A model generated the notes under the pieces. It had not been told where the DNA came from. It searched no databases and saw only the letters and a list, made by a program, of their open reading frames with translations. From Candidatus Latescibacterota bacterium (GTDB lineage: Bacteria; Latescibacterota; UBA2968; GCA-2709665), in NCBI GenBank assembly GCA_963667175.2, contig CAXXXF010000006.1:544001-608000 (forward strand): a stretch of DNA of 64,000 nt, given 5' to 3'. Of the stretch, positions 1 to 64,000 are shown piece by piece. A program made the translations under genes and the position numbers. Positions within the stretch are counted from its first letter, which is position 1. The number at the start of each line of letters is the position of its first letter.

Positions 1-158
1 CAACCACACCGACCGGATCCGCATCTCTTCAGACTCAAGATATCAACTCGCCTCCGAACCGCAGGACGAACGCTGGATCGGGACCAGCCCGGTAGCGCAT
101 GGCATACGCGCGAAACAGGCCATGATCTGTTGAGGCGCGCGCCGGCATGCCGGCCGGA

Positions 159-2081
159 TCAGAACATGCTATCCGTCTCGCGTTCGCGCATCTGCCGCAC
201 AAACGAATTTCCCGAAAAATCGCCGCGAACGGCCATGAAATCGGCCGCTACGTCCTCTTCCCCGCCGTCGGCGCCGTAACCGATCGTCGCGGCGCCGGAA
301 AACTCCTTTTCCGCGTCCGCCAGTACCTTTTTCGTGGTCGAGGCGTGCGCCTTCCGGTGCGCTGCCTTCATCTCCTCGACGTCCTCCGCCGTCAGCGCCT
401 CCACACCGGCGCCGGTACGGTCCCTGTACGCCCGCCGCACCCATGCCCATTCGTCCGCTTCGTACATCCTGCCTGCCGTTTCGAACGCCGCATTGAACGC
501 CGCCACCGTGTCGATGTTTCCGGACACGATATTCTCTTCAATCTGCGCCAGCCGCGCCCCGGAAAGCAGCAGGCCGCCCACGTCCGCCCAGCGCTCGTGG
601 TACACCTCGCCTTCATCCGGCGCCAGCGCCTTCCCGCCGGCAACCCGCCGAAGAACCCTTCCAATGAGGTACATATCGATCGCCGCGGCGTAATTCCTGA
701 TGCCGTGGCGCAAGACGAGGCGCCGGATCCTTACACCGTTGTGGCGCACGTGCGCCACCTCGCGCGGCGTTTTTTCGTAAAGCGCCTTCAGCAGCGCCTC
801 TCCCCGCGTCATCCGCTCGACCGTATAGGGACTGAACACCTCGTACCGGATCTGGTCCCGTTTGACGGAAGCCGTTCTCCGGTCCCGGTTCGGCCACTTT
901 TCGCCGTCACGGACGGTACCGACCGTGTGGAGGTTCATCGCAGGCGTGAGGAAACTGACGCCCTTTTCTTCGACGACGTAGGAAAACGGCAAGTCCCGAG
1001 TGTCCAGATTCGTCATGTGTTTACCGATAACAACGCTAAACGGCCCCACGGCGCTCGGCAGCAGCAAATAGGAAGACGATCCCGTCTTGCTGCCGCGTTC
1101 CAGCACACCCTGATGCACGGGACCGAGCTTATACATATGGTTGCTCTGGTTGGTCCCGCTGCCGGCGTTATAGAATGAAAAGAGCCCGGCGATCAGCAAC
1201 GTACTCTTGTGGTGCGTTACCGTGTAGGGGCCGCCGAATACGGAACAGGCTTCACCGTTGAAGCATTCCGAATTGGCGAAGAAGAGAGAATTCTCGGCCG
1301 AAAACTGCTTCCCGATCTCTACTCCCTGACCGATAAAGCATCTGTTGATGATGGCGCCGCCCTCCACGCGGGAGCCTTCGCAAATGATGAAATCCTCGGC
1401 CACAACGGATGCGCCCACCCGTGTCTGCGCGTCCGCCTCGCTCAGGACGGTCCCGTTCTTCAGCATGGCCGCCCCCGCAACGACCGCGCAGGCGCCGATA
1501 TTCACGTCGACAATCTCATTCACGTGCGCAATGACGGCGCGGTCGCCAACCGTTCCCGTATCCGAGGAAATCTCATCCACAAATGCCTTCGCCATTGCCA
1601 GCAGGCGCTCGGTCATCTCCGCTCGATATCGGTGCATGCTGACCAGGTATGCAAACTGGCAGGACATCTCGTTGAACATGGGCGCCTCACGCCCGCCCCC
1701 CTCGTTGACCGGTTCCACGACCACGCCGTTCCCGAACGTGGCGCCGGGATGCGTCGTCAGCTGCCCTACGTCGGTCACGACCGCCCCATTCCCAATCCGG
1801 TAGTTCGCGAGATGACTTCGCACCCGCGTCACCCGCACGTTGTCCCCCAGTTCGCAGTTGATCAGCGTGGCGTCGGAAATTTCCGCCGGTAATTCCACGC
1901 CTGCGAACGATACGGTTCCCTCCAGGACACCCATCCTTACCCGGCCGCAGAAAACCGCGTGCTTCACGCGACGTGGATCGAATCCGTGCTTCACCTCCAC
2001 CATCGACCAATCCGCGGCCGCGCATCCGTTTCGTTGCAGCGCCGCGATCTCAGCCTCGGAAAGCGATCGATAGACGGCCAT
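159..2081 (-). CDS. DUF4954 family protein (left-handed beta-helix-like)
   Basis: 640 aa. N-terminal 'YRSLSEAEIAALQRNGCAAADW', hexapeptide-like stretch and 'GPYTVTHHKSTLLIAG..NAGSGTNQSNHMYKLGP' typical of DUF4954. Confidence 0.8.
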   Translation of the reverse strand: MAVYRSLSEAEIAALQRNGCAAADWSMVEVKHGFDPRRVKHAVFCGRVRMGVLEGTVSFAGVELPAEISDATLINCELGDNVRVTRVRSHLANYRIGNGAVVTDVGQLTTHPGATFGNGVVVEPVNEGGGREAPMFNEMSCQFAYLVSMHRYRAEMTERLLAMAKAFVDEISSDTGTVGDRAVIAHVNEIVDVNIGACAVVAGAAMLKNGTVLSEADAQTRVGASVVAEDFIICEGSRVEGGAIINRCFIGQGVEIGKQFSAENSLFFANSECFNGEACSVFGGPYTVTHHKSTLLIAGLFSFYNAGSGTNQSNHMYKLGPVHQGVLERGSKTGSSSYLLLPSAVGPFSVVIGKHMTNLDTRDLPFSYVVEEKGVSFLTPAMNLHTVGTVRDGEKWPNRDRRTASVKRDQIRYEVFSPYTVERMTRGEALLKALYEKTPREVAHVRHNGVRIRRLVLRHGIRNYAAAIDMYLIGRVLRRVAGGKALAPDEGEVYHERWADVGGLLLSGARLAQIEENIVSGNIDTVAAFNAAFETAGRMYEADEWAWVRRAYRDRTGAGVEALTAEDVEEMKAAHRKAHASTTKKVLADAEKEFSGAATIGYGADGGEEDVAADFMAVRGDFSGNSFVRQMRERETDSMF

Positions 2082-2430
2082 ATATGATTTTCCTCCTTTT
2101 CCATTCCGATTCCTATCTCCCTGAAAAACCGGTTATTACCGAGATTTACAGGCGGATAAGATATTCAGCTCCGCGCCCGAAGGCAAGCGTTTTCCAGGGA
2201 ATTCCCGGCGCCTTCATCGTCTTCATGTCGAAGGGCAAAACGCTTTACTTCAATCCGACCCTTTGGTATATTGGCTGACCTTCAGAGTCCATCGTCAGGT
2301 CTCGAAACGGCGGTTTTCGGCGGGCGCGTCGACGTCCGGTGTGAAACGTCGTCTCCGGACGGGCAATCTGCACGGATCAATCGCCAAGCACCCGGCACTG
2401 ACCGGATCGACGTCCGGCGAAAGGACGCCA

Positions 2431-3189
2431 ATGGCCGGCGGCATCAAACTCAAAGTATGCGAGACGAGCGCCGAAGTGGCGGTGGAAGCATCGGAAATCA
2501 TCGCAAATCTGGTCCGTGTCCGGTCAGATCCAGTGATCGGGCTGGCGACGGGATCGACGCCGGAACAGACCTACGCCAGACTCGCGGAACTGCACCACAG
2601 CGAAGGTCTCGAATTCCGCCGGGTGACCTCGTTCAACCTGGACGAATACTGGGGCCTGGACGGCGACCACGACCAGAGCTACCGGTACTTCATGAACGAC
2701 CGCCTGTTCCGGAAGATCGACATCCGGCCCTGGAACACGCATGTACTGAACGGCGCCGCCGCCAATCCCGACCTGGAATGCCGGGCCTTCGAAACCAGAA
2801 TCCTCGCGGCGGGCGGGATCGACCTCTGGCTGCTCGGCATCGGCACGAATGGTCACGTCGCGTTCAACGAACCCGGCAGTGCGGTGGACAGCCGTACGCG
2901 CCTCGTGAACCTGGCGCCCAGCACCATCGAGGCGAACAGCGACGGCCGTTTCTTCAAAGATGCCGCAAGCGTCCCGCGATTCGCCCTCTCGGCCGGAATC
3001 GGCACGATCCGGGCGGCGCGGCGCATTCTCCTGCTGGCCACGGGCGCACGGAAGGCCGGCGCCGTCGCACGGGCTCTGGAAGGGCCTCCCACAACGGACT
3101 GCCCCGCCAGCCTGCTGCAGAGCCATCCGGACTGCACGTTTATCGTGGACCGAGAAGCGGCGTCAGAGCTCGCGTCCGGACAGAACTGA
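2431..3189 (+). CDS. nagB: glucosamine-6-phosphate deaminase
   Basis: Motifs GLATGSTP, FNLDEY, QSYRYFM, LGIGTNGHVAFNEPG, PASLLQSH. ATG at 2431 after AAGGA. Confidence 0.93.
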   Translation: MAGGIKLKVCETSAEVAVEASEIIANLVRVRSDPVIGLATGSTPEQTYARLAELHHSEGLEFRRVTSFNLDEYWGLDGDHDQSYRYFMNDRLFRKIDIRPWNTHVLNGAAANPDLECRAFETRILAAGGIDLWLLGIGTNGHVAFNEPGSAVDSRTRLVNLAPSTIEANSDGRFFKDAASVPRFALSAGIGTIRAARRILLLATGARKAGAVARALEGPPTTDCPASLLQSHPDCTFIVDREAASELASGQN

Positions 3190-3269
3190 TCGACGAGAAC
3201 ACCCGTCGCGCCGCACAGCGCCGCGATGGGGTATCCTTCCAACTCTTCTGTAATTTCACGGAGCGTCAA

Positions 3270-3515
3270 ATGGATCGCGAAGAGATCAAGGCAGGCGTGT
3301 GCCGGGTCATCTCCGGCGTTCTCGGAATCGACGCAACCGGGGTCTCGGAAGCGCAGAGCTTCACGGCCGACCTCGGCGCCGAGTCCGTGCAATCCGTAGA
3401 GCTCATGGCCGGCTTCGAGGAGGAATTCGAGATTGAAATGGACGAAGATGAAGCCCTGTCCGTACAGACGGTCGGTGGCGCCATCGACTTCATCGCAAAG
3501 TACGTAAACAGTTGA
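3270..3515 (+). CDS. acyl carrier protein (variant GAESVQ motif)
   Basis: 81 aa acidic, 'DLGAESVQSVELMAGFEEEFEIEM..TVGGAIDFI'. GGAG RBS. Confidence 0.85.
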   Translation: MDREEIKAGVCRVISGVLGIDATGVSEAQSFTADLGAESVQSVELMAGFEEEFEIEMDEDEALSVQTVGGAIDFIAKYVNS

Positions 3516-3555
3516 TTCGGCAACCCTTGTCCCCGGTTTTGCAGGAGCGTATCCC

Positions 3556-4947
3556 ATGAAGACAGCCGACCTGATCGAAGTCGACGAGCCCAATCTCCTC
3601 GACGAGCAATTCGACTATAGTCTGCCGCCCAGGATTCTGTTCGACGGTCCTCTGTACGAAGAAATCGGCGACCGGATCGTCAGATTCGATCCGGAAGAAG
3701 CCCTCGCAAGAGACCTCGTCATCACCGATACCACGTTTCGGGACGGCCAGCAGGCCCGTCCTCCCTATACGGTGGAACAGCAGGTCAGACTCTTCGACAT
3801 GATGGCCAGGCTCGGCGGACCGAACGGCGTGATCCGCCAGACCGAGTTCTTCCTCTACACGAAAAACGACCGGCGCACCCTGGAAGAATGCCGTGCGCTC
3901 GGGCACCGTTTCCCCGAAATCACTTCCTGGATTCGCGCGGACAAGGGCGACTTCCGGCTGGTCAGGGAAGCCGGTGTTCGGGAAACCGGGATGCTTACGC
4001 CCAGTTCCGACTATCATATCTTTTACAAGCTGAAAAAAGATCGCAGGAAAGCGTTCAACGACTACCTGGAAGTCGTCGAGGCCGCCTGGGAAGCCGGCAT
4101 CCGGCCGCGCTGCCATTTGGAGGACGTGACGCGTGCGGACGTCGAAGGCTACGTGCTGCCCTTTGTCCAGGAACTGATGCGCCGTTCCGAGCAGGCGCCG
4201 CCGGAACTCCACGCGAAAATCCGTCTTTGCGACACCATGGGGTTCGGAATCAGCTATCCGGGCGCAGGCCTTCCCCGTTCAATTCCCAAGCTCGTCTATC
4301 TCATGACCAACGACGGCGGGGTACCGCACGATTGCCTTGAATGGCACGGACACAACGACTTCCACAAGGTCCATGTCAACGGGGCGACCGCGTGGTTGTA
4401 CGGATGCAATGCGCTCAACACCACGTTGTTCGGTTTCGGCGAACGGACCGGCAATCCGCCGCTCGAAGGGGCGATACTCGAATACATCGGCCTTCATGGC
4501 GGCCTTTGCGGCATCGATACCATGATGATTCAGGAAATGGCCGATTACATGCGCTCCATCGGGGTGGACATCGCGCCGAACTACCCGTTTGTCGGCAGGG
4601 ACTTCAACACCACGCGGGCCGGCATCCACGCGGGCGGGCTGCGGTCCGATGAACGCATCTACAACATTTTCGATACCACCGCCCTGTTCGGACGCCCGCC
4701 CCGGGTGGCCATTACGGACAAGACCGGCGTGGACGGGGTCGCCCTCTGGGTCAACGAGTTCCTGGGCCTCAAGGGCAACGACCGGCTCAGCAAAATCAGA
4801 GTGCACAAGATCGCCCGCTGGGTTTTGGATCAGTACGAAGTGCACGGCCGAATGAGCGCAATCACCGACGAGGAACTGGAAGAACAGGTCAAGATCAACC
4901 TGCCCGACCGGTACGCAACCTATCAGGCCGGCCGCAAGGCAGGCTGA
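3556..4947 (+). CDS. DRE-TIM metallolyase, Re-citrate synthase-like (IPMS/homocitrate synthase family)
   Basis: ITDTTFRDGQQ, QTEFFLY, EDVTRAD, RLCDTMG, WHGHNDF, GERTGN. No LeuA regulatory domain. Confidence 0.8.
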   Translation: MKTADLIEVDEPNLLDEQFDYSLPPRILFDGPLYEEIGDRIVRFDPEEALARDLVITDTTFRDGQQARPPYTVEQQVRLFDMMARLGGPNGVIRQTEFFLYTKNDRRTLEECRALGHRFPEITSWIRADKGDFRLVREAGVRETGMLTPSSDYHIFYKLKKDRRKAFNDYLEVVEAAWEAGIRPRCHLEDVTRADVEGYVLPFVQELMRRSEQAPPELHAKIRLCDTMGFGISYPGAGLPRSIPKLVYLMTNDGGVPHDCLEWHGHNDFHKVHVNGATAWLYGCNALNTTLFGFGERTGNPPLEGAILEYIGLHGGLCGIDTMMIQEMADYMRSIGVDIAPNYPFVGRDFNTTRAGIHAGGLRSDERIYNIFDTTALFGRPPRVAITDKTGVDGVALWVNEFLGLKGNDRLSKIRVHKIARWVLDQYEVHGRMSAITDEELEEQVKINLPDRYATYQAGRKAG

Positions 4948-4989
4948 TCGCCCGTTTCACCTAAAATCGCCGGCTTCCGGCGGCAACTC

Positions 4990-6009
4990 GTGACGACCCG
5001 CACCGTCTCCCACACCGCACTCAATGCGTTTTGCGTTGACCTCCTGACAGCGGCGGACGTGCCTGAACCCGACGCCCGAATCACGGCCCGCATCCAGGTC
5101 GAAGCGGACCTCCGCGGCGTACACTCCCATGGCGCGCGCGGGATTGCGGGCTATATCCGCCAGATCCTGAAGGGCGAGATCAACCCCGAAGCCCGTCCCC
5201 GCGTCCTGAGCGAGGGGGCCGCGTACGTCCACGTCGACGCGGATAACGCCCTCGGACAGGTGGCCGCGTACAGCGCGATGAAACGCGCCATCCGGAAAGC
5301 CGAAGGCGCGGGCATCGGGATGGCCGCGGTCCGCAATACCAATCACTATGGCGCCGCGGCCTTCTACGCCAACATGGCGGCCGAAGCCCGTATGGTGGGC
5401 TTCAACACCACCGGCGGACGCAAGAACCGGGGCAACATGGCGCCGTACGGGAGCATCGAACCCGCCATCGGAAACGCGCCGTTCGCGTACGGCATCCCCG
5501 CGGGCCGAGAACGCCCCATCATCCTCGACATGGCCACCGGGGTGGTTGCCGCCGGCAAGATCGCCGTCGCCCGGGACCGCGGCGAGAAGATCCCCATGGG
5601 CTGGGCGCTTGACGCTGCGGGCCGACCGACCGACGACCCGGCGGAGGCGCGTATCGTCCTGCCCCTCGGACCGAAGGGATCGGGCCTCGCCATCGTGATG
5701 CAGTGTATCGGCGGCATCCTGGCCGGCGCCGCCTTTCCGGACGTGGAAAAATTCGGTTATCTGTTCATCGCGATCAGGATTTCCACGTTCGCCGATCCCG
5801 AAGTCTTCGCGACGGAAGTCGACGCGCGCATCCGTACCATCCGTGAGGCCAGACCCGCGCAGGGGGTTGACCGCGTCTACTACCCCGGAGAACCCGAATG
5901 GATCACTCGCGAGCGAAACCTCGAAAACGGCATCCCCATGCTGCTTCCGCATCTGAGCGACCTGGACGCCGTTGCTGCCGAACTGGGCGTGTCGAAGCGA
6001 TTGGGATGA
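4990..6009 (+). CDS. Ldh_2 family (malate/L-lactate/sulfolactate dehydrogenase-like) oxidoreductase
   Basis: ADLRGVHSHG, RNTNHYGA, LDMAT, PLGPKGSGLA, YYPGE. Confidence 0.9.
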   Translation: MTTRTVSHTALNAFCVDLLTAADVPEPDARITARIQVEADLRGVHSHGARGIAGYIRQILKGEINPEARPRVLSEGAAYVHVDADNALGQVAAYSAMKRAIRKAEGAGIGMAAVRNTNHYGAAAFYANMAAEARMVGFNTTGGRKNRGNMAPYGSIEPAIGNAPFAYGIPAGRERPIILDMATGVVAAGKIAVARDRGEKIPMGWALDAAGRPTDDPAEARIVLPLGPKGSGLAIVMQCIGGILAGAAFPDVEKFGYLFIAIRISTFADPEVFATEVDARIRTIREARPAQGVDRVYYPGEPEWITRERNLENGIPMLLPHLSDLDAVAAELGVSKRLG

Positions 6010-6085
6010 CGCTCCCGACGTGTGGCCCTGAAGTCAGGTCGACCCGGGCCGTCGTCGATGCCCCTTCCCCCACTGCGAACAACGC

Positions 6086-6820
6086 ATGGACGTCTTCGTC
6101 CTGACAGCCACCGCTCTCGAGCAGGAAACGCTGCGCGGCAGCATTCGGAGTCCGACCACGCGGACGTTCGCCTGCCGCGCGCGCGCAGAGGGCCGACTGG
6201 GGACCCGCCGCGTCGCCCTGATCGAAACCGGAATCGGCGCCGTCAACACCGCCCAGGCGCTGACCGCCGCCCTGGAATCCGTCCGCCCGCGCTTCGTTCT
6301 GCAGGTCGGCATCGGCGGCGCTTACGCGGGCGCACAACTCAACGTGGGCGACCTTGCCGTGGCCACCGAGGAGAACGACGGGGAACTGGGGATCCTCGCC
6401 CCCGGGGGATGGCTTCCGGCGAATCATATCGGCGTCCCCGTCCTCAATAAGAACCGGGACCTCTACAATACCTTTCCGCTCGACGCGGACCTCGCCCGCC
6501 GCGCGACAACCCTGATCCTCGAAGCCGCCTGGCCGTGCGGCGCCCCGGCCGTGCGCTCCGGTCCTTTTGTCACCGTTCAACAGTGCAGCGGCCTCGCCGC
6601 CAGGGGCGCCGAACTCGCCGCGAGGTTCAATGCCATCTGCGAGAACATGGAAGGCGCGGCCGCGGCGCAACTCTGCACGCTGTACGAGGTCCCTTTTGTC
6701 GAGCTGCGAGGCATAAGCAACCTCGTCGAAGACCGGAACACAGGCGCGTGGAAGCTCTCTCTGGCCTCCCGGAATGTACAGCAGGCTGCCCGTGTCCTGA
6801 TGGAAACCCTGGAACCCTGA
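6086..6820 (+). CDS. mqnB: futalosine hydrolase (PNP/MTAN family)
   Basis: TGIGAVNTA, GIGGAY, ENMEGAAAA, ELRGISN. Adjacent to mqnD. Confidence 0.85.
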   Translation: MDVFVLTATALEQETLRGSIRSPTTRTFACRARAEGRLGTRRVALIETGIGAVNTAQALTAALESVRPRFVLQVGIGGAYAGAQLNVGDLAVATEENDGELGILAPGGWLPANHIGVPVLNKNRDLYNTFPLDADLARRATTLILEAAWPCGAPAVRSGPFVTVQQCSGLAARGAELAARFNAICENMEGAAAAQLCTLYEVPFVELRGISNLVEDRNTGAWKLSLASRNVQQAARVLMETLEP

Positions 6821-6929
6821 GCGGCAAGTCGTATCCCGGCACGGCACGGACCGTCGGTCGGGACAACCCGAAACGACGGCGATCGCATTGCCGCGGCCAT
6901 CGTTCGGTTTCGCGCGTCTCGAGGAACTC

Positions 6930-7763
6930 ATGGCTTCCGTTTCGCTCGGCTACTCACCCAGCCCGAACGACACCTGCATCTTCTACGGGCTCGAACATGG
7001 GTTGATTCCCGGCGCGCCCCGTTTCGAGACGATTCTCGAAGACATCGAAGCCCTCAACCGGTTGGCGCTGGATGGCCGACTGGACGTCACCAAGGTCTCC
7101 TTTCACGCCGTCGGCCACCTTCGGGACCGGTACTGCCTCCTCCATTCGGGCGGCGCCATGGGCCGCGGCTGCGGTCCGCTCGTCGTGGCCGCCAGACCCC
7201 TGAATCCGTCGGAATTGACTGGCGAAACAATCGCGATTCCCGGAAAGCTGACCACCGCGTCGCTGCTGCTGCGCCTGTTCGAGCCGTCCCTCGACAATCT
7301 CGTCGTTCTACCCTACCACCGCATCATGGACGCCGTTCGGTCCGGCGAAGTCGGCGCCGGGCTCATCATCCACGAAAGCCGATTTACCTTTCCGGAATTC
7401 GGACTGCACGAAGTCGTCGACCTGGGCGAATGGTGGGAAGGCGCCACCGGCCACCCCATTGTGCTGGGAGGCATCCTCTCCCGCCGGGACCTCGGCGCCG
7501 ACCGGATCGGGGCTATTGATAGCGCGGTGCGAAAAAGCGTGGAATACGCCCGCGCCCATCCGGAAGAGGTCCGAACGGACGTCATTCGGAACGCCCCGGA
7601 TCTGGATGCGCCTGTTGTTCAGCGATTTATTGACCTGTACGTCAACGCGTACACTCTGGACTACGGTCCGGACGGAGAGGCCGCGATTAGCGATCTCCTC
7701 GCCCGCGCCGAAACCGCGGGCATCATTCCCGCATCGGACAAAACACTCTTTGTCGACCGGTAA
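6930..7763 (+). CDS. mqnD: 1,4-dihydroxy-6-naphthoate synthase
   Basis: GYSPSPNDT, DIEALN, GAMGRGCGP, LIIHESRF, DLGEWW, LYVN. Confidence 0.9.
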   Translation: MASVSLGYSPSPNDTCIFYGLEHGLIPGAPRFETILEDIEALNRLALDGRLDVTKVSFHAVGHLRDRYCLLHSGGAMGRGCGPLVVAARPLNPSELTGETIAIPGKLTTASLLLRLFEPSLDNLVVLPYHRIMDAVRSGEVGAGLIIHESRFTFPEFGLHEVVDLGEWWEGATGHPIVLGGILSRRDLGADRIGAIDSAVRKSVEYARAHPEEVRTDVIRNAPDLDAPVVQRFIDLYVNAYTLDYGPDGEAAISDLLARAETAGIIPASDKTLFVDR

Positions 7764-7781
7764 GTGAAAGGAGCCGCACCC

Positions 7782-8687
7782 ATGTCAAAACCCAGAATCG
7801 GATTCATTGGACTCGGGATTATGGGAAAACCCATGTCCAATCACCTGCTCCAGGCCGGATACGCCGTCATTGTACACAACCGCAGCCGGGAACCGGTGGC
7901 AGAACTGGTTGAGGCGGGCGCCGGGGAAGCCCACTCCCCCAGAGAGGTGGCCGAAAACAGCGACGTGGTCATTAGCATGTTGCCCGACTCGCCGGACGTT
8001 CAGGAAGTCGCCCTCGGACCGGGCGGCATCATCGAAGGCGTAAGCCGGGACGACATCTACATTGACATGAGTACCATCGCGCCCAGCGTTGCCCTCGAGG
8101 TTGGCGGGGCGATGGCGAAAAAAGGCGTTCGATGCCTGGATGCGCCCGTGAGCGGAGGCGACGTGGGCGCACGGAATGCCACCCTTTCCATCATGGTGGG
8201 CGGCGAGGAGGAGATATTCGATTCAGTACGACCGATCTTCGCTGCAATGGGTCAGAATATCGTGCTGTGCGGGCCTCTGGGCGCGGGGCAGACCGTGAAG
8301 GCCTGCAACCAGGTTCTGGTTGCCGTCACCATCGCCGGCGTCTCGGAAGCGTTGACACTCGGCGCCAGGGCGGGCGTGGACCCAGCAAACATCGTACAGG
8401 TTCTGAGCGGGGGCCTCGCCCGATGCGGCGTGCTGGAGAACCGGGGCGAGCGCATGGTCAACGGCGACTTCGACCCCGGCTTCCGCATCCGGCTTCACTA
8501 CAAGGACCTCAACATCATCATGAAAACCGGCAGCGACTACAATGTGCCGCTGCCGGTAACGAGCATCGTTCACGAACTGTTCAATCTGGCGATGGCCAAA
8601 GACCGGGGCGAACTGGATCACTCCGGCCTGTTGACCGTGGTCGAAGACCTGGCCGGTGTGAAGGCGCGAACACCTGGGGCGGGATAA
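7782..8687 (+). CDS. 2-hydroxy-3-oxopropionate (tartronate semialdehyde) reductase / beta-hydroxyacid dehydrogenase
   Basis: GFIGLGIMG, DAPVSGG, GQTVKACNQ, FDPGFRIRLHYKDL. Confidence 0.88.
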   Translation: MSKPRIGFIGLGIMGKPMSNHLLQAGYAVIVHNRSREPVAELVEAGAGEAHSPREVAENSDVVISMLPDSPDVQEVALGPGGIIEGVSRDDIYIDMSTIAPSVALEVGGAMAKKGVRCLDAPVSGGDVGARNATLSIMVGGEEEIFDSVRPIFAAMGQNIVLCGPLGAGQTVKACNQVLVAVTIAGVSEALTLGARAGVDPANIVQVLSGGLARCGVLENRGERMVNGDFDPGFRIRLHYKDLNIIMKTGSDYNVPLPVTSIVHELFNLAMAKDRGELDHSGLLTVVEDLAGVKARTPGAG

Positions 8688-8723
8688 ATTCCCTCAGGCG
8701 ATCTCAAGGTTGAACGAGACGTA

Positions 8724-8751
8724 AAACGCCCGGGAGATTTCCCGGGCGTTT
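8724..8751. terminator. hairpin, probable bidirectional intrinsic terminator
   Basis: AAACGCCCGGGA-gatt-TCCCGGGCGTTT between convergent genes. Confidence 0.7.
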
Positions 8752-8859
8752 CTCATTTCCTGTATGGAGACATGGAATTGATCTGGGGCTGTGGAATTCT
8801 CTCCTCTTTACCTCCACAGGCAGATTTCGCTTTCGGATTTTGTGCCTGCCGGGAAGCAC

Positions 8860-9213
8860 TCATTTTTTCGTTCGATCCCCCTTGTAAATATCCCCTCGGG
8901 TGTCCATATCCGTTATATGGATATTGCCATCTTTTCTCTTATACACAATCCTGCAGTTTCCTGCCCTGATTCTGAACGCAGGATCGTTGGCTGGACGTCC
9001 TTCGATCTTGGAAGATCCTCTTCTATTCAAGGGGTCTTTAAGACCCTCTATCTTTGCGATTGCCACCCGTCCAACATCTGCAGGCAGACGATTCAAGAAT
9101 TCCAAGACTTCATCCCTGAAGACGATTCTTGGTTCCGGCCGATCTGGGAGCTCTTTCTCTGCGGGACTTTTTCTCTTCTTCCGACGCCGTGACTCATTCA
9201 CTCCATTCCCCAT
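8860..9213 (-). CDS. RelE/ParE family toxin (start uncertain)
   Basis: 'KIEG..AFRIRAGNCRIVY...HITDMDTRGDIYK' RelE pattern. Overlaps the upstream small gene. Confidence 0.75.
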   Translation of the reverse strand: MGNGVNESRRRKKRKSPAEKELPDRPEPRIVFRDEVLEFLNRLPADVGRVAIAKIEGLKDPLNRRGSSKIEGRPANDPAFRIRAGNCRIVYKRKDGNIHITDMDTRGDIYKGDRTKK

Positions 9214-9434
9214 TTGTGCTTAAGCCTTTTGATGGCGCGATCCGACTCCTCAGCAGACAGCATCCTGCTCTTGCCGGTCCGAAGATCCTCGTCCACCTGC
9301 AACGACCGAGCCAGATCAGAGTCAACGGTCCCGTCATCATCCTCCTCGGAGAGAACGACTCGCCCAAATCGCCGGTTCAGAAATCCCGTTGCAGACACCC
9401 AACCAGCCCTCAGAACATCCGTCGCGTACCCCAT
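9198..9434 (-). CDS. putative antitoxin
   Basis: 78 aa with acidic middle, AAAGGAGG RBS, directly upstream of and overlapping the RelE-like gene. Confidence 0.55.
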   Translation of the reverse strand: MGYATDVLRAGWVSATGFLNRRFGRVVLSEEDDDGTVDSDLARSLQVDEDLRTGKSRMLSAEESDRAIKRLKHKWGME

Positions 9435-9489
9435 ATCACCCTCCTTTCTGTAATTTCCCCCATACGCCTGATCTCTGCAGAAACATCAA

Positions 9490-9923
9490 GCCGGCAGTTG
9501 GTCACATCCTGGCCGTTTACCAATCACGCCTGCCACCACGTCCCGCATCTGGTCAATCGTATCCAAATCGCGATGTTGTGCCGGCCGGTAAAGTCATTGA
9601 CGAACCGGTGCATGTGCTTTACCGTCATCTTGTGATACGTTCCATAATACCCCACTTCAGCATCGACCAGAAGGCTTCAATGCCGTTCGTATGGGCCTGA
9701 CCACGCACATACTCGCCCTCCGAATGCTGGACAGCCTCACGCTCGATATCCCCAGACCATCGAAAACCGATGCCTCATCACGGTAAATATACGGGCGTTC
9801 GTCCGGACTGGCAACTCCAGACAAGAAATTCCTCAACGTCTCCCTGTTGGTACGCTTCGGAACCCGGGCCTTCACCTGCCTGGTCTCCCTGTCTTTCGTA
9901 CCCATGACCGGCGTTTTACCCAT
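9490..9923 (-). mobile_element. IS1595-family transposase remnant (frameshifted, 5'-truncated)
   Basis: Fragments 'KTPVMGTKDRETRQVKA', 'DEASVF', 'EYVRGQAHTNGIEAFWSMLK', 'TYHKMTVKHMHRFVNDF..RHN' in different frames. Confidence 0.8.
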
Positions 9924-10002
9924 CGTCCCACTTTGGGAATCAGGTTACTCGGCATGGCCCGGAACGATGCCCTGTGTGCCGCAACACCCAGGGTCAGTTT
10001 TG

Positions 10003-10254
10003 TCAAACTAAATCATTCTCAATTAAGTAACCTCGGCCTTTGTGACTCAAAGAGTATGAGGAATAGCGTCGATTAAGAGTCACAAGTTCAGCGTGCACAA
10101 GTTCTGTTACATAGTATCGAACTCTTGTGTAGCTTATTTCAAGTAATTCTGTTAATTCTTCTATAGAAAAACTTCTTCCATCATGTTCTGCAAGAATATC
10201 TAAAATTTGTTGTTCCTCTTCATCGAGAAGAACACTATCGTTATTTTTTGACAT
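10003..10254 (-). CDS. small winged-helix protein (AT-rich)
   Basis: 83 aa 'QILDILAEH..SIEELTELLEISYTRVRYYVTEL..LSHKGRGYL'. AAAGGAG RBS. Confidence 0.6.
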   Translation of the reverse strand: MSKNNDSVLLDEEEQQILDILAEHDGRSFSIEELTELLEISYTRVRYYVTELVHAELVTLNRRYSSYSLSHKGRGYLIENDLV

Positions 10255-10692
10255 TATGATATCTCCTTTGTGTTTGTGGTTTTTTATGTATTGTATAGAT
10301 ATCTAATGAATCCTGTTGAATTTGTCAAGCGTTAAAAACCACCCGATTTTTGCAGATTTGGAGTGCCGGGGCCCTGAGAGTGCCTCCGGAATTCACACCC
10401 AACCCAACAAACAAAACAGATCCCCTGGGCAAATCTTGACGATCAGTCAATCCCAAGGGGTTATTTTGGGGGCTTATATACTTAACTTGATGCGCCTATC
10501 GCGGTCGCCAACGTACGCCTGAGGAATGACGAAAAGTCTTGCTTTTCGTTTCGTTTTTTGGTGGAATAAAAACAGCCTCGATAGATGACTCTTTCGAGGC
10601 TGTCCTTGGGTTCCGGCCCGAGGCGGCCCTGAAGGATGACTCCTTCGGGGCTTTTTCGTTCACTGAGAAATATACCTACTAAAGTACGGATG

Positions 10693-11381
10693 TCAAGTAT
10701 AATCGTCGTACAGAAGTCGTGTACGGATGTCAGGTACGGATTCACAGTAGATGGGTGGATTATACTCAGTAGCAGACTCTGAGATGGTATCGATGACGGC
10801 CTCGTTGACCTCTCTCGCCTGGTTCCAGTGCGTCTCGAACCATTCATGGAGCTGAGAAACCTCGCGTGCGCTCTGAATCTGTACATTCAGTTCGACGTTC
10901 CTCGTGAGACCCGGACGCGTGAAATTGCTGGAACCCACCAACGCCTGGGCGCCGACAACCTCAAGCTTTGCGTGGGTGATGTAGGCCTTGGCGTGAATTT
11001 TTCCTTGTCGTACACACGACAATCAATTTGCCCGGAGCGGAGGCCGTCGAGGATCGCAGGGACCCCGTGCAAGAACGGATTCGGTTCCTTGTCGTCCTCG
11101 ATACTGTCGTCCAATCTGTCAATTGCCTGGGTCCGGACCGCTTCGAGAATAGCTTTCCGGGTCCTGAGCGTGGTCTCCGCGCCCATCAGGATCCGGATCC
11201 TGTCGAGCCCCTGCCATCTGCCATTAAGGTCGAGCAGGGCGCCGATCTCGAAGTAACCGGTCGCGACGTCGAACGCCGTCGCGATGCTGGACCACTCCTC
11301 CAGATACCGGAGGCCGGTCCAGCCAGAGACACTGTTATCGACGATGAAGAGGTCGCGGCCTTTTGAGTCAACATTCATCAC
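10693..11381 (-). pseudogene. N-terminal PLD-domain fragment of a PLD/SNF2-type restriction-associated helicase
   Basis: 'FDVATGYFEIG' then a frameshift near 10997 to 'HAKAYI..GSSNFTRPGL..NVELN'. Homology stops near 10785 and no helicase motifs follow. Confidence 0.75.
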
Positions 11382-11387
11382 GCGCCC

Positions 11388-11957
11388 TCAGGCGGTCCAG
11401 CGCATGACGTCGTCGAGCGGTTTTCGCCTGGGGGAGGGAATCTCGCTGGGATACCCCATATAGAAGAATCCGATGATATACTCCCGGTCCCGGTCCACGT
11501 CGAGCAATTCGTACGTTTCCTTCTGCATGGTGATCGGACCCGTGCTCCACTGCATTCCAACACCCAGTTCCCAGGCCGCGAGCTGCACGTTCTGCATGGC
11601 GCAGCAGGCCGCCGCGTAGTCCTCCCGACGCCGCTGTTCGTCTCCCTCCTGCACGCAGGAGACCGCGACGATCGTGGGTTTGGACATGAACTTGCCGTAA
11701 CCCGCCTGCCAGAGCACCTTTCGGGCGTCTTCGCCTGCTTTTTCGGACGCCTTGCCCTGCTGGACGTCGCCGTATCGCCGCGCCAGCGTCTCCTTGGTCG
11801 TTTCCCCCAGAACGACAAACCGCCACGGTTCCGTAACATGGTGATTCGGCGCCCACAGGCCGAACTCGAAGATGCGCTTCAGCATCTCGTCAGATACGGG
11901 CCTGGAATTGAACTTGAAGATCGTCCGCCGCGCTTTCAGTACATCGAGTACGTCCAT
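11388..11957 (-). CDS. nitroreductase family protein
   Basis: RRTIFKF, WAPNHHVTEPWRFVV, QNVQLAAWELGVG, YMGYP. Confidence 0.88.
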   Translation of the reverse strand: MDVLDVLKARRTIFKFNSRPVSDEMLKRIFEFGLWAPNHHVTEPWRFVVLGETTKETLARRYGDVQQGKASEKAGEDARKVLWQAGYGKFMSKPTIVAVSCVQEGDEQRRREDYAAACCAMQNVQLAAWELGVGMQWSTGPITMQKETYELLDVDRDREYIIGFFYMGYPSEIPSPRRKPLDDVMRWTA

Positions 11958-12018
11958 CCCGACCCTCCACAAATGAACAGAGCCCCCGCGGATGACGGGG
12001 TCACTGATTGCCGCGTAG

Positions 12019-13272
12019 TCAGTCCCGCCGTCCCGTCAACGCCTCCACGACCTTTCGGACCGCCCGGACAGCGGCGTTTGCCTCGGCCACGGTATTGTGC
12101 TGGGTCATCCGAACCGCCCCCACCAGTTCTCCATAGGTCCTGGCGTTGGGACACGCCTCAAGCGGATACGCCCCCTTTTTCAGCCTGCCGGGCCTGTAGC
12201 TGTTGAACGCCGCGGGATTCCGGTGCAACCTCCGGAACACCTGCCAGCCCACCACGTACTGCTGGGGGTTCCCGAATGCCGGTATCCCCTCCGCGGCGAC
12301 CATCCGGCAAAATTCCGGCGCATTCACCCCCAGGACGTCCGCGTTGACGGAAAACAGCGCCCACCAGTAACTGGGTTTCGCCCCCGCGGGCTGGGGATGC
12401 GGCTTCACCCCCGGCAGCCCGGAGATCCCCTGATCGAACGCCTCGCCGAACGCCTGGCGCCTGGCAATCCACTTCGGTACGCGCTTCAGCTGCACCGCCG
12501 CCAGGGCAGCGTTTACGTCGCTGAGCCGTACGTTCAACGCCGGAAAAGCGGGCGTCGCCGGCGCGCCCGGGAACCTGGGATAGCACTTGTCGGAAAAGAG
12601 GTCCGCCGTTTCGGCCAGTTTCCGACGCCGGGTCAGAACAAACCCGCCTTCGCCCGACTTCATGTGTTTGCTTTCGTTCGTGCTCCACGCGCCGAGCTGT
12701 CCGAACGTGCCGAGATACCTGCCCTTGATGGAGGCGAGATGCGCCTGCGCGCAATCCTCGATCACCATCAGCCGATGGCGGCGGGCGGCCCGCATGACCG
12801 CGGGCATATCCACGGCGTACCCTCCGTTATGGATCGGCATGATCGCACGAGTATGAGGCGTGATCGCGGCTTCCATCGCCTCCACGTCCATCAGCAACCC
12901 GTCCGGCTGCACGTCGGCGAAAACAGGGATCGCGTTCAACTGAAATATCCCCATAATGCTGCCATAGTCGGTCAGCGGACTCAATATCACCTCATCCCCC
13001 GCGCCGATACCCGCCGCGGCCAATGCCACATGGATGGCCGCGCTGCCGGAACTCGTGGGCACGGCATACGACAACCCGTAGAGCTTCTTCAGTCCCTCGC
13101 GATACGCCATAACGGCCCGGCCGCGGGCCAGCGGCAGCGCCGGACCTGAAAGCAGCTTCTCCAGCGCCGCCAGTTCCTCCTTGAAATGGAACGATCCCGA
13201 ACGCCACGGCTTGTTGTGTACCGGCCTGCCGCCGTGAACGGCCAGATCGGACTTCCTCGTAACCTTTGCCAA
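12019..13272 (-). CDS. DegT/DnrJ/EryC1/StrS PLP aminotransferase
   Basis: SSGSAAIH, IPVFADV, IEDCAQAH, SKHMKSGEGG. TTG start after GGAGG (ATG 13287 alternative). Confidence 0.88.
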   Translation of the reverse strand: MAKVTRKSDLAVHGGRPVHNKPWRSGSFHFKEELAALEKLLSGPALPLARGRAVMAYREGLKKLYGLSYAVPTSSGSAAIHVALAAAGIGAGDEVILSPLTDYGSIMGIFQLNAIPVFADVQPDGLLMDVEAMEAAITPHTRAIMPIHNGGYAVDMPAVMRAARRHRLMVIEDCAQAHLASIKGRYLGTFGQLGAWSTNESKHMKSGEGGFVLTRRRKLAETADLFSDKCYPRFPGAPATPAFPALNVRLSDVNAALAAVQLKRVPKWIARRQAFGEAFDQGISGLPGVKPHPQPAGAKPSYWWALFSVNADVLGVNAPEFCRMVAAEGIPAFGNPQQYVVGWQVFRRLHRNPAAFNSYRPGRLKKGAYPLEACPNARTYGELVGAVRMTQHNTVAEANAAVRAVRKVVEALTGRRD

Positions 13273-13319
13273 AATAACCTCCTCCATTGTCCTGTCCCGG
13301 CGCCCCGGACACCCGGCGG

Positions 13320-14414
13320 CTATACCGCGTACGTTTCCAGCACCTCTCTGTCGATCTCGATACCCAGACCCGGACGCTGAATCACCGGCACGTACCCGTC
13401 TACGGCGTGGATCGGCTCCCTGGCGAGTTCGGTTCGGAGACGGTTTTCCGTCATGTCGAATTCAAACAACGACGGGAACGGATGTAACGACTCGGGCGAG
13501 TCCGGCAGTGTCGCCTGCCAGTGTATCGTCGCGGCGAGGCGGATGCTGGTTCCCCACATGTGGGGCAGTACCCGCACGTGGTTGGCGCTTGCCAGCGCGG
13601 CGACTTTCCGGCATTCCGTAAACCCGCCGGCATCGCAGACGTCCGGCTGCACGATATCCAGACCGCGTTCCTGGATGAGATCGCGGAACGCCCACCTCCC
13701 CTGAAGCGCCTCGCCGCCGGCAACCCGCACCCCAAGCGCCTGTCTTACCTCGCGGTAGCCGGCCGCGTCGTCGGTTGAAACCGGTTCCTCGTACCACAAC
13801 AAATCGTTCTCAAGCAACTGACGCCCAACGTGGATCGCTGTCCCGGCATCGTATCCGCAGTTGGCATCCACCGCAAGCAGAACCGAATCGCCGATCGCCC
13901 CGCGCACCGCGGCCACGTTTTTGACGTCGTAATCCACGCCGAATCCGATCTTCATCTTCACGGCCGGGAACCCCAGATCCACGTAGGACGCCGCCTCGTC
14001 GATCAACGACCGGGTCATATCGGTTTTCCGCCGGCAGAACAATCCGCTGGCGTATGCCGGAATGCGTTCCCGGAACGCGCCGCCCAGGAGCCGGTGGATG
14101 GGCATCTCGAGGGCTCTGCCCACAATATCCCAAAGCGCGACGTCCACCGCGCTTACCTCAGAAAAACCGACCCCGCCGCGCAGATGCAGGTCGTTCCAGA
14201 TGACTTCGACGTCGAACGGATCGCGGCCCACCAGGCGGGCGCGCAGCGCCGCTTCGTTCAGATCCGAGACCCCTTCGCCCCAACCCGTTACGCCCGCGTC
14301 CGTGATGACCTCGATCACGCCCGCGGTCCTCGCCGTATTCCATGCGATGGCGTTCGCAAAGGGCTCTTTCAGAGGGTACCGGAGATTGTAGACCCTGATG
14401 TCGGTGATCTTCAT
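13320..14414 (-). CDS. mandelate racemase/muconate lactonizing enzyme family
   Basis: GWGE, VDVALWDI, KMKIG, VDAN, WYEEP, GGE, QPD. Confidence 0.9.
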   Translation of the reverse strand: MKITDIRVYNLRYPLKEPFANAIAWNTARTAGVIEVITDAGVTGWGEGVSDLNEAALRARLVGRDPFDVEVIWNDLHLRGGVGFSEVSAVDVALWDIVGRALEMPIHRLLGGAFRERIPAYASGLFCRRKTDMTRSLIDEAASYVDLGFPAVKMKIGFGVDYDVKNVAAVRGAIGDSVLLAVDANCGYDAGTAIHVGRQLLENDLLWYEEPVSTDDAAGYREVRQALGVRVAGGEALQGRWAFRDLIQERGLDIVQPDVCDAGGFTECRKVAALASANHVRVLPHMWGTSIRLAATIHWQATLPDSPESLHPFPSLFEFDMTENRLRTELAREPIHAVDGYVPVIQRPGLGIEIDREVLETYAV

Positions 14415-14434
14415 TTCGATTCAAAAACCCTGGC

Positions 14435-15235
14435 TCATACCGAAGTCCGCCGTCGGTTGTAAGCGACCGCCTCCGGAAACAGGTTCGTCAGGTGGTTCAG
14501 CGATTCGCTGACTTCACACTCGCAAGCCGAGCAGGGGAAAGGCAACGTACCTGTGGCGCGGAATCGTCTCCCGTTTCCGACGTGAAAGTCGCCGCGCCGG
14601 TCCATGAACTGGCCCCAATGTCCCATCGTATAGCCGATACGGGGATTCACGACCTCGCTCTCCGCCCAGCGGGTCGGAAACAGAGACCGGAAACGCGGCG
14701 TGGCATTCATCCAACTGCTGCAACGAACCATTGTGACGTCGGGGCGCCGCGCCCGTGAGTCCACAAGCATCCTGACCAGCGACGCCGCGAAAGGCGTGAA
14801 CATCTCGCTCAGCGGAGAATCGGGTCTGTAGACATTATCGACGTGGATGTTCAGCCGGCCCGACGACGTATAGTCGTAAGACCAGCACTCGTACGGCCGG
14901 TCGCCCGACAACCCCTCGTCAGCCACCCTCAAGCGGGCCTCGAGACAGGGCCGCAACAAGGCCAGCCCCGCATTCTCGAATCCCGTCGCCCGGGGATCAT
15001 CCCTATGCCGGATGAAAAGCGACGCCAGCCGGTCGACCAGGTCCGCCCACTCCGGTCCGACGTTGTCACCGGAGGGATGGTGTTTCCCGTCATAGAAGGA
15101 CGTGTTCCGGTAGATGTTCACCCGCTTGTTCACCACGTCGGCGAAGGGTTCCGCCCCGGTTCTGGTCCGGCGCCAGACGTACCACAGGGATAGCTTCGTG
15201 AACCCCTTCACGTAGCTAAGGCGAATCGGATCCAT
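14435..15235 (-). CDS. hypothetical protein
   Basis: 266 aa ORF co-oriented with neighbours, protein-like composition. Confidence 0.65.
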   Translation of the reverse strand: MDPIRLSYVKGFTKLSLWYVWRRTRTGAEPFADVVNKRVNIYRNTSFYDGKHHPSGDNVGPEWADLVDRLASLFIRHRDDPRATGFENAGLALLRPCLEARLRVADEGLSGDRPYECWSYDYTSSGRLNIHVDNVYRPDSPLSEMFTPFAASLVRMLVDSRARRPDVTMVRCSSWMNATPRFRSLFPTRWAESEVVNPRIGYTMGHWGQFMDRRGDFHVGNGRRFRATGTLPFPCSACECEVSESLNHLTNLFPEAVAYNRRRTSV

Positions 15236-15295
15236 ACCCGGTATCGAATTCCAGTGACCAGACGGGAACGCGCGACGAGTCGCGGGTGAGTGCGC

Positions 15296-16186
15296 CTATC
15301 CTCTCCCCGGAAACGTCAATTCGGCAACGCCCGACTTGTCCAGTTCGCCCTTGCCGATTTCAGTCAACCGGTCGTACTGGCGTTTGGCGGCATCCGCGAG
15401 CGGCAGTTGCAAACCGGCGTCGCTCGCCAGATTCAAGGCGATGCCGGAATCCTTGGCCGCGTGCGCCGAGGAGAAATAACACTCGTGATCCCGGGCCACC
15501 ATGTCCTCCCCGTCGGTTTCCAGCACCCGGGAATTTGCGCCCGTCTGCGAAAACACCTGCTGGAGCATCTCCAGATCGAGGCCCAGCGCCGCCCCGAGCC
15601 CCAACCCTTCGGCCAGTCCCGCCGTATTGATGTTCATCACCATATTCACGAGCGCCTTGACCTGCGCCGCCCGTCCGGCCGTTCCGATGTACTTCAGGTC
15701 CGTACTCATCGAGTCCAGGATCGGCCGCACGTCGTCGAATACCTCCCGCTTGCCGCCGCACATCAGATAAAGCGTGCCTTCCCGGGCCTGGGTGATGCTG
15801 CTTGCCATACACCCTTCCAGGCTTCTCGCGCCCGCCTGTTCCGCCAGCGCTTCGACGTCGACGTGTACCTGCGGGGTGATGGTTGCGCAATTGATGAAGA
15901 CTCTCCCGTCCGCGCCGTTCAGCAGACTGTCTCCTCCGGTTGAAAAAACCGCACGCATCGCGTCGTCGTCGGTGACGACCGTAATGATCTGAGCCGCCGC
16001 CGCGGTGACGCCCGCCAGCGTCGCCGATGCCTCACACCCGAGTTCCCGCGCCAGCTCGGAAGCGGCATCGGCTCGGAGGTCGTAGACCGAAGTCACGGAA
16101 AAGCCGTCTTCCTTCAGATGCCTTGCAATATTCGCGCCCATGCGCCCGACGCCCACCACACCGATTCTGAAATCAGAAGTCGCCAT
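15296..16186 (-). CDS. NAD(P)-dependent beta-hydroxyacid dehydrogenase family
   Basis: GVVGVGRMG, AQVKALVN, AAKDSGIA. GGAGG RBS. Confidence 0.85.
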   Translation of the reverse strand: MATSDFRIGVVGVGRMGANIARHLKEDGFSVTSVYDLRADAASELARELGCEASATLAGVTAAAAQIITVVTDDDAMRAVFSTGGDSLLNGADGRVFINCATITPQVHVDVEALAEQAGARSLEGCMASSITQAREGTLYLMCGGKREVFDDVRPILDSMSTDLKYIGTAGRAAQVKALVNMVMNINTAGLAEGLGLGAALGLDLEMLQQVFSQTGANSRVLETDGEDMVARDHECYFSSAHAAKDSGIALNLASDAGLQLPLADAAKRQYDRLTEIGKGELDKSGVAELTFPGRG

Positions 16187-16270
16187 GTTGCCCTCCGGCA
16201 TACAAAGAGCGTTCAACAGCCGGCGCATAAACGGATGCGGCCAACGGTCGAACGCTCCGGTCGGAACATG

Positions 16271-16705
16271 CTACAGGTTATTGTGGAATTCCGTCCAATC
16301 GTCCAGATTGTTCAGGTTTACCGCGTCCAGAATCGACCCGTCGTCGGCCACGCCGGCCGCGGACAGGATCGCCCCGCGGGTCTCGTCGTCGTGGTGATAT
16401 CCGTTAATGGCCGCATTGGAAGCGTCGATTTCATCCTGAGGAATGCTGCCGCCGCGCTGATCCACCACCCACTTCTCGAATTCGATATACGTGGGAAGGT
16501 TGCTCTTCACGTAGTCTACCGCCGCGTCACGATCGACTTTCAATCCGTCCAGCACCATCTGGTCGTAACCGGCGCCGCATTCCGGATAGTCGTCCGCCAG
16601 CTGGCCCTTTGCCGAAAGCGTCAGCTTCAACCACAACCTGGGGAGGTGGATGGCGCCCAGAGGACCTGCGACACCGGAACTGATAAGGGGAATCGTGCCT
16701 GCCAT
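16271..16705 (-). CDS. DUF5069-like protein
   Basis: 'GPLGAIHLPRLWLK..DYP..G.DQMVLDGL' pattern. AAGGAG RBS. Confidence 0.65.
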   Translation of the reverse strand: MAGTIPLISSGVAGPLGAIHLPRLWLKLTLSAKGQLADDYPECGAGYDQMVLDGLKVDRDAAVDYVKSNLPTYIEFEKWVVDQRGGSIPQDEIDASNAAINGYHHDDETRGAILSAAGVADDGSILDAVNLNNLDDWTEFHNNL

Positions 16706-16968
16706 GGTGCGTCTCCTTCTGAAGTTGGGGAGTTGAAAGGAAACCGCGTTATGGACACCGCGGCCAATGCGCCCCGTTCATCGGCCCGAGTGACTCATAG
16801 ATGTACAGGATGAAAACCCTGTCAAGTTGAAAAACACCGGACTTGCGCTACGGCCCTCAACAGTCCGTTGAAAAAGCCGCTCTGCAGGCAAGTCGCGATC
16901 TGAATGCCGTACACAAAACGAGCGGATGAGATCGACGCTCATCCGCTCCATTCCCGGGGCCGCCAATT

Positions 16969-17640
16969 TCATGCTTCCCGGCTGTTTTTCAACCGGTCGA
17001 TTTCGTCCCTGAGTCTGCCCGCTTCTTCGTAACGCTCCTGCCTGCTGGCCTGCTCCATCTTTCGACGGAGATCGTTGATCCGTACTTCGACGGAGTCTCC
17101 GGTGTCGGTCGATCCGCTCTTGGGGACTTCGGCCACCGTCATCAGCGCTTCTTCCTTTTCCTCAGAACGTTTGGGCGGGGCCCAGGCTTCGATGGTCTCG
17201 GGTTCCTCGTCTCCCTCGTCCGGCGGGTCGTCGTGTCCGGCCTCGGCGACGACGGCTTCCGAGACGTAGATCGGCGCTTCGTAACGCAATGCCAGGGCAA
17301 CGCAATCGCTCGGGCGGGCGTCGACACGCCAGCGCTTCGCGCCGCGCGCCAGCGACAGTTCCGCGTAAAAGATGCCTTCCTTCAACGCGACGATGTAGAC
17401 GCCTTCGATTGTGGCGCCGAGTTGCCCCAGAATCGACCGGACCAGGTCGTGTGTAAGCGGGCGCTGCGGGCGTTCGTTCGTGAGTTCGGCGTAGATGGCG
17501 CTGGCCTCCATCAGCCCGATCACGATCGGCAGCAGCACCTGTTGCTCGCGGTTGCACAGCCAGATCATGCGCGGTTGGGAAACCTGGACGGGTCGTAACG
17601 CGTTCAGCGTGCGTTCAATGTCGATCTTGACTTCCACCAT
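16969..17640 (-). CDS. bifunctional nuclease (DUF151) with C-terminal UVR domain
   Basis: LPIVIG..EA, RPLTHDL, DARPSDCVALA. C-terminal 'MEQASRQERYEEAGRLRDEI'. Confidence 0.9.
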   Translation of the reverse strand: MVEVKIDIERTLNALRPVQVSQPRMIWLCNREQQVLLPIVIGLMEASAIYAELTNERPQRPLTHDLVRSILGQLGATIEGVYIVALKEGIFYAELSLARGAKRWRVDARPSDCVALALRYEAPIYVSEAVVAEAGHDDPPDEGDEEPETIEAWAPPKRSEEKEEALMTVAEVPKSGSTDTGDSVEVRINDLRRKMEQASRQERYEEAGRLRDEIDRLKNSREA

Positions 17641-17724
17641 CGCCTTCCTCCGGGTTTTCATCGCCGGAAACGCAAATCGCAATATACGAAAGACAGGTTC
17701 GGCGGCAAAGCCAATTTACGCCCC

Positions 17725-19026
17725 TTAGAAGCATTGCGGCGCAAACCGTTCCAACAGGCGAATACACGCCGCCTCCAGCCGTTCCGCGCTTCCCGGCGCG
17801 ACTCGCGACCAGGGACCGGGCCTGACCTCGTATCCCCCCTCTGCATAGGCGCGGTGGATGGGGAAATATCCGATCCATCCATTCGCGTTGCCCGTAACGA
17901 ACCACGCGCCCGCCCGTTTGATCGCAAGCCCCGTCTCCACAAACACCTCCCCCGGAAGCGCGACCCAGCGCAGCCGTCCCAGAGCGATGGCCTGAATCTC
18001 CACGTGAAGGGGTCCCTCGGCGTGCTTGCGCGCGAGGCGCAACGCCAGGCGGTCTTGCGAGGACGGATCCCGCACCGCGTTTTTCTCCGCCTCTTCCAGC
18101 GTCGGGCAGGGCCTCGCGTCAAGTTCCAGTCGATCCGTTATGTGCGCAACTCCGGCGGACGGGAGCGGATCCCCCTTCTTCAGCCGGACGATCTCGTCCA
18201 GTGCCGCGCGACCCAGCGTTCCTCCGATCCGGGACACGTCTTCGAAACTGGTCGTTACGCATATCGAGTTCACATTGCCGCACGCGCCGTTGAGAAAGAG
18301 ACAGGGCGCGCCGTTGAGGCCAACTTCCACCGAGGCCGCGAGCGCGCCGGGATAGTCGGCGGAGACCGGCGGGAGCAGCATGGCCACGACCGGATGCGCG
18401 GCATAGTTCACCATCACGGCCTGCGGTTGTCCGGTCAAGGCTTCCAGATAAAGAACCGACAGCGCCTCGTCGACGGCCCAGGGTCCGGCCGCCTCTTCGC
18501 GCGGAGGCAACGACCCGGCCTGGTTCAGTGTGCCGTCTTTCAGGAGAATCCGCCGATGCCTGGCCACACCCTGGACCTGCGTCGCCCCGGCATACGCCCG
18601 GACCGGGATCCGCGCTTCCCACGCTTCGGCTACGGTGGATGCCAGCGAGTCCAGGTGAGCCTCCAGCCATTCCTGAATCCCTTCGGTTTCGCGGAACGGC
18701 GTCAGGCCCAGGGTTTCCGGCGTGGAGTGCGAGTGGGTGGCCGAGAGCATCACGCCCTCTGCCGGCAAACCCGTCCGCGCGGAAATCCGCGAACGCAGTT
18801 CAGCCGTGAAATTCCGCCCGGGCCCCAGAATCGCGTTGTCGTAACCGACCGCATCCACCGCCAATATCGCGACCGACGTACAGCCGTCGTCGAGCACCAG
18901 GGCCCTGGCGTACAGGTCGTCGTGGACGCCCTCGAACGAGGCGCAAGTGCCGTTTCCGGACGACGTCAGATAGGGAACCCAGGTGGGCGGGGTCACACAC
19001 CGCTTTGCGGCGCCGGCCATCAGCAC
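17725..19026 (-). CDS. neutral/alkaline ceramidase-like hydrolase
   Basis: GVHDDLYARALVL, SATHSHSTP, NYAAHP, SADYPG, GACGNV, LPGEVF, GYFP..GGYE. Confidence 0.8.
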   Translation of the reverse strand: MLMAGAAKRCVTPPTWVPYLTSSGNGTCASFEGVHDDLYARALVLDDGCTSVAILAVDAVGYDNAILGPGRNFTAELRSRISARTGLPAEGVMLSATHSHSTPETLGLTPFRETEGIQEWLEAHLDSLASTVAEAWEARIPVRAYAGATQVQGVARHRRILLKDGTLNQAGSLPPREEAAGPWAVDEALSVLYLEALTGQPQAVMVNYAAHPVVAMLLPPVSADYPGALAASVEVGLNGAPCLFLNGACGNVNSICVTTSFEDVSRIGGTLGRAALDEIVRLKKGDPLPSAGVAHITDRLELDARPCPTLEEAEKNAVRDPSSQDRLALRLARKHAEGPLHVEIQAIALGRLRWVALPGEVFVETGLAIKRAGAWFVTGNANGWIGYFPIHRAYAEGGYEVRPGPWSRVAPGSAERLEAACIRLLERFAPQCF

Positions 19027-19143
19027 CTTCGGGTACCTCCATTCACCGCGGGCGCCGGGATGGGCCGCGTGCCATCCGATCCCGGGTTGACACGATCGTC
19101 CCGAACGGATAAATTACGCGCATTCATCAGGAGAGGAGAATCC

Positions 19144-19968
19144 ATGGAACTTTCGCTTTCCGTTCGGGTTGCCGAGAGCTTCAGCAACAAACGGGTCGCG
19201 GACATCGCGCTGCCCGACCTTGCGGGCATCGCAAGACGGGCCGGATATGCCGCGCTGTGCATGCGCGCCTCGGTCGTGGGTGTCCGGAGCGCCCCCGAAA
19301 TCGTGGCTTCCGCGCGCGCACTGCTGAGGCGGGAAGGCCTTGCGGTCTCCATGGTCACCGGCGACTTCGCCGTTCCCGAAAACGGCGACGACGGCCCGGG
19401 CTGCCTGCGGAAAATCACCCCGCACCTGGATCTGGCTCAGGCTCTGGGATGCGATCTCATTCGCGTCTGCATCAAAACAGAAACCGACGTCCCGTTCGCC
19501 CGCGACGCCGCCGATGAAGCCGCGGACCGGAACATCCGCCTCGCCCACCAGAGCCATACCCTCAGCCTGTTTGAGACCGTGGAAGGCTCCCTGGACGTCC
19601 TAAGAAGAATTGGAAGGTCCAACTTCGGACTGATCTACGAGCCGGCCAACCTCGCCCTATGCGGCGAAGACTACGGCCCCGACGCGCTACGAAGATTTCA
19701 ACCGCACCTGTTCAACGTCTACCTGCAGAACCACGCACCCGACCCCAATGGCGATCGGCCGATGACCACCTGGGCGAGAGGGTCCGTAATGTCGATTCTA
19801 CGTCCTCTGGACGCGCCCGGGGGCATCGACTTCGACAGCGTCTTCGAGGGGCTGCACGCCATTTCCTACAACGGCTGCGTCACCGTACACCAGGCGTTCG
19901 GCGGCAGTCTGACCCCGGACGAAGCCGCCGCCCGATCCGCAAGATTCCTCAAGTCCTTCATCGATTAG
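19144..19968 (+). CDS. sugar phosphate isomerase/epimerase (xylose isomerase-like TIM barrel)
   Basis: AGGAG RBS. 'LAHQSH', 'NFGLIYEPAN', 'GIDF..L..ISYNG.V.V'. Confidence 0.75.
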   Translation: MELSLSVRVAESFSNKRVADIALPDLAGIARRAGYAALCMRASVVGVRSAPEIVASARALLRREGLAVSMVTGDFAVPENGDDGPGCLRKITPHLDLAQALGCDLIRVCIKTETDVPFARDAADEAADRNIRLAHQSHTLSLFETVEGSLDVLRRIGRSNFGLIYEPANLALCGEDYGPDALRRFQPHLFNVYLQNHAPDPNGDRPMTTWARGSVMSILRPLDAPGGIDFDSVFEGLHAISYNGCVTVHQAFGGSLTPDEAAARSARFLKSFID

Positions 19969-20019
19969 TGCGCTGTCCGGGGACGGCGTCGGGAGCGGGC
20001 TGTCGCTGCCCGCTGCGAC

Positions 20020-20385
20020 TCAATTCTCTCCCTCCCGCACGTATTCGGCGGTGATCTCGTGTTCGATCCCGCCCCTGACGTTGAACCGGCCGACCACGGT
20101 CATTTCGACCGGCGCGCAGACCTGAACCAGATCTTCCAGAATCCTGTTTGTCACGTCTTCGAAAAAAACGCCCCTGTCGCGAAATGACCTGAAATAGTAC
20201 TTGAGCGACTTGAGCTCCACGCATTGCTCGCCCGGAACGTAGCGCACCGTTATCGTGGCAAAGTCGGGCTGCCCCGTGAGGGGACACAACGACGTGAATT
20301 CCCGGCACGTGAATTCGATCGTGTACCGCCTGCCCGGACGCGGATTCTCGAACACGTCCAGGATTTCGCCAGCCTGACCCTGCAA
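20020..20385 (-). CDS. queF: NADPH-dependent 7-cyano-7-deazaguanine reductase (unimodular)
   Basis: EFTSLCPLTGQPDF with catalytic Cys/Asp, QueF motif ELKSLKYY, FNVRGGI. TTG after AGGAGG. Confidence 0.88.
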   Translation of the reverse strand: MQGQAGEILDVFENPRPGRRYTIEFTCREFTSLCPLTGQPDFATITVRYVPGEQCVELKSLKYYFRSFRDRGVFFEDVTNRILEDLVQVCAPVEMTVVGRFNVRGGIEHEITAEYVREGEN

Positions 20386-20423
20386 TCCGGCGCCCCTCCT
20401 GAAATCGGCCGCGCCTGCGGTTA

Positions 20424-20765
20424 TCAGCCCGCCTTCGCCGAATCCGCGGTCACGGTTGCCGCAATTCCTCCCCGTACCGCGAACTCGCCGACCACCTCCA
20501 TCTTCGAGGGGCGGCACGCCGCGACCAGATCATCCAGAATCCCGTTGACCGCGGCCTCGTTGGACACAGCCTGGTTCCGATACGTGCCCAGATACTGTTT
20601 GAGCGATACGGTCTCCAGACACCTGGCGCCCGGCACGTAGCGAATCGTGACCGTTGCGAACACCGGTTCATCGGTCACCGGATACACGGCCGTAAATTCC
20701 GGAAAGACGAACTCAATCGTATACGGCCTCCCCGGCTGAGGGTTTTCCACCGTCGTCAGACCCAC
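20424..20765 (-). CDS. QueF-like T-fold paralog lacking the catalytic Cys
   Basis: EFTAVYPVTDEPVF, ETVSLKQY, FAVRGGI. Collinear with the downstream queF. GTG after GGAG. Confidence 0.8.
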   Translation of the reverse strand: MGLTTVENPQPGRPYTIEFVFPEFTAVYPVTDEPVFATVTIRYVPGARCLETVSLKQYLGTYRNQAVSNEAAVNGILDDLVAACRPSKMEVVGEFAVRGGIAATVTADSAKAG

Positions 20766-20836
20766 CTCGACTCTCCATGCTCGCGTTGCGACCCGGCTCG
20801 CGCGCGGATAACACGGATGCTGCGGCGCCAGCGTCA

Positions 20837-21838
20837 TCAAACCCTGGGAACGGCCACCGGTTTTCCGGAGCGCACCGATTCGAAGAGCGCCACGCAGATG
20901 CCCGCCGCGCGGACGGACTGTTCCAGGTTCACCTGCGGCTCCACGTCGTTTTCTATCGCCTGAAGCAGGTCTTCGATCAGCTTCCTCCGGCTGTCGCGAC
21001 CGTCGTCCACAACGTCAATGGGCGCCCATTTTCGGGTGTCCAAATCCGAGACCAGGTGGGCGGGAGGCGCCTGGGCGGTGAGAAACGTCTTGCGCGTGCC
21101 GTATATCTGCACATTGCGAAAACCGGGCCGGGCCGAGCCCATGGTCGTTAACGTCTTTGCCACGCATCCGTTCTCGAACCGGATGATACCCACCACGCAG
21201 TCGGTCACGTCCAGGCCGTTCGATCCGGCGGATATGCCGTTCCCGTATGCCGCTACCTCTGCCGCGGGGGAGTCGACAATCCACTGGATCACATCCACGG
21301 GGTGGATGCTGCCGCCGGCCGCCGCGTTGTAGCGCGGGCCCAGCCCGCCGCGCCATCCCTCCCTGAACAGATCCAGGTGATTCGAAATATAGTCCGCTTC
21401 GGCGTAGAACACCTGCCCGAACGCCTGCGCCTCGACCTGGCGTTTCAGCTCCTGAAACGTTTCGTCGAACCGGATCTGGCACCCGTGCGACACCTTCCGC
21501 CCGGTCCGGCGGGACGTCCGGACGATTCTCTCGATATCCTCAAAGGAGGTGGCCAGCGGCTTTTCCACAAGCACGTGCTTCCCGGAGGCCAGCATGTCAA
21601 CGGCCGGGTCGGCGTGCAGATGGTCCGGCGTGCAGATCGAGACCACGTCGACGTCATGCAGGTCGGCCAGGTCGCGGTAATCCGTAACCCGCCGCCCCAC
21701 GCCGTGCTCATCCCCAACCTGTTTCAGCAACGTCTCGTTGACGTCGCAAATCGCCGTAACCGCCGCGCCGGCTTCGCGGTACGCAACGATATGCCCCGTG
21801 CCCACACCCAGACCGATCACGGCCGCGTTCAGTGCCAC
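20837..21838 (-). CDS. Gfo/Idh/MocA oxidoreductase
   Basis: AVIGLGVG..H, ICTPDHLH, HVLVEKPLA, IHPVD. Confidence 0.9.
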   Translation of the reverse strand: MALNAAVIGLGVGTGHIVAYREAGAAVTAICDVNETLLKQVGDEHGVGRRVTDYRDLADLHDVDVVSICTPDHLHADPAVDMLASGKHVLVEKPLATSFEDIERIVRTSRRTGRKVSHGCQIRFDETFQELKRQVEAQAFGQVFYAEADYISNHLDLFREGWRGGLGPRYNAAAGGSIHPVDVIQWIVDSPAAEVAAYGNGISAGSNGLDVTDCVVGIIRFENGCVAKTLTTMGSARPGFRNVQIYGTRKTFLTAQAPPAHLVSDLDTRKWAPIDVVDDGRDSRRKLIEDLLQAIENDVEPQVNLEQSVRAAGICVALFESVRSGKPVAVPRV

Positions 21839-21941
21839 CCGCCAGACCTCCGCTGAGACGATCCTCGTGTGCGAATTCCATAAACCGTACTGCGTACCGG
21901 TACGCGATACAAATGGTCGGATAGGGTCGACCGGCTCGTCC

Positions 21942-23126
21942 TCAACGACGCCCCTCCACAATCGGAACCAGGCTGGCGCCCGACGGTCTTGGCGCGGACG
22001 GTGTGATTGGCGGACGCCGGTACGATCGGTACCGGACGCCGAGGTGCGGCGTCTCAACCCTCTCGTGGCCCCGGTGGCGGGAATCCATCAGCGCATCCAG
22101 CGCCCCGCTCACCAGGAGCGTGCGTTCGACCGGGTACGGCGGTTTGCCGCTAAGGAAAAGTTCGTGGATATTCCGGCCGAGGTAGCTGAAATGGGCATGG
22201 GGATCGTCCGGCAGGAACACCTCCATCCCCCGAACGTTGCCCTCCACGCGGCCGGCGTATCCGAACCCCTGGGTGTACCCGTTCAACATCAGGGTGGCCG
22301 CCTTCAATCCATCGGCGTATTCCAGCAGGAAGACCGCCGGGTCGGCGCAGTGCGCCCTCATGTCTCCCTCGGCCTTTGCCTCGATGTGTTCCCGGGCCGA
22401 ATCGGCAAGATCGAGCGACCAGCGCCCCTCCGCGCCGGCCCGCCACACGGCATCCCCTTCAAGGCACTGCACCGCGGCGATTCCCGTCTCGCCGCCATGC
22501 CTGCGTTCAACCATACACTGCAGCAGTTCGAGCGCGTGGAACCCATACGAATCGAGACCCGAATACCCGATTGACAGCGCTTCCTCCAACGGCGTTTCCA
22601 GATCGTACTCGAGATACGGGTTCCTCCACGCCAGCGGCACCGAAGAGCCGGCCAGATAAGGCGCCCGGAGCATCCGCGCCCGGTCGTACATCCACTTTGA
22701 ATTCACCCAGTCATAGGCCAGGTGTTTGTCATTGAACACCGGAACGGACCGGCCGGACGTGGCGAATACCCCGCATACCTGCTCGAAGAAGAACCGGCGC
22801 GGATACATATGCTGCTGCTTTTCGTTCCAGGCGTAATCGCCGTGCTCGCCGATGATCAACACCCCGTCTACCGCCAGTCTCCCTCCGCCCAGCGTCAATG
22901 CCTTCGGAATGCTGTTGTAGACGGGCACCCCGTGTTCCCGGGCGAGTTCGAGGCCCACGTCCTTCTCGTGCACCTGGTCCATATACAGGGAAACGACTTC
23001 CACCTTCGGCGGGATCAATCCGTCGTCCGAAGGGAATCCCTTCAGAAACTTCGTGACGATGACGTCCGCATGGGACCGCGCGTACCAGGTTGTCACGATT
23101 GCCGCGATTTTCTTTGTCCGGGACAC
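21942..23126 (-). CDS. conserved hypothetical oxidoreductase-like protein
   Basis: 'SHADVIV', 'DGVLIIGEHGDY', 'PVFNDKHL', 'YGFHALE', 'PYPVERTLL'. Confidence 0.7.
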   Translation of the reverse strand: MSRTKKIAAIVTTWYARSHADVIVTKFLKGFPSDDGLIPPKVEVVSLYMDQVHEKDVGLELAREHGVPVYNSIPKALTLGGGRLAVDGVLIIGEHGDYAWNEKQQHMYPRRFFFEQVCGVFATSGRSVPVFNDKHLAYDWVNSKWMYDRARMLRAPYLAGSSVPLAWRNPYLEYDLETPLEEALSIGYSGLDSYGFHALELLQCMVERRHGGETGIAAVQCLEGDAVWRAGAEGRWSLDLADSAREHIEAKAEGDMRAHCADPAVFLLEYADGLKAATLMLNGYTQGFGYAGRVEGNVRGMEVFLPDDPHAHFSYLGRNIHELFLSGKPPYPVERTLLVSGALDALMDSRHRGHERVETPHLGVRYRSYRRPPITPSAPRPSGASLVPIVEGRR

Positions 23127-23417
23127 GGGACACCCGCCTTTCTGTCCGTCGGTCGAAACCGATGACCGCCTGCTGAACAGCGACTCTTTCAAGATGCGCG
23201 TCGGACAGCCGCGCGAACACGGGCGGGAAAGACCACCCTGGTCCGTCGCCCGATCCGCGAGGCAAATATGGTATTCGCCAAAATCGATGTCAAGGTGAAA
23301 TCAACTCATCGAGCATGCGGCAACAGGCGCTACATGCGGCTTGATTTTCGGACGTGGATCGTCTATTTTGGTGGCGCAAGACCGCATGCTCCTTACCGGC
23401 CCCTCGGGATGATCGAT

Positions 23418-24605
23418 ATGGCCTATGGCGGCATAAAATCCTGGTTGGAAGACGAACTGGACTCCATCCGGGAAAACGGCCTATATAAGACAGAAACGCG
23501 GATCGCCACGCCCCAGCAGACGCTGATCAAGACCCCGGACGGCGAAGCAGTCAACTTCTGCGCCAACAACTACCTTGGGCTGGCCAACCATCCGGAGATC
23601 GCGGAAGCCGCGGCCGAAGGACTGGACGCATATGGATACGGCATGGCGTCCGTGCGATTTATCTGCGGCACGCAGGATCTGCACAAGTCTCTCGAACACC
23701 GCATCTCGGGGTATCTGAAAACAGAAGACACCATCCTTTACACGTCCTGTTTCGACGCCAATGCCGGGCTGTTCGAGACCCTCTTCGGACCCGAAGACGC
23801 CGTGATCAGCGACGCGCTGAATCATGCCAGCATTATCGACGGCATCCGGCTCTGCAAGGCGCGTCGCACTATCTATCGCCACGCCGATATGCCGCATCTG
23901 GAAGACCGGCTCAAGGACGCGGCCGACGCGCGTTTCCGGGTGGTCGCCACCGACGGCGTGTTTTCCATGCACGGCCACGTGGCGCCGCTGAAAGAGATCT
24001 GCCGCCTCGCGGACGCCCACGACGCGCTGGTGATGGTGGACGATTCGCATGCAACCGGTTTTCTGGGCGATAACGGCCGCGGCGCCCCGGAGTTCTGCGG
24101 CGTTGAAGACCGGATCGATATCCTGACCAGCACGCTTGGAAAGGCACTTGGAGGCGCCTCGGGCGGATTCACGACGGGGCGCCGGGAGATCGTCGAGTAC
24201 CTGCGGCAGCGCTCCCGCCCATACCTGTTTTCCAATACGCTGGCGCCGCCGATCGTCGCGGGCGGATTGAAAGCGCTGGAACTCGTACAGACGCGTCCGG
24301 AATTCCGGCGGGCGTTGATGAAAAACACCGGATACTTCAGGAAGACCATGGGTGAACGGGGATTCCTCATACCGGAGGGCGTCCACCCCATCGTCCCGAT
24401 CATGCTCGGCGATGAACAGAAGACGGTGCGCATGGCCCGGGCCATGAACCGGAGCGGCATCTTCGTGGTGGGCTTCAGCTATCCCGTGGTGCCCAAAGGC
24501 GAAGCCCGCATCCGCGTGCAGATCTCCGCCGCCCACACGCGAAATCAGTTGGACCGCGCCATCGATACGTTCGTGGACGTCGGCACGGCCCTCGGTGTCT
24601 TATAA
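23418..24605 (+). CDS. kbl: glycine C-acetyltransferase (2-amino-3-ketobutyrate CoA ligase)
   Basis: [57 protein letters not shown]. Confidence 0.93.
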
Positions 24606-24658
24606 CCCGTCACATCGGCGCTTTTTCAACGGACTGCTCACGTCAAGAGGACACGAAA

Positions 24659-25426
24659 ATGGACGTCCCCCAGCAGCAACCCCTCCGTGACCGCGTCGCC
24701 ATCGTGACCGGGGCGGGGCAGGGGATCGGCCGGGCCGTCGCCCAGACGTTGGCCAGACACGGCGCCCACCTCGTCGTGAACGACCTCGACGAGTCCAACG
24801 CCGAACGTACGGCCGACGAACTGGGTTCGGCGTTCACCAGGGCCTTCCACTTTCAGGCCGACGTCACGGACGCCCCCGGGGTGCAGGCCATGGTCGACTG
24901 GACGGCGGATACCTTCGGCGCGGTCCACATCCTGGTCAACAACGCGGGCATCCTCTTTCCGACCAGCGTCATCGACATCGACGAAGACGAATGGGACCGC
25001 GTCATCGACGTCAACCTCAAGGGCGCTTTTCTCTGCTCGAAGGCCGTCCTCCCGCAAATGCGCAGCGCGGGATGGGGCCGCATCGTGAATTTCTCGTCAA
25101 CCGCCGGCAAGAACGTCAGCACGGTGGGCGGCGCGCACTACACGGCCGCAAAGGCCGGCGTGCTGGGGTTCACGCGCCACCTCGCCAGGGAAGTCGCGCC
25201 TTACAATATTACGGTAAACGCGGTCTGTCCGGGTCTGATCGATACCGAAATGGTCCGCGGTACCATCGACGAAGAACGGACGCGCGCCTACGCGCGAAGC
25301 TTCCCCATCCCCCGCCTGGGCAGACCGGAGGAAGTCGCCGATCTGGTGGCCTTTCTCGCCTCCGACCAGGCCGCCTATATCACCGGCGCTTCGCTGGACG
25401 TCAACGGCGGCGACCTGATGATATAG
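24659..25426 (+). CDS. SDR family oxidoreductase (FabG-like)
   Basis: TGAGQGIG, NNAG, YTAAK, VCPG, DVNGG. Confidence 0.92.
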   Translation: MDVPQQQPLRDRVAIVTGAGQGIGRAVAQTLARHGAHLVVNDLDESNAERTADELGSAFTRAFHFQADVTDAPGVQAMVDWTADTFGAVHILVNNAGILFPTSVIDIDEDEWDRVIDVNLKGAFLCSKAVLPQMRSAGWGRIVNFSSTAGKNVSTVGGAHYTAAKAGVLGFTRHLAREVAPYNITVNAVCPGLIDTEMVRGTIDEERTRAYARSFPIPRLGRPEEVADLVAFLASDQAAYITGASLDVNGGDLMI

Positions 25427-25456
25427 TTTCGAACGGCTTCCTGGAGTATCCTGACA

Positions 25457-25705
25457 ATGCAGGTTGTGAGCGTCAAGACGTTCCTGGTTCACCCGGGCAG
25501 CGCGAAGAATACGAGGAACCGGTTTCCTCCCGAGACCTCAACGGGCTGGCGGAAGCAAGACGGAACATCAACGTCCCTGTGGTCACCGGCGAGGAACTCT
25601 ATACGAAGACCGAGTTCCGCGACGCGTTCGAGAAACGCGCCACCGACGTCATCAACCCGGACGTCTGCAATTGCGGCGGGATTCTGGAGCTTCGCGAAAT
25701 CGCGC
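25457..25705 (+). pseudogene. internally deleted enolase-superfamily (galactonate dehydratase-like) gene
   Basis: N-terminus 'MQVVSVKTFLV' joined out of frame to 'YEEP..TGEELY..INPDVCNCGGILE'. Confidence 0.7.
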
Positions 25706-25833
25706 CCTCCGGCATCCGAGCGACGAAGGGCCGTAGCGATTGCAACTTCCGTGTAACGTACAGCGGCAATTGTCCCCGGTCGATCCAACCCGGATTCCAG
25801 GCAAACCTGTAATTCACGCGAAGGAGGCAGACA

Positions 25834-26871
25834 ATGGATCGTGACGACGTGCGCCAGAGACTGGAAGCGCTCGAAGGCAAACTACGATGGCAGAAACGGG
25901 CGATTGCAGGATTGCTGGTTGTCTTCCTCTTCGGCGCGTCACCGGCGTTGACCCAGGCGTCGAAGTGGCTCGGGAGCAGGCTTCCGGCAGAACTGGCCTC
26001 GTTGAGCCTTCAACACGGCTCGACGACCGGTGACGTGCGGTTTGGCGATATGTCGCCAGGCCGGGCCGAACTTCCGTTGCCGGAGGCCGCTAACGATGGA
26101 CTGAGCAAGATCGATCCGGAGCAGATCATCGATGCAGGCGACACCTTGCGGGTCGGCACCCTTCACGTCGTCAATGCGAGCGGGGAGGTCGTTGCAGCCC
26201 TCGGGTCGGACGAGACGGGAGACGGTTCGCTGGTGATCTTGAACAGAAACGGCTCGGTGGTTTCCGTTGTGGGCGTTGACGCAAACGGACACGGGACCCT
26301 GGGGGTCCTCAATGCGGCCGGGCGAGTCGCGGCCGCCATGGGCGCCGATCCGTCGGAACAGGCCAATGGATGGGTCGACGCCCGGAGCGTGACGGGTTCC
26401 GCGGCCGCACTCGCCTTCGATGGCGCCGGAGACGGCACCGTGCTGGTGTTCAACTCGGATGACAAGCTGGTCTCCGGATTCGGTGTTGACAACAACGGCG
26501 CCGGCGCCCTTCGCATCTCGAATGCGGAGGGTGGAGTCGTTTCCGCCATAGGCGCGAATGAGAATGGACATGGACTTATCGGGTTCTACAATGCGTCCAG
26601 GAGGGTTGTCGCCGGCATGGGCGCGGATTCGACGGGCGTCGGTGGGCTGGGGATTGAGGGAGGCAGGTTCAGGGCTTTTGTCGACGGGAACGGGAACGGC
26701 GTTGCAGAAACTCACGGGCAGGATGGGAATCTTCGATGGTCCTCCGAAGCGCCTGCCGTCGGGGACACCGGCACGACGAGCGGCCTGATCGGGGATTTCG
26801 ACGGGGACGGAGACGTGGATTTCGCCGACTTCCTCACCTTCGCCAGAAATTTCGGCAGAACGAGCGGGTAG
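25834..26871 (+). CDS. exported protein with about 22-aa Gly-rich beta repeats and C-terminal dockerin/EF-hand-like motif
   Basis: AAGGAGG RBS, coiled-coil plus hydrophobic N-terminus, repeats 'G.G.L.V.N..G..V..LG.D', ends GDFDGDGDVDFADFLTFARNFG. Confidence 0.75.
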   Translation: MDRDDVRQRLEALEGKLRWQKRAIAGLLVVFLFGASPALTQASKWLGSRLPAELASLSLQHGSTTGDVRFGDMSPGRAELPLPEAANDGLSKIDPEQIIDAGDTLRVGTLHVVNASGEVVAALGSDETGDGSLVILNRNGSVVSVVGVDANGHGTLGVLNAAGRVAAAMGADPSEQANGWVDARSVTGSAAALAFDGAGDGTVLVFNSDDKLVSGFGVDNNGAGALRISNAEGGVVSAIGANENGHGLIGFYNASRRVVAGMGADSTGVGGLGIEGGRFRAFVDGNGNGVAETHGQDGNLRWSSEAPAVGDTGTTSGLIGDFDGDGDVDFADFLTFARNFGRTSG

Positions 26872-26980
26872 CAGAACGCCCGCTTCGACAAGATCGAATC
26901 CCGCCTGGACAGGGTCGACGCACGCCTGGATTCATTCGGCGAACGTATTGCAGGAAACGAAGGCAGACTGAACGACAAAG
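26872..26980 (+). pseudogene. remnant of a TM/coiled-coil family B gene
   Basis: Translates to 'ARFDKIESRLDRVDARLDSFGERIAGNEGRL', nearly the C-terminus of 30520..30786 and 39988..40236. Confidence 0.75.
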
Positions 26981-27098
26981 CGTACCCCCCTTCCTATCCC
27001 CATCAATTCATGAAACGGAACAAACATGGATGGACAGGATGAAAACCAAAAAGCGCGACAAAGGCACGAGAAAATGAACATCAGAAACTACGAAACAC

Positions 27099-27222
27099 GC
27101 GCCTGCCTGCCGCGGGAAGCGAAGCGGCGCAGGCAGGCGGCAGGCAGGCACATGCCGAGCCGGTTCCTGAGCCTGCAGTCCCTGACCCTGTCGAAGGGTC
27201 GAATGGCCGGCGACGGCTGATG
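27099..27222. repeat. nested palindromic REP/MITE-like composite, copy 1
   Basis: Near-identical to 30896..31020. Contains GCCTGCCTGC/GCAGGCAGGC and CCCTGACCCTGTCGAAGGG units. Confidence 0.85.
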
Positions 27223-27353
27223 CGGAGGGGGGAATTCAATACCTTTCGCCAGGGGATTACACAGAAAGGCGCCATTCGCAAAACACGCGTTCATTTGTTG
27301 TGCGAAGGCAGCGCGGAGCGTGGCAGGGAATTTCGTCTCGTAATAAAACCCAC

Positions 27354-27382
27354 TTGACACGAGTACCGCGTTTGTGTACCGT
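27354..27382 (+). promoter_or_regulatory. sigma-70-like promoter of module A1
   Basis: TTGACA-N17-TACCGT, conserved at 28314 and 31078. Confidence 0.65.
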
Positions 27383-27423
27383 TTCCATCAGAGTACGATC
27401 AGGTACAACCGGGAGCAAGTACT

Positions 27424-27813
27424 ATGGACGCAGAAATCCTCCGCCTGTTTATCTCCATCGTAACACCTATAGTGGCTATCGTTGGTATCGGATGGTTCGG
27501 TCTGGATCGGATGGAACAGAGAATAAAGGCCGATGCCCAACAGATGGAACAGAGAATAAAGGCCGATGCCCAACAGATGGAACAGAGAATAAAGGCCGAT
27601 GCCCAACAGATGGAACAGAGAATAAGAGAGGATGCCCAAAAGGCCCACGGTCAGATTGGCCTGAACATCGAAACATTGCGATCTGAAGTAAGTGGTGTAC
27701 GAACTGAAATGAGCGACATGCGAAAAGAGATTACGGACCTGACGGGCCGAGTAGGGCATATCGAGGGCATGCTCGAAGGTATGCGAGACGCCACAAAATC
27801 CACCCCCGAGTAA
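27424..27813 (+). CDS. small TM + coiled-coil protein, family A copy 1 (four 11-aa repeats)
   Basis: Hydrophobic N-terminus, (MEQRIKADAQQ)x3 + MEQRIREDAQK, ends 'RVGHIEGML'. Confidence 0.8.
   Translation: MDAEILRLFISIVTPIVAIVGIGWFGLDRMEQRIKADAQQMEQRIKADAQQMEQRIKADAQQMEQRIREDAQKAHGQIGLNIETLRSEVSGVRTEMSDMRKEITDLTGRVGHIEGMLEGMRDATKSTPE
27511..27642 (+). repeat. 33-bp coding tandem repeat x4
   Basis: ATGGAACAGAGAATAAAGGCCGATGCCCAACAG three times plus one variant. Confidence 0.95.
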
Positions 27814-28313
27814 ATTCCCACCGCTTATCCCCCCGGCTTTTCATCCGCCGCAACCACCATTTAAGTCACGCCTCAATTCCCCTCTTTGACCTGTCCCTCC
27901 ATTCCCGAATTCACCACCGGGGAATCGCCTGCAAACACCGCCCTGGTGACCTCTACCTGCGACCATACAATCCCCCCTCGAATACATATTACGGGGAGCA
28001 CCGTATTGTTTACATCCTCCCACCCTTCTTTGGTGGGCCTGGATGTCGACAATTTGCAATTCATGAAAATAAACGGAAGCTGTCGACTGCTCTTTCTGAC
28101 CACTGGCCACTGTCCACTATTTACTGCTCCTGGTAATAACTACGAAACACGATCAGGATTTACAGGACGAACAGGATTAAGCGAGATTAGAAACCTGGAG
28201 CATGGCAAAAGCACCGAGAAAACGAACAACGGAAACTACGCGTTCGTTTGCTGTGCGTAGGCAGCGCACAGCGTGTCAGGGAATTTCGCCCTGACACGAT
28301 TTAATAAACCCAC

Positions 28314-28342
28314 TTGACACGAGTACCGCGTTTGTGTACCGT
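28314..28342 (+). promoter_or_regulatory. sigma-70-like promoter of module A2
   Basis: Identical to 27354..27382. Confidence 0.65.
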
Positions 28343-28383
28343 TTCCATCAGAGTACGATCAGGTACAACCGGGAGTGAGTACT

Positions 28384-28686
28384 ATGGACGCAGAAATCCT
28401 TCGCCTGCTTATCTCCATCGTAACGCCTATAGCGGCTATTGTTGGTATCGGATGGTTCGGTCTGGATAGAATGGAACAGAGAATCAAAGCCGATGCCCAA
28501 AAGGCCCATGACCTTATTGGACAAAACATCGAAACATTGCGATCTGAGATACGATCTGATATAAGTGAGATACGTTCTGAAGTAAGAGGTATGCGAAGTG
28601 AAATAACGGACCTGACGGGCCGAGTAGGGCATATCGAGGGCATGCTCGAAGTCATGCGAGATGACTCAAGATCCACCCCCGAGTAA
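28384..28686 (+). CDS. small TM + coiled-coil protein, family A copy 2 (one repeat)
   Basis: Paralog of 27424..27813 with extra SEIRSDI heptads. Confidence 0.8.
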   Translation: MDAEILRLLISIVTPIAAIVGIGWFGLDRMEQRIKADAQKAHDLIGQNIETLRSEIRSDISEIRSEVRGMRSEITDLTGRVGHIEGMLEVMRDDSRSTPE

Positions 28687-28890
28687 ATTTCCACCGCTTA
28701 TCCCCCCGCCTTTCAGCCACCGCAACCGCCCTTCAAATTCCCTCATTGACGTATCCTCTTCCTTGCCCGGTTTCACCACTGGGGAATCGCCTGCAAACAA
28801 CGCTCCGGCGACCTCCTCCGGCCTGGCGTTGATACCCACCTCTTGTTCCATCTCCGCTTCCGTAGATTGAGACAGAAATACAGTCTTCTG

Positions 28891-29016
28891 TTGCAAATTG
28901 CGACATAGATGACTATCTTTCCACCGCGTTGAAAACGAACGCGTCGTCTGCGCGACGGCTATTTTTCCGATGCAGCTTGACAATCCGGGCGAACGGGCCA
29001 CGGACGACGTTCGCGT
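28891..29016 (+). repeat. conserved promoter + structured leader, copy 1
   Basis: Repeated at 31937..32061. TTGCAA-N17-TATCTT followed by two conserved hairpins. Confidence 0.7.
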
Positions 29017-29165
29017 ATGAGTCGCCCTGCTTGTTGGGGACTCCGCATACAATGGATCTCAGAAAGGCGCAGGTTGCGTGCGGACGGATTGTACCAATAT
29101 ATATGAGACAATTCCCCCCCCTTTGATTAAGCAACCATGGACAGAGCGAAGGAAGGAGCGCAGGC

Positions 29166-29864
29166 ATGCAAAGCATCCGAAAGCAAAAACGCATTGCGGT
29201 GCTCGCCCATCACCGCCGGGAGAACGTATTTTCCGGATACAGCGGAATCGGCGACTATCATTCCGGCGCCTATGAGTGCGATTTCGTATCGCCCTACACG
29301 AAGTCCGCAGGAAACGTGGACGCCGATATCATGCTCGTGCTGCAGGATTGGTGTTCCGATGAATACTTGCGGCAAAAGAAACGTGCGGATTCTGATCTGG
29401 TCAGGCTTGGACACGACCCGCAGTTGGAAGCCAACAAGAATCTCAAGAGCCTGCTTTTCACTCATTTTGGAATCGGATTGGAGAAAACCTACGCGACAAA
29501 TCTGTTTCCATTCATAAAGCCTGGAACGATGAACGCGAGTGTTCGATTCGCAGATCTGAAGAAGGCAGCAGAGATCTACACCGTACCGGAAATTGAAATT
29601 GTGGCGCCGAGGCTCGTCGTGTGTCTTGGTGCGGTTGTGTATCGTGCAATCCGTAAGACGTGCGGACTGCCGCCAGCCGGCGACCTCGACATGGCCATTA
29701 AGTCGCCGTTTTGTTTCGGGAGCGGGCAAGTTTGGGCTCAATCACATCCGGGTAGACTGGGACAGAATAACCGCAATCGAGGAGGAGTAAATCGCGTCGC
29801 TGGGGACTGGCGACGAATGGCGGAGGCGGTTGCGTGGGACGTTTCTCGGGGTCGGCCGAAGTAG
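29166..29864 (+). CDS. uracil-DNA glycosylase superfamily protein
   Basis: LVLQDW, TNLFPFIK, EIEIVAPRLVVCLG, SHPG. AAGGAG RBS. Confidence 0.7.
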   Translation: MQSIRKQKRIAVLAHHRRENVFSGYSGIGDYHSGAYECDFVSPYTKSAGNVDADIMLVLQDWCSDEYLRQKKRADSDLVRLGHDPQLEANKNLKSLLFTHFGIGLEKTYATNLFPFIKPGTMNASVRFADLKKAAEIYTVPEIEIVAPRLVVCLGAVVYRAIRKTCGLPPAGDLDMAIKSPFCFGSGQVWAQSHPGRLGQNNRNRGGVNRVAGDWRRMAEAVAWDVSRGRPK

Positions 29865-30111
29865 AGTGCCTCACGAGGGGCGCGAGCTCCGCCCCTATGT
29901 CTGCCGCTCGTCGGACCCGCCATCGCGACTCGTTCACGAACTTACCCACCGCCAGCCGGCACTGGCGCCCGGGTCTCTCCCGACCCAGCCGAAGATGTTT
30001 CGCATGCCTGTCTGCCGATGATTTTCTGGCAGACAGGACGGCTTCCTCAGCATGACAGTTCGAGCACAAGGGTGACGCACGCATTTCGCGGGTGAATTGG
30101 CCTGCTTGGCA

Positions 30112-30330
30112 CCGACTCCCCCGACACTTATTCCGCGAGGCGTTCGGCAAGCCGTTGTTCCGGTTCGGCGGATTGCGGTGGATGCGTCCCGGCGCGATTT
30201 CGGCGGCGTAGACGTCGGCGGATCAAAGACGATTTTTGTAACGGTCACGAATTCCGGAGACGCTCCACTGTCCATTACGGAAATCACCACCAGCGATGAA
30301 CGTGTGAGCGATTCGCTCCGCCAATTTTCG
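30112..30330 (+). pseudogene. orphan fragment of an S8-protease ASH/Ig-like domain
   Basis: Collinear with 35225..35433 ('RDFG.VDVGGSK...VTVTNSGDA.LS'). Confidence 0.8.
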
Positions 30331-30519
30331 TCAAGGGATTACACTGAAAGGCGCCATACGCAAAACACGCGTCTGTTCGTTGTGCGTAGGCAGCGTACCG
30401 CGTGCCGGAAATTTGAAAACTTCCCTTGACAAGTCTCAAAAAACCGACTTGACAACTGTCACCCTTTGGCGCAGTCTTTTCAGCAAAGTAAACTCAGAAG
30501 TAAACTGGGAAGGTGCGAC

Positions 30520-30786
30520 GTGGAGACTTCCAGAAGCAAGTTCTTCAGTGGCGACAATTTGAGAATGGCAATCTTTCTGGTGACACTACTAACTGCAGTG
30601 TGGGGCATTGTGTGGTCACTTAATACCAGCCTTGAAAGTAGAATGATCGCTCGCTTTGACAAAGTTGACAAACGCTTTGACAAGATAGATGAACGCCTGG
30701 ATAAGATAGACGAACGCCTGGATTCCTTTGGGGAGCGTATAGCCAGAAACGAAGGCACTATTGATGCGTTAGGATCCTCCAAGTAA
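30520..30786 (+). CDS. small TM + coiled-coil protein, family B
   Basis: TM helix then RFDKVDKRFDKIDERLDKIDERLDSFGERIARNEG. Flanks are shared with family A modules. Confidence 0.75.
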   Translation: METSRSKFFSGDNLRMAIFLVTLLTAVWGIVWSLNTSLESRMIARFDKVDKRFDKIDERLDKIDERLDSFGERIARNEGTIDALGSSK

Positions 30787-30895
30787 TCCCCTACCGCTTA
30801 TCCCCCCTCGAATACATAACTACGAAACACGCGAATAAAACGAAAGAGCCGCGGCTGCCCCCTTGAGGGGAAGTCGCCTGCCTGCGCCAGGCGGA

Positions 30896-31020
30896 GCGCC
30901 TGCCTGCCGCGGGAAGCGAAGCGGCGCAGGCAGGCGGCAGGCAGGCACATGCCGAGCCGGTTCCTGAGCTTGCAGCGCCCTGACCCTGTCGAAGGGTCGA
31001 ATGGCTGGCGACGGCTGATG
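30896..31020. repeat. nested palindromic REP/MITE-like composite, copy 2
   Basis: Near-identical to 27099..27222. Confidence 0.85.
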
Positions 31021-31077
31021 CCGCGCGAAGGCAGCGCGTAGCGTGTCAGGGAATTTCGCCTCGAAAGAGAAACTCGC

Positions 31078-31106
31078 TTGACACGAGTACCGTTTTAAGG
31101 TACCGT
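31078..31106 (+). promoter_or_regulatory. sigma-70-like promoter of module A3
   Basis: TTGACA-N17-TACCGT. The spacer has diverged but both hexamers and spacing are kept. Confidence 0.7.
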
Positions 31107-31147
31107 TTTCATCAGAGTAGCATCAGGAACAACCGGGAGCGAGTACT

Positions 31148-31483
31148 ATGGACACAGAAATCCTCCGCCTGCTTATCTCCATCGTAACACCTATAGCGGC
31201 TATTGTTGGTATCGGATGGTTCGGTCTGGATAGAATGGAACAGAGAATCAAAGCCGATGCCCAACAGATGGAACAGAGAATAAGAGAGGATGCTCAAAAA
31301 GCTCACGATCAGATAGGCCTGAACATCGAAACATTGCGATCTGAGATACGATCTGATACAAGCGGGATACGATCTGAATTGAGCGACATGCGAAAAGAGA
31401 TTACGGACCTGACGGGCCGAGTAGGACGTATCGAGGGCATGCTCGAAGGTATGCGAGATGCCTCGAAATCCACCCCCGAGTAA
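31148..31483 (+). CDS. small TM + coiled-coil protein, family A copy 3 (two repeats)
   Basis: Paralog of 27424..27813. Confidence 0.8.
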   Translation: MDTEILRLLISIVTPIAAIVGIGWFGLDRMEQRIKADAQQMEQRIREDAQKAHDQIGLNIETLRSEIRSDTSGIRSELSDMRKEITDLTGRVGRIEGMLEGMRDASKSTPE

Positions 31484-31936
31484 ATTCCCACCGCTTATCC
31501 TCCCGCTTTTCATCCGCCGCAACCGCCTATTAACCTCAATTCGAAAAAAGACAACCGAAAAATCGGCCACAAAAGGCACAAAAGACACAAAGGGCATAGC
31601 TGCAAAACGGCGTGTAGAGGTTGTCGAAAGGCATGTTATCACGGTTCACCACCAGTGACCTGAAGGTTCCTGAAAATCCGACGTCAAATCGCCATTATTC
31701 ACCTGCGTTTATTCGAATTCACGTTCCCTGAGAACCACGAATCAAGGTTAAGCCACGCTTCAAATTCCCGCCTTGAGCTGTCCCCCCTTGCCGGTTTCAT
31801 CACCGGGGAATCGCCTGCAAACAGCGCTCCCCCGACCTCTTCCGGCGACCATACAATCCCCCGTTAAATTCGTTAAATAGTGGACGCATGACACCTGTTT
31901 TGTTTTATATTGAAGAAGTGCGAATGCGGCGCTCTG

Positions 31937-32061
31937 TTGCAAATTGCGACATCTTGACTATCTTTCCACCGCGTTGAAACCGAACGCGTGGCCTGCGCGA
32001 CGGCTACTTTTCCGATGCAGCATGACAATCCCGGCGAACGGGCCTCGGACGACGTTCGCGT
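31937..32061 (+). repeat. conserved promoter + structured leader, copy 2
   Basis: Repeat of 28891..29016. Confidence 0.7.
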
Positions 32062-32137
32062 GTGATTCCGCAATGACTTGCCGCTGTAACCACGTCATCG
32101 GCAATAACGCCGATGTACATTCCCCGGGAGGGAATGA

Positions 32138-33289
32138 ATGAATCCACTTGAAGAGAGACTGAATCGATTGGAGACGCGCGTAACGCGCTATCGCAATTTC
32201 AACGTCCTGCTGTGTCTACTGCTGGTCACCGTTGTCACGGTGGCCGCAAGAGAAGGCGCATCGCCGTTTCAGGCGAAGTCCGCTCCTCAACCCGCCGCGA
32301 TGCCTCAAGGCGACTTCGGCATTCCTGATTTGCCTGACAGAAACGTGCCTGAGGTGCTGTATCCAACTGATAACTTCGCCGGAAAATTTCCTGCACAGAC
32401 GCAGGGGACGATCCGCACGAGACGACTGGAGATTGTGAACAACGATGATGATGCGGTAGTTGTCCTGACACCCAATACCAAGGGTGGCGGTCTCATCTAT
32501 GTGAATTCGCCCGAAAGTAGACAACTGGTTTATATCGGATCGTCAGCTGCAAGTGGAAGTGGTTTGGTATTGATCAATTCGACAGAAGAGAAAAACCTGA
32601 TCTCCCTTTCATCAGACTCCGAGGCAGGAGATGGATATATCGGTATTAGAAACAGAAACGAAGCCCGTTTGCTCAGTTTCTTCGCACATAAAGAGAATCC
32701 CAGGATACACATAAATAATGCTGAACATAAGAATCTGGCATACCTTGGCGCAAGCACATCGGGCAACGGAATGCTGAGTCTAAAGAATAAATCGGGAGAA
32801 CGCATGGTGTCTGCGACTACAGATGATATGTCCGGTCACCTGAGTCTATTGAATAACAACGACAAGACGATTGCCTATTTGGGGACACATTCTGACTATT
32901 TGGGAACACTTTCCGATGGTAGCGGGGTCCTGGAAATCTTTTCCAAAACAGGCACAGAGCTCATCACAGCGGGTGCAAACACCGCGGACAATGGATTGAT
33001 CAGAGTAAGCAATAGCCAGGGTGCCCTCGGCGTTGCGCTCGTTGCGGGAAAAGAACGTGGATACGTCGGGATACAGAACACCCAGGAGCGGCCTCTTGCG
33101 GAACTGACAGTGACGCCGGGCGGCGATGGACTTGTACGTACGTGGTCTTCACAGGGTATCATTACCTGGGCAAGCCATTCCGATCAGGTCGACGCGGGTT
33201 CATCCATAAGGGGTGATTTGGACGATGACGGCGACGTTGACGGTGATGACTTCCTGCTTTTTTCCGAGAACTTCGGCAAGAAAAAGTGA
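32138..33289 (+). CDS. exported beta-repeat protein with C-terminal dockerin/EF-hand-like motif
   Basis: Same architecture as 25834..26871. Ends GDLDDDGDVDGDDFLLFSENFG. Confidence 0.75.
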   Translation: MNPLEERLNRLETRVTRYRNFNVLLCLLLVTVVTVAAREGASPFQAKSAPQPAAMPQGDFGIPDLPDRNVPEVLYPTDNFAGKFPAQTQGTIRTRRLEIVNNDDDAVVVLTPNTKGGGLIYVNSPESRQLVYIGSSAASGSGLVLINSTEEKNLISLSSDSEAGDGYIGIRNRNEARLLSFFAHKENPRIHINNAEHKNLAYLGASTSGNGMLSLKNKSGERMVSATTDDMSGHLSLLNNNDKTIAYLGTHSDYLGTLSDGSGVLEIFSKTGTELITAGANTADNGLIRVSNSQGALGVALVAGKERGYVGIQNTQERPLAELTVTPGGDGLVRTWSSQGIITWASHSDQVDAGSSIRGDLDDDGDVDGDDFLLFSENFGKKK

Positions 33290-33292
33290 GCA

Positions 33293-36202
33293 ATGTTGCT
33301 GCTTAAGAGATTGAAAACAAGCTGTCTTATCGTGCTTGCTCTTGCCGGTTTGCTTTCCGGTAGTGTGGTTATTGGCGCGTCCCCAATTGACTACGAGAAG
33401 GAAGATCATCATCCGAAACTTGAGGGCTTTCTGGCTCGGATCCATAAGAACTGGATAGCACAAAAGCGGGCGCTGGCCAAGGCGACGGCAAGAAAGTACG
33501 GCGCTGTGGTATCCGATGGCGAAAACGTCACGGTCGTATTGGAGCCCCGCCCCGGTCGGCGATCGGACAGTATCGATTTCGAGACCTTGACCGACCTTGG
33601 CGTCAGCGTTGTCGCCCAATCCCGGCATCTGGTTGAGGTATCGGCGCCGATATCCGAGCTCGATAGAGTGGCCGAGGCGGACGGCGTGCAGTTTGTGAGA
33701 TTGCCGATTAGGCCAGAGCCGGATGCCATTGTCAGCGAGGGTGTTTCGGACATCAGGGCGGAGGTCCTTACAGCAAGTGGGTTTACCGGACGGGGCACGA
33801 AGATCGGCGTCATTGATATCGGCTTTGTCGGTGTTCCGTCTGTGCAGAATCAGGGAGAACTGCCGGAAGTGTACCATCGGGATTTCACGCGACAGGGAAT
33901 TTTTGAAAAAGGCAACCTGTCTGAACGTGCCATGGCGCATGGATCGGCCTGTGCTGAAATCGTCCATGATATCGCGCCTGACGCTGAGATTCATCTGTAT
34001 AAGGTCGGCAATCTTCTAAGTTGGGAAAACGCAAAGGACGCGGCAGTCCGGGACAGCCTTGACATTGTCACGGTATCGTTGTCCTATTTTGATGGATTCG
34101 GCGATGGCTCGGGGCGCGCGTGTGAGATCGTCGACGACGCATTCCAGAACGGTATTTTGTGGGTCAATTCAGCGGGGAATTACGCCGGTAGAGTCATCCG
34201 CGCGCAGTTCAGCGACCCGGACAGTGATGGATGGCACAATTTTGACGGAGACGATGAAATCGCCACCCTGGAGGATGGGTCGGGAAAAAGAAACCTGCAA
34301 GAAGGAGAGGAGGTGAAGGCGTGGTTGATCTGGAACGAATGGCCCGTCACGTCCAACGACTACGATCTCGTGCTCGTAAGAATCAATCACGACGACAGCG
34401 TTGAGGTCGTCGAGCGTGCTGATACGAGGCAGGTGGAGTCACCTCCCAGAGAGAGTCTTGTCGATACCGTTCGTGAACCGGGAACCTACGGCCTTGCAGT
34501 ATGGAGAGCTGAGGACGCCAAATCTACCGAATTCAAGCTGATAAGCGGCAAACATGATCTGGACGGGCCCGTCTCCATTTCCGGGACGGTCTCGACACCC
34601 GGTGACGCGCGTGGCGCCCTGACGGTAGGCGCGTTAAGTCATCTTAACTGGACGACGGGGCCTATCGAGTCGTACAGTTCGCAGGGTCCTACGTACGACG
34701 GACGGTTCAAACCCGACCTGGTGGCGCCCGCCGGTGTTTCTACCATAAGTTATGGTCCTTCCGGATACTATGGAACTTCGGCGGCAACGCCTCACGTCGC
34801 TGCGGCGGCGGCGCTTCTTAAGTCCGCCAATCCTGTGGATTATAACGCCCAAAAGTTGAAGGATGTCCTTACCCAGGCCGTCGTTGATATGGGTGATCCT
34901 GGACGAGATAACGTCTATGGCTATGGTAGACTGGATCTGTCTCGCCTTCCCCGGTTTGACATGCCGGTTATCGAACTTTCGCGAACCGTCCTGGATTTCG
35001 GCGGAGTCCCGCTGGGTTCATCGCAGACGCTTGATCTTGGCATTTCCAATACGGGCGCGGCCTCATTGATTATTTCGAAAGTAGCATTTCCACCCGGCGA
35101 TTTCGACGTTTTGCCATATTCCCACGCCGTGGCGCCCGGGCGAAACTTAACGTTATCCGTCACGTTTTCGCCGCAGAGCGAGGGTGACAAATCCGGCTAT
35201 ATGACCATTCTGACCAATCTGCCGCCGACTCCCGTGACACTGATCGCGCGAGGCGTTCGGCAACCCGTTGATCCGGTTCCTCGGATCGCGGTGGTTTCGT
35301 CTCTGCGCGATTTTGGCGACGTCGACGTCGGTGGTTCGAAGTCATTGACTGTCACGGTCACGAATTCCGGAGACGCTGTCCTGTCCGTTACGGATATTGT
35401 CACCAGCGATCAACGTGTGAGCGTTTCGCCCCGGCAGCTTTCCATTCCGCCAAAGCAAAACGGCTACGTTACGATTCGGTTTGAGCCGAACCGGTCGGGG
35501 GAGTTGTCGGCGCGCGTGACCATTTACAGCAACGATTCAGAATCGCCCGCGGTCAGTTTTCCCGTTGCCGGAAGGGGACGCCAACCCGAAACCATGTCCT
35601 TTACGTTATCTCTCGCCGCTGACGCGCCGAAGAATCAGGGCGTCTATGCCGCGCCTTCGGACGGTGCCGTTGCGGTGGAAATACACGGCCAGCAGGTAAA
35701 GGACGCCATCGGATTTCGCGCCGTGTTTGACTTTGACGCTCCGGCCCTGTCTTACAGCGGCTTTGAAATCGGTAACGGCATTCCGAACGGGCATTCCCCC
35801 GGCTACTTTTATCCCTCCGACGATTCTTCCTCGGTTGAAGTCACCGCGGCGTCGTTCCGCGGGAAAATCGCGCAATCGACGGCGAAACTGGGCACGATCA
35901 AGTTCGCGGTCGCGGATGCCTTTCAATCGGGTCAGATCCGACTGAGTTACGCGCGCATTCGGCGGTCCGGGAAGTTTGAGGGTTTCGCCGATCCCGTGGT
36001 CCTGAGTTTTTCGAAACAGGGCCGTTGGACAGCCGACTTCGATGGAGACGGTACCGTCGGCTTTGCTGATTTTGTGCAGTTTGCAGGCGCGTTCGGTCTG
36101 AGTCGCGGTGACGCGGGGTATGACGCGAAGTTTGATCTGGATGGAAATGGCATGGTCGGATTCAGCGATTTTGTTATCTTTGCCGGTAGCTTTGGAGCGT
36201 AG
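33293..36202 (+). CDS. secreted S8 (subtilisin-like) serine peptidase with two ASH/Ig-like, one cohesin-like and dockerin-like domains
   Basis: Signal peptide, triad VIDIG / HGSACA / GTSAATPHVA, KPDLVAP, C-terminal DFDGDGTVGFADF..DLDGNGMVGFSDF. Confidence 0.88.
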   Translation: MLLLKRLKTSCLIVLALAGLLSGSVVIGASPIDYEKEDHHPKLEGFLARIHKNWIAQKRALAKATARKYGAVVSDGENVTVVLEPRPGRRSDSIDFETLTDLGVSVVAQSRHLVEVSAPISELDRVAEADGVQFVRLPIRPEPDAIVSEGVSDIRAEVLTASGFTGRGTKIGVIDIGFVGVPSVQNQGELPEVYHRDFTRQGIFEKGNLSERAMAHGSACAEIVHDIAPDAEIHLYKVGNLLSWENAKDAAVRDSLDIVTVSLSYFDGFGDGSGRACEIVDDAFQNGILWVNSAGNYAGRVIRAQFSDPDSDGWHNFDGDDEIATLEDGSGKRNLQEGEEVKAWLIWNEWPVTSNDYDLVLVRINHDDSVEVVERADTRQVESPPRESLVDTVREPGTYGLAVWRAEDAKSTEFKLISGKHDLDGPVSISGTVSTPGDARGALTVGALSHLNWTTGPIESYSSQGPTYDGRFKPDLVAPAGVSTISYGPSGYYGTSAATPHVAAAAALLKSANPVDYNAQKLKDVLTQAVVDMGDPGRDNVYGYGRLDLSRLPRFDMPVIELSRTVLDFGGVPLGSSQTLDLGISNTGAASLIISKVAFPPGDFDVLPYSHAVAPGRNLTLSVTFSPQSEGDKSGYMTILTNLPPTPVTLIARGVRQPVDPVPRIAVVSSLRDFGDVDVGGSKSLTVTVTNSGDAVLSVTDIVTSDQRVSVSPRQLSIPPKQNGYVTIRFEPNRSGELSARVTIYSNDSESPAVSFPVAGRGRQPETMSFTLSLAADAPKNQGVYAAPSDGAVAVEIHGQQVKDAIGFRAVFDFDAPALSYSGFEIGNGIPNGHSPGYFYPSDDSSSVEVTAASFRGKIAQSTAKLGTIKFAVADAFQSGQIRLSYARIRRSGKFEGFADPVVLSFSKQGRWTADFDGDGTVGFADFVQFAGAFGLSRGDAGYDAKFDLDGNGMVGFSDFVIFAGSFGA

Positions 36203-36558
36203 GACTTGACAAAGTGACGAACCGGCGCGCGGCGTGGCTTCTGCCTGCCTGCAGCGCAGGGCTGACCAACGCGAAGCCACGATAAGAGAATCCCATGCGT
36301 AAATGCATCTCAGCGTCTGCCCTCATTGCCCCATGCGTTCAATTTCCGTATATTGATCTGGCCTACAACGATTGCAGATGAGTTATTTTCCCGGACCGCT
36401 GATAGATGGATAGAACAGCCATTGAGAAAACCCTGTGACCACCGCGATTCATACGATAGAAGATCTCGTTCGCAATCGGGGCAATAATTCTGAGTGGCCT
36501 GATGTGCCGCGTGCTACAAACTCGCACTCAAGAAGGTAAATTAGAAAAAGGATGCGGC

Positions 36559-36787
36559 GTGAAAAATCAAGAAATTACAATTTGCGTAACGCCAGAGGCT
36601 GCTCGTGTTTATCAGTCCGCATCATTACAAGATCGTCGAAAATTAAACGTCTTGTTAAGTCTGCAATTGAGCGGTTTGAGAAAACCGGCACGTCCAATTG
36701 AAGATATTATGCGCGAAGCCAGTGAAGAAGCGCAAAAAAAACGGTTTGACGCCTGAAATATTGAATGAACTGCTAAATGAAGCATAA
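36559..36787 (+). pseudogene. antitoxin with +1 frameshift in an A8 run
   Basis: Removing one A at 36734-36741 restores 'AQKNGLTPEILNELLNEA*'. Confidence 0.7.
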
Positions 36788-37201
36788 ATTGCGCTATGTA
36801 CTTGATACGAATGTCATTGTCAGTGCTCTTCTTTTGGCCAATCAACATCTGGACGATCATTAAAAATCGCGCTGAATCAAGGTGCGTTGCTTCTTTCGGA
36901 GGCAGTCGCCGAAGAATTGGAAGAAGTGCTTCGAAGGGATCGCTTTGATCGCTATGTAAAAAGAGAAACACGCGAAGAATTTCTTCAATCACTCATCCAA
37001 AGCGCAACGTTTATTGCAATAACAGCTCACATAGAGATCTGTCGAGACCCCAAAGACAACCAGTATTTGGAACTGGCAGTCAATGGTAAAGCGGACTGCA
37101 TTATCAGCGGCGATACAGATCTCATTGTTCTAAGTCCTTTTCGAGGAATAAACATATTGCCACCTCATGAATTCCTGCTGACACTCGGTCCCAATGCTTA
37201 G
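36777..37201 (+). pseudogene. PIN-family (PIN_3) toxin with frameshift
   Basis: 'YVLDTNVIVSALL' then a shift near 36835 to 'CRDPKDNQYLELA..ADCIISGDTDL'. Confidence 0.8.
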
Positions 37202-37257
37202 GTTCGGGTAAGCCGTCGTGCAATTACGCCCACCTTGATCCGTCAGCTGAATCGTCC

Positions 37258-38529
37258 ATGTCTCACCGATCCGAAGGACCCTCCGATACCCCGCCCCAAT
37301 TTCACGGCGCGCTCGCGCCGCTGAGCAACCCCGACTACCGCAGACTGCTGGCCAGCAACGCGCTCTGGTGGCAGTTCATGTGGATGGAAATCATCGTGGC
37401 GGGCTGGCTGGTCCTGGAGCTTACGGACTCGGCCTGGCAGGTGTCGCTCATCGGGTTCTACCGCATGGCCCCGCTGCTGTTGATCGGCTTCGTCTCCGGG
37501 CCCCTCATCGACCGGTTCGGCCGCAGGAGGATTATCATCTTCTCCCAGGCGGTCAATCTCGTCGTCTCCCTCCTGATCGCCCTGATCATCCTGACGGACC
37601 GCCTGGCCGTTTGGCATCTGGCCGTCGGCGCGCTGGTGATGGGCACGACCTGGGCGGTGGACTGGACCGCACGGCGTTCGCTGTTGCCGGACCTGGTGGG
37701 CAAGGCCCGAACCATGGACGCCATGCTCCTCGAGGGAATCTCCCAGAACGTCACCCGGGTGGCCGGGCCCTTTTCCAGCGGCGCCCTCTACGCGACCCTG
37801 GAACCGCTTGGCTGCTATCTGATCCTGACCGGGATCGCCCTGGCGTCTCTGATGATCCTTGGACGGCTCTCCAGACAACCCGCCCTCGAAAAAACGCCGA
37901 CGGACGGTTCACACTGGACCCGGACCGTGGAGGGGCTGCGTTATATCCGGCGAAACCCCGCGATTCTGGGGGTTACGCTCATTACGGTTGCCATGAACTT
38001 CCTGGTCTTTCCCTACCAGACCCTGTTGCCCGTGTTTGCGAGGGACATCCTGAATCAGGGCCCCGTCGGATTCGGCGTACTCGCCTCAGCCAACGGCGTC
38101 GGCGCGTTTGCTGGCCTGTGGATCGTCAGCAGGCTCCGCCGGGGCGTGACGACAACCCTGCTCTATGCGGGCGGCTCGTTTCTGATGGCCGCCGCCGTGG
38201 TTGTCTTTGCGACGTCGACCGGCTTCTACTTTTCGCTGGCACTCCTCATCCTGTCGGGAATCGGCCATGCGGCCTTCGGTCTTCTCCAGAGCACGATCGT
38301 CCTGCTATCGGCGCGGGACGACATGCGCAGCCGTGCAATGGGCGGCATCGTCCTCGCCATCGGCACGGGTCCGCCGGGCCGCCTGAGCACGGGCGCGGTC
38401 GCCGAACGCTTCGGCGCGCCCTTCGCCGTGGGTACGACGTGCGCCATCGCGGCCTTGTTCGTCGTTGCGGTCACGCTCGCCATGCCGGGTTTCAGAAACG
38501 CTCCGGCCGCACGTGAAGCGAGCGCATGA
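37258..38529 (+). CDS. MFS transporter
   Basis: About 12 hydrophobic segments, motif A 'GPLIDRFGRRR'. Confidence 0.9.
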   Translation: MSHRSEGPSDTPPQFHGALAPLSNPDYRRLLASNALWWQFMWMEIIVAGWLVLELTDSAWQVSLIGFYRMAPLLLIGFVSGPLIDRFGRRRIIIFSQAVNLVVSLLIALIILTDRLAVWHLAVGALVMGTTWAVDWTARRSLLPDLVGKARTMDAMLLEGISQNVTRVAGPFSSGALYATLEPLGCYLILTGIALASLMILGRLSRQPALEKTPTDGSHWTRTVEGLRYIRRNPAILGVTLITVAMNFLVFPYQTLLPVFARDILNQGPVGFGVLASANGVGAFAGLWIVSRLRRGVTTTLLYAGGSFLMAAAVVVFATSTGFYFSLALLILSGIGHAAFGLLQSTIVLLSARDDMRSRAMGGIVLAIGTGPPGRLSTGAVAERFGAPFAVGTTCAIAALFVVAVTLAMPGFRNAPAAREASA

Positions 38530-38659
38530 AGAAACCGTCCCCAGGAAGGGACGGCATTTTCGCCATCCGAATTATTACGTGGTCATTGATTCCAGCCGCG
38601 GATTTTTCGTTTTTTGTCGCGCGTTTCGTAGTTTCCAATGTTATTTTGCAGATAGCTTT

Positions 38660-39649
38660 TTACGTCGACAGAATCCGTTCGATCTCCCCTTTGAGCGATC
38701 CGTCCAACCTGGGGCCGTACTGCGCCACCACGCGCATCGACGCGTAGTTCGCGAGTTTCGCCGACTGCGCCGCGTCGAGTCCATGGGTAATCCCAAACAG
38801 ATAGGCCCCCGCGAACATATCGCCGGCGCCGTTGGTATCCACCGCATCGACGCTGAATCCCGGGGAGTGAAACCGTTCGCCTCCGTCCCGCACCACGGCG
38901 CCGTTGGCCTCACAGGTGACGGCATATGCGCCTACCATCGTTTCGAGCGCGGCGCAAGCGGCATTCGTATCGGGGGTTTCCGTAAACGCCTGCGCTTCAT
39001 CTTCATTGCAAAACAGCATGTCCACCCCGCCGGACGCCAGCGCCCGCATCCGGTCCCCGAACGCGGCCACGATGGAGGGGTCGCTCAGCGTCAGCGACAC
39101 CCGCGTCTTCCGCGCGCGCGCTTCGGCCTGGGCGGCAAGCGCCGCGGCGAACCCTTCATCCGAGGCGACAAGATAGCCTTCGATATACAGGGTTTCGCTT
39201 CTTCCGATCACCTCGGGTTCGAGCTGTTCCGGGCCGAACGTCCCGGTGATGCCCAGGTACGTATTCATCGTGCGATCGGCGTCGTCCGTGATCATCACGA
39301 GGCACTTGCCCGTAATTCCGTCACCCTGAAAACGGTTGGAAGCCACGCCCGCCGCCTCCAGGTCGCGGAGGTAGAAATCTCCGTACGAATCCTTCGCCAC
39401 CTTGCAGGCGTAATATGCCCTGCCGCCGAAGTCCGCCACGGCGATCATGGTATTCGCAGCCGAACCGCCCGACGAACGCTTCAGGACGTCATCGCCCAGG
39501 CTCTGGAGCAGTTCGTGATGGCGTTCCTCTCCGATCAGCGTCATGACGCCTTTTGCGATTCCCGCGTTGGCGAGAAACTTGGACGTGACGCGGTACTGGA
39601 TATCCAGCAGCGCGTTGCCGATTCCGTACACGTTATACGCTCTGCCCAT
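38660..39649 (-). CDS. PfkB family (adenosine kinase-like) kinase
   Basis: GIGNALLD, GGSAANT, RTMNTYLG, FCNEDEA, DTNGAGDMFAG. Confidence 0.9.
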   Translation of the reverse strand: MGRAYNVYGIGNALLDIQYRVTSKFLANAGIAKGVMTLIGEERHHELLQSLGDDVLKRSSGGSAANTMIAVADFGGRAYYACKVAKDSYGDFYLRDLEAAGVASNRFQGDGITGKCLVMITDDADRTMNTYLGITGTFGPEQLEPEVIGRSETLYIEGYLVASDEGFAAALAAQAEARARKTRVSLTLSDPSIVAAFGDRMRALASGGVDMLFCNEDEAQAFTETPDTNAACAALETMVGAYAVTCEANGAVVRDGGERFHSPGFSVDAVDTNGAGDMFAGAYLFGITHGLDAAQSAKLANYASMRVVAQYGPRLDGSLKGEIERILST

Positions 39650-39706
39650 TCGCGCTCCTTGCAATATCGTTTGGATTCCTTATCATTGTGGCGTACCCGG
39701 ATGGAA

Positions 39707-39733
39707 GTCGGGCAGGTTTGAAACCTGCCCGAC
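39707..39733. repeat. REP-like palindrome
   Basis: GTCGGGCAGGTTT-G-AAACCTGCCCGAC. Confidence 0.8.
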
Positions 39734-39987
39734 TTCGTAAATAAGCGTGCAACGACCTGGATGGAAACAAACTTCCTGGAGTCGTACTGTACACGAAGGT
39801 TTCGAGGCGGGTTCAATCCCAACCCTGGCAGCCCGTTGAAAAAGCCCATCCGGACTGCCAATGGAACCGGAGCGTGCTGTGGCGGATTGTTTCCCGACGA
39901 TCCACCACTGGTGGAATCGGGCGAGGGGAAGCGGACGAAGAAGGCGTGGAAGGAGTGGCTAAACGGCCGGGGAGTGTCGGAACGGGA

Positions 39988-40236
39988 TTACTCAGCGTCA
40001 TCCAATCTGGCTTCGTTTTTGGCAATGCGTTCACCGAAGGAGTCCAGGCGGGTTTCGATTCTCTCGAAGCGGGCGTCAACTTTATCAAAGCGAGCATCCA
40101 TTTTGTCTTCGAGCCTGTCTATCCGCTGAGTAAGTCTGTCTTCGAGCCTGGAAGTAAGTGTCCACATCGCGCCAACCAGCGTTGCCAGGAAAACGACTAT
40201 GCGGATGTTATCGGCGTTAAAGATTCTGCTAATCAT
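39988..40236 (-). CDS. small TM + coiled-coil protein, family B
   Basis: Paralog of 30520..30786 ('RLDSFGERIAKNE'). Confidence 0.75.
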   Translation of the reverse strand: MISRIFNADNIRIVVFLATLVGAMWTLTSRLEDRLTQRIDRLEDKMDARFDKVDARFERIETRLDSFGERIAKNEARLDDAE

Positions 40237-40396
40237 GCCAGACTTCTCCAGTGGTGGTTGCTGGAAAATTATACAGGTCCTCAATTCTTGTCAAGGGCAA
40301 ACATTAATCTTGCGCGACGGTTCTCGGGCGTGGAACGTCAAATACTCTTAAAAATCGCGATCAGTAACCCAAACCTTACGCCATCTCCGGACGCAG

Positions 40397-40425
40397 GTAG
40401 GGGCAGGTTTGAAACCTGCCCCTAC
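40397..40425. repeat. GTAG-type REP palindrome
   Basis: GTAGGGGCAGGTTT-G-AAACCTGCCCCTAC. Confidence 0.85.
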
Positions 40426-40524
40426 AATTGGGAGTCTGCCTAACCATAATACAATGACCTGGATAAACATTCCGAATGGTACGGCCGAAGTTTGGCGGGA
40501 GATCAGGAAGCGGGTGCAAAAGAC

Positions 40525-41025
40525 ATGGCGATTGACTATTACGACCTGCTGGGAGTAGAACGAGACGCCAGCGCCGCGGAAATTAGGCGGGCATACCGCG
40601 AGGCGGCTAAGCGGTATCATCCGGACCGCAACCGTGGTAACGAAAAGACTGCGGCAGAACTGTTTGTTATCATTCAACGTGCCGCTGATACACTGTTAGA
40701 TCCGGATCGCCGGACCGATTACGACAGTGTTTCGGCCACGAATTCACCGCCGAGCCCGCGGCCCGAAGCTGAACAACCGCCAACAAAAAAGGGCGCCGAT
40801 CGGAACCTTTTTTTATGTTTGATTTTTTGTGGCATTTGGGGCTTTTTGACCTGTCTGCTTTCCTGGAGTCTTTGGGAAGGGATAACCTCATTAGATGGTC
40901 CTTATTTTGTTAGCGTACTAGCCCTGATTGTGCCCTTATTGAGTTGGGCTTTGTGTATCTTGCTCCTCATTTTTGGTTTCTCGCGTTTGTTTGCAGAAAT
41001 TAAGTGGAAAAGGAAACAGTCTTGA
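40525..41025 (+). CDS. DnaJ-domain membrane protein
   Basis: DYYDLLGV..YHPDRN, two C-terminal TM segments. Confidence 0.85.
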   Translation: MAIDYYDLLGVERDASAAEIRRAYREAAKRYHPDRNRGNEKTAAELFVIIQRAADTLLDPDRRTDYDSVSATNSPPSPRPEAEQPPTKKGADRNLFLCLIFCGIWGFLTCLLSWSLWEGITSLDGPYFVSVLALIVPLLSWALCILLLIFGFSRLFAEIKWKRKQS

Positions 41026-41723
41026 GCACGATCATTACCTGCAACGTGCGGGACCAGGTCATCCTCATCGACGTTGAATCTGAAGACGATGGCGGGGGCT
41101 CGCGCAACCACGAACTCTGGCGTGCGAACTCCTTCAATGAGAAAGAGCCCGATACCCTGGACTGGATCGACGCCTGGTTCCAGCCCGGCGAGACGATTTA
41201 CGACGTCGGCGCGAATATCGGCCAATACTCCCTGTACGCGGCCCAAAAACTGAACGGTCGCGCCCGAATTCTCGCCTTCGAGCCGGAAGCCCTGAACCAC
41301 GCCAAGCTGAACAGGAACATTCTGCTCAACGACCTGGGAGAGGTCGTTACCGCCTACCCCCGTCGCTGTATCGGACCGCACGGCCATTCAGCACTTTTAT
41401 TCGTTCCCTTCGCGCCGGAGAACCGGCAGGGGGCGATGGCGGTGTCGCTGGACGACCTCACCGGGCGATTCGGCCTGCCGTTTCCCGATCACGTGAAAAT
41501 CGACGTCGACGGCATCGAAGACAGAATTGTCGCCGGCGCATCGCGAACGCTTGAAGACGTCAGATTGAAAACCGTGCTGATCGAAGTCTTCATGTTCGAA
41601 GACGTGGCCCGAAAGATCGAAACGGTCTTCTTCGAAAGGGGATTCGGCCTCGCCAACGCCGTTCCGGTCGACTACACCGAGGGTATTGTTCAGAACCTGA
41701 TCTTCAAGCGAGAGCAAACGTGA
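41022..41723 (+). CDS. FkbM family methyltransferase (possibly internally damaged)
   Basis: YDVGANIG, FEPE, KIDVDGIE. A short segment near 41355-41410 reads better in another frame (YPVAVSDRT). Confidence 0.75.
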   Translation: MSTIITCNVRDQVILIDVESEDDGGGSRNHELWRANSFNEKEPDTLDWIDAWFQPGETIYDVGANIGQYSLYAAQKLNGRARILAFEPEALNHAKLNRNILLNDLGEVVTAYPRRCIGPHGHSALLFVPFAPENRQGAMAVSLDDLTGRFGLPFPDHVKIDVDGIEDRIVAGASRTLEDVRLKTVLIEVFMFEDVARKIETVFFERGFGLANAVPVDYTEGIVQNLIFKREQT

Positions 41724-41737
41724 AATGAGAAGATACC

Positions 41738-43012
41738 ATGTCCATCTTTGAAAACGACGTACTGCAACGCCGGCAACAGCGAGCTTGCGGGGCCCTGGGA
41801 GACAACCCGCCAATCGTGCTCTTCGGCGCCGGAAAACCCGTTCACGTTCCGGGCGGGCAGGACCAGACCTACCCGTTCGTCCCCTACCCCGAATACTACT
41901 GGCTTACCGGCTCGCGGCGCTGGGGCGGCGTGCTTGCCTTCGATCCTCGGGAGGGCTGGACCCACTTCGTGCGGCCGGTTTCACAGAACGAACGACTGTG
42001 GGAGGGCGGCGGCGAGGCGGTCGAAGGCGAGGACGTCGCCGACCTGCCGGGCTGGTTGGAAAGACGTGGCGGACGCGCCGTGGCGGTCATCGGCGGGGCC
42101 GTCGAAAACGCCGAGAGCGACCCCCAGCTCGCCTCGCGCCTTCAATCGTCGCTGGACGGGGTCCGACGCCGGAAGGACGTCGCCGAAATCGAGCTGATGG
42201 AGAGGGCGGCCAAAGCGACCGCGGCCGGCCATGCGAGGGCCCGCGACGCCATCCAACCTGGCGTCAGCGAACGCCGCATCCGAATTGAACTCGAAGCAGC
42301 AATGTACCGGAACGGCGCAGACGACGTTGCCTTCGACACGATCGTCGGTGCCGGAACCCATGCGGCCGTGCTCCATTTCGAACCCGGCGCCCGGAAGGTA
42401 GAGCCGGACGACCTGGTCCTCATCGACGCAGGGGCGTCCATCGCCGGGTACGTGGCCGACGTTACCCGCACCTATCCCGCCGGGGACCGTTTCACGCCCA
42501 GGCAGCAGGCCATCTACGATCTCGTTCTTGCCGCCCAACTGAAAGCCATTTCCACCTGTCGGAAAAGCGTGGAATGGCACCAGGTACACCGCGCCGCGGC
42601 CGGTGTCATCGCCCTGGGGCTCCGGGACATGGGCATCCTCAATGGAACACCGGACGACCTCCTCGACAGCGGCGCCATTTCTCTCTTCCTGCCGCACGGC
42701 GTCGGCCACATGGTCGGCCTTGGCGTCCGTGACGTGGGCGGCCGGGCGGCCGGGCGCGAAGTCAGCGTCTATTGCGGCATCCGGATGCGCCTGGACCTGC
42801 CTCTGGAGGAGGACTTCGTGATGACTGTCGAGCCCGGGGTCTATTTCGTGCCCGCGTTGCTCGACGACCCCGATCGTCGCGAACGCTTCGGCGGAGTGGT
42901 CGACTGGGACACGCTGGAATCCTGGAGGACCGTCGGCGGCGTCCGTATCGAGGACAACGTGCTCATCACCGCCGCTGATCCCCGTATCCTGACGTCAGGG
43001 ATACCCAAGTGA
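41738..43012 (+). CDS. Xaa-Pro aminopeptidase (M24B)
   Basis: LIDAG, ADVTRT, PHGVGHMVGLGVRD, TVEPG, GVRIEDNV. Confidence 0.9.
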   Translation: MSIFENDVLQRRQQRACGALGDNPPIVLFGAGKPVHVPGGQDQTYPFVPYPEYYWLTGSRRWGGVLAFDPREGWTHFVRPVSQNERLWEGGGEAVEGEDVADLPGWLERRGGRAVAVIGGAVENAESDPQLASRLQSSLDGVRRRKDVAEIELMERAAKATAAGHARARDAIQPGVSERRIRIELEAAMYRNGADDVAFDTIVGAGTHAAVLHFEPGARKVEPDDLVLIDAGASIAGYVADVTRTYPAGDRFTPRQQAIYDLVLAAQLKAISTCRKSVEWHQVHRAAAGVIALGLRDMGILNGTPDDLLDSGAISLFLPHGVGHMVGLGVRDVGGRAAGREVSVYCGIRMRLDLPLEEDFVMTVEPGVYFVPALLDDPDRRERFGGVVDWDTLESWRTVGGVRIEDNVLITAADPRILTSGIPK

Positions 43013-43323
43013 TCCCAACGGACACCCGGGCGGTCATTTCGCGACGCTGGAAGCCGCGCTGGTGCTGGCGATGGTGATCCGTGAACCGGCTTCAACTCGT
43101 GCCGGGCCATCCCGTCGAACCTTCCATGGACGTGAAGACCAGGCCGCTCCACGGGATGCCGATGACGGTGCACCGGCGGGAAGCGGGTAGCGGGGAGACG
43201 GGAGAAGACGTCCTTGCCAGATTGGTTCTTCCTTTATGCCTCCGGTGAGAAATGAGACCGCACGGGGCGGACAATCTCTCCCGTCTAACGTCTACCCGTT
43301 CTACATGATCTTCATTACAATCC

Positions 43324-44028
43324 TCAAAGCGGGGCGAGACCGCAACGTCCCGGCCGCAGTCGCATGCCCGGCCGGATGGCCTGGAGTTCCCGGATCGACG
43401 AAATCGTGAAATCGGGCATCTCCGCGGCGCGCCGGGAGGTCTGAAACCGCGAAAACCCCTGCAAGACACGCATTGTCAGACAACCCTGAGACTTAGCAGG
43501 GCCGACGTCGTTATCGAGCCGGTCGCCAACCATCAATACGCCATCAGGGGCGCACCCCGCCCGAGAAATGGCCGCCTGGAATATCCTCGGATCGGGCTTG
43601 GAAAGGCCGAGTTCAGCGGAAGCGAGAACGATAGAAAAGTGGTCCCGAATGCCCCAATCGGAGAGCCGCTTCTCCGTACCTTCGGACTGGTTCGCAATGA
43701 CGCCAAGCCTGAACTTCGGCGAAAGCGTCTCGAGCATCTCCGGAACTCCGGGGTACAAGACTTCCCGTTCTTTCTCGTATCGACCGGCGCTCCCTGCGGC
43801 GCCACGCTGTTCCTCCGTCAGGTCGAGCCGCGCAAGCATGCCGCGAAACGGGCTCGGCGAAAAATCCGTCGCCGCCTGTTCGCACAATTCCATGAGTTCG
43901 TCGACTGACTGACGTTTGCCCAATCCGGCCAACCGATCACACACGCCCCTGAGACGCGCCCGGTGCGCCCGGGTTTCGTCCACCAGCGTCCAGCCCAGGT
44001 CCAGGAATATCCACTCGATGTTGGTCAT
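43324..44028 (-). CDS. HAD family hydrolase
   Basis: FLDLGWTLVD, KPDPRIF, MVGDRLDNDV. Confidence 0.88.
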   Translation of the reverse strand: MTNIEWIFLDLGWTLVDETRAHRARLRGVCDRLAGLGKRQSVDELMELCEQAATDFSPSPFRGMLARLDLTEEQRGAAGSAGRYEKEREVLYPGVPEMLETLSPKFRLGVIANQSEGTEKRLSDWGIRDHFSIVLASAELGLSKPDPRIFQAAISRAGCAPDGVLMVGDRLDNDVGPAKSQGCLTMRVLQGFSRFQTSRRAAEMPDFTISSIRELQAIRPGMRLRPGRCGLAPL

Positions 44029-44152
44029 GGGGGTGACAGGATGATGAGAAAGCGGCGCGACGGAAGGACTCGAAAGGCGTCAGTGGCGGGCGTTCGGACT
44101 CAGTATCCAACTTTAGTACGAATTTAACGTCTTTGAGACGGGATTTGTGCCG

Positions 44153-45658
44153 TCACGCGCTAACGCCGTACTTTCTCATCCAGTTCGTGAACGTCTGGTA
44201 GCTGGGAAGCCCCACGAGCCGGGCGGCTCGCGATTTGTTTCCTCCTGTCTCTTCCAGCGCCCGCGCAAGGTAGTGCCGCGCGACCGAGGCCAGCAGGGAT
44301 TGGAGGCTAAGGCCATCGCCGAGGGGGCGTTCAAGTATCTTGGCGTCGACCGAACTTACCGCGGGTAGAAGCGCTTCTTTCACGTCTCTAGCATCTATGG
44401 CGGGGCCGGGCGTCCAAAGCGCGGCGCGATGCAGGGTATTCAGCAATTCGCGGACATTACCCGGCCATGGGTGGGCCAGGAGGAAATTTCTTGCGCCTGG
44501 AGAGAGTCTCTTGTGTTCGAAACCCGGCTGATCGGCATTTTCGTCGTTGACCTGCTCGAGCAATCGGTCCACAAGAAGGTTCAGGTCACCCGTTCGATCC
44601 CGGAGAGCAGGCAGCTTCAAATCCGCCACGGCCAGGCGATAGAAGAGATCCTCCCGGAATCTTCCCGTTGCGACCTCTCCCGCCAGGCTCCTATTCGTCG
44701 CGGCGATGATCCTCACGTCGACCTCGCGATGGGCCGTCGCGCCGACGGGCAGAACCATTCCATCTTGCAGGATACGAAGAAACTTTACCTGTGAGGACGG
44801 GGCAAGTTCGCCGACCTCGTCAAGGAACAGGGTTCCCTTGTTGGCTGCCTCGAAATATCCGATCCTGGCTGCGTCCGCACCCGTGAAGGCACCCTTCTCG
44901 TGGCCAAATAGCTCGGATTCCGCCAATTCGGCCGGTATCGCCCCGCAGTTGACCGCCATGAAAGGGTGATCCCGGCGAAGACTCGCCCGATGGATCGCCC
45001 TCGCAAGCAGTTCCTTTCCCGTACCGGACTCGCCCTGTATGAGCACAGGCACAGACCGCGGCGCCACACGTCGGGCTCTCGCAATTACGCGCGCCATGGC
45101 GTCGCTCTGGTAGATGATATCGGCGAATTCCGGCACCTCGGGTGGAAGTCCGGCGGTCGCCTTCTCAAGACGCTCGTCGGGACCCCTGAGGAGGTTGGGG
45201 ATAAACTCGGCCGAGATATCAAACGGGACGGAGACCGTACGAACGCCATGTTTTGCTGACGACTCAATCAGCTCAGCGGGAAAACGCGTTTTTGCAAGGA
45301 GAATCCAGACGGCCGCCATGGCCGGGGTGCCGGGACTCAGGTGAAAGGTCAGGTCAGCATCATCACCGTGATCGCCAAGCGCCGCCGACACGACCCGAAC
45401 CGCGGCCTCGTAGATCTCGGCAAACTCAGTCGGTCCGGATAACGGCTCGCGGCGAACCGTTATCTCGGCCCGAGATCGCGATCGTAGCCACTCAAGAAAC
45501 GTCGCTACCTCGTCCTCAGGATAGTCGCTCAGGAGTACGGCAGCGTCGTACGAATGCGCGTCAAGCGCCTGGGCGACCGGCCCGATGCCCGCGTCCGCCT
45601 CATCACCTGGCGCGCGTAGATCCGCATGGCCGATCCAGCTGATCAGAATATTGTTCAT
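44153..45658 (-). CDS. RtcR-like sigma-54 enhancer-binding protein (CARF - AAA+ - Fis HTH)
   Basis: GESGTGKE, GAFTGA, LFLDEVGEL, FREDLFYRL, WPGNVREL, GNKSRAARLVGL. N-terminal 'ILISWIG..DL..FHLSPGTPAM' CARF-like. Confidence 0.9.
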   Translation of the reverse strand: MNNILISWIGHADLRAPGDEADAGIGPVAQALDAHSYDAAVLLSDYPEDEVATFLEWLRSRSRAEITVRREPLSGPTEFAEIYEAAVRVVSAALGDHGDDADLTFHLSPGTPAMAAVWILLAKTRFPAELIESSAKHGVRTVSVPFDISAEFIPNLLRGPDERLEKATAGLPPEVPEFADIIYQSDAMARVIARARRVAPRSVPVLIQGESGTGKELLARAIHRASLRRDHPFMAVNCGAIPAELAESELFGHEKGAFTGADAARIGYFEAANKGTLFLDEVGELAPSSQVKFLRILQDGMVLPVGATAHREVDVRIIAATNRSLAGEVATGRFREDLFYRLAVADLKLPALRDRTGDLNLLVDRLLEQVNDENADQPGFEHKRLSPGARNFLLAHPWPGNVRELLNTLHRAALWTPGPAIDARDVKEALLPAVSSVDAKILERPLGDGLSLQSLLASVARHYLARALEETGGNKSRAARLVGLPSYQTFTNWMRKYGVSA

Positions 45659-45671
45659 GAATAGTCAATAT

Positions 45672-45705
45672 ACAAGAAATATTGTTATATCATAATATTT
45701 CTTGT
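45672..45705. promoter_or_regulatory. tandem dyad operator immediately upstream of the activator gene
   Basis: ACAAgaaataTTGT-tatatc-ATAAtatttcTTGT, also a perfect 12-bp inverted repeat. Confidence 0.8.
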
Positions 45706-45929
45706 TCTTGTGGAGAAGAGTAATTTTGTTCCAACTTCAAGTAGCGTAGCTCTATCCAATCACATTAGAGCACGCGTTGCAAGCAAGCGCGAGTTGTCGA
45801 GTGGGAGTTTGCGTGGCAGGCGTCACCGCAACTCCAGATAGAACCCATCAGCGTTACAATTCTTAAGTTTTGCAGTCTATTATAATACCGACGTGCCGGG
45901 AACTCCGCTATTCGTGATCGACTTGGATT

Positions 45930-46739
45930 TTATTCTGGTTTCGTCCCGACAGCGCCGAGGACGTGATTGGGTAGATGTTCGATCTTCGTATCTACCTCTC
46001 CAGAAAGGAGATAATCGAGAGGCATATCACCGTGCCCAAACGCCCATAGAAAGAGTTCGGCTCCCAATGCCGAAGGTTGACAAATGATACCGTCGCCAGG
46101 GACAGCGCTTGCTAACTCCTGCAGAGATTTTTTGTCACCAAACTGCCATCGGTTTTCAATGAGATTATCCGAAAAAAGGCCATGCCATATGTGCGTCATA
46201 ATCTGTGGATTACTCCATTCGGCCCGCGTGAATCCCATTGACTCAGTGTAATTTTGGTATGGAAGGTACACCTCCATTTCAGCTCGATTTTCAGATAGAC
46301 CAAACTGCTTTCCCTTATCGGAGAAGAGGTGCGCAACCGTCGCATAAAGGAGATAGTGCGTTCTGACTTGATACGCCGAAAGTTCATCAACAATCTTGAC
46401 TAGCCTGGCACCGCGGTCATCACGGCCAACCTCGGTTCTTGAAGAAGCTAATACCCCACCAAAATACTCCAACGCAACGGGATCATCAGCGTATGAGCCT
46501 TCATTTACAATTCCCTTTAACACCTTTGGTGGTACCCGACCGGGAGATTCGATCCTATCGCCAAGTTTTCCGGCAGCATTTGAAAAGATGTAACGGACAT
46601 TCTCAATTCGGCGCTGTGCAAATGACTTCAGTTCGCCGCCCAAATAATCTGCTGTAGGTCCGAGAAGCTTATTGGTAAGATCCTTCCCCAGATAGGCAGC
46701 AATTACACTTACGCCGACTGTAGTAATTGGTTCCGACAT
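45930..46739 (-). CDS. Abi-alpha/DUF4393-like protein
   Basis: 'VPPKVLKGIVNEGSYADD...EYFGGVLASS...IVDELS' pattern. Lower GC, GGAG RBS. Confidence 0.55.
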   Translation of the reverse strand: MSEPITTVGVSVIAAYLGKDLTNKLLGPTADYLGGELKSFAQRRIENVRYIFSNAAGKLGDRIESPGRVPPKVLKGIVNEGSYADDPVALEYFGGVLASSRTEVGRDDRGARLVKIVDELSAYQVRTHYLLYATVAHLFSDKGKQFGLSENRAEMEVYLPYQNYTESMGFTRAEWSNPQIMTHIWHGLFSDNLIENRWQFGDKKSLQELASAVPGDGIICQPSALGAELFLWAFGHGDMPLDYLLSGEVDTKIEHLPNHVLGAVGTKPE

Positions 46740-46988
46740 GAGCGACTCCAGAATATTCACCGCAATGAAATTCTGCAAAGTACAACGCGGAAGATCGGTA
46801 GTAATCGTTAATTTGCCACGAATCGAGAATGGCGACTACAATCGTCTCGATACGATTTCGAACGTCCACAAAACCCGTCGGCGCAAGGTATTCCCTTTAC
46901 TATATCGATGGAGCGCCTCAAGTTCGCTTCGCGCACACTACTGTCATACGACGCTGTGTCATTGAAACATCCCAAGTTTGCGCGAAGA

Positions 46989-48590
46989 CTAAGGTCCTTT
47001 GTTGGGTTCTTCGTCTTCGACAGTTGCAGCATCGCTGGGCGCCGCTAGATCCCGCGCAAGGCTCTCGCATAGAGCGATGGCAGAGAGACAAAACGACGCT
47101 GCGAACGATGTTGACACGGTGATCCCTTGCCTATGCTGCCCAAAGTCACCAACAGATTGAATGTGGTCTGCGAGCAAATAGGTGGGTTTGGTCACGAAAC
47201 TTGCAACCGGGACGTTGTCCTCCGTGCCCGTGATGAGACGGAGAATGCTACACTGCTGCCCGCGTCGCTGAGGAAGAACGTCGAACTTTACGCCCACGAA
47301 CTTCCATTCTTGAGGAATAGACTCGCTGGATGGTAATTCGGCCTCCCAGATCAGATCCAGCGCATGGTTCGCGATGCTCCGAGCCCAAGTCGTGGATTGG
47401 GTCGGTTCAGGGTGCAGATCACGGATTGCCTTCTTCACGTAACCTAGAAAAATTGGATCCGACCCAGATACCTGATCAACACGGAGTTGGAGGAGGTCTC
47501 GAATGTTGTCATTAAATCGCTTTGCGTCACCAAATAGCCGCTTCAGATTCTCCACTTCGCTCGCTTGCTCTTGCGCATACTGACGCATAAAGCGACACGA
47601 CGATCTAAGCTTTCTCCCTGACGAAACAGCGAAGCCACGCTGCTTAAGGACCCGCATTCTCCCGTCCGGTATTTCGGATTGTGGAACGTCACGATTGGCG
47701 AGTTCTGCCAAGTCGGACCGAATCTCAACGTCGCAACCATCCCATAGAGCGTCCAGTAACCCATGTCTTTCTTCCAAAGTGGTCATTGCAACGTCGTCCA
47801 CGTGCGGTTTCGAAAGCGACGCCTCTTCGGGGGCTTCCAATAGTAGCCGCTCTGCAAGAGCAGCTGATAACGTCGGGACGCCCCCTGTCCAATTGGCGAA
47901 TTCCTTTCTGGCTGAGCCGTCAAGCTCGACGCCTCGCGATTCGAATGGCTTGAGGAAACCATCCCAGTCGTGTTCCTCGAAGCAACCGACATGCAGCGGC
48001 GTGTCGTAGAATATTTCCCAGAAATCCGACGTCCGGGACTCTTCGGTCTTGCAAAGCTCCCGGAGCCTGCTCCGGCTTCCCGTCACAACGCGGAGGCTGC
48101 TCATCTGGCAGAGCGTTCGCAGATTGTCCCATAGGTTTCTCGTTATGCGGCCTTCGGCGAGAAGGCGGTCGAACCCGTCGAGTACGGCTAGAATACGAAC
48201 TCCGCCGGTTTGCATTTCGCTAAAAACGAGATGTAGAAGATCGTGGAGGTCCTCGCCCTCCAAGTCCAAGTAATCTGCGAATTCAGGCTCTACCTTCTGC
48301 AGAACAATTTTGATGTGTTCCGTGAAACGTCGTCGGAACTCATCATCGGTCACCGGTGTGCCATGTCTGAGATCCCAATACAGCGACGTAGAGAAGTGCT
48401 CGCTTGGGCGCGCGAATTGCGTGGCAAGGTGATTCAGGAGGACGGACTTTCCAAACAAGGCAGGGCCGATGACGGACACGTGATCGGGGTTCGACTTGCT
48501 CAAGTGTCGGCATAACTCTTCAAATAGGCGTTCACGGCCGAGCATTGATGGGACATCAACGCCGAGGACTTGATAGGGAATGTCGCTCAT
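46989..48590 (-). CDS. STAND/AAA-like P-loop ATPase with atypical Walker motifs
   Basis: 'LGRE', GPALFGKS, AVLDGFD, TGGVP. ATGA overlap with the upstream gene. Confidence 0.75.
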   Translation of the reverse strand: MSDIPYQVLGVDVPSMLGRERLFEELCRHLSKSNPDHVSVIGPALFGKSVLLNHLATQFARPSEHFSTSLYWDLRHGTPVTDDEFRRRFTEHIKIVLQKVEPEFADYLDLEGEDLHDLLHLVFSEMQTGGVRILAVLDGFDRLLAEGRITRNLWDNLRTLCQMSSLRVVTGSRSRLRELCKTEESRTSDFWEIFYDTPLHVGCFEEHDWDGFLKPFESRGVELDGSARKEFANWTGGVPTLSAALAERLLLEAPEEASLSKPHVDDVAMTTLEERHGLLDALWDGCDVEIRSDLAELANRDVPQSEIPDGRMRVLKQRGFAVSSGRKLRSSCRFMRQYAQEQASEVENLKRLFGDAKRFNDNIRDLLQLRVDQVSGSDPIFLGYVKKAIRDLHPEPTQSTTWARSIANHALDLIWEAELPSSESIPQEWKFVGVKFDVLPQRRGQQCSILRLITGTEDNVPVASFVTKPTYLLADHIQSVGDFGQHRQGITVSTSFAASFCLSAIALCESLARDLAAPSDAATVEDEEPNKGP

Positions 48591-51500
48591 AGCTCATCCT
48601 CCGTCTTCTTGGAGCCGAAGCCCCGTCCAAGTCCAGCGCCGTAGCCATCCCCGTCTGAGAATCCGCCACCGTCGCCCTCGCCACGTCCGTAGCCATCGAC
48701 GATATCCGATTCTCCACGCTCCCGGACCGCCTGCCGGCGCTGATACTCGAAGTCGACGTTGTGTCCTATCCAGTTCGCCATCAAAGGAACCGCAAGCACG
48801 TAAGCAGAGCCTCGTGGCGACTCCCGGAGTTCAAGCAGTTCGAGTTCTCGCAGAAACTCGAGATCATCTCCCAGGCTCTCTTCACGCGGGATGGCAACGC
48901 CGCTCTCCTCGAGCTTCAGCTCAAGCAGGCTCAGCGTGATGGGATCCGGTCCATCCTCGAGTTTTCGACACAGCGCAAGAATAAAGCGCCTGCGCTCTGT
49001 GCGAGCGTAACCCCAGAGCGTGCGAAAGTGTTCGTTGTCCTTCGTCATATCTTCAGCACACGATTCTGCGGCGCCTACGGTCACCGTTCGTTCTTCGGTA
49101 TGGACGGCACGCTCGAATATCCGGTTGCACAGAGACTGGATCAAAAAGGGTTGTTGCGAACACAGGTCTACCACGCGGTCCCGCGCGTCGGGCACGTACG
49201 TGAGCCGCCCCTCCACCGGCCTTGTCACGAGCAGGCGGGCGTCCTCCAGCCGGATTTTGCTCACGGGGATCCGGTGACCGAACCCGAACAGCGCCGACCA
49301 GTATTCTTCCCGCAGTCTCTTGAGACGACGCGAGCCGGTCAGTATGGCTGAGAGATCCGGATACGCGTGCAGCATGTAGCGGATGTTCTCGGGTACCTGC
49401 GGACTTGTGATCCCCGAGTCGATGCCCTCCTGGAGTTTGTCGAACTCATCCAGCATCAGCAGAAGACGCCGCGGGCTGGCAGCCTCAAGAACCGCCTGTA
49501 TGTACAGCTCGAAGGCTTCGAATGGTCGCGGCCCGGCAAACGCGGTTGACAACGCCTTCGTGAACGCCACCTTGAAACGCTTGCTCGTGTCCGGGGGATC
49601 CATTTCCGGCAAACACACCCGGAGGCCCGCGTCGTCCATCGCCCACCCGACGTCGCGCGCCAGGAGTCTGAAGACCTCGTTGGTTTCCAGTCCGCGTTTG
49701 CTCTTGTGGCCCTGGCCGCCCTGGAGGGAGCAGTTCACGACGATCCAGCCCGGAAGCGCGTCGGGATCCTGAAGGTGTTTGAGAATCGACGTCTTTCCCG
49801 TCCGGCGGTTGCCTTCCAGAAGAATGACGTTCGCCCGGTCGCTTGTTGAGAATTGGCGCCGGATCCTATCGATGATATCCTGCCGGCCGTAGAACATCTC
49901 CTTTCGATCAATGGGGCTGCCCACGATGTACGGGCTTGCTCCGATATCGGGGACTTGGACGGCTTCGGAGGTGGAACGCACGTCTACCGCGAGCGGGAGT
50001 TCACCGGACACAGGCCGGCCGTCCATGCGTTCGGCTCGCCATCGGAGCATGAACGGGTAGAGACCGGTTGCGACGTCCGCCGGAATTCGCGCCGTAAAGC
50101 TGAACGGTCCATTCTCGGCAAGATAATCGACACGCCCCTCGCCAATCGACGGAAACGTCGACGCCCGGACGTTTCGCAGTGCAAGCGGCGAATGGTTCAT
50201 TAAACGGACCCGAACCTCGTTTTCCGCCCCCGCTACGACCGCGTCCGGTTCAATGCCCGGCGCCAATGTGACGTCATCCAATATTGCGTCCAACTCGGCC
50301 CGAACCAGCCGGGAGATCCTCCTGGTGAACGTTATCGCATGAGCGAATGTCTGCAGCAGGTTCTTTCTGACTGAAGGATCAGCGGAACTGCCCGAACTCC
50401 CCCACTCTCGTGTCGCATGTGCACCTGCCAAATGGGCATTTCCTATGCCTAAGATAACCGAATGGACTTTCTCAAGACGGTTCCAGGCTCCGTCTAGGAG
50501 CGCCATGCGCCCCGATCCGGGCGGCACGTGGTTCAGACCATGCAGTGACTTCAAGGCTTCCGCGAGATCCTTCAGCCATCTGTTAAATTGACTCACGTCG
50601 ACAATACACGAGCGAACGACCTGTTTTCGGAGCGACGAGGCGGCGTGAGCAATGCGTTCCAGGAGCTTGACCCGGTCCTCGGCCCGTACCGGTCTCCACA
50701 GCCTCCGTAGTTCGGGAGATCCATTCAGCCATGACCCAACCGGGTCTTTGCTGTTTGTGACCAGGATGCGTACGAGCGCGGCAAAGGGATCTTCTCTTTC
50801 GTCACCCATCTGCTTTAATAGTTGTTCCTGTATCGAAACCTGCGGCGCCGGTACGCGAAGGTTTTGTAGCGTTCGAGCAGGGAGATGCCGGATCGTTTCG
50901 CCTCGGGCGTGACCACGGATCCACTGTTGATATGCATCAGACGCAAGGACGCTCTTCAGATAAACCGGGGAGATTGATTTCCCGGGGCGTATCACGGTGA
51001 GACTCCTCGTCGCCACGGCGTCGACAATGCCGCTCTGCTGGGATACGACCGCCAACGTTCCGACGTTGCCGGACGTGGTGATGAGAACGTCGCCCGCGCG
51101 CAACCGGTGCTTTGACCGCACTCGCCTGGTACAGTTCTTCGTCAGGAAGAGAGACGGAGATTGTACTCCGTTGCGATTCACGTCCGCTGCGCGCACAAGG
51201 CCGGCGAATACCGATGGATCGTTCCGTCGCGAGGTGGTACCAGACTTGTCGTACGATACACCTGTAAAGATATCAGCCACCTCGTTGAGTGGGTGTACCG
51301 GGACCCCGGCGTCGCTCCCGAGAACCCGAAGGGAAATTGACAGGATTTTCTCATCGGTTCGCTTTGCAATGAGATCACCGCCCCTGTCGGCGAGTTCTTT
51401 GATGGGGGTCTCCCAGAGGTCCTCAATCGGGTGTTTCTGTTGGAGGTCGTCTGGTTCACCGGTCCGGAATTCCGCCGTGATCGCGCGCGCCGCCTCGACG

Positions 51501-52699
51501 GCCATGTCGCGGCTGAGCTCGTCCTCCGGTCGAACAGACGGCGAATCTTCGATCCGCATGAACCGAACGGCCTCCTTCGCTTTTTCGCGGCGGAAGAGTG
51601 CCAGGCTCATTTTAATCCCCGTGACTGGAAGGAAGGCCCCGTCCGGAAGCGACACCACGCCTTCCACACAGTAATCGGTGAGGAGTTCCTTGCGGACCTT
51701 CTCGTCGGGACCCGTCCGATAGAGAGCGCCATCAGGAAGCGCGACGACGGCGCGACCGCCCGGGCGAAGCGAAGCCATCGCGTGCTGGAGAAACAGCGTC
51801 TCGATGTGCGTTGATGGAACCGGGAAATGGGTTGCGCTCTGCGCCCGCGCGTGTCGGCCCCATGGCGGTACTGCCACGACGCAGTCGAATCCTTCCGAGG
51901 ACCGCTCTCCGGCCGGGGGCCGATCCAGGGCGTCGCCGAGTTCGAGACCGGGTTGATCCATGCCCGCCAGGACGACGCGCGCAAGCCCGATGACGTGCGC
52001 GTACGGACTGATTTCCACCCCGTACACGCTTTGTTGAAGCGACTCGGGCATCCGCGTTGCGTTTTCGAGAAGTCGGCCGGCCACCGTGGCGAGCAGCCCA
52101 CCGGCCCCGAAGCACGGATCGTAGACGCGCTCTCCCGGACGAGGATCCAGAAGTTCAGCCATCAGCTCAACCACGCGTTTGGGCGTGGTGTGGTCTCCCG
52201 GGATCTCGCCCGTTTCAGCGGCGTTTGCCACAAGGGCCCCAAGCGCGTTCCCTGCCGAATGCCTGCCGGTATCGGATTCCAAATCGAAAGGCCTGCCCCA
52301 CTCCAGAAGTGTCTCGATCACCTCAGGAGATTCCCGGACCAGGTTTTCCACGATGGGCGCAAGCAGCTTCAAGTACTTACCGGGACCTCGATCGGGCGCG
52401 TTACGCAACGCAGGCAGAACCCCCCCGCCAAGCGCGTCCACGAGTTCGCCGCCGCGAAGATCGCGCCAGGAAGACCAATGCAGACCGCGAGGTAGGGCAG
52501 ACGGACAGTCGTGACTCTTGAGAGCGTCCGCGGGTTCCTGTTCGGCATCCTTGCGCTCGGCCCAACGCAGCAGAAACAGGGCGGCCGCAAAGGACGCGAT
52601 GGCCGACTCGGGCTGACGGTCGCCAGCCTCCTGCCCGGCGATCTCATCGAGGCGGGTCCGGAGTTCGGACACGCGAGATGTGAGTTCAGATTGATTCAT
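48587..52699 (-). CDS. fusion: HsdM-like N6-MTase fold + HsdS-like TRD + Ig-like + STAND/AAA ATPase (1370 aa)
   Basis: HTTPKRVVELM, YDPCFGAGG, YGVEI, VPPW, LFLQH. TRD 'GDVLITTSGNVG..P...IQE'. ATPase 'FYGR..EGNRRTGKTS..LMLDEFD'. ATGA overlap at 52696-52699. Confidence 0.85.
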   Translation of the reverse strand: MNQSELTSRVSELRTRLDEIAGQEAGDRQPESAIASFAAALFLLRWAERKDAEQEPADALKSHDCPSALPRGLHWSSWRDLRGGELVDALGGGVLPALRNAPDRGPGKYLKLLAPIVENLVRESPEVIETLLEWGRPFDLESDTGRHSAGNALGALVANAAETGEIPGDHTTPKRVVELMAELLDPRPGERVYDPCFGAGGLLATVAGRLLENATRMPESLQQSVYGVEISPYAHVIGLARVVLAGMDQPGLELGDALDRPPAGERSSEGFDCVVAVPPWGRHARAQSATHFPVPSTHIETLFLQHAMASLRPGGRAVVALPDGALYRTGPDEKVRKELLTDYCVEGVVSLPDGAFLPVTGIKMSLALFRREKAKEAVRFMRIEDSPSVRPEDELSRDMAVEAARAITAEFRTGEPDDLQQKHPIEDLWETPIKELADRGGDLIAKRTDEKILSISLRVLGSDAGVPVHPLNEVADIFTGVSYDKSGTTSRRNDPSVFAGLVRAADVNRNGVQSPSLFLTKNCTRRVRSKHRLRAGDVLITTSGNVGTLAVVSQQSGIVDAVATRSLTVIRPGKSISPVYLKSVLASDAYQQWIRGHARGETIRHLPARTLQNLRVPAPQVSIQEQLLKQMGDEREDPFAALVRILVTNSKDPVGSWLNGSPELRRLWRPVRAEDRVKLLERIAHAASSLRKQVVRSCIVDVSQFNRWLKDLAEALKSLHGLNHVPPGSGRMALLDGAWNRLEKVHSVILGIGNAHLAGAHATREWGSSGSSADPSVRKNLLQTFAHAITFTRRISRLVRAELDAILDDVTLAPGIEPDAVVAGAENEVRVRLMNHSPLALRNVRASTFPSIGEGRVDYLAENGPFSFTARIPADVATGLYPFMLRWRAERMDGRPVSGELPLAVDVRSTSEAVQVPDIGASPYIVGSPIDRKEMFYGRQDIIDRIRRQFSTSDRANVILLEGNRRTGKTSILKHLQDPDALPGWIVVNCSLQGGQGHKSKRGLETNEVFRLLARDVGWAMDDAGLRVCLPEMDPPDTSKRFKVAFTKALSTAFAGPRPFEAFELYIQAVLEAASPRRLLLMLDEFDKLQEGIDSGITSPQVPENIRYMLHAYPDLSAILTGSRRLKRLREEYWSALFGFGHRIPVSKIRLEDARLLVTRPVEGRLTYVPDARDRVVDLCSQQPFLIQSLCNRIFERAVHTEERTVTVGAAESCAEDMTKDNEHFRTLWGYARTERRRFILALCRKLEDGPDPITLSLLELKLEESGVAIPREESLGDDLEFLRELELLELRESPRGSAYVLAVPLMANWIGHNVDFEYQRRQAVRERGESDIVDGYGRGEGDGGGFSDGDGYGAGLGRGFGSKKTEDEL

Positions 52700-54300
52700 C
52701 TGTCGACGCCCTCCCTTGCGGTCATTCGGACAACGATCGAGGCCGCGCCAGCTTCCTCGGCAACCCGGCGGGCGACCTGGATCTCTTCCGGAGATCGGAC
52801 CGCCACCACGAGCTTCCCGTCCGGTTCCTTGAATACGGGAGGCTCGTACGGGGCTGGCTTCGTCTTCTTGCCGGCCGCTGTCCGCGAGGCTGCCTTCGCC
52901 CTGGAATCTCTTGCACCGGTCCGCTCGGGCATCTCCGGCCCGCCGCCAGCAGTCCGCATGATTTCCTTCGCCTTCGGGTGCAGATCCGGTGCTCGAACGA
53001 GCCTTCGGCACTCAAGCTCGTGAGCGGGTTGCGGCAGTCCATTGATACGCGGGAGATCCGGGGCTGGCGCTTTCAGTACGTGCGCGGACGCGGCAGTTAC
53101 GGATCCAAGATCTACCGTGAGCCGGGGCTTGACCTCGAGGTCGATCAGATTTCCTCCGTGCCAGACGCGCACGTCTCCGGCCACCTCTCCCAACGCAGGC
53201 GCCGGAAGGAGTTCCCACGCCGCCTGACTCGACCATCGTTCGAGGCGGATCCGAAGCTCGTCCGCCCGCTCGCCTTCAAGCCGCAAGCCCAATTCGAAGC
53301 CGCCGTCGAGCCCATGCTTCTCCAGATTCGCCGACATGACCAGTCCCCTGCCCGAGTCGGACCACAACGCCTTGGCGTGCAGCCACTTGAAGCCGAGCAC
53401 CCGGGCGCCCGCCTCCGCGAGCGCGGCGAGGGCGGGCATGGCGCGGAGACGGGTGCGCGCCAGCACCGTGAGCGAAACGCCCTCGCGGGCACGCGCACAG
53501 AGACGCTCGACCACCGGATGGCCGGCGTCCCATCCGTAGCTCGAAACGATGAGTTCCCCGGAGGCGCCGTCGATGAGATCGACGGCCTCCTCACGCAGTT
53601 GAGTGACTGAAGACGTGGTTGCCAGGACATGCGGGGACGGCGCCGGATGATCGACGCGGCCGAGGGGCTTCACCGCCCGAAAATTTCCAAGTTCCACCAT
53701 TTCGTGCTCTGCGCCTTCCCATATTGCCCATCGAACGAGCTCTGCAGCTTCTTTCACTTCCTTCGGGGTCAGCTCGACGGCCAACTCCTCGTTCCGCTCC
53801 AGCGCTTCGCGAGTGAGGTTCGCCGTCAGCAATAGCCCCGCAGGGCGCTCGTCGGGGTCGACCAGTACCAGCTTGGCGTGGAAGTGCGGCGCCGAACGGA
53901 TGAGCGCCCAACCGCCAAGGCGACTCAGCACGTCGTTGTGTTCCGCGAGCACACGCCGTTCAAACTCCCCGTCCCCGGGTTCGTCACCAAGACGGGCTTC
54001 CGAGGCGAGCATGACGTACACCCGCACGCCCCTCCCGGCGGCTTCGAGGATCGCGGCTTCGACGTCCCGGTCGGCCAGCAGGAAGCTGGAGACGACGACT
54101 TTCTTTCTTGCGGAGGCCAGGAGTTTGGCGATTCGATCCTTCAGCTCCCCGCCCTTTCCCGATATATGGACTTCCCTGCCCGTTTCCGGCTGGCGGATTG
54201 TCTCCCTCTGGCGGGAACTCCACGTGGGTGGCAGTCGATAGTTGCGCTGGTTAATAATAGATGTGACCTGCTTTGTCCAGTTCTTCATGGTGATCTCCAT
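52696..54300 (-). CDS. phospholipase D-family nuclease with two HKD motifs
   Basis: HAKLVLVD..TANL..NEEL and HAKALWSD..SANL..FEL. TAATG overlap at 54300. Confidence 0.85.
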   Translation of the reverse strand: MEITMKNWTKQVTSIINQRNYRLPPTWSSRQRETIRQPETGREVHISGKGGELKDRIAKLLASARKKVVVSSFLLADRDVEAAILEAAGRGVRVYVMLASEARLGDEPGDGEFERRVLAEHNDVLSRLGGWALIRSAPHFHAKLVLVDPDERPAGLLLTANLTREALERNEELAVELTPKEVKEAAELVRWAIWEGAEHEMVELGNFRAVKPLGRVDHPAPSPHVLATTSSVTQLREEAVDLIDGASGELIVSSYGWDAGHPVVERLCARAREGVSLTVLARTRLRAMPALAALAEAGARVLGFKWLHAKALWSDSGRGLVMSANLEKHGLDGGFELGLRLEGERADELRIRLERWSSQAAWELLPAPALGEVAGDVRVWHGGNLIDLEVKPRLTVDLGSVTAASAHVLKAPAPDLPRINGLPQPAHELECRRLVRAPDLHPKAKEIMRTAGGGPEMPERTGARDSRAKAASRTAAGKKTKPAPYEPPVFKEPDGKLVVAVRSPEEIQVARRVAEEAGAASIVVRMTAREGVDR

Positions 54301-55412
54301 TACAGTCTCCAATCTTCGGCGGCGGCGAGACGCCAGAACAAAGGATCGGGACGTTCTGGCGTCCCGTTGCAGACCTCGTCGAAAAGTTCCGTTCGAGTTG
54401 GGAGTTCTATCTCGTACTGTTCGAAGGGGTCAGCCGCCTCACCGCGCCATGCTGAATAGCGCTCAGAGGTCGCATAGTCCCGGATCCGTGCGCGCAGGCG
54501 CCACTTCGCCCACGACTGTGCCTCGGCCTCAGACGGGGCGGTGATCGGTACGTCCGGAACGTTAAGCGGCTCGAACTTTCCGTAGAAGCCCAGGTACGGT
54601 GACTCGAATTCCAGGACGCGGGACATGGCCTCCCGCTCGGGGTCGTTGGTGTCGTCGAAGCTCACGCACAGCACCTGCCGTTTTTCGTCCCACTGCTCCA
54701 ATAGACCCCCGTTTTCGAGCAACGTGCGCCATACCCGGTCGGGCGACGTGGATGGCGCCTCCAGTTCGGTCGCGACCTTCTTCCCTTCCAGGATTCCGGT
54801 GAGCTGCAATCGCCCGTCGCCGAAGTTCCAGCGGAGACGAAGGAATCCATTGGCGTCAACTGCCTCGGCTTTGTCCTCAAGGTCATCAACGCGAATCACG
54901 GCGCCGCGTCCGGCGGCCGGCTTGATGGGCGTCCCCTCGACGTTTCGTATCCAAGTCGGTAGTGCGTCGTGTCGGCGCTCTTCCGTGCGCTGCCGCTTGT
55001 TGCGGAGCTCGTCGTGCGCGGTGGGCTCCTTCCACGGTTCGATTCGCAAGATGGGCGACGGCAGCAGAGGGTCGACACTCGCCCAGATCGTCCAGGTTCC
55101 GCACTCGGGAACGAGCACCTTTTCAGTGTCGATGGCCGTCTCCCCGGCTTCGGTGAGTTCGAAAGCGCGACCGCGCTTCTCGAGAAGCTTGTAGGCGACT
55201 CCAATATCCAGGAGCCGCTCAGCGACGACGCGCCGCGACCGGGACTCGAAGAGCAGATGCTCGGCCACGTCGCGCGCGCCCGTTCCGCCGTTCTCGCGAA
55301 TCCGCAGGAGGACGGGCATGAGTTCGGGCCGTTTCTCAGCTTTGGCGACCTGCCCGACGACGCGCCAGCACCTGACTTCCACGGGTCGTTCCAGAATGAT
55401 GTTCCTGTTCAT
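54300..55412 (-). CDS. hypothetical protein with N-terminal winged helix
   Basis: 'ARDVAEHL..VAERLL...LLEK...FELTEAGE'. ATGA overlap with the helicase stop. Confidence 0.75.
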   Translation of the reverse strand: MNRNIILERPVEVRCWRVVGQVAKAEKRPELMPVLLRIRENGGTGARDVAEHLLFESRSRRVVAERLLDIGVAYKLLEKRGRAFELTEAGETAIDTEKVLVPECGTWTIWASVDPLLPSPILRIEPWKEPTAHDELRNKRQRTEERRHDALPTWIRNVEGTPIKPAAGRGAVIRVDDLEDKAEAVDANGFLRLRWNFGDGRLQLTGILEGKKVATELEAPSTSPDRVWRTLLENGGLLEQWDEKRQVLCVSFDDTNDPEREAMSRVLEFESPYLGFYGKFEPLNVPDVPITAPSEAEAQSWAKWRLRARIRDYATSERYSAWRGEAADPFEQYEIELPTRTELFDEVCNGTPERPDPLFWRLAAAEDWRL

Positions 55413-58045
55413 TGTTGCCTCCGGTTGATGTCCTTCCCCCACCGTTTGCTCTCAGCCAATGCCTTCAGCAAGGTACCCCTTGCCCGACGCATCGCCTGCC
55501 GGTCGCCAATGACGACGCGCTGATAGCGCGCTCTGGTCAGGGCGACGTTCAGGCGGTTCGGGCTCTCCAGGAAGCTCGTCGGGTGGGGCCGGGCGAAACT
55601 GATCAGCACGACGTCGGCCTCGTGCCCCTGGAAGCGGTCAACGGTGCACAGCTCGATGCGGAGGTAGGGCCGTTCCTTCTGACCCCGTGTAAAGTGGCGC
55701 ATTGCGTGGCGCTGCCCGGTCCATTTATGGAGATAGCCCCGCACCTTCCGTTCCTGTCCCCGGTAGAAGGTCAGGACGGCCGCCTCCCAGGTACGGTCGT
55801 CATTCAGCGGGTTCGCACGCGCCCACGCATCGAAGTGGCGGAGTTCTTTTACAACCGATCGAGCCTCCCTTTGGTTGCAGTTGAGGCGCCGGTCGAAGGC
55901 GCCACGAACGTCGCGCCAGACGGCATGGTAGGCGTAGCGGGGGTAGCTCCACGCGCGTTCGTCCTTCATCGATTCCGGGGTTTGGAGCGCCTTGCCGCCG
56001 TAGACGTGTTTATGGGATAACGCCGCAATCTCGGGATGCATGCGGTGCTGCGTGCTCAGGAGCACGTGACGCGGATCGAGCACGAAATCCGGCAGACCGT
56101 CCGACAGCGCGCTTCCGGTGCGCTGGTTCCCGTTGCGCTCGAACCCACGATGAAGCGATTCGAGAACGGACGGAAGGGCGACGCGGCGTACGCGATCGAT
56201 CTCCAGCCAGACCTCTTCCGGATCTGCGCCGGTCTCAGCGTTGGGGAGTAACTCTTTCACTTCCTGACGCAGGCGTTCCGCGGTGGTGGTCCGGTTGTCA
56301 CTCGAATCGTCCGAATCCTCTGCGAAACGCTGCTCGTACAACCTCGCGAGGCGCCAACCGACTTCGGACGCCCACTCCGGCGCCTCTTCGCCGTCTTGTC
56401 CGGCAAGGCGAAGCCACGCATCCGCGCGACGATGCGCGACGTGCAGAGTGTTCTCCGGCCCGCGCACCATCGCGAGGTCAAGCGGCAGTTCGTCCACCCT
56501 CCGCTCCAGCGCGGTAGCTGTACCGATAGCGACGTCCGCGGTCGAGAGCCCGTGGTCATCGAGGTCCGCGTCGGCAAGCGTTACGTCCCGAGCGGCGCAC
56601 TGCTCGCGGTACCCCTGGCGGGTACGTTCGTCCTCTGCGACGACGGCGGCGGTGCGCCGTTTATGGCGGCTGGGACGCCCCGCGTTGAAGGCGTCAATGC
56701 AGGCGTCCCGGATCCCGGGGTCGCGAAGACACGTCTCAATGTTCACCGCCATCGCCTCGTCATCGACGTACGGGGAGAGTTGCTTCGGGTCGCCGACGAT
56801 GATCCAGCGCTTCGCCAGCAACGCGGGGACCAGGAATTCCTGGAATGGCGTCTTGGAGGCTTCGTCGACGATGAGCACGTCGAAGGTGGTGCTGGCGTGG
56901 CCGCCCGACTTGCCCCGGTGCTGTTTAATGTCCGGATGCTGGAGGATCCCGATTGTGGTCCCGCACACGAGGTTGGCGGCGTCCAGAACCATGCGCTCGA
57001 TAACCGAGGGGCCCGGGCGCAAGGCTTCAAGAAAGGCTTCCTGCGACGGCGTGAGAGACCTTCGCCCCTGAAGCTCCCGGAGCAGGCGCTCCCTCTCGGT
57101 TCGAACGAAACGGTCGAACTGCCATGGGCGCGCCTTCTCGGAGACGTTCCGCCGGTCGCCGATGCGGACCGGGATCACCAGGTCGCGGTGTGGGTTGGAC
57201 TCGTCCATCAGGCGCTCCAGCACGTTGTCGACCGCGACATGCGTCGACGCCGAGAGAAGCACCCGCTTCCCGCGCTTCGCAAGCTGGAGCACCAGTTCGC
57301 CGATCGCCGTCGTCTTTCCCGAACCGGGCGGCCCTTCGAGAAACGCGAAATCCGGCGTTCCGAGGGCCTGCTCAACGAATTCGCGTTGCTCGCCGGTTCC
57401 GGGACGACTCTGGTCCGTCAGCACCATCCAGTCCGGGTCATCAATGCACTCCGCATCGACAATCGGCCATAAAGCGCTGTCGCGATCTTCGAAGAGCCGC
57501 AGCAAAGGGCGGTGAAAGGACGAAGGGGTGTTCTGAAGCGCCTGTAGAGCATCGATCTGGCACTTGATTTGCCACGTGTTGGGCCGGAGCAGGAGCTCGG
57601 TCAGGTCCGGAACTCGCTCGAGCAACAGTTGGTTGGTATTGGGGTCCCGGTCGATTACCGCAATCTTGTGCTGCGGACCGAAGCCCAGTCGGTCGTTACG
57701 ACGGGCATCCGGCCCTTCGGTTTCGGCGGAGGGCTCGGCCTCGTAGACCTCCTTCACGTTTTCGTCCAGGAAGGTCCGAAATGTGGCCTCCGGCTCATCG
57801 CGACGGCCCGGCGGCTCGGTCAGCTCGATCCAAGTTCCATCGGTCTCTGCCCGCCCGGCGCCGTTGCCGCCGTTGGCCGGCGGTTCGCCGGGGCGCCACG
57901 CGAGCCGTTTCACGGCAGCGTCGCTGTTCAGGTATTCCCGAGTCCGCCTCAGGAATTCGTAGAATATCCGGAGCCCATAGAAGGTGTTCTTCATCAGGAC
58001 GTCCGGGCGGTGAACCCCGAGGTTCCAGTAGTGCAGTAGCGCCAT
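55409..58045 (-). CDS. SF1B UPF1/DNA2/NAM7-like helicase (AAA_11/AAA_12)
   Basis: GPPGSGKTT, STHVAVDN, VDEASK, GDPKQLSP, QHRMHP, TFYRGQ, TVDRFQGHE, NRLNVALTRAR. Confidence 0.92.
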   Translation of the reverse strand: MALLHYWNLGVHRPDVLMKNTFYGLRIFYEFLRRTREYLNSDAAVKRLAWRPGEPPANGGNGAGRAETDGTWIELTEPPGRRDEPEATFRTFLDENVKEVYEAEPSAETEGPDARRNDRLGFGPQHKIAVIDRDPNTNQLLLERVPDLTELLLRPNTWQIKCQIDALQALQNTPSSFHRPLLRLFEDRDSALWPIVDAECIDDPDWMVLTDQSRPGTGEQREFVEQALGTPDFAFLEGPPGSGKTTAIGELVLQLAKRGKRVLLSASTHVAVDNVLERLMDESNPHRDLVIPVRIGDRRNVSEKARPWQFDRFVRTERERLLRELQGRRSLTPSQEAFLEALRPGPSVIERMVLDAANLVCGTTIGILQHPDIKQHRGKSGGHASTTFDVLIVDEASKTPFQEFLVPALLAKRWIIVGDPKQLSPYVDDEAMAVNIETCLRDPGIRDACIDAFNAGRPSRHKRRTAAVVAEDERTRQGYREQCAARDVTLADADLDDHGLSTADVAIGTATALERRVDELPLDLAMVRGPENTLHVAHRRADAWLRLAGQDGEEAPEWASEVGWRLARLYEQRFAEDSDDSSDNRTTTAERLRQEVKELLPNAETGADPEEVWLEIDRVRRVALPSVLESLHRGFERNGNQRTGSALSDGLPDFVLDPRHVLLSTQHRMHPEIAALSHKHVYGGKALQTPESMKDERAWSYPRYAYHAVWRDVRGAFDRRLNCNQREARSVVKELRHFDAWARANPLNDDRTWEAAVLTFYRGQERKVRGYLHKWTGQRHAMRHFTRGQKERPYLRIELCTVDRFQGHEADVVLISFARPHPTSFLESPNRLNVALTRARYQRVVIGDRQAMRRARGTLLKALAESKRWGKDINRRQQ

Positions 58046-58092
58046 CTTCTTCTTACGTCCTTTCCTTTGCTATTGAGATTATGAGACGTCAA

Positions 58093-58419
58093 TCAGCCCA
58101 TCGGCCGCCGGTTACGCCGACGACCTTGCGGGCGCAGCCCTCGGAAGTCTCGATTCCGGTACGTGGTCAGGACGTCTCCTTCTGAACTGCATACGACGTG
58201 AATTCCCTCGAAGTCAGCCAATTCGATGCCTTTACGCAGGAACCTCGTGACTTCCTTGCGGCCGATGACGTAGATTTTCGCGCCGCGCACGTAGACCACA
58301 CGACCATATTTTATCACCGTCGAAAGGGCAGTTTCGGAAATCCTCCGGGCCATCATCCGCATACGGGCATGGGTCGTGATGACATGGCTCCGGCGCTTGT
58401 CTGCACAATCGTAGCTCAT
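58093..58419 (-). CDS. DUF4258-like small basic protein
   Basis: 'TTHARMRMMARRI...VIKYG...VVCS..G.VLTTYRN'. AAAGGAG RBS. Confidence 0.75.
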   Translation of the reverse strand: MSYDCADKRRSHVITTHARMRMMARRISETALSTVIKYGRVVYVRGAKIYVIGRKEVTRFLRKGIELADFEGIHVVCSSEGDVLTTYRNRDFRGLRPQGRRRNRRPMG

Positions 58420-58472
58420 CAGTTCGCTCCTTTCGTCGGCGGTCAATTCCGCTTGACTCCGGATCTGATCAG

Positions 58473-58487
58473 GCCACTTCCGTGCCA
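58473..58487 (-). promoter_or_regulatory. secondary sigma-54 promoter candidate
   Basis: TGGCAC-GGAAG-TGGC, GG-N10-GC spacing kept. Confidence 0.55.
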
Positions 58488-58583
58488 ACGTGACTCGATC
58501 CGTTCCCGGCAAGCTCAATCTTCATTCCTGCTGATTGCTCCATCCAAATTGCATATAACTTTATGGTGGCATTTGGGGGAAGC

Positions 58584-58598
58584 GCAAACCGCGTGCCA
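58584..58598 (-). promoter_or_regulatory. sigma-54 (-24/-12) promoter
   Basis: TGGCAC-GCGGT-TTGC, exact match to TGGCAC-N5-TTGC, pointing into the operon. Confidence 0.85.
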
Positions 58599-58823
58599 AT
58601 TTTCGCTGAACCCCGTCCTTCCCGGCCAGTCTTCATGTTCCCATGGCTCGATACCACGATCAAGCGATCATGGGGAAATTCTATAATACGTTGTCTTTAA
58701 TCAATTTAAGCAATAATCTCCCAGGTCCTCCTTTCAATGTCGAAGACCGGATCGGCGGGGCGGACACAAGGATCCGACCGGACGATCCACCTGATCGATG
58801 TCCTTGTCAAGGACCACAAGTAT

Positions 58824-58857
58824 ACAATATATTTTGTGTAATTATAAGAATTATTGT
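58824..58857. promoter_or_regulatory. tandem dyad operator / putative enhancer (UAS)
   Basis: ACAAtatattTTGT-gtaatt-ATAAgaattaTTGT, same architecture as 45672..45705. Confidence 0.75.
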
Positions 58858-59185
58858 GGTTCGCGGAGTAATGGAGGAATTCCGGGTCGGAAGGGATTTT
58901 GCACACATTGCTGCCCGGATTTTGGTCTCGCTCTATCTGACCGAAAGCCGCCAGTGTATTGAATGTGGCGAGGCTCTCCCCCGCTTTTTCGCGCTCGACA
59001 AATATGACATCCTCATGAAGAAAAGGTTTCGGTAAACGTCCGGCGCGCGCCGAAAATCTCCGATATCTCCATCCACAAGAGATTGAACAACCTTGCGGTC
59101 TGGTTCCGCCAATCTGACGCAACTGCAAACCGATTCCCGTACGCTGACCGTCGGTTGACAGGATGGAATGACTGCGGTTTCTGAG

Positions 59186-59231
59186 GAAGGAAGAAGGAAA
59201 AAGGGAAAACGAAAAAGGAGGAAGGAAGAAG
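59186..59231 (+). repeat. purine-rich heptamer array
   Basis: GAAGGAA/AAACGAA-type 7-mers. Similar array at 62671..62725. Confidence 0.7.
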
Positions 59232-59255
59232 TGGGGTTGGTAAACACACACTGCC

Positions 59256-59317
59256 GGGCGGTTCGGGAACCGCCCCTACAAGAAAAGGCCCCGCCAGGGC
59301 GACCACAAGGGTCGCCC
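59256..59317. repeat. pair of GTAG-type REP palindromes
   Basis: GGGCGGTTC-GG-GAACCGCCCCTAC and GGGCGACC-ACAAG-GGTCGCCC. Confidence 0.75.
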
Positions 59318-59329
59318 GTTCAGACAGAT

Positions 59330-59515
59330 CGGCGGCAACGTCGAAATCAACTCTTCACAATATGCGTCCGCCCCGCCACATTGCTGCAGCCATTCGCTGG
59401 CATTCACCCTCTCCCTGATAATCTCCGTCAATTTGGCAGTAGAAGGTGCGCCAAATTCGAAAGATGCGCCGGCGCCGACAATTACGATCGCGCGATTTCC
59501 AATCTTCTTTTTCAT
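59330..59515 (-). pseudogene. truncated SIR2-like protein N-terminus
   Basis: 'AIVIVGAGASFEFGAPSTAKLTEII', the SIR2_2 GAGxS motif, broken at the REP cluster. Confidence 0.65.
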
Positions 59516-59608
59516 AGCGCAAGGGAACACCAGTCTATTTATCTGTCCGAAGTGTATAAGATCAAGTTTCTGTTTATAAAATTCTCAGATTACATGCCAT
59601 TGGTACAT

Positions 59609-60454
59609 CTACGTGACAAGATCAAACGGCAAGTCTGCAATATCTCGGAGACGATTGCCGATAATCATCGTATCCAAAGAATCCTGGACGGCTTCGTTTC
59701 GACTCTCTTTGGTGACCTTCACAAGTTCATTAAGGCAGAAGTGGTAGACACAATCGATATCGCCGGTTCCCAATGCGAGAGACGCGATTCGGGTTGGCAT
59801 TGGTTCGGCCGTCACCACGGCGATATGGGGGGTGTGCCCTTTACGGTTACGTATCAGGTTCAAGCCTTCCGTTCGGGCATTCTGCGACCGATCACTTCGA
59901 AGAGTCAATTTGCACGAAATGCTCGCGTGCAGTATTGGAGACGCTTCTTCCTGATTTGTCCGACGTAGCGGCGTCAAGTACGGGATGCCACCCTCGTGTA
60001 CGATTACCCAATGCTTGTTTATCGCCTCGTCTGCAACAGGTGTGCGCGCAACGATGACCTCGGGCTTGACGACATAATCACCAAGGGCCGTCTGAGCCAC
60101 CTTATTGGCTTGGATCAGTTCATTCAGGGTAGCCAAATGTCGGTATTGCACGAATTCCGATATATCGCCGTGCACAGAATAAATCCAATCCGCTGGACGA
60201 AGATGTTCGAGGACTTTCATGGTTGATTTAATGAATTCCCGTACTGCCGCTTCAAACTTGCTCCCGGCGGTTTGACCGCTTATTCTGGTGCTCCCAAGCG
60301 AATAGCCAAATTCCTCAATGATCCCGCGCGCCAACGAACAACTGAGATTGCTGCTGGTGTCGGCAATGCTCGGGGTTCGATCTCTTTTCAAGAATATCGC
60401 TCCAGAACAGACTTGCCGTTGAAATTGCTCGCGCAGTTTTGCGATTTCAGCCAT
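59609..60454 (-). CDS. NgoMIV-family type II restriction endonuclease
   Basis: GQTAGSKFE, LHASISCKLTLRSDRSQNARTEGLNLIRNRKG.TPHI..VTAEP.P.RIASLALGTGDIDCVYH. Confidence 0.9.
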   Translation of the reverse strand: MAEIAKLREQFQRQVCSGAIFLKRDRTPSIADTSSNLSCSLARGIIEEFGYSLGSTRISGQTAGSKFEAAVREFIKSTMKVLEHLRPADWIYSVHGDISEFVQYRHLATLNELIQANKVAQTALGDYVVKPEVIVARTPVADEAINKHWVIVHEGGIPYLTPLRRTNQEEASPILHASISCKLTLRSDRSQNARTEGLNLIRNRKGHTPHIAVVTAEPMPTRIASLALGTGDIDCVYHFCLNELVKVTKESRNEAVQDSLDTMIIGNRLRDIADLPFDLVT

Positions 60455-60459
60455 CAGAT

Positions 60460-61896
60460 TCAGCCTTTATTGGGTTTGATGTAGCCAATAACATATTCCT
60501 GGTGCATACGCTGTTGAATTTGTGACGATTTATCGAGCGTGGCGCTCGCAGGGAGCATGCGCCGATTCCTGTCTAGTTTTCTGATCCCGATCGCAGGAAC
60601 GTCGAATCCGATTGACCGGCCAATATCGGCCAGACAGTCAGCCGTCTCCGTATCTCGACCGCGCATTATGGAACTTCCAACAACGACGATGGCCGCCTTG
60701 CCGGGCCGAAGGACGCGATGCATCTCGCGAAGAACTCTGGTCATCTCCGAGTAGTATCGGTGCAGTACTCTACCCTTCTTCGCATCGCGTTTGGCGACGT
60801 CATTGACAACGCCAAGTGTATGGGAGGGAAGGGTCTCCAACACCAAACCAGTAGTTGCCTCACCTCCGATAGTCTGACTGCGCCTGTGGCCAAGATCTTT
60901 CACCGAGAAGCCCATCCACACCAGCGAGAATTTGTGGGCGCGCATATAGTCAATCGCATTCGACGCATATGGCGGTGAGGTGACAATTAGATTGACACAA
61001 TTGTCGCATAGAGGTAATCTTTGCGCGTCACCGTGCTCGATGACAGGCTGTTGAAGATCACGGTCCAGTTCTGGAAGTTGGGCTAAATTTCTCCTGAACC
61101 GCTGGTGAAATTCTCCAAATGGCGACCGCAATTGCTTGGATATGAATCGGAGTCGAGGACGCTGCTGATCCAGTTGCTCCTTACCACAGAGGAGTTCGCC
61201 CTTCGTATCGTACACCACCTTCGCTCGATGCGGACGGGTGTGTGCCAGGTCCAGCGCGAGCGAGACACCGCCTGACTTTGTGATGATGATCGCGGAAAAA
61301 ACGACTTCGAAGAACGCAGCGAGGGCTTCGACAGAACTTGACCGGATGTCAGATCCTGACGGGATCCGACGAATCTCCGACATCAGCGAGGCCAGATCCC
61401 TCTGAGTGGCACGGTCAAACCAATAATCGACAAATCTGGACGTATTTGCGTCCCAGTCTCGATGACAGGCCTTTCTTTGACGCTCACGTCGATCATCCGA
61501 AAATAACGCTACTCTGTTGAGGATAGCATTACCCACTCGAATGACTTCGCGATGATCAACCGACGTCGACTTTGACTTCGCGATCAGTACCGCCAGCGGG
61601 TCCGTGTCGAATCCTACAGGCTTCCGGTTCGCCAGGAGTGCTTCGACAAGCGTCGTGCCGGAACCCATCATGGGATCGAGCACCGCATCTCCGGGTTCCG
61701 TCAGGGCATTGATGAATTTCCGAGGCAGTTGCGGCGGAAACTTGGCCGGAAATGCATGAAATTGGTGAGACGCATAGTTGCTGTTATCCGAATGGAAATC
61801 GAGATCCTCCGCCAGCAGCGCAATGAGTTTCTCGCGGGTCGTTCCGTCTATGTTTCCACGCGTTTCGGAAAATATGGAAAGCTGTGAGGCCTGCAT
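60460..61896 (-). CDS. amino-DNA methyltransferase (SPPY, probable m4C)
   Basis: HAFPAKFPP, VLDPMMGSGTT, IVTSPPY, RVLRPG. Confidence 0.88.
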   Translation of the reverse strand: MQASQLSIFSETRGNIDGTTREKLIALLAEDLDFHSDNSNYASHQFHAFPAKFPPQLPRKFINALTEPGDAVLDPMMGSGTTLVEALLANRKPVGFDTDPLAVLIAKSKSTSVDHREVIRVGNAILNRVALFSDDRRERQRKACHRDWDANTSRFVDYWFDRATQRDLASLMSEIRRIPSGSDIRSSSVEALAAFFEVVFSAIIITKSGGVSLALDLAHTRPHRAKVVYDTKGELLCGKEQLDQQRPRLRFISKQLRSPFGEFHQRFRRNLAQLPELDRDLQQPVIEHGDAQRLPLCDNCVNLIVTSPPYASNAIDYMRAHKFSLVWMGFSVKDLGHRRSQTIGGEATTGLVLETLPSHTLGVVNDVAKRDAKKGRVLHRYYSEMTRVLREMHRVLRPGKAAIVVVGSSIMRGRDTETADCLADIGRSIGFDVPAIGIRKLDRNRRMLPASATLDKSSQIQQRMHQEYVIGYIKPNKG

Positions 61897-62134
61897 ATCC
61901 TGAGTCTTTTCAATCGTTCAGAAACGGTCCCATGAAAGAATATCTGCCGCAACGGTTCGGACCGACCGATAGTTCGATACAGCTGGTGGAGTTACGTACG
62001 CACGACTAATATAGTGATATTTTGTTCACTATGCAAGATGGCGTCGTACCTTTCATGTGATAGTCTGTTACAGACCTTCCGGTCGGATCCGGCCGATCCG
62101 GTTCATCTGAACATCGATCATAGGCAGACGATAT

Positions 62135-62168
62135 ACAGTATTTCTTGTGGTTTCACAAGAAATCCCAT
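62135..62168. promoter_or_regulatory. third, degenerate tandem dyad operator
   Basis: ACAGtatttcTTGT-ggtttc-ACAAgaaatcCCAT. The reverse complement of the first box matches ACAAGAAATATTGT at 13/14. Confidence 0.55.
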
Positions 62169-62203
62169 TCCAGGCGGGAGTGTGATGGTATTCCGTCCGA
62201 CAG

Positions 62204-62232
62204 TTGACAGCCGGATGCGACTGCAATATACT
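62204..62232 (+). promoter_or_regulatory. sigma-70 promoter of the thermonuclease gene
   Basis: TTGACA-N17-TATACT. Confidence 0.75.
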
Positions 62233-62272
62233 GTTGCGTTTGCGTTTCTCAAGCCATTTCCCGGAGCACGCT

Positions 62273-62671
62273 ATGGTAGGGGTTCTCGTCTTTCTCGCGC
62301 TGATATCAACCGCTGAAGGCAACCCGTCGATGTCCGCCAGGCACGTGGCGACCGTCGTTTCCGTCTACGACGGCGACACCATCACGGTTGACGTGGTCCT
62401 CTGGCCTGGCCTGACCTGGCGCGGAAAGGTACGGGTGCGAGGCGTGGATACGCCGGAGATTCAGACGAAGAGCAAGAAGGAAAAAAGGCGGGCGCTGCTG
62501 GCACGTGATTTTGTGCGGCAACGGATCGGAAAGACCGTTTATCTGGAAAACGTGAAACTGGGCAACTTCGCGGGGCGGGTGGTGGCGACCGTCCGGCTTC
62601 AGGACGGATCAGACCTCGCGAAGGTGTTGATCCGTGCGGGGCACGGAAAGGCGTACAAGCGGAGACGATAA
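62273..62671 (+). CDS. thermonuclease (SNase-like) family protein with signal peptide
   Basis: VYDGDTI, VRVRGVDTPE, GRVVA, LIRAGHG. Confidence 0.88.
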   Translation: MVGVLVFLALISTAEGNPSMSARHVATVVSVYDGDTITVDVVLWPGLTWRGKVRVRGVDTPEIQTKSKKEKRRALLARDFVRQRIGKTVYLENVKLGNFAGRVVATVRLQDGSDLAKVLIRAGHGKAYKRRR

Positions 62672-62760
62672 AAAAAGGAAGAAGGAAAAACGAAGAAGGA
62701 AGAAGGAAAAACGAAGAACGAAGACTTCTCGGTAACTCTTCCTTCTTACTTCCCGTTTTC
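62671..62760 (+). repeat. purine heptamer array with pyrimidine counter-arm
   Basis: GAAGGAA/AAACGAA repeats followed by CTCTTCCTTCTTACTTCC between convergent genes. Confidence 0.65.
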
Positions 62761-62781
62761 AATGAGCCCGGCGCGTGGTTT

Positions 62782-63525
62782 TTACTTGAGAGAGATGATG
62801 TCGCGCTGTGACGGGGTGAGGCGGTCCGCGAAGCCGGGACTGAACCGCAGATGCTGCCCGCCCCAATCGGGCATATAGCCGATGCTGTAACAATAGTAGA
62901 GCGAGCGGCGCGGGCGGCCGGACACGTTCACCGTGGACCCGTGGGTGAGCGCTTCGGTAAACAGGATGGCATCGCCGGCGCGCGCCGGAACCGGCTGTAA
63001 GGGAGGATTCTCGTCCGGGTGGCCTCCCCAGGGTCTCGCGAAATTGCTCTTGTGCGCGCCCGGGATCACCGCGAAGCAGCCGTCTTTGGGCCCGCAGTCG
63101 ATCATCGGGAAGACCGCCTTGGTCAGCGTGGAGACCATCTGTCCGTTGCGGCAGTGGTACTGGCATTTCGGAAGGATCGGCGTGCCGTGCATGTGCATCC
63201 CGGTATAGCCCCCGCCCCAGCGATAGATCGTGTAGGTGTGGTTCAGACGAAAGGGCCCGCCGGTGACGCATTCGACGGCGTCCAGCATTTCGGGAAGTTC
63301 CATGAGCGGCAGAAATACGTCGTCGCCCTCGATGACGTTCGAAATATACAGGTTTTCCGGGCTGCGTACCTGGCCCAGGACCAGCGGCGGCGGGTATTCC
63401 GCCGGGTCCATCGCCTCGAACCGGTCCAGCGCGGCGTTGCAAGCCGCCACCCTTTCCGGCGGGACGACCTGCTCCAGAACAATGTAACCCTGCAGGTCGA
63501 ACAGGTATTTCTGCTCCTGAGTCAT
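62782..63525 (-). CDS. phytanoyl-CoA dioxygenase (PhyH) family protein
   Basis: FDLQGYIVL, IPGAHKS, AGDAILFTEALTHG, RRSL. Confidence 0.88.
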   Translation of the reverse strand: MTQEQKYLFDLQGYIVLEQVVPPERVAACNAALDRFEAMDPAEYPPPLVLGQVRSPENLYISNVIEGDDVFLPLMELPEMLDAVECVTGGPFRLNHTYTIYRWGGGYTGMHMHGTPILPKCQYHCRNGQMVSTLTKAVFPMIDCGPKDGCFAVIPGAHKSNFARPWGGHPDENPPLQPVPARAGDAILFTEALTHGSTVNVSGRPRRSLYYCYSIGYMPDWGGQHLRFSPGFADRLTPSQRDIISLK

Positions 63526-63573
63526 TTCGCCTCCATATTCACCGATTCAATCCACGTACAAATGGGGAATCCG

Positions 63574-64000
63574 ATGTCCAATCCGAACGTTCAACCGCTC
63601 GCGCAGGATTTCGTCATTGCCGCGCGCGTGCCCGATCCAGTGCGGTATTTCTTCCACGACCCCGACCTCACGCGCCTGGACGACGGCACGCTGCTGCTGG
63701 CCGCGCCGCAGTGGCGCCGCCCGGGCTGGGATTACTCCCGCCGTCTGCGACTCCTGCGTAGCGACGACGGTGGTCGAACGTGGGAAGAACTGCCCGGGCT
63801 GCCCTATGAAGAGGCCACCCCCTTCGTGCTGGACGGGCGACTCCTCATGTTCGTCCAGGAAAAATGCCACAAGGACTTCCTCATTGTGGCCAGCGACGAC
63901 AAGGGCGAAAGCTGGACCGACCCCGTAACCGTGATTAAAGGGCCCATCTGGAATATCTCCACGTCCCGTGTCCTGCGCCCCGAGGCGCTCTACTGGGCAA
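63574..64000 (+). CDS. sialidase/BNR Asp-box protein (partial, runs off window)
   Basis: My own translation shows 'RSDDGGRTW' and 'ASDDKGESW' Asp-boxes and no stop before the window end. Confidence 0.75.
   Translation, partial: MSNPNVQPLAQDFVIAARVPDPVRYFFHDPDLTRLDDGTLLLAAPQWRRPGWDYSRRLRLLRSDDGGRTWEELPGLPYEEATPFVLDGRLLMFVQEKCHKDFLIVASDDKGESWTDPVTVIKGPIWNISTSRVLRPEALYWA

What the first reader, a model, noticed from the sequence alone, without database searches (positions are those of the whole stretch)
44153..58857. Candidate undescribed sigma-54-inducible defence system: DUF4258 - SF1 helicase - wHTH - PLD - pseudo-MTase/TRD/ATPase - ATPase, with a CARF activator
Seen: six co-oriented genes, five of them translationally coupled (ATGA at 55409-12, TAATG at 54298-302, ATGA at 52696-99 and 48587-90). 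An exact sigma-54 promoter precedes them, and an Abi-alpha-like gene and a CARF-AAA-HTH activator follow. Known: UPF1-like helicase + PLD is the core of Mokosh, HsdM+TRD is type I/IIG RM, STAND ATPases are Avs-type sensors, and RtcR-like CARF activators have been noted near RM loci. I know no named system combining these parts, and there is no HsdR. Inference: a single multi-subunit anti-phage machine in which the MTase/TRD-ATPase senses, the helicase/PLD executes, and transcription is switched on by a nucleotide or RNA-end ligand.
Basis: partly seen in the sequence, partly recalled or inferred. Interest (0 to 1): 0.92.

Follow-up and report, generated by a model that had tools for sequence, protein, structure and literature searches.

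The report
Two defence modules under one sigma-54 switch
This operon is real, but it is two separately conserved, apparently unnamed defence-type gene modules joined behind one infection-sensing sigma-54 switch, not a single new six-part machine.

Summary
Eight co-oriented minus-strand genes lie at 44153-58518. Four start/stop overlaps couple five of them. A sigma-54 box sits at 58583-58598, and the genome has rpoN.

The "one six-subunit machine" reading does not hold. Elsewhere the genes fall into two independent modules:
- **Helicase-C-PLD (B-C-D).** It kept this order in all 24 metagenome loci examined. Thirteen of these have an RtcR_PspF1-type CARF activator downstream, and 13 of 17 have a sigma-54 box upstream.
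- **Dead-methylase/TRD/STAND-ATPase (E) plus ATPase (F).** An F match lies beside E in 47 of 48 genome loci. Twenty-six have an RtcR_PspF2 activator upstream, usually with a complete type I RM in between.

Neither set contained the other module.

In the window, a decayed hsdR start codon region lies 48 nt after the sigma-54 box. This indicates that DUF4258-helicase-C-PLD replaced hsdRMS.

E lacks the catalytic Asn of motif IV in 42 of 43 family members. A co-fold supports E-F binding (0.63 against 0.00 for controls).

RtcR-type control of restriction loci is already in print. I found no paper describing either module.

The parts
58583..58598 (-). Sigma-54 (-24/-12) promoter box TGGCACGCGGTTTGCG
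   Evidence: The same box type occurs at the equivalent place in 23 of 48 E-F loci and in 13 of 17 B-C-D loci. rpoN is present in the genome.
58473..58544 (-). Decayed relic of the 5' end of a type I hsdR gene. The start codon reads ATC and there is an in-frame TGA.
   Evidence: The N-termini of 11 of 14 HsdR proteins from RtcR-hsdRMS-E-F loci hit this spot (best 13 of 24 identical, E 9.6e-5 in a 1.3-kb search space). The DNA alignment A4 shows the conserved ATGAGCCG.AACGA..TGCCG.GA..ATCGAGCC stretch at the same distance from the box as in L012, L015 and L018.
58093..58419 (-). A: DUF4258 protein, 108 aa, of a family that one paper calls BrnT/RelE-like. First gene of the operon.
   Evidence: Pfam PF14076, 2e-7, above its cut-off. 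AAGGAG lies 7 nt before the ATG. 69 homologues, mostly 104-108 aa.
55409..58045 (-). B: UPF1-like SF1 helicase, 878 aa, with intact motifs (GPPGSGKT, DEAS, QHRM, VDRFQG, TRAR)
   Evidence: (PADLOC MkoA 1e-82, covering profile positions 532-1081 of 1112).
54300..55412 (-). C: conserved 370-aa protein of no named family, with an N-terminal winged helix followed by beta-rich domains of unknown fold
   Evidence: No Pfam, PADLOC or NCBIfam hit. 162 homologues. Model pLDDT 87.7. Only MarR-type winged-helix matches over about 70 columns, and 0 matches at E <= 0.001.
52696..54300 (-). D: PLD-family nuclease, 534 aa, with two HKD motifs (H141, H308)
   Evidence: PLDc_2 9e-19; PADLOC DrmC 1e-20 and MkoB 8e-13. 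Motifs read.
48587..52699 (-). E: 1370-aa fusion of an HsdM-like domain (motif I intact, motif IV VPPW), one TRD, an unknown middle region, and a STAND/ORC-type ATPase (GNRRTGKT, DEFD) with a C-terminal domain
   Evidence: (solved relative 5ybb_A, 2.8e-66, over profile positions 6-482; Esub1/HsdS over 467-628).
46989..48590 (-). F: 533-aa STAND/ORC-type ATPase (GPALFGKS, LDGFD) with a helical C-terminal domain carrying an invariant His486 in GDFGQH
   Evidence: pLDDT 86.5; PAB2304, ORC/Cdc6, Avs3, CED-4. The co-fold with E residues 926-1370 supports binding.
45930..46778 (-). G: 282-aa protein, possibly Abi_alpha-like. It is not conserved with either module. GC is 0.478 in 46000-46999.
   Evidence: No Pfam hit. 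The atlas's three listed best of 30 hits are clusters where 17-41% of members carry Abi_alpha, scores 0.95-0.97; all ten best family-bearing hits share one family or clan. Found in 0 of 48 and 0 of 24 related loci. Composition.
44153..45658 (-). H: CARF-AAA+(GAFTGA)-HTH sigma-54 activator of the RtcR_PspF2 type
   Evidence: PADLOC PDLC01995, 7.5e-198. Sigma54_activat 2.4e-68 and HTH_8. NCBIfam RtcR 334 bits against a cut-off of 650. 60-74% identical to most activators upstream of E-F elsewhere (43-52% in three loci).
58749..58788 (.). Imperfect inverted repeat 150-190 nt upstream of the box. A candidate activator-binding site, unverified.
   Evidence: 16-nt arms, 81% complementary, 8 nt apart. 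No test of conservation was made.

Best explanation
The locus is a composite, horizontally acquired, sigma-54-dependent defence-type operon. It was built from two modules that are each conserved on their own, and each is wired elsewhere to its own RtcR-like CARF activator.

**Module 1 (A-B-C-D).** This is a Mokosh-like cassette of UPF1-like helicase, winged-helix protein C and double-HKD PLD nuclease, here headed by a DUF4258 protein. Elsewhere it reads Psigma54-B-C-D-RtcR_PspF1.

**Module 2 (E-F).** This pairs two STAND/ORC-type ATPases. One carries a type I methylase-plus-TRD head that has lost its catalytic asparagine. Elsewhere it reads RtcR_PspF2-Psigma54-(hsdR-hsdM-hsdS)-E-F, or RtcR_PspF2-Psigma54-E-F.

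**Origin of the window's arrangement.** The hsdRMS block of a module-2 operon was replaced by A-B-C-D, leaving the promoter and a decayed hsdR start.

**How it likely works (inferred steps):**
1. H binds an infection or RNA-damage ligand through its CARF domain. By analogy with RtcR this would be RNA ends with 2',3'-cyclic phosphate.
2. H uses ATP to open the sigma-54 promoter.
3. The whole operon is then made.
4. A may amplify the signal by cutting RNA.
5. B-C-D attack invader nucleic acid.
6. E-F form a hetero-oligomeric ATP switch. Its dead methylase/TRD head reads DNA, or a DNA-mimicking anti-restriction protein, without methylating it.

**Shown:** the anatomy, the conservation, the promoter positions, the loss of the catalytic residue, and the model support for E-F contact.

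**Inferred:** the ligand, the targets, the effector of E-F, and the anti-phage role itself.
For: **1. Modularity**
- In 48 genome loci carrying E, F matched in 47. It lies directly downstream in 46 (one is only a 44-residue stub, L031) and upstream in L056. The 48th locus, L034, ends 83 nt after E.
- H matched in 27 of these loci, upstream on the same strand in 26.
- A, B, C, D and G matched in 0 of 48.
- Between H and E, 14, 16 and 18 loci carry clusters identified as HsdR, HsdM and HsdS.
- In 24 metagenome loci carrying C, B-C-D kept the same order wherever the contig reached: B in 22 and D in 22.
- 13 of these loci have a downstream H-like gene. That is 13 of the 16 with at least 1 kb of sequence after D. 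All 4 of the 13 that I scanned score best as RtcR_PspF1, at 1e-140 to 2e-158.
- A genome of the same class (G164) shows box-B-C-D-H'. G054 shows H-box-HsdM-E-F.

**2. Promoters**
- A TGGCAC-N5-TTGC box (at most 1 mismatch, GG and GC kept) lies at most 80 nt before the first gene (HsdR, E or another) in 23 of 48 loci, and in 19 of the 26 with H upstream. Three more lie close by.
- Only 51 such boxes occur in 1.98 Mb counted on both strands.
- Upstream of B, 13 of 17 loci with sequence there have the box. Three of those are near-identical copies, so 11 of 15 distinct loci.
- rpoN is present in the genome.

**3. Replacement**
- The hsdR relic lies at 58473-58544.

**4. Dead methylase**
- The motif IV Asn position reads V in 18, A in 20, H in 2, S in 2 and N in 1 of 43 E proteins.
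- 12 of 12 co-encoded true HsdM proteins read NPPY.
- Motif I (DPCFGxGG) is kept.

**5. E-F pair**
- Start and stop overlap.
- Co-fold of E residues 926-1370 with F: median score 0.63, best of 3 controls 0.00. This mark was reached by 58 of 80 solved complexes and 2 of 110 mismatched pairs.
- The runs share at least 64% of contacts, and the partner's pLDDT is at least 80.

**6. Defence context and patchy spread**
- An NgoMIV-type RM system lies next door.
- A full-length E was found in 1 of 60 relatives.
- C was found in 4 of 167 other genomes of the phylum.

**7. Print**
- RtcR-headed defence superoperons with type I RM, UPF1-like helicases and BrnT-like genes are described in PMC11090510 (first part of section 11 read).
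Against: - No experiment or RNA data bears on this locus, so the defence role is inferred from context and homology.
- H lies at the 3' end here. Its closest relatives (60-74% identical) lie at the 5' end of E-F operons. The rearrangement history is unresolved, and no H relic was found upstream of the box.
- The hsdR relic is short. Its E-value comes from a tiny search space, and its weight rests on position and on 11 concordant hits.
- Translational coupling of D to E, together with likely recurrence of the composite, would also fit functional integration. C-family and E-family proteins share the same longest-contig lengths of 390258, 26377 and 11915. That they lie on the same contigs is inferred from these numbers and was not seen directly.
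- No effector domain was recognised in E or F. Searches found no solved relative for F or for the rest of E. One search matched only the ATPase/winged-helix part of F. One search gave no usable hit for E residues 641-925.
- The co-fold pass could reflect likeness to solved AAA+ hetero-oligomers such as ORC and RFC.
- PADLOC MkoA and MkoB models do hit B and D, so an annotation pipeline might simply call a Mokosh type I system here.
Confidence: 0.72

Rival explanations
1. All six genes encode one multi-subunit machine. E (with F) is the sensor, and the helicase and PLD are its dedicated executioners.
For: - Four start/stop overlaps link B through F.
- The composite probably recurs. C-family and E-family proteins share three longest-contig lengths (390258, 26377, 11915), at 53-81% identity to the window's proteins.
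- E-F elsewhere usually sits behind a motor-plus-nuclease (HsdR). B and D could therefore be a functional substitute for HsdR.
Against: - 0 of 48 E-F loci have B, C or D.
- 0 of 24 B-C-D loci have E-F. Only generic MTase hits appeared, in L061 and L080.
- Several loci read H-E-F with no nuclease module at all, for example L017, L020, L022, L030 and L032.
- B-C-D has its own activator type, PspF1, elsewhere.
- No contact between the modules was tested.
Confidence: 0.15
2. Within the composite, E-F is a decoy or guard. The dead HsdM-TRD head mimics the type I methylase core that phage anti-restriction DNA mimics (Ocr, ArdA) attack. Binding of such a protein trips the STAND ATPases. The logic is Ronin-like with an Avs-like architecture.
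For: - The catalytic Asn is lost in 42 of 43 members while the fold and motif I are kept.
- 16-18 of 48 loci place E-F directly behind type I RM genes that it could guard; a full HsdR-HsdM-HsdS set was counted in 9.
- The ATPase fold is STAND/ORC-like and matches Avs3 and CED-4.
- Ronin shows that an HsdMS core can sense Ocr and ArdA independently of methylation (bioRxiv 10.1101/2023.04.06.535777, passages read).
Against: - E's TRD evolves faster than the rest of E. Median pairwise identity is 32.8% against 50.4% for the MTase core and 56.9% for the C-terminus, in 36 pairs from 9 loci. This looks more like shifting DNA specificity than a fixed bait. The TRD was cut out by offset, so the figure is rough.
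- E's TRD is no closer to the neighbouring HsdS than to others. Same-locus median is 32.7 bits against 29.6 across loci, and own-locus ranks are scattered.
- No effector was identified.
Confidence: 0.2
3. The operon is not a defence system. It is an RNA or DNA damage-response operon (repair or surveillance) under an RtcR-type stress regulator, as rtcBA is.
For: - RtcR proper controls RNA repair (PMC7790460 and PMC9650030, abstracts seen in the listings).
- UPF1-like helicases act in RNA surveillance, as stated in the Mokosh passage of 10.1101/2022.05.11.491447.
- No phage data exist for this locus.
Against: - H scores below the RtcR equivalog cut-off, 334 against 650 bits, and no rtcBA is adjacent.
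- The neighbours are restriction systems.
- The helicase and PLD hit Mokosh and DISARM models.
- Distribution among relatives is patchy.
- Mokosh with the same two enzyme types protects E. coli from phages (10.1101/2022.05.11.491447, passages read).
Confidence: 0.08

Closest known systems
Mokosh type I (MkoA + MkoB; Millman et al., bioRxiv 10.1101/2022.05.11.491447)
   Same: It pairs a UPF1-like COG1112-type helicase with a separate PLD nuclease. PADLOC MkoA hits B at 1e-82 and MkoB hits D at 8e-13.
   Different: - B has no serine/threonine kinase domain, and the MkoA profile is matched only over positions 532-1081 of 1112.
- A conserved third gene, C, sits between helicase and nuclease in every locus seen.
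- D scores higher on DrmC models than on MkoB.
- The cassette has a sigma-54 promoter and a CARF activator.
RtcR-headed defence superoperons around type II/III-A CoCoNuTs (Bell et al., eLife 2024, PMC11090510), and the RtcR-like/RM association noted by Makarova et al. 2014 (PMC4012209)
   Same: An RtcR-like CARF-AAA+-HTH activator stands with co-directional defence genes. These include type I RM, a UPF1-like helicase and a small BrnT-like gene at the head. Sigma-54 control is predicted.
   Different: - No McrBC-type CnuB/CnuC was seen among the operon's proteins.
- The terminal conserved unit is E-F, which the text I read does not mention.
- The activator lies at the 3' end here.
- Supplementary tables of both papers could not be opened and may list such neighbourhoods.
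Type I restriction-modification methylase core (HsdM2-HsdS; solved relative 5ybb)
   Same: The first 630 residues of E align to HsdM (2.8e-66) and to one HsdS-type TRD. Motif I is kept.
   Different: - Motif IV Asn is replaced in 42 of 43 family members.
- There is one TRD, fused in cis.
- 740 further residues carry a STAND-type ATPase.
- There is no HsdR in the window, only a relic.
Ronin decoy system (Silas et al., bioRxiv 10.1101/2023.04.06.535777)
   Same: An HsdM/HsdS-derived module is used without need of methylation and is linked to RM or BREX loci.
   Different: Ronin keeps separate, catalytically competent-looking HsdM and HsdS and uses a 61-aa membrane toxin. E-F has fused ATPases and no recognised toxin. 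The likeness is one of logic only and is untested.
RtcR / rtcBA RNA-repair switch
   Same: H has the CARF + GAFTGA AAA+ + HTH architecture and stands with a -24/-12 promoter.
   Different: H belongs to the PspF2 sub-family and falls below NCBI's RtcR cut-off. The regulated genes are nucleases, helicases and ATPases, not RtcA and RtcB.
MADS (mad1-mad8)
   Same: Weak hits of E to mad2 and mad5, and of B and F to mad8.
   Different: All hits are far below cut-offs (76 against 720 bits for MAD2) and weaker than the generic type I hits. The OLD-type MAD3/MAD4 module described in PMC13662399 (passages read) is absent.

Membership tests
Mokosh type I | UPF1-like (COG1112) SF1 helicase with intact ATP-binding motifs | tested here: met
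   AAA_11 and AAA_12; PADLOC MkoA 1e-82. GPPGSGKT and DEAS are present.
Mokosh type I | Serine/threonine kinase domain on the helicase protein (as described in 10.1101/2022.05.11.491447) | tested here: not met
   No kinase family appears among the 15 Pfam hits of B at E <= 0.01. The MkoA profile is matched only from position 532 onwards.
Mokosh type I | Separate PLD-family nuclease with an HKD active site | tested here: met
   PLDc_2 9e-19 and MkoB 8e-13. Two HxKx4D motifs.
Mokosh type I | Two-gene system | tested here: not met
   Gene C lies between B and D in the window and in all 20 loci that hold both B and D.
Type I restriction-modification | HsdM with catalytic motif IV (N/D)PP(F/Y/W) | tested here: not met
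   The window has VPPW. The Asn position is not N or D in 42 of 43 family members, whereas 12 of 12 neighbouring true HsdM proteins read NPPY.
Type I restriction-modification | HsdR motor-nuclease subunit | tested here: not met
   None in the operon. Only a decayed 5' relic is present.
Type I restriction-modification | HsdS with two TRDs | tested here: not met
   E carries a single TRD, residues about 460-640, fused to the MTase-like domain.
RtcR-type CARF sigma-54 activators | CARF + sigma-54-interaction AAA+ domain with GAFTGA + C-terminal HTH | tested here: met
   PADLOC RtcR_PspF2 7.5e-198 over residues 3-499. Sigma54_activat 2.4e-68 and HTH_8 1.5e-6. GAFTGA at residue 256.
RtcR proper (NCBIfam NF038308) | Score above the equivalog cut-off, and linkage to rtcBA | tested here: not met
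   334 bits against a cut-off of 650. None of the proteins annotated in and beside the locus is RtcA or RtcB; a wider search of the genome was not made.
Sigma-54-dependent operon | -24 GG / -12 GC box with correct spacing, an rpoN gene and a cognate activator | tested here: met
   Actual sigma-54 dependence of transcription cannot be tested with these tools.
CoCoNuT (type II/III) | McrB-like GTPase CnuB and McrC-like CnuC next to a CnuH helicase | tested here: not met
   No McrB or McrC family appears among the hits of the eight operon proteins.
STAND / ORC-type NTPases (E C-terminal half, F) | P-loop NTPase + helical + winged-helix core | tested here: met
   The F model (pLDDT 86.5) matches PAB2304 at 4.5e-8, ORC2, Cdc6, Avs3 and CED-4. 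AAA_16 in E reaches exactly its cut-off of 32.6 bits, and in F is below it at 28.8. Walker A and B motifs are present.

The most novel reading that the evidence does not exclude
RtcR-type CARF activators with their sigma-54 promoters form a general infection-inducible socket into which interchangeable nuclease cassettes are plugged. These cassettes are hsdRMS or DUF4258-helicase-C-PLD. E-F is a new kind of STAND sensor that uses a catalytically dead type I methylase/TRD head as its receptor. The head would read unmodified target DNA or phage anti-restriction DNA mimics, and E-F would then license or back up whichever cassette sits in front of it. This window, with its hsdR relic, would be a direct snapshot of a cassette exchange.
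Probability: 0.3. Interest if true: 0.8.

Novelty: new variant of a known kind. Interest (0 to 1): 0.62.

Why it matters
Few defence systems are known to be switched on transcriptionally by an infection signal. Here two widespread modules each carry a conserved sigma-54 promoter and a CARF activator. More than 1,000 E-family proteins and 162 C-family proteins were found across many phyla. This makes the idea of ligand-induced, enhancer-dependent immunity directly testable.

The dead methylase fused to a STAND ATPase would be a new receptor type for this class of sensors if it proves to be one.

The hsdR relic gives rare direct evidence of how defence operons swap effector cassettes behind a fixed regulatory socket.

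Tried and rejected
- **Relic of H upstream of the box.** None found, either as protein or as DNA similar to the H 3' end.
- **E's TRD copying the neighbouring HsdS.** Rejected. Same-locus median is 32.7 bits against 29.6 across loci, and own-locus ranks run from 0 to 14 of 16.
- **A conserved effector gene downstream of F.** None. Nine downstream proteins from eight loci are heterogeneous: a ResIII helicase, HATPase, prolyl oligopeptidase, NmrA-like protein, transposase and proteins with no family.
- **Solved or named relatives.** Profile searches against solved structures gave nothing at E <= 0.1 for F and for C. The atlas gave no usable hit for E residues 641-925.
- **MADS membership.** Rejected, because the hits are weak and the OLD-type module is absent.
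- **Mobile-element markers.** No tRNA gene in the window. The flanking genes scanned look ordinary, and none is an integrase.
- **Literature.** Nine searches found no paper describing the E-F pair or the helicase-C-PLD-activator cassette. The library lacks most subscription journals. Makarova et al. 2020 (PMC7498327) is not held; from memory, it is the source of the RtcR_PspF1 and PspF2 names.

Full report
**What is in the sequence**

On the minus strand between 44153 and 58598 lie a sigma-54 box and eight co-oriented genes. These are A (58093-58419), B (55409-58045), C (54300-55412), D (52696-54300), E (48587-52699), F (46989-48590), G (45930-46778) and H (44153-45658).

The box TGGCACGCGGTTTGCG at 58598-58583 fits TGGCAC-N5-TTGC exactly. 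On its own it is not beyond chance: 3 matches in the window against 1.43 expected, and 20 of 100 shuffles reach 3. The genome encodes sigma-54.

Domain calls:
- A is DUF4258.
- B is a UPF1-like SF1 helicase with all motifs intact. PADLOC MkoA scores 1e-82, but only over the helicase part of that profile.
- D is a PLD nuclease with two HKD motifs.
- E is HsdM-like, followed by one TRD and a P-loop ATPase.
- F is a P-loop ATPase.
- H is a CARF-AAA+(GAFTGA)-HTH activator of PADLOC's RtcR_PspF2 type (7.5e-198). It falls below NCBI's RtcR cut-off (334 against 650 bits).
- C and G match no family.

Upstream lies an NgoMIV-type restriction enzyme and its methylase, at 59609-61896.

**The six genes are not one conserved unit**

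E's family is large. 1114 proteins scored E <= 0.001 among the 8000 candidates examined, from Gemmatimonadota, Actinomycetota, Planctomycetota, Acidobacteriota and others.

A scan of one genome per species returned 48 loci. I searched them with all eight window proteins:
- F matched in 47 of 48. It lies directly downstream of E in 46 and upstream in one. The remaining contig ends 83 nt after E.
- H matched in 27, and lies upstream on the same strand in 26.
- A, B, C, D and G matched in none.

I clustered the ORFs of these loci and scanned representatives. The commonest architecture is H - box - HsdR - HsdM - HsdS - E - F, with these clusters present in 14, 16 and 18 loci. H - box - E - F is the minimal form.

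Conversely, C's family has 162 proteins. It gave 24 metagenome loci:
- B-C-D always stand in that order wherever the contig reaches.
- E-F never stands beside them.
- 13 loci carry an H-like gene just after D. That is 13 of the 16 with at least 1 kb of sequence after D.
- The four such genes I scanned are all of the RtcR_PspF1 type, a different sub-family from the window's H, at 1e-140 to 2e-158.

Within the window's own phylum, C was found in 4 of 167 other genomes. One of them (G164) reads box-B-C-D-PspF1. A full-length E was found in 1 of 60 relatives (G054), which reads H-box-HsdM-E-F. Both modules are therefore patchy and look horizontally acquired.

I scanned for a box with at most one mismatch and intact GG and GC:
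- It lies at most 80 nt before the first gene of the HsdR or E operon in 23 of 48 loci. This includes 19 of the 26 loci with H upstream, where it often starts within a few bases of H's stop codon. Three more lie close by.
- In all 1.98 Mb scanned, counting both strands, only 51 such boxes exist.

In the B-C-D loci the box lies 42-85 nt before B in 13 of 17 loci with sequence there. Three of those are near-identical, so this is 11 of 15 distinct loci.

The positional conservation, and not the single match in the window, is what makes the promoter credible.

**How the window's arrangement arose**

Just behind the window's box, at 58473-58544, the minus strand still encodes ISRNED*ACRERIE. HsdR proteins of the H-hsdRMS-E-F loci begin MSRNEDRTCRELIE. 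Eleven of fourteen of them hit this spot.

The DNA alignment shows the start codon changed to ATC and an in-frame TGA. The relic lies at the same distance from the box as in L012, L015 and L018.

So an operon of the form H-box-hsdRMS-E-F lost hsdRMS and gained A-B-C-D. The promoter and E-F were kept.

How H came to lie at the 3' end is not resolved. That is where B-C-D loci keep their PspF1 gene. No H relic lies upstream of the box.

A belongs with B-C-D at least sometimes. In L070 a second box precedes a DUF4258 gene followed by DrmD-like and TmtA-like genes.

The composite itself probably recurs. Three E homologues and three C homologues share contig lengths. I could not fetch those contigs.

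**The E-F pair**

Motif I is kept in E, but the motif IV asparagine is not. Among 43 E-family proteins that position reads V in 18, A in 20, H in 2, S in 2 and N in 1. All 12 true HsdM proteins encoded next to them read NPPY.

By sequence, E's first 630 residues match solved HsdM (5ybb, 2.8e-66) and a single TRD. The remaining 740 residues match nothing solved.

The ATPase and C-terminal parts are the most conserved, at 76% and 69% mean identity to the window's E in alignment A1.

Across nine more distant loci the TRD is the most variable part of E:

| Region | Median pairwise identity |
|---|---|
| E TRD | 32.8% |
| E MTase core | 50.4% |
| E C-terminus | 56.9% |
| HsdS | 30.1% |
| HsdM | 68.5% |

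E's TRD is not specially similar to the neighbouring HsdS.

F's model (pLDDT 86.5) matches the archaeal PAB2304 and SSO1545 ATPases, ORC/Cdc6, Avs3 and CED-4 over its first 330 residues or so. Its helical C-terminal domain, with an invariant His in GDFGQH, is unassigned.

I co-folded E residues 926-1370 with F:
- The median score was 0.63, against 0.00 for the best of three controls.
- This mark was reached by 58 of 80 solved complexes and 2 of 110 mismatched pairs.
- The runs share at least 64% of contacts, and the partner's pLDDT is at least 80.
- The interface is ATPase to ATPase, so likeness to solved AAA+ hetero-oligomers may contribute.

No nuclease or other effector was recognised in E or F, and no conserved gene follows F.

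**The other proteins**

C's model (pLDDT 87.7) has a MarR-like winged helix of about 70 residues. The rest has no structural match at E <= 0.001.

G's link to Abi_alpha rests only on language-model neighbours. G has lower GC, is separated by gaps from F and H, and is absent from all related loci. I regard it as a separate passenger gene.

**Mechanism**

*Shown:*
- The anatomy and the conservation of the modules.
- The promoter positions.
- The loss of the catalytic residue in E.
- Model support for E-F contact.

*Inferred:*
- H senses a ligand through its CARF domain. By analogy with RtcR this would be RNA ends with cyclic phosphate, as proposed for RtcR-like proteins in PMC4012209 and PMC11090510.
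- H opens the sigma-54 promoter.
- A, if it is an RNase like the BrnT-type genes noted in PMC11090510, could feed the signal forward.
- B-C-D act like Mokosh, whose helicase and PLD active sites are needed for phage defence in E. coli (10.1101/2022.05.11.491447).
- E-F is an ATP-driven switch whose dead methylase/TRD head reads DNA or a DNA mimic.

The Ronin system shows that an HsdMS core can sense anti-restriction proteins without methylating (10.1101/2023.04.06.535777). The variability of E's TRD argues somewhat for DNA reading. I leave both options open.

**Comparison, novelty and earlier notes**

RtcR-like activators beside restriction systems, and their predicted sigma-54 action, have been in print since 2014 (PMC4012209). 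RtcR-headed superoperons with type I RM, UPF1-like helicases and BrnT-like genes were described in 2024 (PMC11090510).

Nine literature searches found no description of two things: the E-F pair, and the helicase-C-PLD-activator cassette. The supplements of those papers, and Makarova et al. 2020, could not be read.

Earlier notes of this scan had flagged each module separately in other genomes (e1-1206834 for E-F; e1-1086266 and e1-1086267 for B-C-D with its promoter). My analyses, made before I saw these notes, agree with them.

What this window adds is the fusion of both modules in one operon and the hsdR relic that documents the exchange.

**Verdict**

- The locus is a new variant of a known kind.
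- Interest is 0.62.

Noticed in passing
window 59609-61896 (minus strand): A type II restriction-modification pair lies directly upstream of the operon. It consists of an NgoMIV-family endonuclease (PF09015, 1.2e-93) and an N4/N6 methylase (478 aa). Together with the operon it forms a defence island of about 18 kb between ordinary genes (HAD hydrolase, M24 peptidase, PhyH).
   Followed up: partly
window 58600-59608: About 1 kb has no convincing gene and lower GC (0.51-0.53). It includes a long polypyrimidine run near 59190-59240 (minus strand). The 181-aa ORF at 58706-59251 has no family hit.
   Followed up: partly
G000:C6 about 180.4-190.0 kb (locus L094, 4397-13998, minus strand): The same genome holds a second, distant helicase-plus-C-like pair (34% and 23% identity). 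It is followed by an unknown 761-aa protein, a PP2C phosphatase and a Ser/Thr kinase. G009 has a similar pair. This suggests that helicase + C is a core that combines with different partners.
   Followed up: partly
L070 8149-15238; L071 3755-7126: Other defence genes follow B-C-D in place of the activator. In L070 a second sigma-54 box precedes DUF4258, a DrmD-like SNF2 helicase (3e-119) and a TmtA-like protein (8e-72). In L071 a DruH-like protein follows (4e-162).
   Followed up: partly
L050 4128-15209: A tandem duplication of the E-F pair: E (1278 aa) with a truncated F, then E (1326 aa) with F (538 aa), behind one activator and one box.
   Followed up: no
L038 7981-9699; L037 15118-16965: Transposase genes sit inside or beside E-F operons. 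A DDE_Tnp_1 gene lies between H and E in L038, and a YhgA-like gene lies after F in L037.
   Followed up: no
L014 8489-9472: In one locus the gene between the activator and E is a PADLOC candidate-system protein (PDC-M09A, 8e-30) rather than hsdRMS. This is a third kind of cassette in the same socket.
   Followed up: no
L036 17868-20033: Downstream of E-F lies a 721-aa protein that combines an RNA polymerase alpha C-terminal domain (5e-18) with a sigma-70 region 4 motif. This is an odd fusion.
   Followed up: no

Follow-up and report, generated by a model that had tools for sequence, protein, structure and literature searches.

Why does the same tandem dyad stand both before the gene of a putative sigma-54 activator and, 13 kb away, upstream of a sigma-54-type promoter, and could it be the site through which this activator controls both? 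The question is raised by the window analysed here, 64,000 nt of a Candidatus Latescibacterota genome (contig CAXXXF010000006.1), in which the skeleton ACAA-N6-TTGT-N6-ATAA-N6-TTGT is read at both 45672-45705 (site 1) and 58824-58857 (site 2). As the original prediction described, TAT precedes both elements on the plus strand and all three N6 segments differ between them. Each 34-bp element is composed of two 14-bp dyads, with an approximate consensus of AYAAGAWWTCTTGT and a period of 20 bp. The distance of 14 bp from site 1 to the activator ATG, as first given, holds as a coordinate difference, with 13 bases between the site and the first base of the start codon (45658), and the distance of about 226 bp from site 2 to a -24 box is correct for the sigma-54-like box TGGCAC-N5-TTGC, which starts at 58598 on the minus strand. 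The elements are the following:

45672..45705, minus strand: tandem dyad of class A, predicted operator over the activator's own promoter (skeleton, position relative to the ATG, weight matrix)
58824..58857, minus strand: tandem dyad of class C, predicted operator of a deleted activator copy and putative enhancer of the defence operon (skeleton, relic analysis)
58583..58598, minus strand: sigma-54 -24/-12 box TGGCAC-N5-TTGC (consensus score)
58472-58487: weaker second sigma-54 box
44153..45658, minus strand: PspF2-type CARF-AAA+-HTH sigma-54 activator, 501 aa, GAFTGA and Walker motifs intact (profile match)

The genome-wide background scan that had been proposed as a check found the exact skeleton at only two places in 5,520,873 bases, both inside the window. 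Allowing up to two mismatches added one match (C18:23828); the single dyad ACAA-N6-TTGT is commoner, with 26 places in the genome. A weight matrix made from 11 non-coding activator-upstream sites, site 1 among them and site 2 excluded, scored site 1 at 43.5 bits and site 2 at 42.7 bits, the next-best genomic place reaching 24.4.

The activator matches the PADLOC profile PDLC01995 (RtcR_PspF2) over residues 3-499 with 656 bits (E 7.5e-198), against 230 bits for PspF1 and 200 bits for RtcR, and with 334.3 bits it stays below the RtcR cut-off of 650 bits (NF038308). An AAA+ domain with GAFTGA and Walker A/B, a Fis-type HTH and the presence of rpoN in the genome mark it as a sigma-54 enhancer-binding protein (bEBP), and restriction-modification (R-M) and other defence genes neighbour it, as is characteristic of RtcR_PspF2. 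No divergent rtcBA adjoins the activator locus, which lies among defence genes and a HAD hydrolase gene; rtcB is on contig C3. The genome encodes 10 full bEBP ATPase domains, that is nine besides the activator, and four genes of the HU/IHF family.

We compared this locus with others that were ranked by likeness to the window's activator and are related, and the counts below are accordingly non-independent trials. CARF-domain matches were found in 35 of 168 phylum genomes, and the phylum loci are the best 30 of 38 matches. The validation set from metagenomes and viruses had 88 loci, 69 of them usable and 64 left after removal of near-duplicates, and the Proteobacterial set (L001, class-sample and plasmid loci) had 10 usable loci out of 13. 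The contig scan for homologues was dominated by the common AAA+ motif and gave a single true homologue, L001, the other 79 loci being kept as controls with other bEBPs (59 usable). A blastn search of E. coli with a Pseudomonas homologue returned only glnG-type partial matches among the matches listed.

Motif discovery upstream of orthologous activators, also proposed as a check, places the tandem dyad 12-14 nt before the start in 11 loci, our own included, among the best 30 of 38 phylum matches. Of 58 validation loci, 40 have it at 16 bits or more by the 11-site matrix, and most of these sites lie 11-13 nt ahead of the start. Within the family, the pattern drawn from the activator-upstream sites and site 2 occurs in five of 21 relatives, which are the five with the activator, and in none of the 16 genomes without it; presence is circular here, as the pattern comes from those very sites, and absence is not. 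Outside the family the pattern is at background (14 other genomes, against 20 for the reversed control). A -10-like TAnnnT runs from the last base of the second dyad in 22 of 52 class A sites and at the mirror end in one of 52, which accounts for the TAT beside both elements. In the window this corresponds to one further feature, absent from the minus-strand list of the promoter-consensus scan:

45667..45695, minus strand: putative sigma-70-type promoter inside the operator, with a weak -35, a 17-bp spacer and a -10 TATATT that ends 8 nt before the ATG

This arrangement suggests that the promoter under operator A is autorepressed and that its mRNA is probably leaderless.

A second place for the dyad, class B, lies within the activator's own codons, at nt ~1140-1170 of the ORF and just before WPGNVRE. 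The best tandem score within the ORF falls there in all of the best 30 of 38 phylum matches, and B scores at least 10 bits in 44 of 64 validation loci but in 0 of 59 other bEBPs. L280-L282, CARF activators that are only weakly related and have another HTH, lack it as well. When compared with 5,000 synonymous recodings, B reached p<=0.02 in all 28 testable phylum genes (from the best 30 of 38 matches, two frameshifted genes dropped), a comparison in which the best of six offsets was taken for the observed codons and no such choice was made for the null. For the validation loci, p<=0.01 was obtained in 52 of 64, against one of 59 other activators. Synonymous conservation among well-filled columns peaks at B (0.74 versus 0.51), and codon usage in B departs from that in the rest of the gene for AGA (0.61 versus 0.08), TCT (0.69 versus 0.12), CTT (0.64 versus 0.18) and ATT (0.90 versus 0.33). 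B is written in codons that are rare elsewhere in the activator gene.

B is followed by a sigma-54 box at a distance of 320-380 bp, mostly 324-335 bp, which is longer than the 80-150 bp usual between enhancer and promoter. By a hand-weighted consensus, with thresholds fixed after the phylum data had been seen, such a box is present in 54 of 64 validation loci, against two in the reverse-strand control and seven of 59 other bEBPs, and it falls at -20 to +10 of the stop codon in 48 of 64 validation loci and 0 of 59 controls. Among the best 30 of 38 phylum matches, 21 have a box scoring at least 25 at the stop codon or shortly downstream. The exceptions are the six genes of the own family, two genes with frameshifts and L107, where a separate intergenic tandem and box are present. 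In the Proteobacterial set, eight of ten loci have B at 10 bits or more, eight pass the recoding comparison at p<=0.01 and eight have a box, at the stop in seven. Where B is lost or weakened, in L186 and L193, an intergenic tandem (23.5 and 23.8 bits) stands just after the stop and before the box. The tandem dyads thus lie upstream of a -24/-12 box and co-vary with the activator, as an upstream activating sequence does. They are absent from other enhancer-binding proteins, and their positions are fixed with respect to both gene and sigma-54 boxes. The proposal that the motif is the activator's binding site and links regulator and operon gains support from this, and we consider it highly probable that the 34-bp motif is bound by the PspF2-type activator. 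That proposal did not include B, which would be the usual enhancer of the family and has decayed in this genome:

44481..44514, minus strand: intragenic tandem dyad of class B, decayed, 4.1 bits, about codons 382-393 (matrix score)
44137..44152, minus strand: dead sigma-54 box at the stop codon, its -24 half recognisable and its -12 half lost, with the HAD hydrolase gene following

A point against our reading is that B still scores 23-29 bits in the five closest relatives, where the box at the stop codon is degenerate (20.5). As both B and its promoter have decayed here, the operon upstream probably depends on the copy at 58824.

Where, then, does this copy come from? Beside it and further along the window we find two remnants:

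58740..58810, minus strand: what is left of the 5' end of a second activator gene, decayed, in register and 13 nt downstream of the dyad (alignment to L082, nhmmer)
62135..62168, minus strand: third copy of the operator, more decayed (24.4 bits), with a faint trace of an activator 5' end (nhmmer E 0.04) and no sigma-54 box after it

The first of these matches L082 at 34 of 48 bases, which none of 200,000 random 48-mers equalled, and its 13-base spacing to the dyad is that of the live gene. A profile of coding 5' ends (nhmmer) gave it 13.3 bits, which ranks second in the genome after the live gene with a genome-wide E of 0.28. A putative 3' relic before the box is weak, being equalled by 64 of 3000 random stretches and without an nhmmer match; nhmmer found an activator 3' relic in none of the spacers. 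Genome G040 provides a parallel 1.9 Mb from its own activator, in the form of an operator, a 5' relic of ~90 nt (E 1e-9), a TGA, a sigma-54 box 111 bp from the site and a Type I R-M operon. The 5' relic following site 2 together with this parallel leads us to derive site 2 from a second cassette whose activator was deleted; as read from the sequence, the 58824 copy is a descendant of that gene's operator. The original prediction, which took it for a second operator, missed this origin; operator and box have stayed intact. As to its preference for selection on the boxes over recent duplication, the copy is old and the boxes look selected, but it is no independent site.

Given such an origin, the 58824 copy might be a passive relic, with the motif still the activator's operator and the sigma-54 promoter either silent or served by another activator, for which the nine other bEBPs of the genome are at hand. 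Relics without a sigma-54 box do exist (62135 in the window, one in G058 and two in G040). However, the operator (42.7 bits) and the box are intact while the adjoining relic ORF has changed at 8 of the 31 bases that six live genes share without exception, the box-less copy at 62135 has decayed, and the same design occurs again in G040. In simulations at a rate of 0.25, estimated from those 8 of 31 bases for a site that had been picked up for being conserved, 0.5% of runs leave the operator with at least 40 bits and 0.005% leave both operator and box; at rates of 0.10-0.15 their joint survival goes from 6% to 1%. We regard a passive relic as unlikely, and take this as moderate evidence that operator and box at 58824 are retained under selection.

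Strong distal copies without a good sigma-54 box nearby occur in G049 (C17), G057 (C1 and C4), G055 and, twice, G040, and nhmmer found no 5' relic at the copies in G049 C17, G055 and G057 or at C12:51356 and C12:55431 of our genome. A weak site on C12 scores 18.5 bits, which is near noise (the reversed genome has two at 18 or more). The box 247 bp away from it, one of no more than 22 strong ones genome-wide, is followed by hsdR/M/S; we consider the Type I R-M operon on C12 a probable second target.

Alternatively, all these dyads could be operators for repression only, with A over the sigma-70 promoter, B as an auxiliary looping operator, comparable to lac O2, and the 58824 copy repressing a basal sigma-70 promoter of the operon. 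The bias of TAnnnT to one dyad end would fit, as would the TATACT that site 2 retains at the -10 register and the retention of B in five relatives despite a degenerate box downstream. On the other hand, in 19 of the best 30 of 38 phylum matches no A lies 120 bp or less from the start, and most of these have B and a box; a tandem stands beside the box where B was lost (L186, L193), and GAFTGA is intact. We consider repression alone very improbable. Slightly less probable still is a different binder, such as a host global regulator or nucleoid protein, or a B that reflects nothing more than AT-rich codons or slippage: the genome has 59% GC while the sites are rich in AT, and L098 is frameshifted at an A-run within B, but there are only two strong sites genome-wide and none in the 16 family genomes without the activator, B fits a matrix trained on non-coding sites alone and keeps the 20-bp period, and L280-L282, with another HTH, lack it.

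Two named candidates were set aside separately. An IHF site in the HTH-coding codons was dropped as most genes have TAC CAG there, unlike the IHF consensus, and LexA was rejected on the inner spacing, N6 here and N8 for LexA, and on too few sites.

The sigma-54 box at 58598 heads seven minus-strand genes, after which the activator comes; the operon and the R-M pair on its other side are as follows:

58093..58419, minus strand: DUF4258 protein, 108 aa, first gene of the operon
55409..58045, minus strand: SF1 helicase, MkoA-like in its helicase part
54300..55442, minus strand: uncharacterised protein of ~370 aa, no family, look-alike clusters without names
52696..54312, minus strand: two-domain phospholipase D-type nuclease, DrmC/MkoB-like
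48587..53011, minus strand: fusion of HsdM-like methylase, HsdS-like part and ATPase, start probably near 52700
46989..48590, minus strand: STAND-like ATPase partner
45930..46778, minus strand: 282-aa protein, Abi_alpha-like as a lead only (PF14337 in 17-41% of look-alike cluster members)
59609..61896, minus strand: Type II restriction-modification pair of the NgoMIV type; sigma-70-like promoter at 62008-62036

A sigma-54 box was looked for before the NgoMIV pair and is absent, the sigma-70-like promoter being present instead. The DUF4258 family is presumably linked to the BrnT-like toxin fold. Mokosh type I profiles match only in part (MkoA 532-1081 of 1112, MkoB 301-589 of 610), with the extra 370-aa gene between them, and no McrB/McrC-like coiled-coil core was found in the operon with Pfam, NCBIfam and PADLOC. 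The fusion and its ATPase partner recur downstream of the activator in G136, G128 and G039, and the genes downstream at annotated homologous loci include Type I R-M with hsdR first, vWA/PP2C/kinase/helicase clusters, AriA/Nsn-like ATPases and PDC-M09A.

The regulator family itself is already known. PspF-like CARF-AAA+-HTH proteins beside R-M genes were predicted to switch on the defence genes downstream of them as sigma-54 activators (Makarova et al., 2014; PMC4012209), and the strain of a protein cited there, Polaromonas naphthalenivorans CJ2, also carries L193. The window's activator belongs to that protein family (E 7.5e-198), with the difference that its operon lies upstream and would be tied to it by the relic operator. 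We found no binding site or promoter in the portions of that article and its supplements that were searched. For RtcR-associated CoCoNuT superoperons, which have BrnT-like toxin genes at their head, the HTH was proposed to bind an upstream activating sequence (PMC11090510); the portions consulted name no site, and the window operon is without McrBC-like genes. RtcR of E. coli and Salmonella, the regulator of rtcBA, shares the CARF-AAA+-HTH design, and its CARF domain binds tRNA fragments ending in a cyclic phosphate (Hughes et al., 2020; PMC7790460). It is divergent from its operon, whereas the PspF2-type family is co-directional, and rtcB is on another contig here. Intragenic bEBP sites are described for Nla28/Nla6 of Myxococcus xanthus, none of them, in the portion consulted, being a site inside the activator's own gene kept by codon choice (PMC7910581). 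In literature with subscription papers mostly outside its scope, our search found no named site, promoter or test for the CARF-sigma-54 family; the design of the element thus appears undescribed in the literature searched.

From positions, conservation, codon bias and relic origin, all read from the sequence, we infer a circuit whose binding, autorepression, activation and ligand are proposals, and which as a whole we think likely: an activator at A, enhancers in B or in relics, a sigma-54 promoter and a defence operon. bEBPs bind dyads through their HTH, contact the promoter by looping and open sigma-54 promoters at the expense of ATP. The HTH of the PspF2-type CARF activator would bind both 14-bp dyads. 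The standard cassette would consist of operator A over a sigma-70-type promoter, the activator ORF carrying enhancer B, a sigma-54 promoter at the stop and the defence operon. On A the activator would limit its own synthesis. A CARF ligand, by analogy with RtcR perhaps an RNA end with a 2',3'-cyclic phosphate, would allow the AAA+ domain to form oligomers and, acting from B, to open the sigma-54 promoter. Here the intact activator has lost its downstream promoter and most of B. In a second cassette the activator ORF was lost by an internal deletion, after which operator A stood 226 bp away from the sigma-54 promoter. This relic operator may now act as the enhancer through which the surviving activator, at a distance of 13 kb, drives the seven genes of the operon.

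A wider reading, which we rate as an even bet, is that PspF2 genes are self-contained switch cassettes, with an enhancer dual-coded in the activator ORF and a sigma-54 promoter on the stop codon, so that whatever arrives downstream becomes inducible. Deletion of redundant activator ORFs would then leave operator-plus-promoter stubs and give rise to a dispersed, signal-gated immune regulon under a single CARF sensor, here the window operon and probably the Type I R-M operon on C12. An activator gene whose codons preserve the activator's own enhancer, and a regulon that grows by deleting redundant activators, would be unusual designs. R-M systems are usually regarded as constitutive, a picture that inducible Type I restriction would oppose. 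With a defined 34-bp site and promoter, the prediction of 2014 could be tested by one reporter, which would serve for a ligand screen as well, and the motif may help to forecast, for a given genome, the defence operons that are under the CARF sensor.

One NgoMIV-type methylase is common to the window and to a compared genome, G058, each time below a decayed 5′ end (relic) of the activator gene:

Window 59609-62168: NgoMIV-type methylase downstream of activator relic
G058, L153:4885-7185: NgoMIV-type methylase downstream of activator relic

The sigma-70-like promoter of this methylase is conserved between the two genomes, and the operator of the G058 locus has a period of 19 bp.

Operator copies occur at further loci:

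G040 C1:2464691, 2470502 and 2483235 (L141, L142): three operator copies in one shared orientation
G049 C17:38681 (L143) and G057 C1:19694 (L148): strong operator, syntenic in the two genomes, where a large NTPase gene ends
G057 C4:797521 and 923522 (L149, L150): inverted duplication of an operator-bearing segment

Activator 5′ relics are found at two of the three G040 copies, one being fused in frame to an unrelated 1070-aa ORF; as the 5′ end of the activator has been duplicated repeatedly, this suggests that the region is an insertion hotspot. Beside the syntenic operators of G049 and G057 lie genes which we take to be proteasome/Pup-like, and neither a valid sigma-54 box nor an activator relic was found at these two loci. 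The duplicated G057 segment carries the operator and a weak box followed by PDC-S11, with a PDC-S65/SIR2-like gene next in L149.

Frameshifts are present in the activator genes of L098, L093 and L184; the one in L098 falls where the intragenic site has its A-run, which is possibly a slippage hotspot. A DUF4258 homologue was found near the promoter in three loci (window 58093-58419, L186 and L193), and in all three the predicted site is intergenic rather than intragenic. The CARF activator of L188 (G372) is more distant (38%), with a sigma-54 box 116 bp past its stop; no matching site over the activator's own start was found at this locus.

Two further regions of the window were noted, together with an operon elsewhere in the same genome:

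Window 48587-46989: methylase-specificity-ATPase fusion and partner ATPase
Window 33293-36202: subtilase whose domains include Ig-like (ASH/HYDIN) repeats and an EF-hand
C12:44695-51389 (L180): Type I R-M operon (hsdR, M, S) downstream of a sigma-54 box

The fusion and its partner matched no named system and have homologues in L156, L158, L159 and L198. The box ahead of the Type I R-M operon almost matches that of the window, and weak tandem sites lie at 51356 and 55431 on the same contig, so that this operon is probably a second target of the activator.

Follow-up and report, generated by a model that had tools for sequence, protein, structure and literature searches.

A widespread two-protein module joins a Type I methylase-like protein with an altered motif IV to switch-type ATPases, and is a candidate restriction-derived sensor

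Introduction

PrrC of EcoprrI, like RloC, is an NTPase-nuclease guard that resides inside a Type I restriction-modification (R-M) locus. In eukaryotes, METTL14-type pseudo-methyltransferases are RNA-directed and form heterodimers with an active paralogue, their methyltransferase fold being retained as a nucleic-acid-binding scaffold after degeneration of motif IV. Ronin consists of HsdS and HsdM together with the 61-aa RonA and is described as sensing Ocr, ArdA and Aop1 by a decoy mechanism (bioRxiv 10.1101/2023.04.06.535777); according to the same preprint, methyl transfer is dispensable, as a motif IV mutant (F287G) still works, which provides a precedent for catalysis-independent decoy sensing by HsdMS. 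In BREX, the N6_Mtase PglX (BrxX), which includes a target-recognition domain (TRD), works beside the large P-loop ATPase BrxC; SAM and the aromatic residue of motif IV are reported to be needed for DNA binding, defence and methylation (bioRxiv 10.1101/2024.04.12.589305), and Ocr is reported to bind PglX (PMC7261183).

Here we describe F0 and its partner F1, encoded on the minus strand of a 64,000-nucleotide stretch of DNA (the whole of which is called the window; all features given below lie on its minus strand). F0 has the whole HsdM fold of the Type I HsdM2-HsdS1 core (5ybb; EcoKI, 2y7c), with the motif order X, I, II, III, IV, V, VI, VIII, followed by an HsdS-type TRD and long helices, and it is frequently linked to HsdR. 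Unlike the Type I core, it joins M and half of S in one chain, has the motif IV Asn replaced, keeps a conserved TRD where that of Type I HsdS is hypervariable, and carries about 560 extra residues (a beta-sandwich and an AAA+ ATPase) along with an obligate second ATPase subunit. As in the case of PrrC, which is believed to monitor the restriction enzyme, NTPases are encoded within a Type I R-M operon, but PrrC pairs an ABC-type NTPase with a defined anticodon nuclease domain and contains no M or S domain. With Ronin, F0 would share the use of an R-M-derived M/S module as bait, and Ronin too generally has another restriction system linked to it; in the preprint's description, however, Ronin has a canonical NPPF HsdM, a separate HsdS, a small membrane peptide as effector and no ATPase, whereas motif IV of F0 is naturally degenerate and its M and S parts are fused to a switch ATPase. 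No RonA-like gene was seen at F0-F1 loci, where small ORFs were looked at unsystematically.

Avs proteins (Avs3, 8dgc) and plant integrated-decoy NLRs similarly fuse a switch ATPase and winged helix to a recognition module, but F0-F1 consists of two paralogous ATPase subunits, nearest to ORC/Cdc6 and archaeal PF01637, and is without C-terminal TPR, LRR or WD40 sensor repeats and without a fused effector domain. PglX, unlike F0, has NPPY and methylates in vivo, and brxA, brxB, pglZ and brxL are absent from the window locus as judged by Pfam and PADLOC. Weak matches link F0 to the mad2 and mad5 models of MADS and F1 to its mad8 model, but the NCBIfam equivalog scores of F0 are 76 against a cut-off of 720 bits (MAD2) and 32 against 400 (MAD5), and the gene set differs. 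We found no description of the F0-F1 module in the literature searched.

Results

Architecture of F0

The F0 reading frame spans 48587-53011; a AAGGGAGGG ribosome-binding site and an ATGA overlap with the stop of the upstream gene led us to prefer the ATG at 52699 as the start. The resulting 1370-aa protein (48587..52699) is identical to database protein P0002 over 100% of its length, and its N-terminal half is a whole Type I HsdM plus half an HsdS, that is, one TRD with long helices. The HsdM-like part (51335..52699, residues 1-455) is complete, including the C-terminal HsdM helix: Pfam N6_Mtase matches residues 156-412 (E 5e-40), PADLOC MTase_I matches residues 13-450 (E 2e-56), and in a profile alignment the solved HsdM 5ybb_A aligns to F0 profile positions 6-457 (E 1e-76). 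The SAM loop of motif I, DPCFGAGG (52097..52120, residues 194-201), is intact, and the SAM-pocket residues D194, E229 and D272 are retained. An alignment of 49 F0 homologues shows no variation at D194, P195, F197, G198, E229 or P279, and conservation of at least 90% at D272.

A single TRD follows (50840..51304, about residues 466-620), placed by PADLOC, a profile search and model strands at 468-617. The PADLOC Specificity_I and mad5 models match about residues 460-634, a profile search of the PDB returned EcoKI HsdS (2y7c_A) and Esub1 at query positions 466-632, and the same likeness appeared in a Foldseek structure search. A long-helix spacer (50270..50839, about residues 621-810), with model helices of up to 37 residues, occupies the place of the conserved coiled-coil regions of HsdS and leads to a beta-sandwich (49976..50266, residues 812-908) with eight strands in the AlphaFold model, which covers residues 430-1370 at a mean pLDDT of 86.5. 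Neither spacer nor sandwich has a Pfam match.

The C-terminal half holds an AAA+ ATPase with lid and winged helix (48698..49954, residues 916-1334; Pfam AAA_16). Its Walker A (GNRRTGKT, residue 963, 49790-49813) and Walker B (LLMLDE, residue 1080, 49439-49462) motifs are intact, and G963, N964, R965, R966, G968, K969, S971, D1084 and D1087 are invariant in the 49 aligned homologues. Foldseek matches of the F0 and F1 ATPases include ORC/Cdc6, PAB2304, CED-4, Apaf-1 and Avs3 (E 1e-7 to 3e-10), with a wheat resistosome also listed; in structure, ORC/Cdc6 and archaeal PF01637 ATPases match best, and Atlas look-alikes of the F0 ATPase carry nSTAND1 and ATPase_2. By fold and look-alikes, the F0 ATPase is of the switch type, ORC/Cdc6-STAND-like. 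The protein ends in a Gly/Asp-rich tail (48590..48697, residues 1335-1370; pLDDT below 50) that is predicted to be disordered and lies beyond the end of the family consensus. A first-pass annotation made from the letters alone had described the same parts, namely an HsdM fold with intact SAM motif, a fused HsdS-like TRD, an Ig-like segment (the beta-sandwich) and a STAND-like ATPase with intact Walker motifs, and our searches and models bear it out in each of these.

F1 is the obligate partner of F0

The gene for F1 (46989..48590), whose start overlaps the F0 stop, encodes 533 aa comprising a paralogous AAA+/NACHT-like ATPase, a winged helix and a helical C-domain. F0 is translationally coupled to F1, which follows it in every one of the 70 loci whose downstream sequence extends for 1.7 kb or more, and the two ATPases are paralogous (hhalign probability 98.9%, E 3e-17, 284 columns). 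A model of the F0-F1 complex, built from alignments of our own making, scored 0.81 (runs 0.80-0.82) versus 0.40 for the best of three controls. Of 80 solved complexes, 58 attained that mark, as did 2 of 110 mismatched pairs; the score may reflect the many solved AAA+ dimers. The runs had at least 94% of contacts in common, with a partner pLDDT of at least 84. The model supports binding between F0 and F1. Within this conserved, widespread two-protein module, F0 is the large subunit.

The helical C-domain, with conserved residues R370, E418 and H486, is private to the F1 family, and domain and similarity searches detected no relation to any nuclease. Neither F0 nor F1 contains a recognised toxin or nuclease domain. 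The distribution of F1 is patchy, as for an accessory gene: of 167 other genomes in the phylum, 3 have it, and of 14 in the genus, none does.

Motif IV of F0 is altered in most close homologues

Motif IV reads VPPW (51860..51871, residues 277-280), as the first-pass annotation had it: on the minus strand, 51883-51854 is TGC GTC GTG GCA GTA CCG CCA TGG GGC CGA (C V V A V P P W G R). The GTA codon of V277 (51869-51871) matches neither Asn codon at any position, and one miscalled base therefore cannot account for it. The V/A column of the F0 family aligns with the N of the 5ybb_A motif ('vvtnpPfgg'), a residue whose side-chain carbonyl is described as one of two acceptors of hydrogen bonds from the target amino group (PMC3874165). 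As judged by alignment, F0 no longer has the Asn/Asp responsible for activating the adenine amino group and has retained the Pro-Pro-Trp that stacks a flipped base.

The change is not a private mutation of a family that otherwise keeps NPP(F/W), an outcome that the first-pass annotation had named as fatal to its reading. Among the 120 close homologues listed, the first motif IV residue is V in 83, A in 22 (together 105), C in two, T in one and N in one, with 11 lacking xPPW[GS]. Loss is nevertheless not family-wide, as N or D is kept in 20 of 63 full-length members, mostly in deeper clades, and one 14-row clade has NPPW throughout; the state has switched at least four to five times within the family, and W280 is retained in 58 of the 63. 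The ancestor may therefore have been an active methylase, some members may still be, and a sensor reading may hold for the window's clade only.

In our estimation it is very improbable that F0 is still enzymatically active despite its unusual motif IV, methylating DNA or another substrate. The backbone carbonyl of the first Pro, together with the stacking Trp, would have to suffice for catalysis, a scenario consistent with SAM-pocket residues that are invariant or nearly so, with PPW in most members and with a canonical N/D in one third of the family. Against this, one of the two acceptors is gone, the N position is occupied by residues including V, A, C, T, H and S, and the remainder of the motif decays in some members: seven of the rows without PPW, present in the 49-row alignment, read VSPW (two), VPPC (one) and T-V-V-P-S (four), and one plasmid copy of F0 has HPPV. 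This further decay speaks against methyl transfer as the function under selection, and we infer that F0 no longer methylates DNA.

F0 has diverged from the linked Type I enzymes

The HsdM of the surrounding cassette carries NPPY in 27 of 30 cases. Over 22 loci, mean pairwise identity is 70% for this linked HsdM versus 42% for the MTase-like domain of F0, which keeps only 36 of the 114 columns invariant in linked HsdM, a further point against an active enzyme. The F0 TRD, at a mean identity of 38%, is nearly as conserved as its own MTase-like domain (42%), whereas linked HsdS stands at 26% against 70% for HsdM, and the F0 TRD ranked the HsdS of its own locus first in just 1 of 29 loci. On these comparisons F0 is not the methylase of the linked R-M system, and its TRD is not a variable specificity module and does not co-vary with linked HsdS; the lack of within-locus likeness argues against F0 reading the sites of the partner system.

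Genomic context of F0-F1

In the common cassette, the gene order is RtcR-like > HsdR > HsdM > HsdS > F0 > F1, and F0-F1 are usually the final two genes of a sigma-54 operon headed by the RtcR-like activator; in about half of the loci this operon also contains a canonical, catalytically intact HsdR-HsdM(NPPY)-HsdS. The cassette's sigma-54 promoter begins directly 3' of the gene for the RtcR-like CARF activator: the strict element TGGCAC-N5-TTGC, which occurs 30 times on the plus strand of 1.52 Mb of loci, lies within -30 to +60 nt of 22 of 41 RtcR-like 3' ends. Where 7 kb or more of upstream sequence was available (53 loci), we found RtcR-like genes in 29, HsdR in 31, HsdM in 28 and none of the three in 13, with RtcR-like present without HsdM in 12, tallies that come from our simple ORF caller and vary with identity thresholds.

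The fixed position of F0-F1 behind HsdRMS in the same sigma-54 operon could mean that the module, rather than serving as an immune sensor, regulates the linked R-M system or the activator, whether by competing for or sequestering HsdR (restriction alleviation), by assisting enzyme assembly, or by feedback on the RtcR-like CARF domain as RtcA/RtcB act on RtcR. R-M-associated RtcR-like proteins were already noted in 2014 (PMC4012209), and RtcAB are reported to bind the RtcR CARF domain and to be required for activation (PMC9650030). We consider such a role distinctly unlikely, since F0-F1 persists without R-M genes in the 12 and 13 loci above, since HsdR remnants between RtcR and F0 in two loci (L025, L036) suggest that R-M was lost and F0-F1 kept, and since no Type I genes adjoin F0-F1 in the window.

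There, an SF1 helicase, a 380-aa protein and a double-HKD PLD nuclease stand where HsdRMS would be. The PLD-family nuclease-like gene (52696..54312; 538 aa, two intact HxK(x)4D motifs; Pfam PLDc_2, PADLOC DrmC and MkoB) lies directly upstream of F0, its stop overlapping the F0 start. The earlier remark that no endonuclease domain is recognisable holds for F0 itself by Pfam and PADLOC, but it passed over this neighbour. The 380-aa protein (54300..55442), of unassigned family and with no match in Pfam, PADLOC or NCBIfam, is always found between the PLD gene and the MkoA-like helicase (55409..58045; 878 aa; Pfam AAA_11 and AAA_12; PADLOC MkoA E 1e-82; Walker A and DEA motifs). These three genes are kept together in L066 and L098-L100. 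They occur without F0-F1 in three genomes and with it in only two, and may simply be a neighbouring system. A DUF4258 small ORF (58093..58419; Pfam E 2e-7) is the first gene behind an intergenic sigma-54 promoter of exact consensus, TGGCACGCGGTTTGC (58584..58598), upstream of the operon, and rpoN was found in the window's genome.

On the other side, a 282-aa ORF of unassigned family (45930..46778), without a Pfam match and absent from the related loci compared, separates F1 from an RtcR-like CARF and sigma-54 activator (bEBP) with HTH (44153..45658; Pfam Sigma54_activat E 2e-68; PADLOC RtcR_PspF2 CARF_AAA_HTH E 8e-198), homologues of which, 55-74% identical, sit upstream of F0 in related loci. 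The sigma-54 operon, its activator and the adjoining nuclease and helicase are context that the first-pass annotation did not cover.

A candidate R-M-derived sensor

The probable role of F0-F1 is to sense an invader, not to methylate DNA. We tentatively favour, as quite possible, that it is an R-M-derived sensor or guard, a bacterial counterpart of NLRs with an integrated decoy, with a putative trigger and effector. The first-pass annotation had likewise proposed an R-M decoy sensor; motif IV loss, ATPase type and the Type I gene context of related loci, which lay outside its view, all point the same way, but the sensor would not be F0 alone, as it needs F1. In our model, F0, probably as a dimer, would imitate the M2S1 methylase core and offer a Type I DNA-binding cleft as the sensor. 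Its likeliest ligands would be attackers of Type I enzymes, namely DNA-mimic anti-restriction proteins or the loss of SAM, a fixed feature of foreign DNA being less likely. Binding would be relayed to the ATPase pair, causing a state switch or oligomerisation that may license the adjacent motor-nuclease (HsdR in the common cassette, the SF1 helicase and PLD nuclease in the window) or arrest the cell, and the CARF activator would hold the operon low until a stress or infection signal raises its level. The occurrence of HsdR beside an F0 with lost motif IV and no methylase gene at the locus, in L026 and on an Acinetobacter ursingii plasmid, is in line with such a motor-nuclease partner.

A somewhat unlikely alternative is that F0 targets a Type I-like restriction enzyme that works independently of methylation, replacing HsdM2S1 beside the motor-nuclease, again HsdR in most loci and helicase plus PLD nuclease in the window. 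F0 would then read a fixed DNA feature, such as a modified adenine tolerated by V/A, through its conserved TRD and base-flipping pocket, and the ATPases would license cleavage, while self-DNA would escape either for want of the feature or through the operon being off. The order HsdR > F0 > F1 without HsdM/HsdS, seen in L026 and in Acinetobacter ursingii plasmid NZ_MH220285.1, fits such an enzyme, and a whole HsdM down to the C-terminal helix, conserved PPW stacking residue and SAM pocket, a TRD that is conserved and not swapped, and sigma-54 control of the operon are consistent with it. Nevertheless, that arrangement is confined to these two loci, about 28 loci have a complete HsdRMS that needs no second M/S, and no motor-nuclease lies within reach in 13 of 53.

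These same 13 loci, in which RtcR-like, HsdR and HsdM are all absent within reach, leave the effector step of the sensor model unaccounted for. Within the sensor reading, the base-stacking Trp and SAM pocket are strongly conserved beyond what a pure protein bait would need, so a reader of nucleic acid or SAM fits at least as well.

Domain architecture of F0 and its altered motif IV

F0, the window protein that joins an HsdM-like domain to a TRD and an ATPase, is encoded within a long ORF at 48587–53011 on the minus strand, in which we prefer the ATG at 52699 as the start because a good ribosome-binding site precedes it and it forms an ATGA overlap with the stop of the preceding gene; the resulting protein of 1370 aa (48587–52699) is identical over its full length to one database protein. 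The first-pass annotation had read motif IV of the HsdM-like domain as VPPW at 51860–51871, with V277 encoded by GTA, and this is borne out by translation of 51883–51854 on the minus strand, which gives C-V-V-A-V-P-P-W-G-R and so fixes motif IV as VPPW. Its view that the SAM motif and the rest of the HsdM fold are intact also held: motif I is DPCFGAGG, with D, P, F and G invariant, Pfam N6_Mtase matches residues 156–412 (E 5e-40), the Type I MTase models of PADLOC cover residues 13–450, and a profile built from 49 homologs finds the solved HsdM 5ybb_A (E 1e-76), with a V/A column under the motif IV Asn of that protein. For residues 1–429, our statements on the SAM and base pockets are read from alignments. 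What the motif IV Asn and the aromatic residue contribute has been described previously (PMC3874165). F0 has no hydrogen-bonding first residue in this motif (VPPW), the feature expected of an active gamma-class adenine methylase. Since this defining catalytic motif is missing, we do not file F0 as a Type I methylase, though it is HsdM-derived.

We predicted the structure of F0 residues 430–1370 from a 53-row alignment (mean pLDDT 86.5). In the model, the TRD (residues 468–617) is followed by four long helices (621–808), an eight-stranded beta-sandwich (812–908), an AAA+ core with lid and winged helix (about 940–1315) and, after the winged helix, a disordered tail rich in Gly and Asp. The HsdS-like TRD recognised in the first reading is confirmed by PADLOC Type I specificity models at about residues 460–634, by a profile match to the TRD of EcoKI HsdS and by Foldseek matches to Esub1 and the PacII S subunit, and the segment first described as Ig-like corresponds to the predicted beta-sandwich. 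The ATPase does carry intact Walker A and B motifs, and its earlier description as STAND-like is fair with regard to fold and look-alikes: a P-loop with Walker A/B is followed by a helical lid and winged helix as in STAND NTPases, Foldseek matches include CED-4, Apaf-1, Avs3 and a plant resistosome, and the look-alikes of residues 640–1340 found with a protein language model are clusters with nSTAND1, ATPase_2, AAA_22 and AAA_16. The description is less apt in that ORC/Cdc6 ranks above CED-4, Apaf-1 and Avs3 and that the repeat sensor of STAND NTPases is missing, no C-terminal TPR, WD40 or LRR sensor being found either in F0, which ends in the winged helix and disordered tail, or in its partner ATPase F1, which ends in a helical domain without a repeat family. 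AAA_16 at F0 residues 936–1091 scores 32.6 bits, exactly the Pfam cut-off.

Motif IV across the F0 family

The F0 family comprises at least 256 proteins in the protein collection and is found in 78 species-level genomes of more than ten phyla. Among the 120 best-listed homologs (42–100% identity, 917–1432 aa), PPW is preceded by V in 83 proteins, by A in 22, by C in 2 and by T or N in one each, while 11 lack xPPW[GS] altogether. A 49-row alignment, chosen from these 120 so as to span their identities and to include rows failing this regular expression, contains seven PPW-less rows, which read VSPW, VPPC or T-V-V-P-S; across its 49 homologs there is no variation at D194, P195, F197, G198, E229 or P279, and at least 90% keep D272. 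For a wider sample, we took the 78 loci from species-representative genomes, of which 62 have a full-length F0 and, with the window, give 63 rows; the other 16, whose F0 ORF call is cut or lies outside 1250–1460 aa, stand outside the motif and tree analyses. The first residue of motif IV in these 63 rows is most often A (21), N (18) or V (17), followed by D, H and S (2 each) and T (1). The cultured Planctopirus hydrillae (L040) has an NPPW protein. The expectation that motif IV loss is conserved among homologs therefore stands in part: a large clade mostly has V or A, so that the change is not private to the window protein, but loss of the Asn as a family-wide trait is rejected, 20 of the 63 rows carrying N or D.

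In a quick LG+G4 tree of the ATPase part of F0, which came with long-branch warnings, one 14-row clade is entirely NPPW, and the window protein belongs to a clade of 41 rows (support 97), of which 35 are V/A, 4 H/S and 2 N. Two V-bearing proteins (L068 and L071) are sister to an N/D group, and at least five changes of motif IV state are needed on this quick tree, four of them forced by starred branches, subject to the same long-branch warnings. Together, the tree and the motif tallies indicate that the catalytic residue has been surrendered repeatedly and that its loss is stable over one large clade; one third of the family retains it. A cassette HsdM, the separate Type I methylase subunit described below, accompanies 18 of the 20 N/D members vs 16 of the 38 V/A members. 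F0 could in principle still be an active, if odd, methylase, a reading with which the intact SAM motif and the retained Asn/Asp of the N/D members would be compatible; given the Val of the window protein, we consider it very improbable. Members of the family are annotated throughout as ‘N-6 DNA methylase’, and a methylome search for the motif of F0 would probably find none.

F1, a partner ATPase predicted to bind F0

The gene of F1 (46989–48590, minus strand, 533 aa) starts on the F0 stop codon, and in each of the 70 loci that extend at least 1.7 kb past F0 an F1 homolog comes after it. The predicted structure of F1 (pLDDT 92) comprises an AAA+ core, then a lid/winged helix and a helical C-domain of 190 residues, and its nearest folds are PAB2304, ORC2/Cdc6, Avs3 and CED-4. 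The ATPases of F0 and F1 are paralogs (hhalign probability 98.9%, E 3e-17, 284 columns), and the Walker B of F1 is a NACHT-like D-G-F-D; its Pfam scores for AAA_16 (28.8 bits), nSTAND1 (21.6) and NACHT (18.0) are all under the cut-offs. Prediction of a complex between F0 residues 916–1334 and F1 residues 1–522 gave a score of 0.81 (three runs, 0.80–0.82) vs 0.40 for the best of three controls, the mark for such scores being one that 58 of 80 solved complexes reach vs 2 of 110 mismatched pairs; contacts agree to at least 94% among the three runs, with partner pLDDT of at least 84. The predicted complex supports binding of F0 to F1, to be read with AAA+ dimers being common among solved structures and with our own alignments as input.

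The helical C-domain is specific to this family; searching 1.84 billion representatives with its profile returned 444 clusters at 50% identity. Its conserved polar residues are C332, R351, R370, D378, E418, Q446 and H486. Apart from a chance match to DUF285, no Pfam relative was found at E up to 10; a PDB profile search with the domain gave nothing better than E 0.17, phmmer of the PDB with F1 gave a best E of 0.65, and the ESM Atlas held no usable match to the domain. Searching viral contigs with two patterns for F1 relatives yielded 30 pattern matches, of which none was confirmed. The 150 listed F1 clusters are all F1-sized or shorter pieces except for two metagenomic proteins, P0230 (754 aa) and P0257 (1205 aa), in which N6_Mtase is joined straight to the F1 C-domain with no ATPase between; P0257 also has FHA and a TRD. 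These fusions could be deletion products, and since a second search with P0257 found no similar protein of comparable length, we take them as a weak hint that the F1 C-domain acts on the M/S part.

Type I cassettes in related loci

We clustered our own ORF calls over the 78 loci and scanned representatives. The recurrent gene order is an RtcR-like CARF/sigma-54 activator, HsdR, HsdM, HsdS with two TRDs, F0 and F1, the HsdR being EcoEI-type (PADLOC REase_I, 2e-94) and the HsdM matching MTase_I at 7e-127, with NPPY in 27 of 30. Among the 53 loci with at least 7 kb upstream, the activator is found in 29, HsdR in 31 and HsdM in 28; 17 have both activator and HsdM, 12 the activator without HsdM, and 13 none of activator, HsdR and HsdM. 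These tallies, set by identity thresholds and by which loci had sufficient flank, are approximate because the upstream distance was taken from the first F0-like match, which may be the HsdM gene. Over the 22 loci with all three proteins, mean pairwise identity is 70% for HsdM and 26% for HsdS, and within F0 42% for the MTase-like domain, 38% for the TRD and 55% for the ATPase, which indicates that the F0 TRD evolves along with its protein and is not swapped. We considered whether the TRD copies the specificity of the linked HsdS and rejected this, the HsdS of the same locus ranking first in 1 of 29 cases and elsewhere at ranks 2–28.

A Type I R-M system has a separate HsdS with two variable TRDs and an HsdR in its locus, whereas F0 has a single fused TRD, and related loci hold their own complete HsdRMS beside it. 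Two loci (L026 and an Acinetobacter ursingii plasmid) have HsdR, F0 and F1 without HsdM or HsdS, an arrangement that would suit F0 as a methylation-independent targeting subunit for HsdR or for the helicase–PLD genes of the window; with complete HsdRMS sets present elsewhere, we regard such a role as rather unlikely.

The plasmid locus (NZ_MH220285.1, 194747–202512) lies on a large mobilizable clinical plasmid, flanked by an IS5 transposase after it and by a 1.5-kb stretch without a listed gene before HsdR; its F0, annotated in the record as ‘N-6 DNA methylase’, has motif IV HPPV and has lost motif X. One further locus (L048) has tandem F0–F1 pairs behind a single RtcR-like gene, the first F1 being called at just 384 aa. 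Five RtcR–F0–F1 loci (L021, L022, L028, L039 and L049) have a gene for an RNA ligase (Pfam RNA_ligase, E 3e-21 in L021) close to F1, downstream and in opposite orientation, which is suggestive in view of the RtcR link to RNA repair. Several loci with F0–F1 only (L014, L015, L020, L036, L038, L055 and others) carry, downstream of F1 and on the opposite strand, an ATPase of the AAA_14-DUF4143 type (PADLOC candidate PDC-S01, E 4e-64).

Sigma-54 control and the window operon

RtcR-like loci associated with R-M were noted in 2014 (PMC4012209). Strict matches to the sigma-54 element TGGCAC-N5-TTGC number 30 on the plus strand of 1.52 Mb of loci; one lies within −30 to +60 nt of 22 of 41 RtcR-like 3′ ends, and in 14 loci the element starts at the first base past the stop codon of the RtcR-like ORF. 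In the window, an exact element, TGGCACGCGGTTTGC (58584–58598, minus strand), is intergenic and upstream of the operon, and a near-consensus element with one mismatch, TGGCACGGAAGTGGC (58473–58487, minus strand), follows 111 nt downstream, upstream of a DUF4258 ORF. Matches with at most one mismatch number 4 in the whole window vs 4.1 expected, which is not above chance, and it is the position of the exact element, together with the related loci, that makes the case for a sigma-54 promoter here. The host genome has rpoN, and no RtcR-like remnant was found upstream of the putative promoter. The gene order in the window departs from that of the recurrent cassette: behind the exact element come the DUF4258 ORF, an SF1 helicase, a 380-aa unknown, a PLD gene, F0, F1, a 282-aa unknown and an RtcR-like gene. 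F0–F1 might act as a regulator of the R-M system or of the activator, as their recurrent company could suggest; this we judge unlikely, the 13 loci with none of activator, HsdR and HsdM offering it no such target nearby. The DUF4258 ORF (108 aa, 58093–58419, minus strand) is the first gene past the promoter, and none was seen in the related cassettes.

No HsdR, HsdM or HsdS adjoins F0 in the window, and the Type I loci of the host genome lie on five other contigs, none of them of the cassette subfamily. The position of HsdRMS is occupied by a trio of helicase and 380-aa genes (54300–58045, minus strand) and PLD gene (52696–54312, minus strand), the last of which overlaps the F0 start. The helicase matches PADLOC MkoA (E 1e-82), but over profile positions 532–1081 of 1112 only; the PLD protein, with two HxK(x)4D motifs, matches MkoB (E 8e-13) and scores better with DrmC models, and the intervening 380-aa gene is extra relative to Mokosh MkoA and MkoB. 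The trio as an obligate part of the F0–F1 system is rejected, as three further genomes of the phylum (L098, L099 and L100) carry it without F0–F1, and it occurs with F0–F1 only in the window and in Minicystis rosea (L066), where a full HsdRMS cassette lies upstream and the trio downstream of F1. The trio is a module of its own. In Minicystis rosea, F0 is broken into two ORFs (968 and 377 aa), perhaps by a frameshift or sequencing error.

Comparison with known systems and proposed function

PADLOC and NCBIfam hold no model for the F0 fusion or for F1, and our literature search found no account of the fusion or of the F0–F1 pair, although these neighbours may already appear in Supplementary File 4 of PMC4012209, a list of RtcR-like loci associated with R-M. 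F0–F1 is neither MADS nor BREX, and probably not Ronin. F0 lies far under the NCBIfam equivalog cut-offs for MADS (MAD2, 76 vs 720 bits; MAD5, 32 vs 400 bits), and Ronin is defined by a RonA-like small transmembrane effector with hsdS-hsdM, of which there is none among the named genes of the window operon. Ronin provides a precedent for a decoy, its HsdMS being reported to sense Ocr, ArdA and Aop1 and to remain functional with the F287G mutation in motif IV (bioRxiv 10.1101/2023.04.06.535777). For BREX, another report describes a requirement for the motif IV Tyr and SAM in DNA binding, defence and methylation (bioRxiv 10.1101/2024.04.12.589305), so that a methylase pocket is able to serve recognition.

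Drawing on sequence, gene context and predicted structures, with gene calls in related loci our own, we tentatively favour F0–F1 as a sensor or guard, a reading we find plausible at somewhat less than even chance. The observations behind it are a complete M and half-S module whose catalytic motif is altered, conservation of SAM-side and base-stacking residues, an intact switch ATPase with an obligate paralog as partner, sigma-54/CARF control, and a motor-nuclease as a frequent neighbour. F0 would not transfer methyl groups but would offer its Type I-like cleft as a sensor, possibly as bait for phage anti-restriction factors acting as DNA mimics (Ocr, ArdA) or by SAM destruction. Ligand binding would be turned by F0–F1 into an ATP-dependent switch, and the switched pair might license the adjoining motor-nuclease or halt the cell. 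The activator, related to the RNA-damage sensor RtcR, would switch on the whole unit via sigma-54, together with the Type I enzyme or other motor-nuclease. The trigger could be a DNA mimic, the loss of SAM or some fixed feature of foreign DNA, and the retained Trp and putative SAM pocket make us lean towards SAM or a flipped base. It is possible, though doubtful, that the pair represents an unnamed ‘integrated decoy’ immune receptor, in which a dead Type I methylase core (HsdM with half an HsdS) is built in as bait in a switch ATPase, with a helper ATPase, under sigma-54/CARF induction beside a motor-nuclease. We rate F0–F1 as belonging with R-M-derived guard or decoy modules, in a large and phylogenetically wide family.

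If the sensor reading is correct, a restriction methylase would have been retired from catalysis and re-used within a switch ATPase, by a logic like that of plant NLRs with integrated decoys and of E. coli Ronin but in a different, much larger and more widespread family. RNA-damage signalling, inducible restriction and decoy sensing would then be joined in one operon, a complete Type I system could sit behind an inducible sigma-54 promoter, and the RtcR-like CARF activators beside R-M, noted in 2014 and never explained, would gain a function.

Genomic surroundings of the operon

The operon and its surroundings form an accessory defence island. None of the 14 other genomes of the genus carries F1 or the 380-aa gene, and across the phylum each of the two turns up in 3 of 167 other genomes. 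The operon is closely preceded, on its upstream side, by a Type II R-M system with an NgoMIV-like endonuclease (59612–60454, minus strand, Pfam E 1e-93) and an N6_N4 methylase (60463–61896). Elsewhere in the window, the stretch 28000–34000 has a GC content of about 0.53 vs 0.60–0.65 elsewhere, and 33293–36202 (plus strand) encodes a 969-aa subtilase with several Ig-like domains; both are unrelated to F0–F1.
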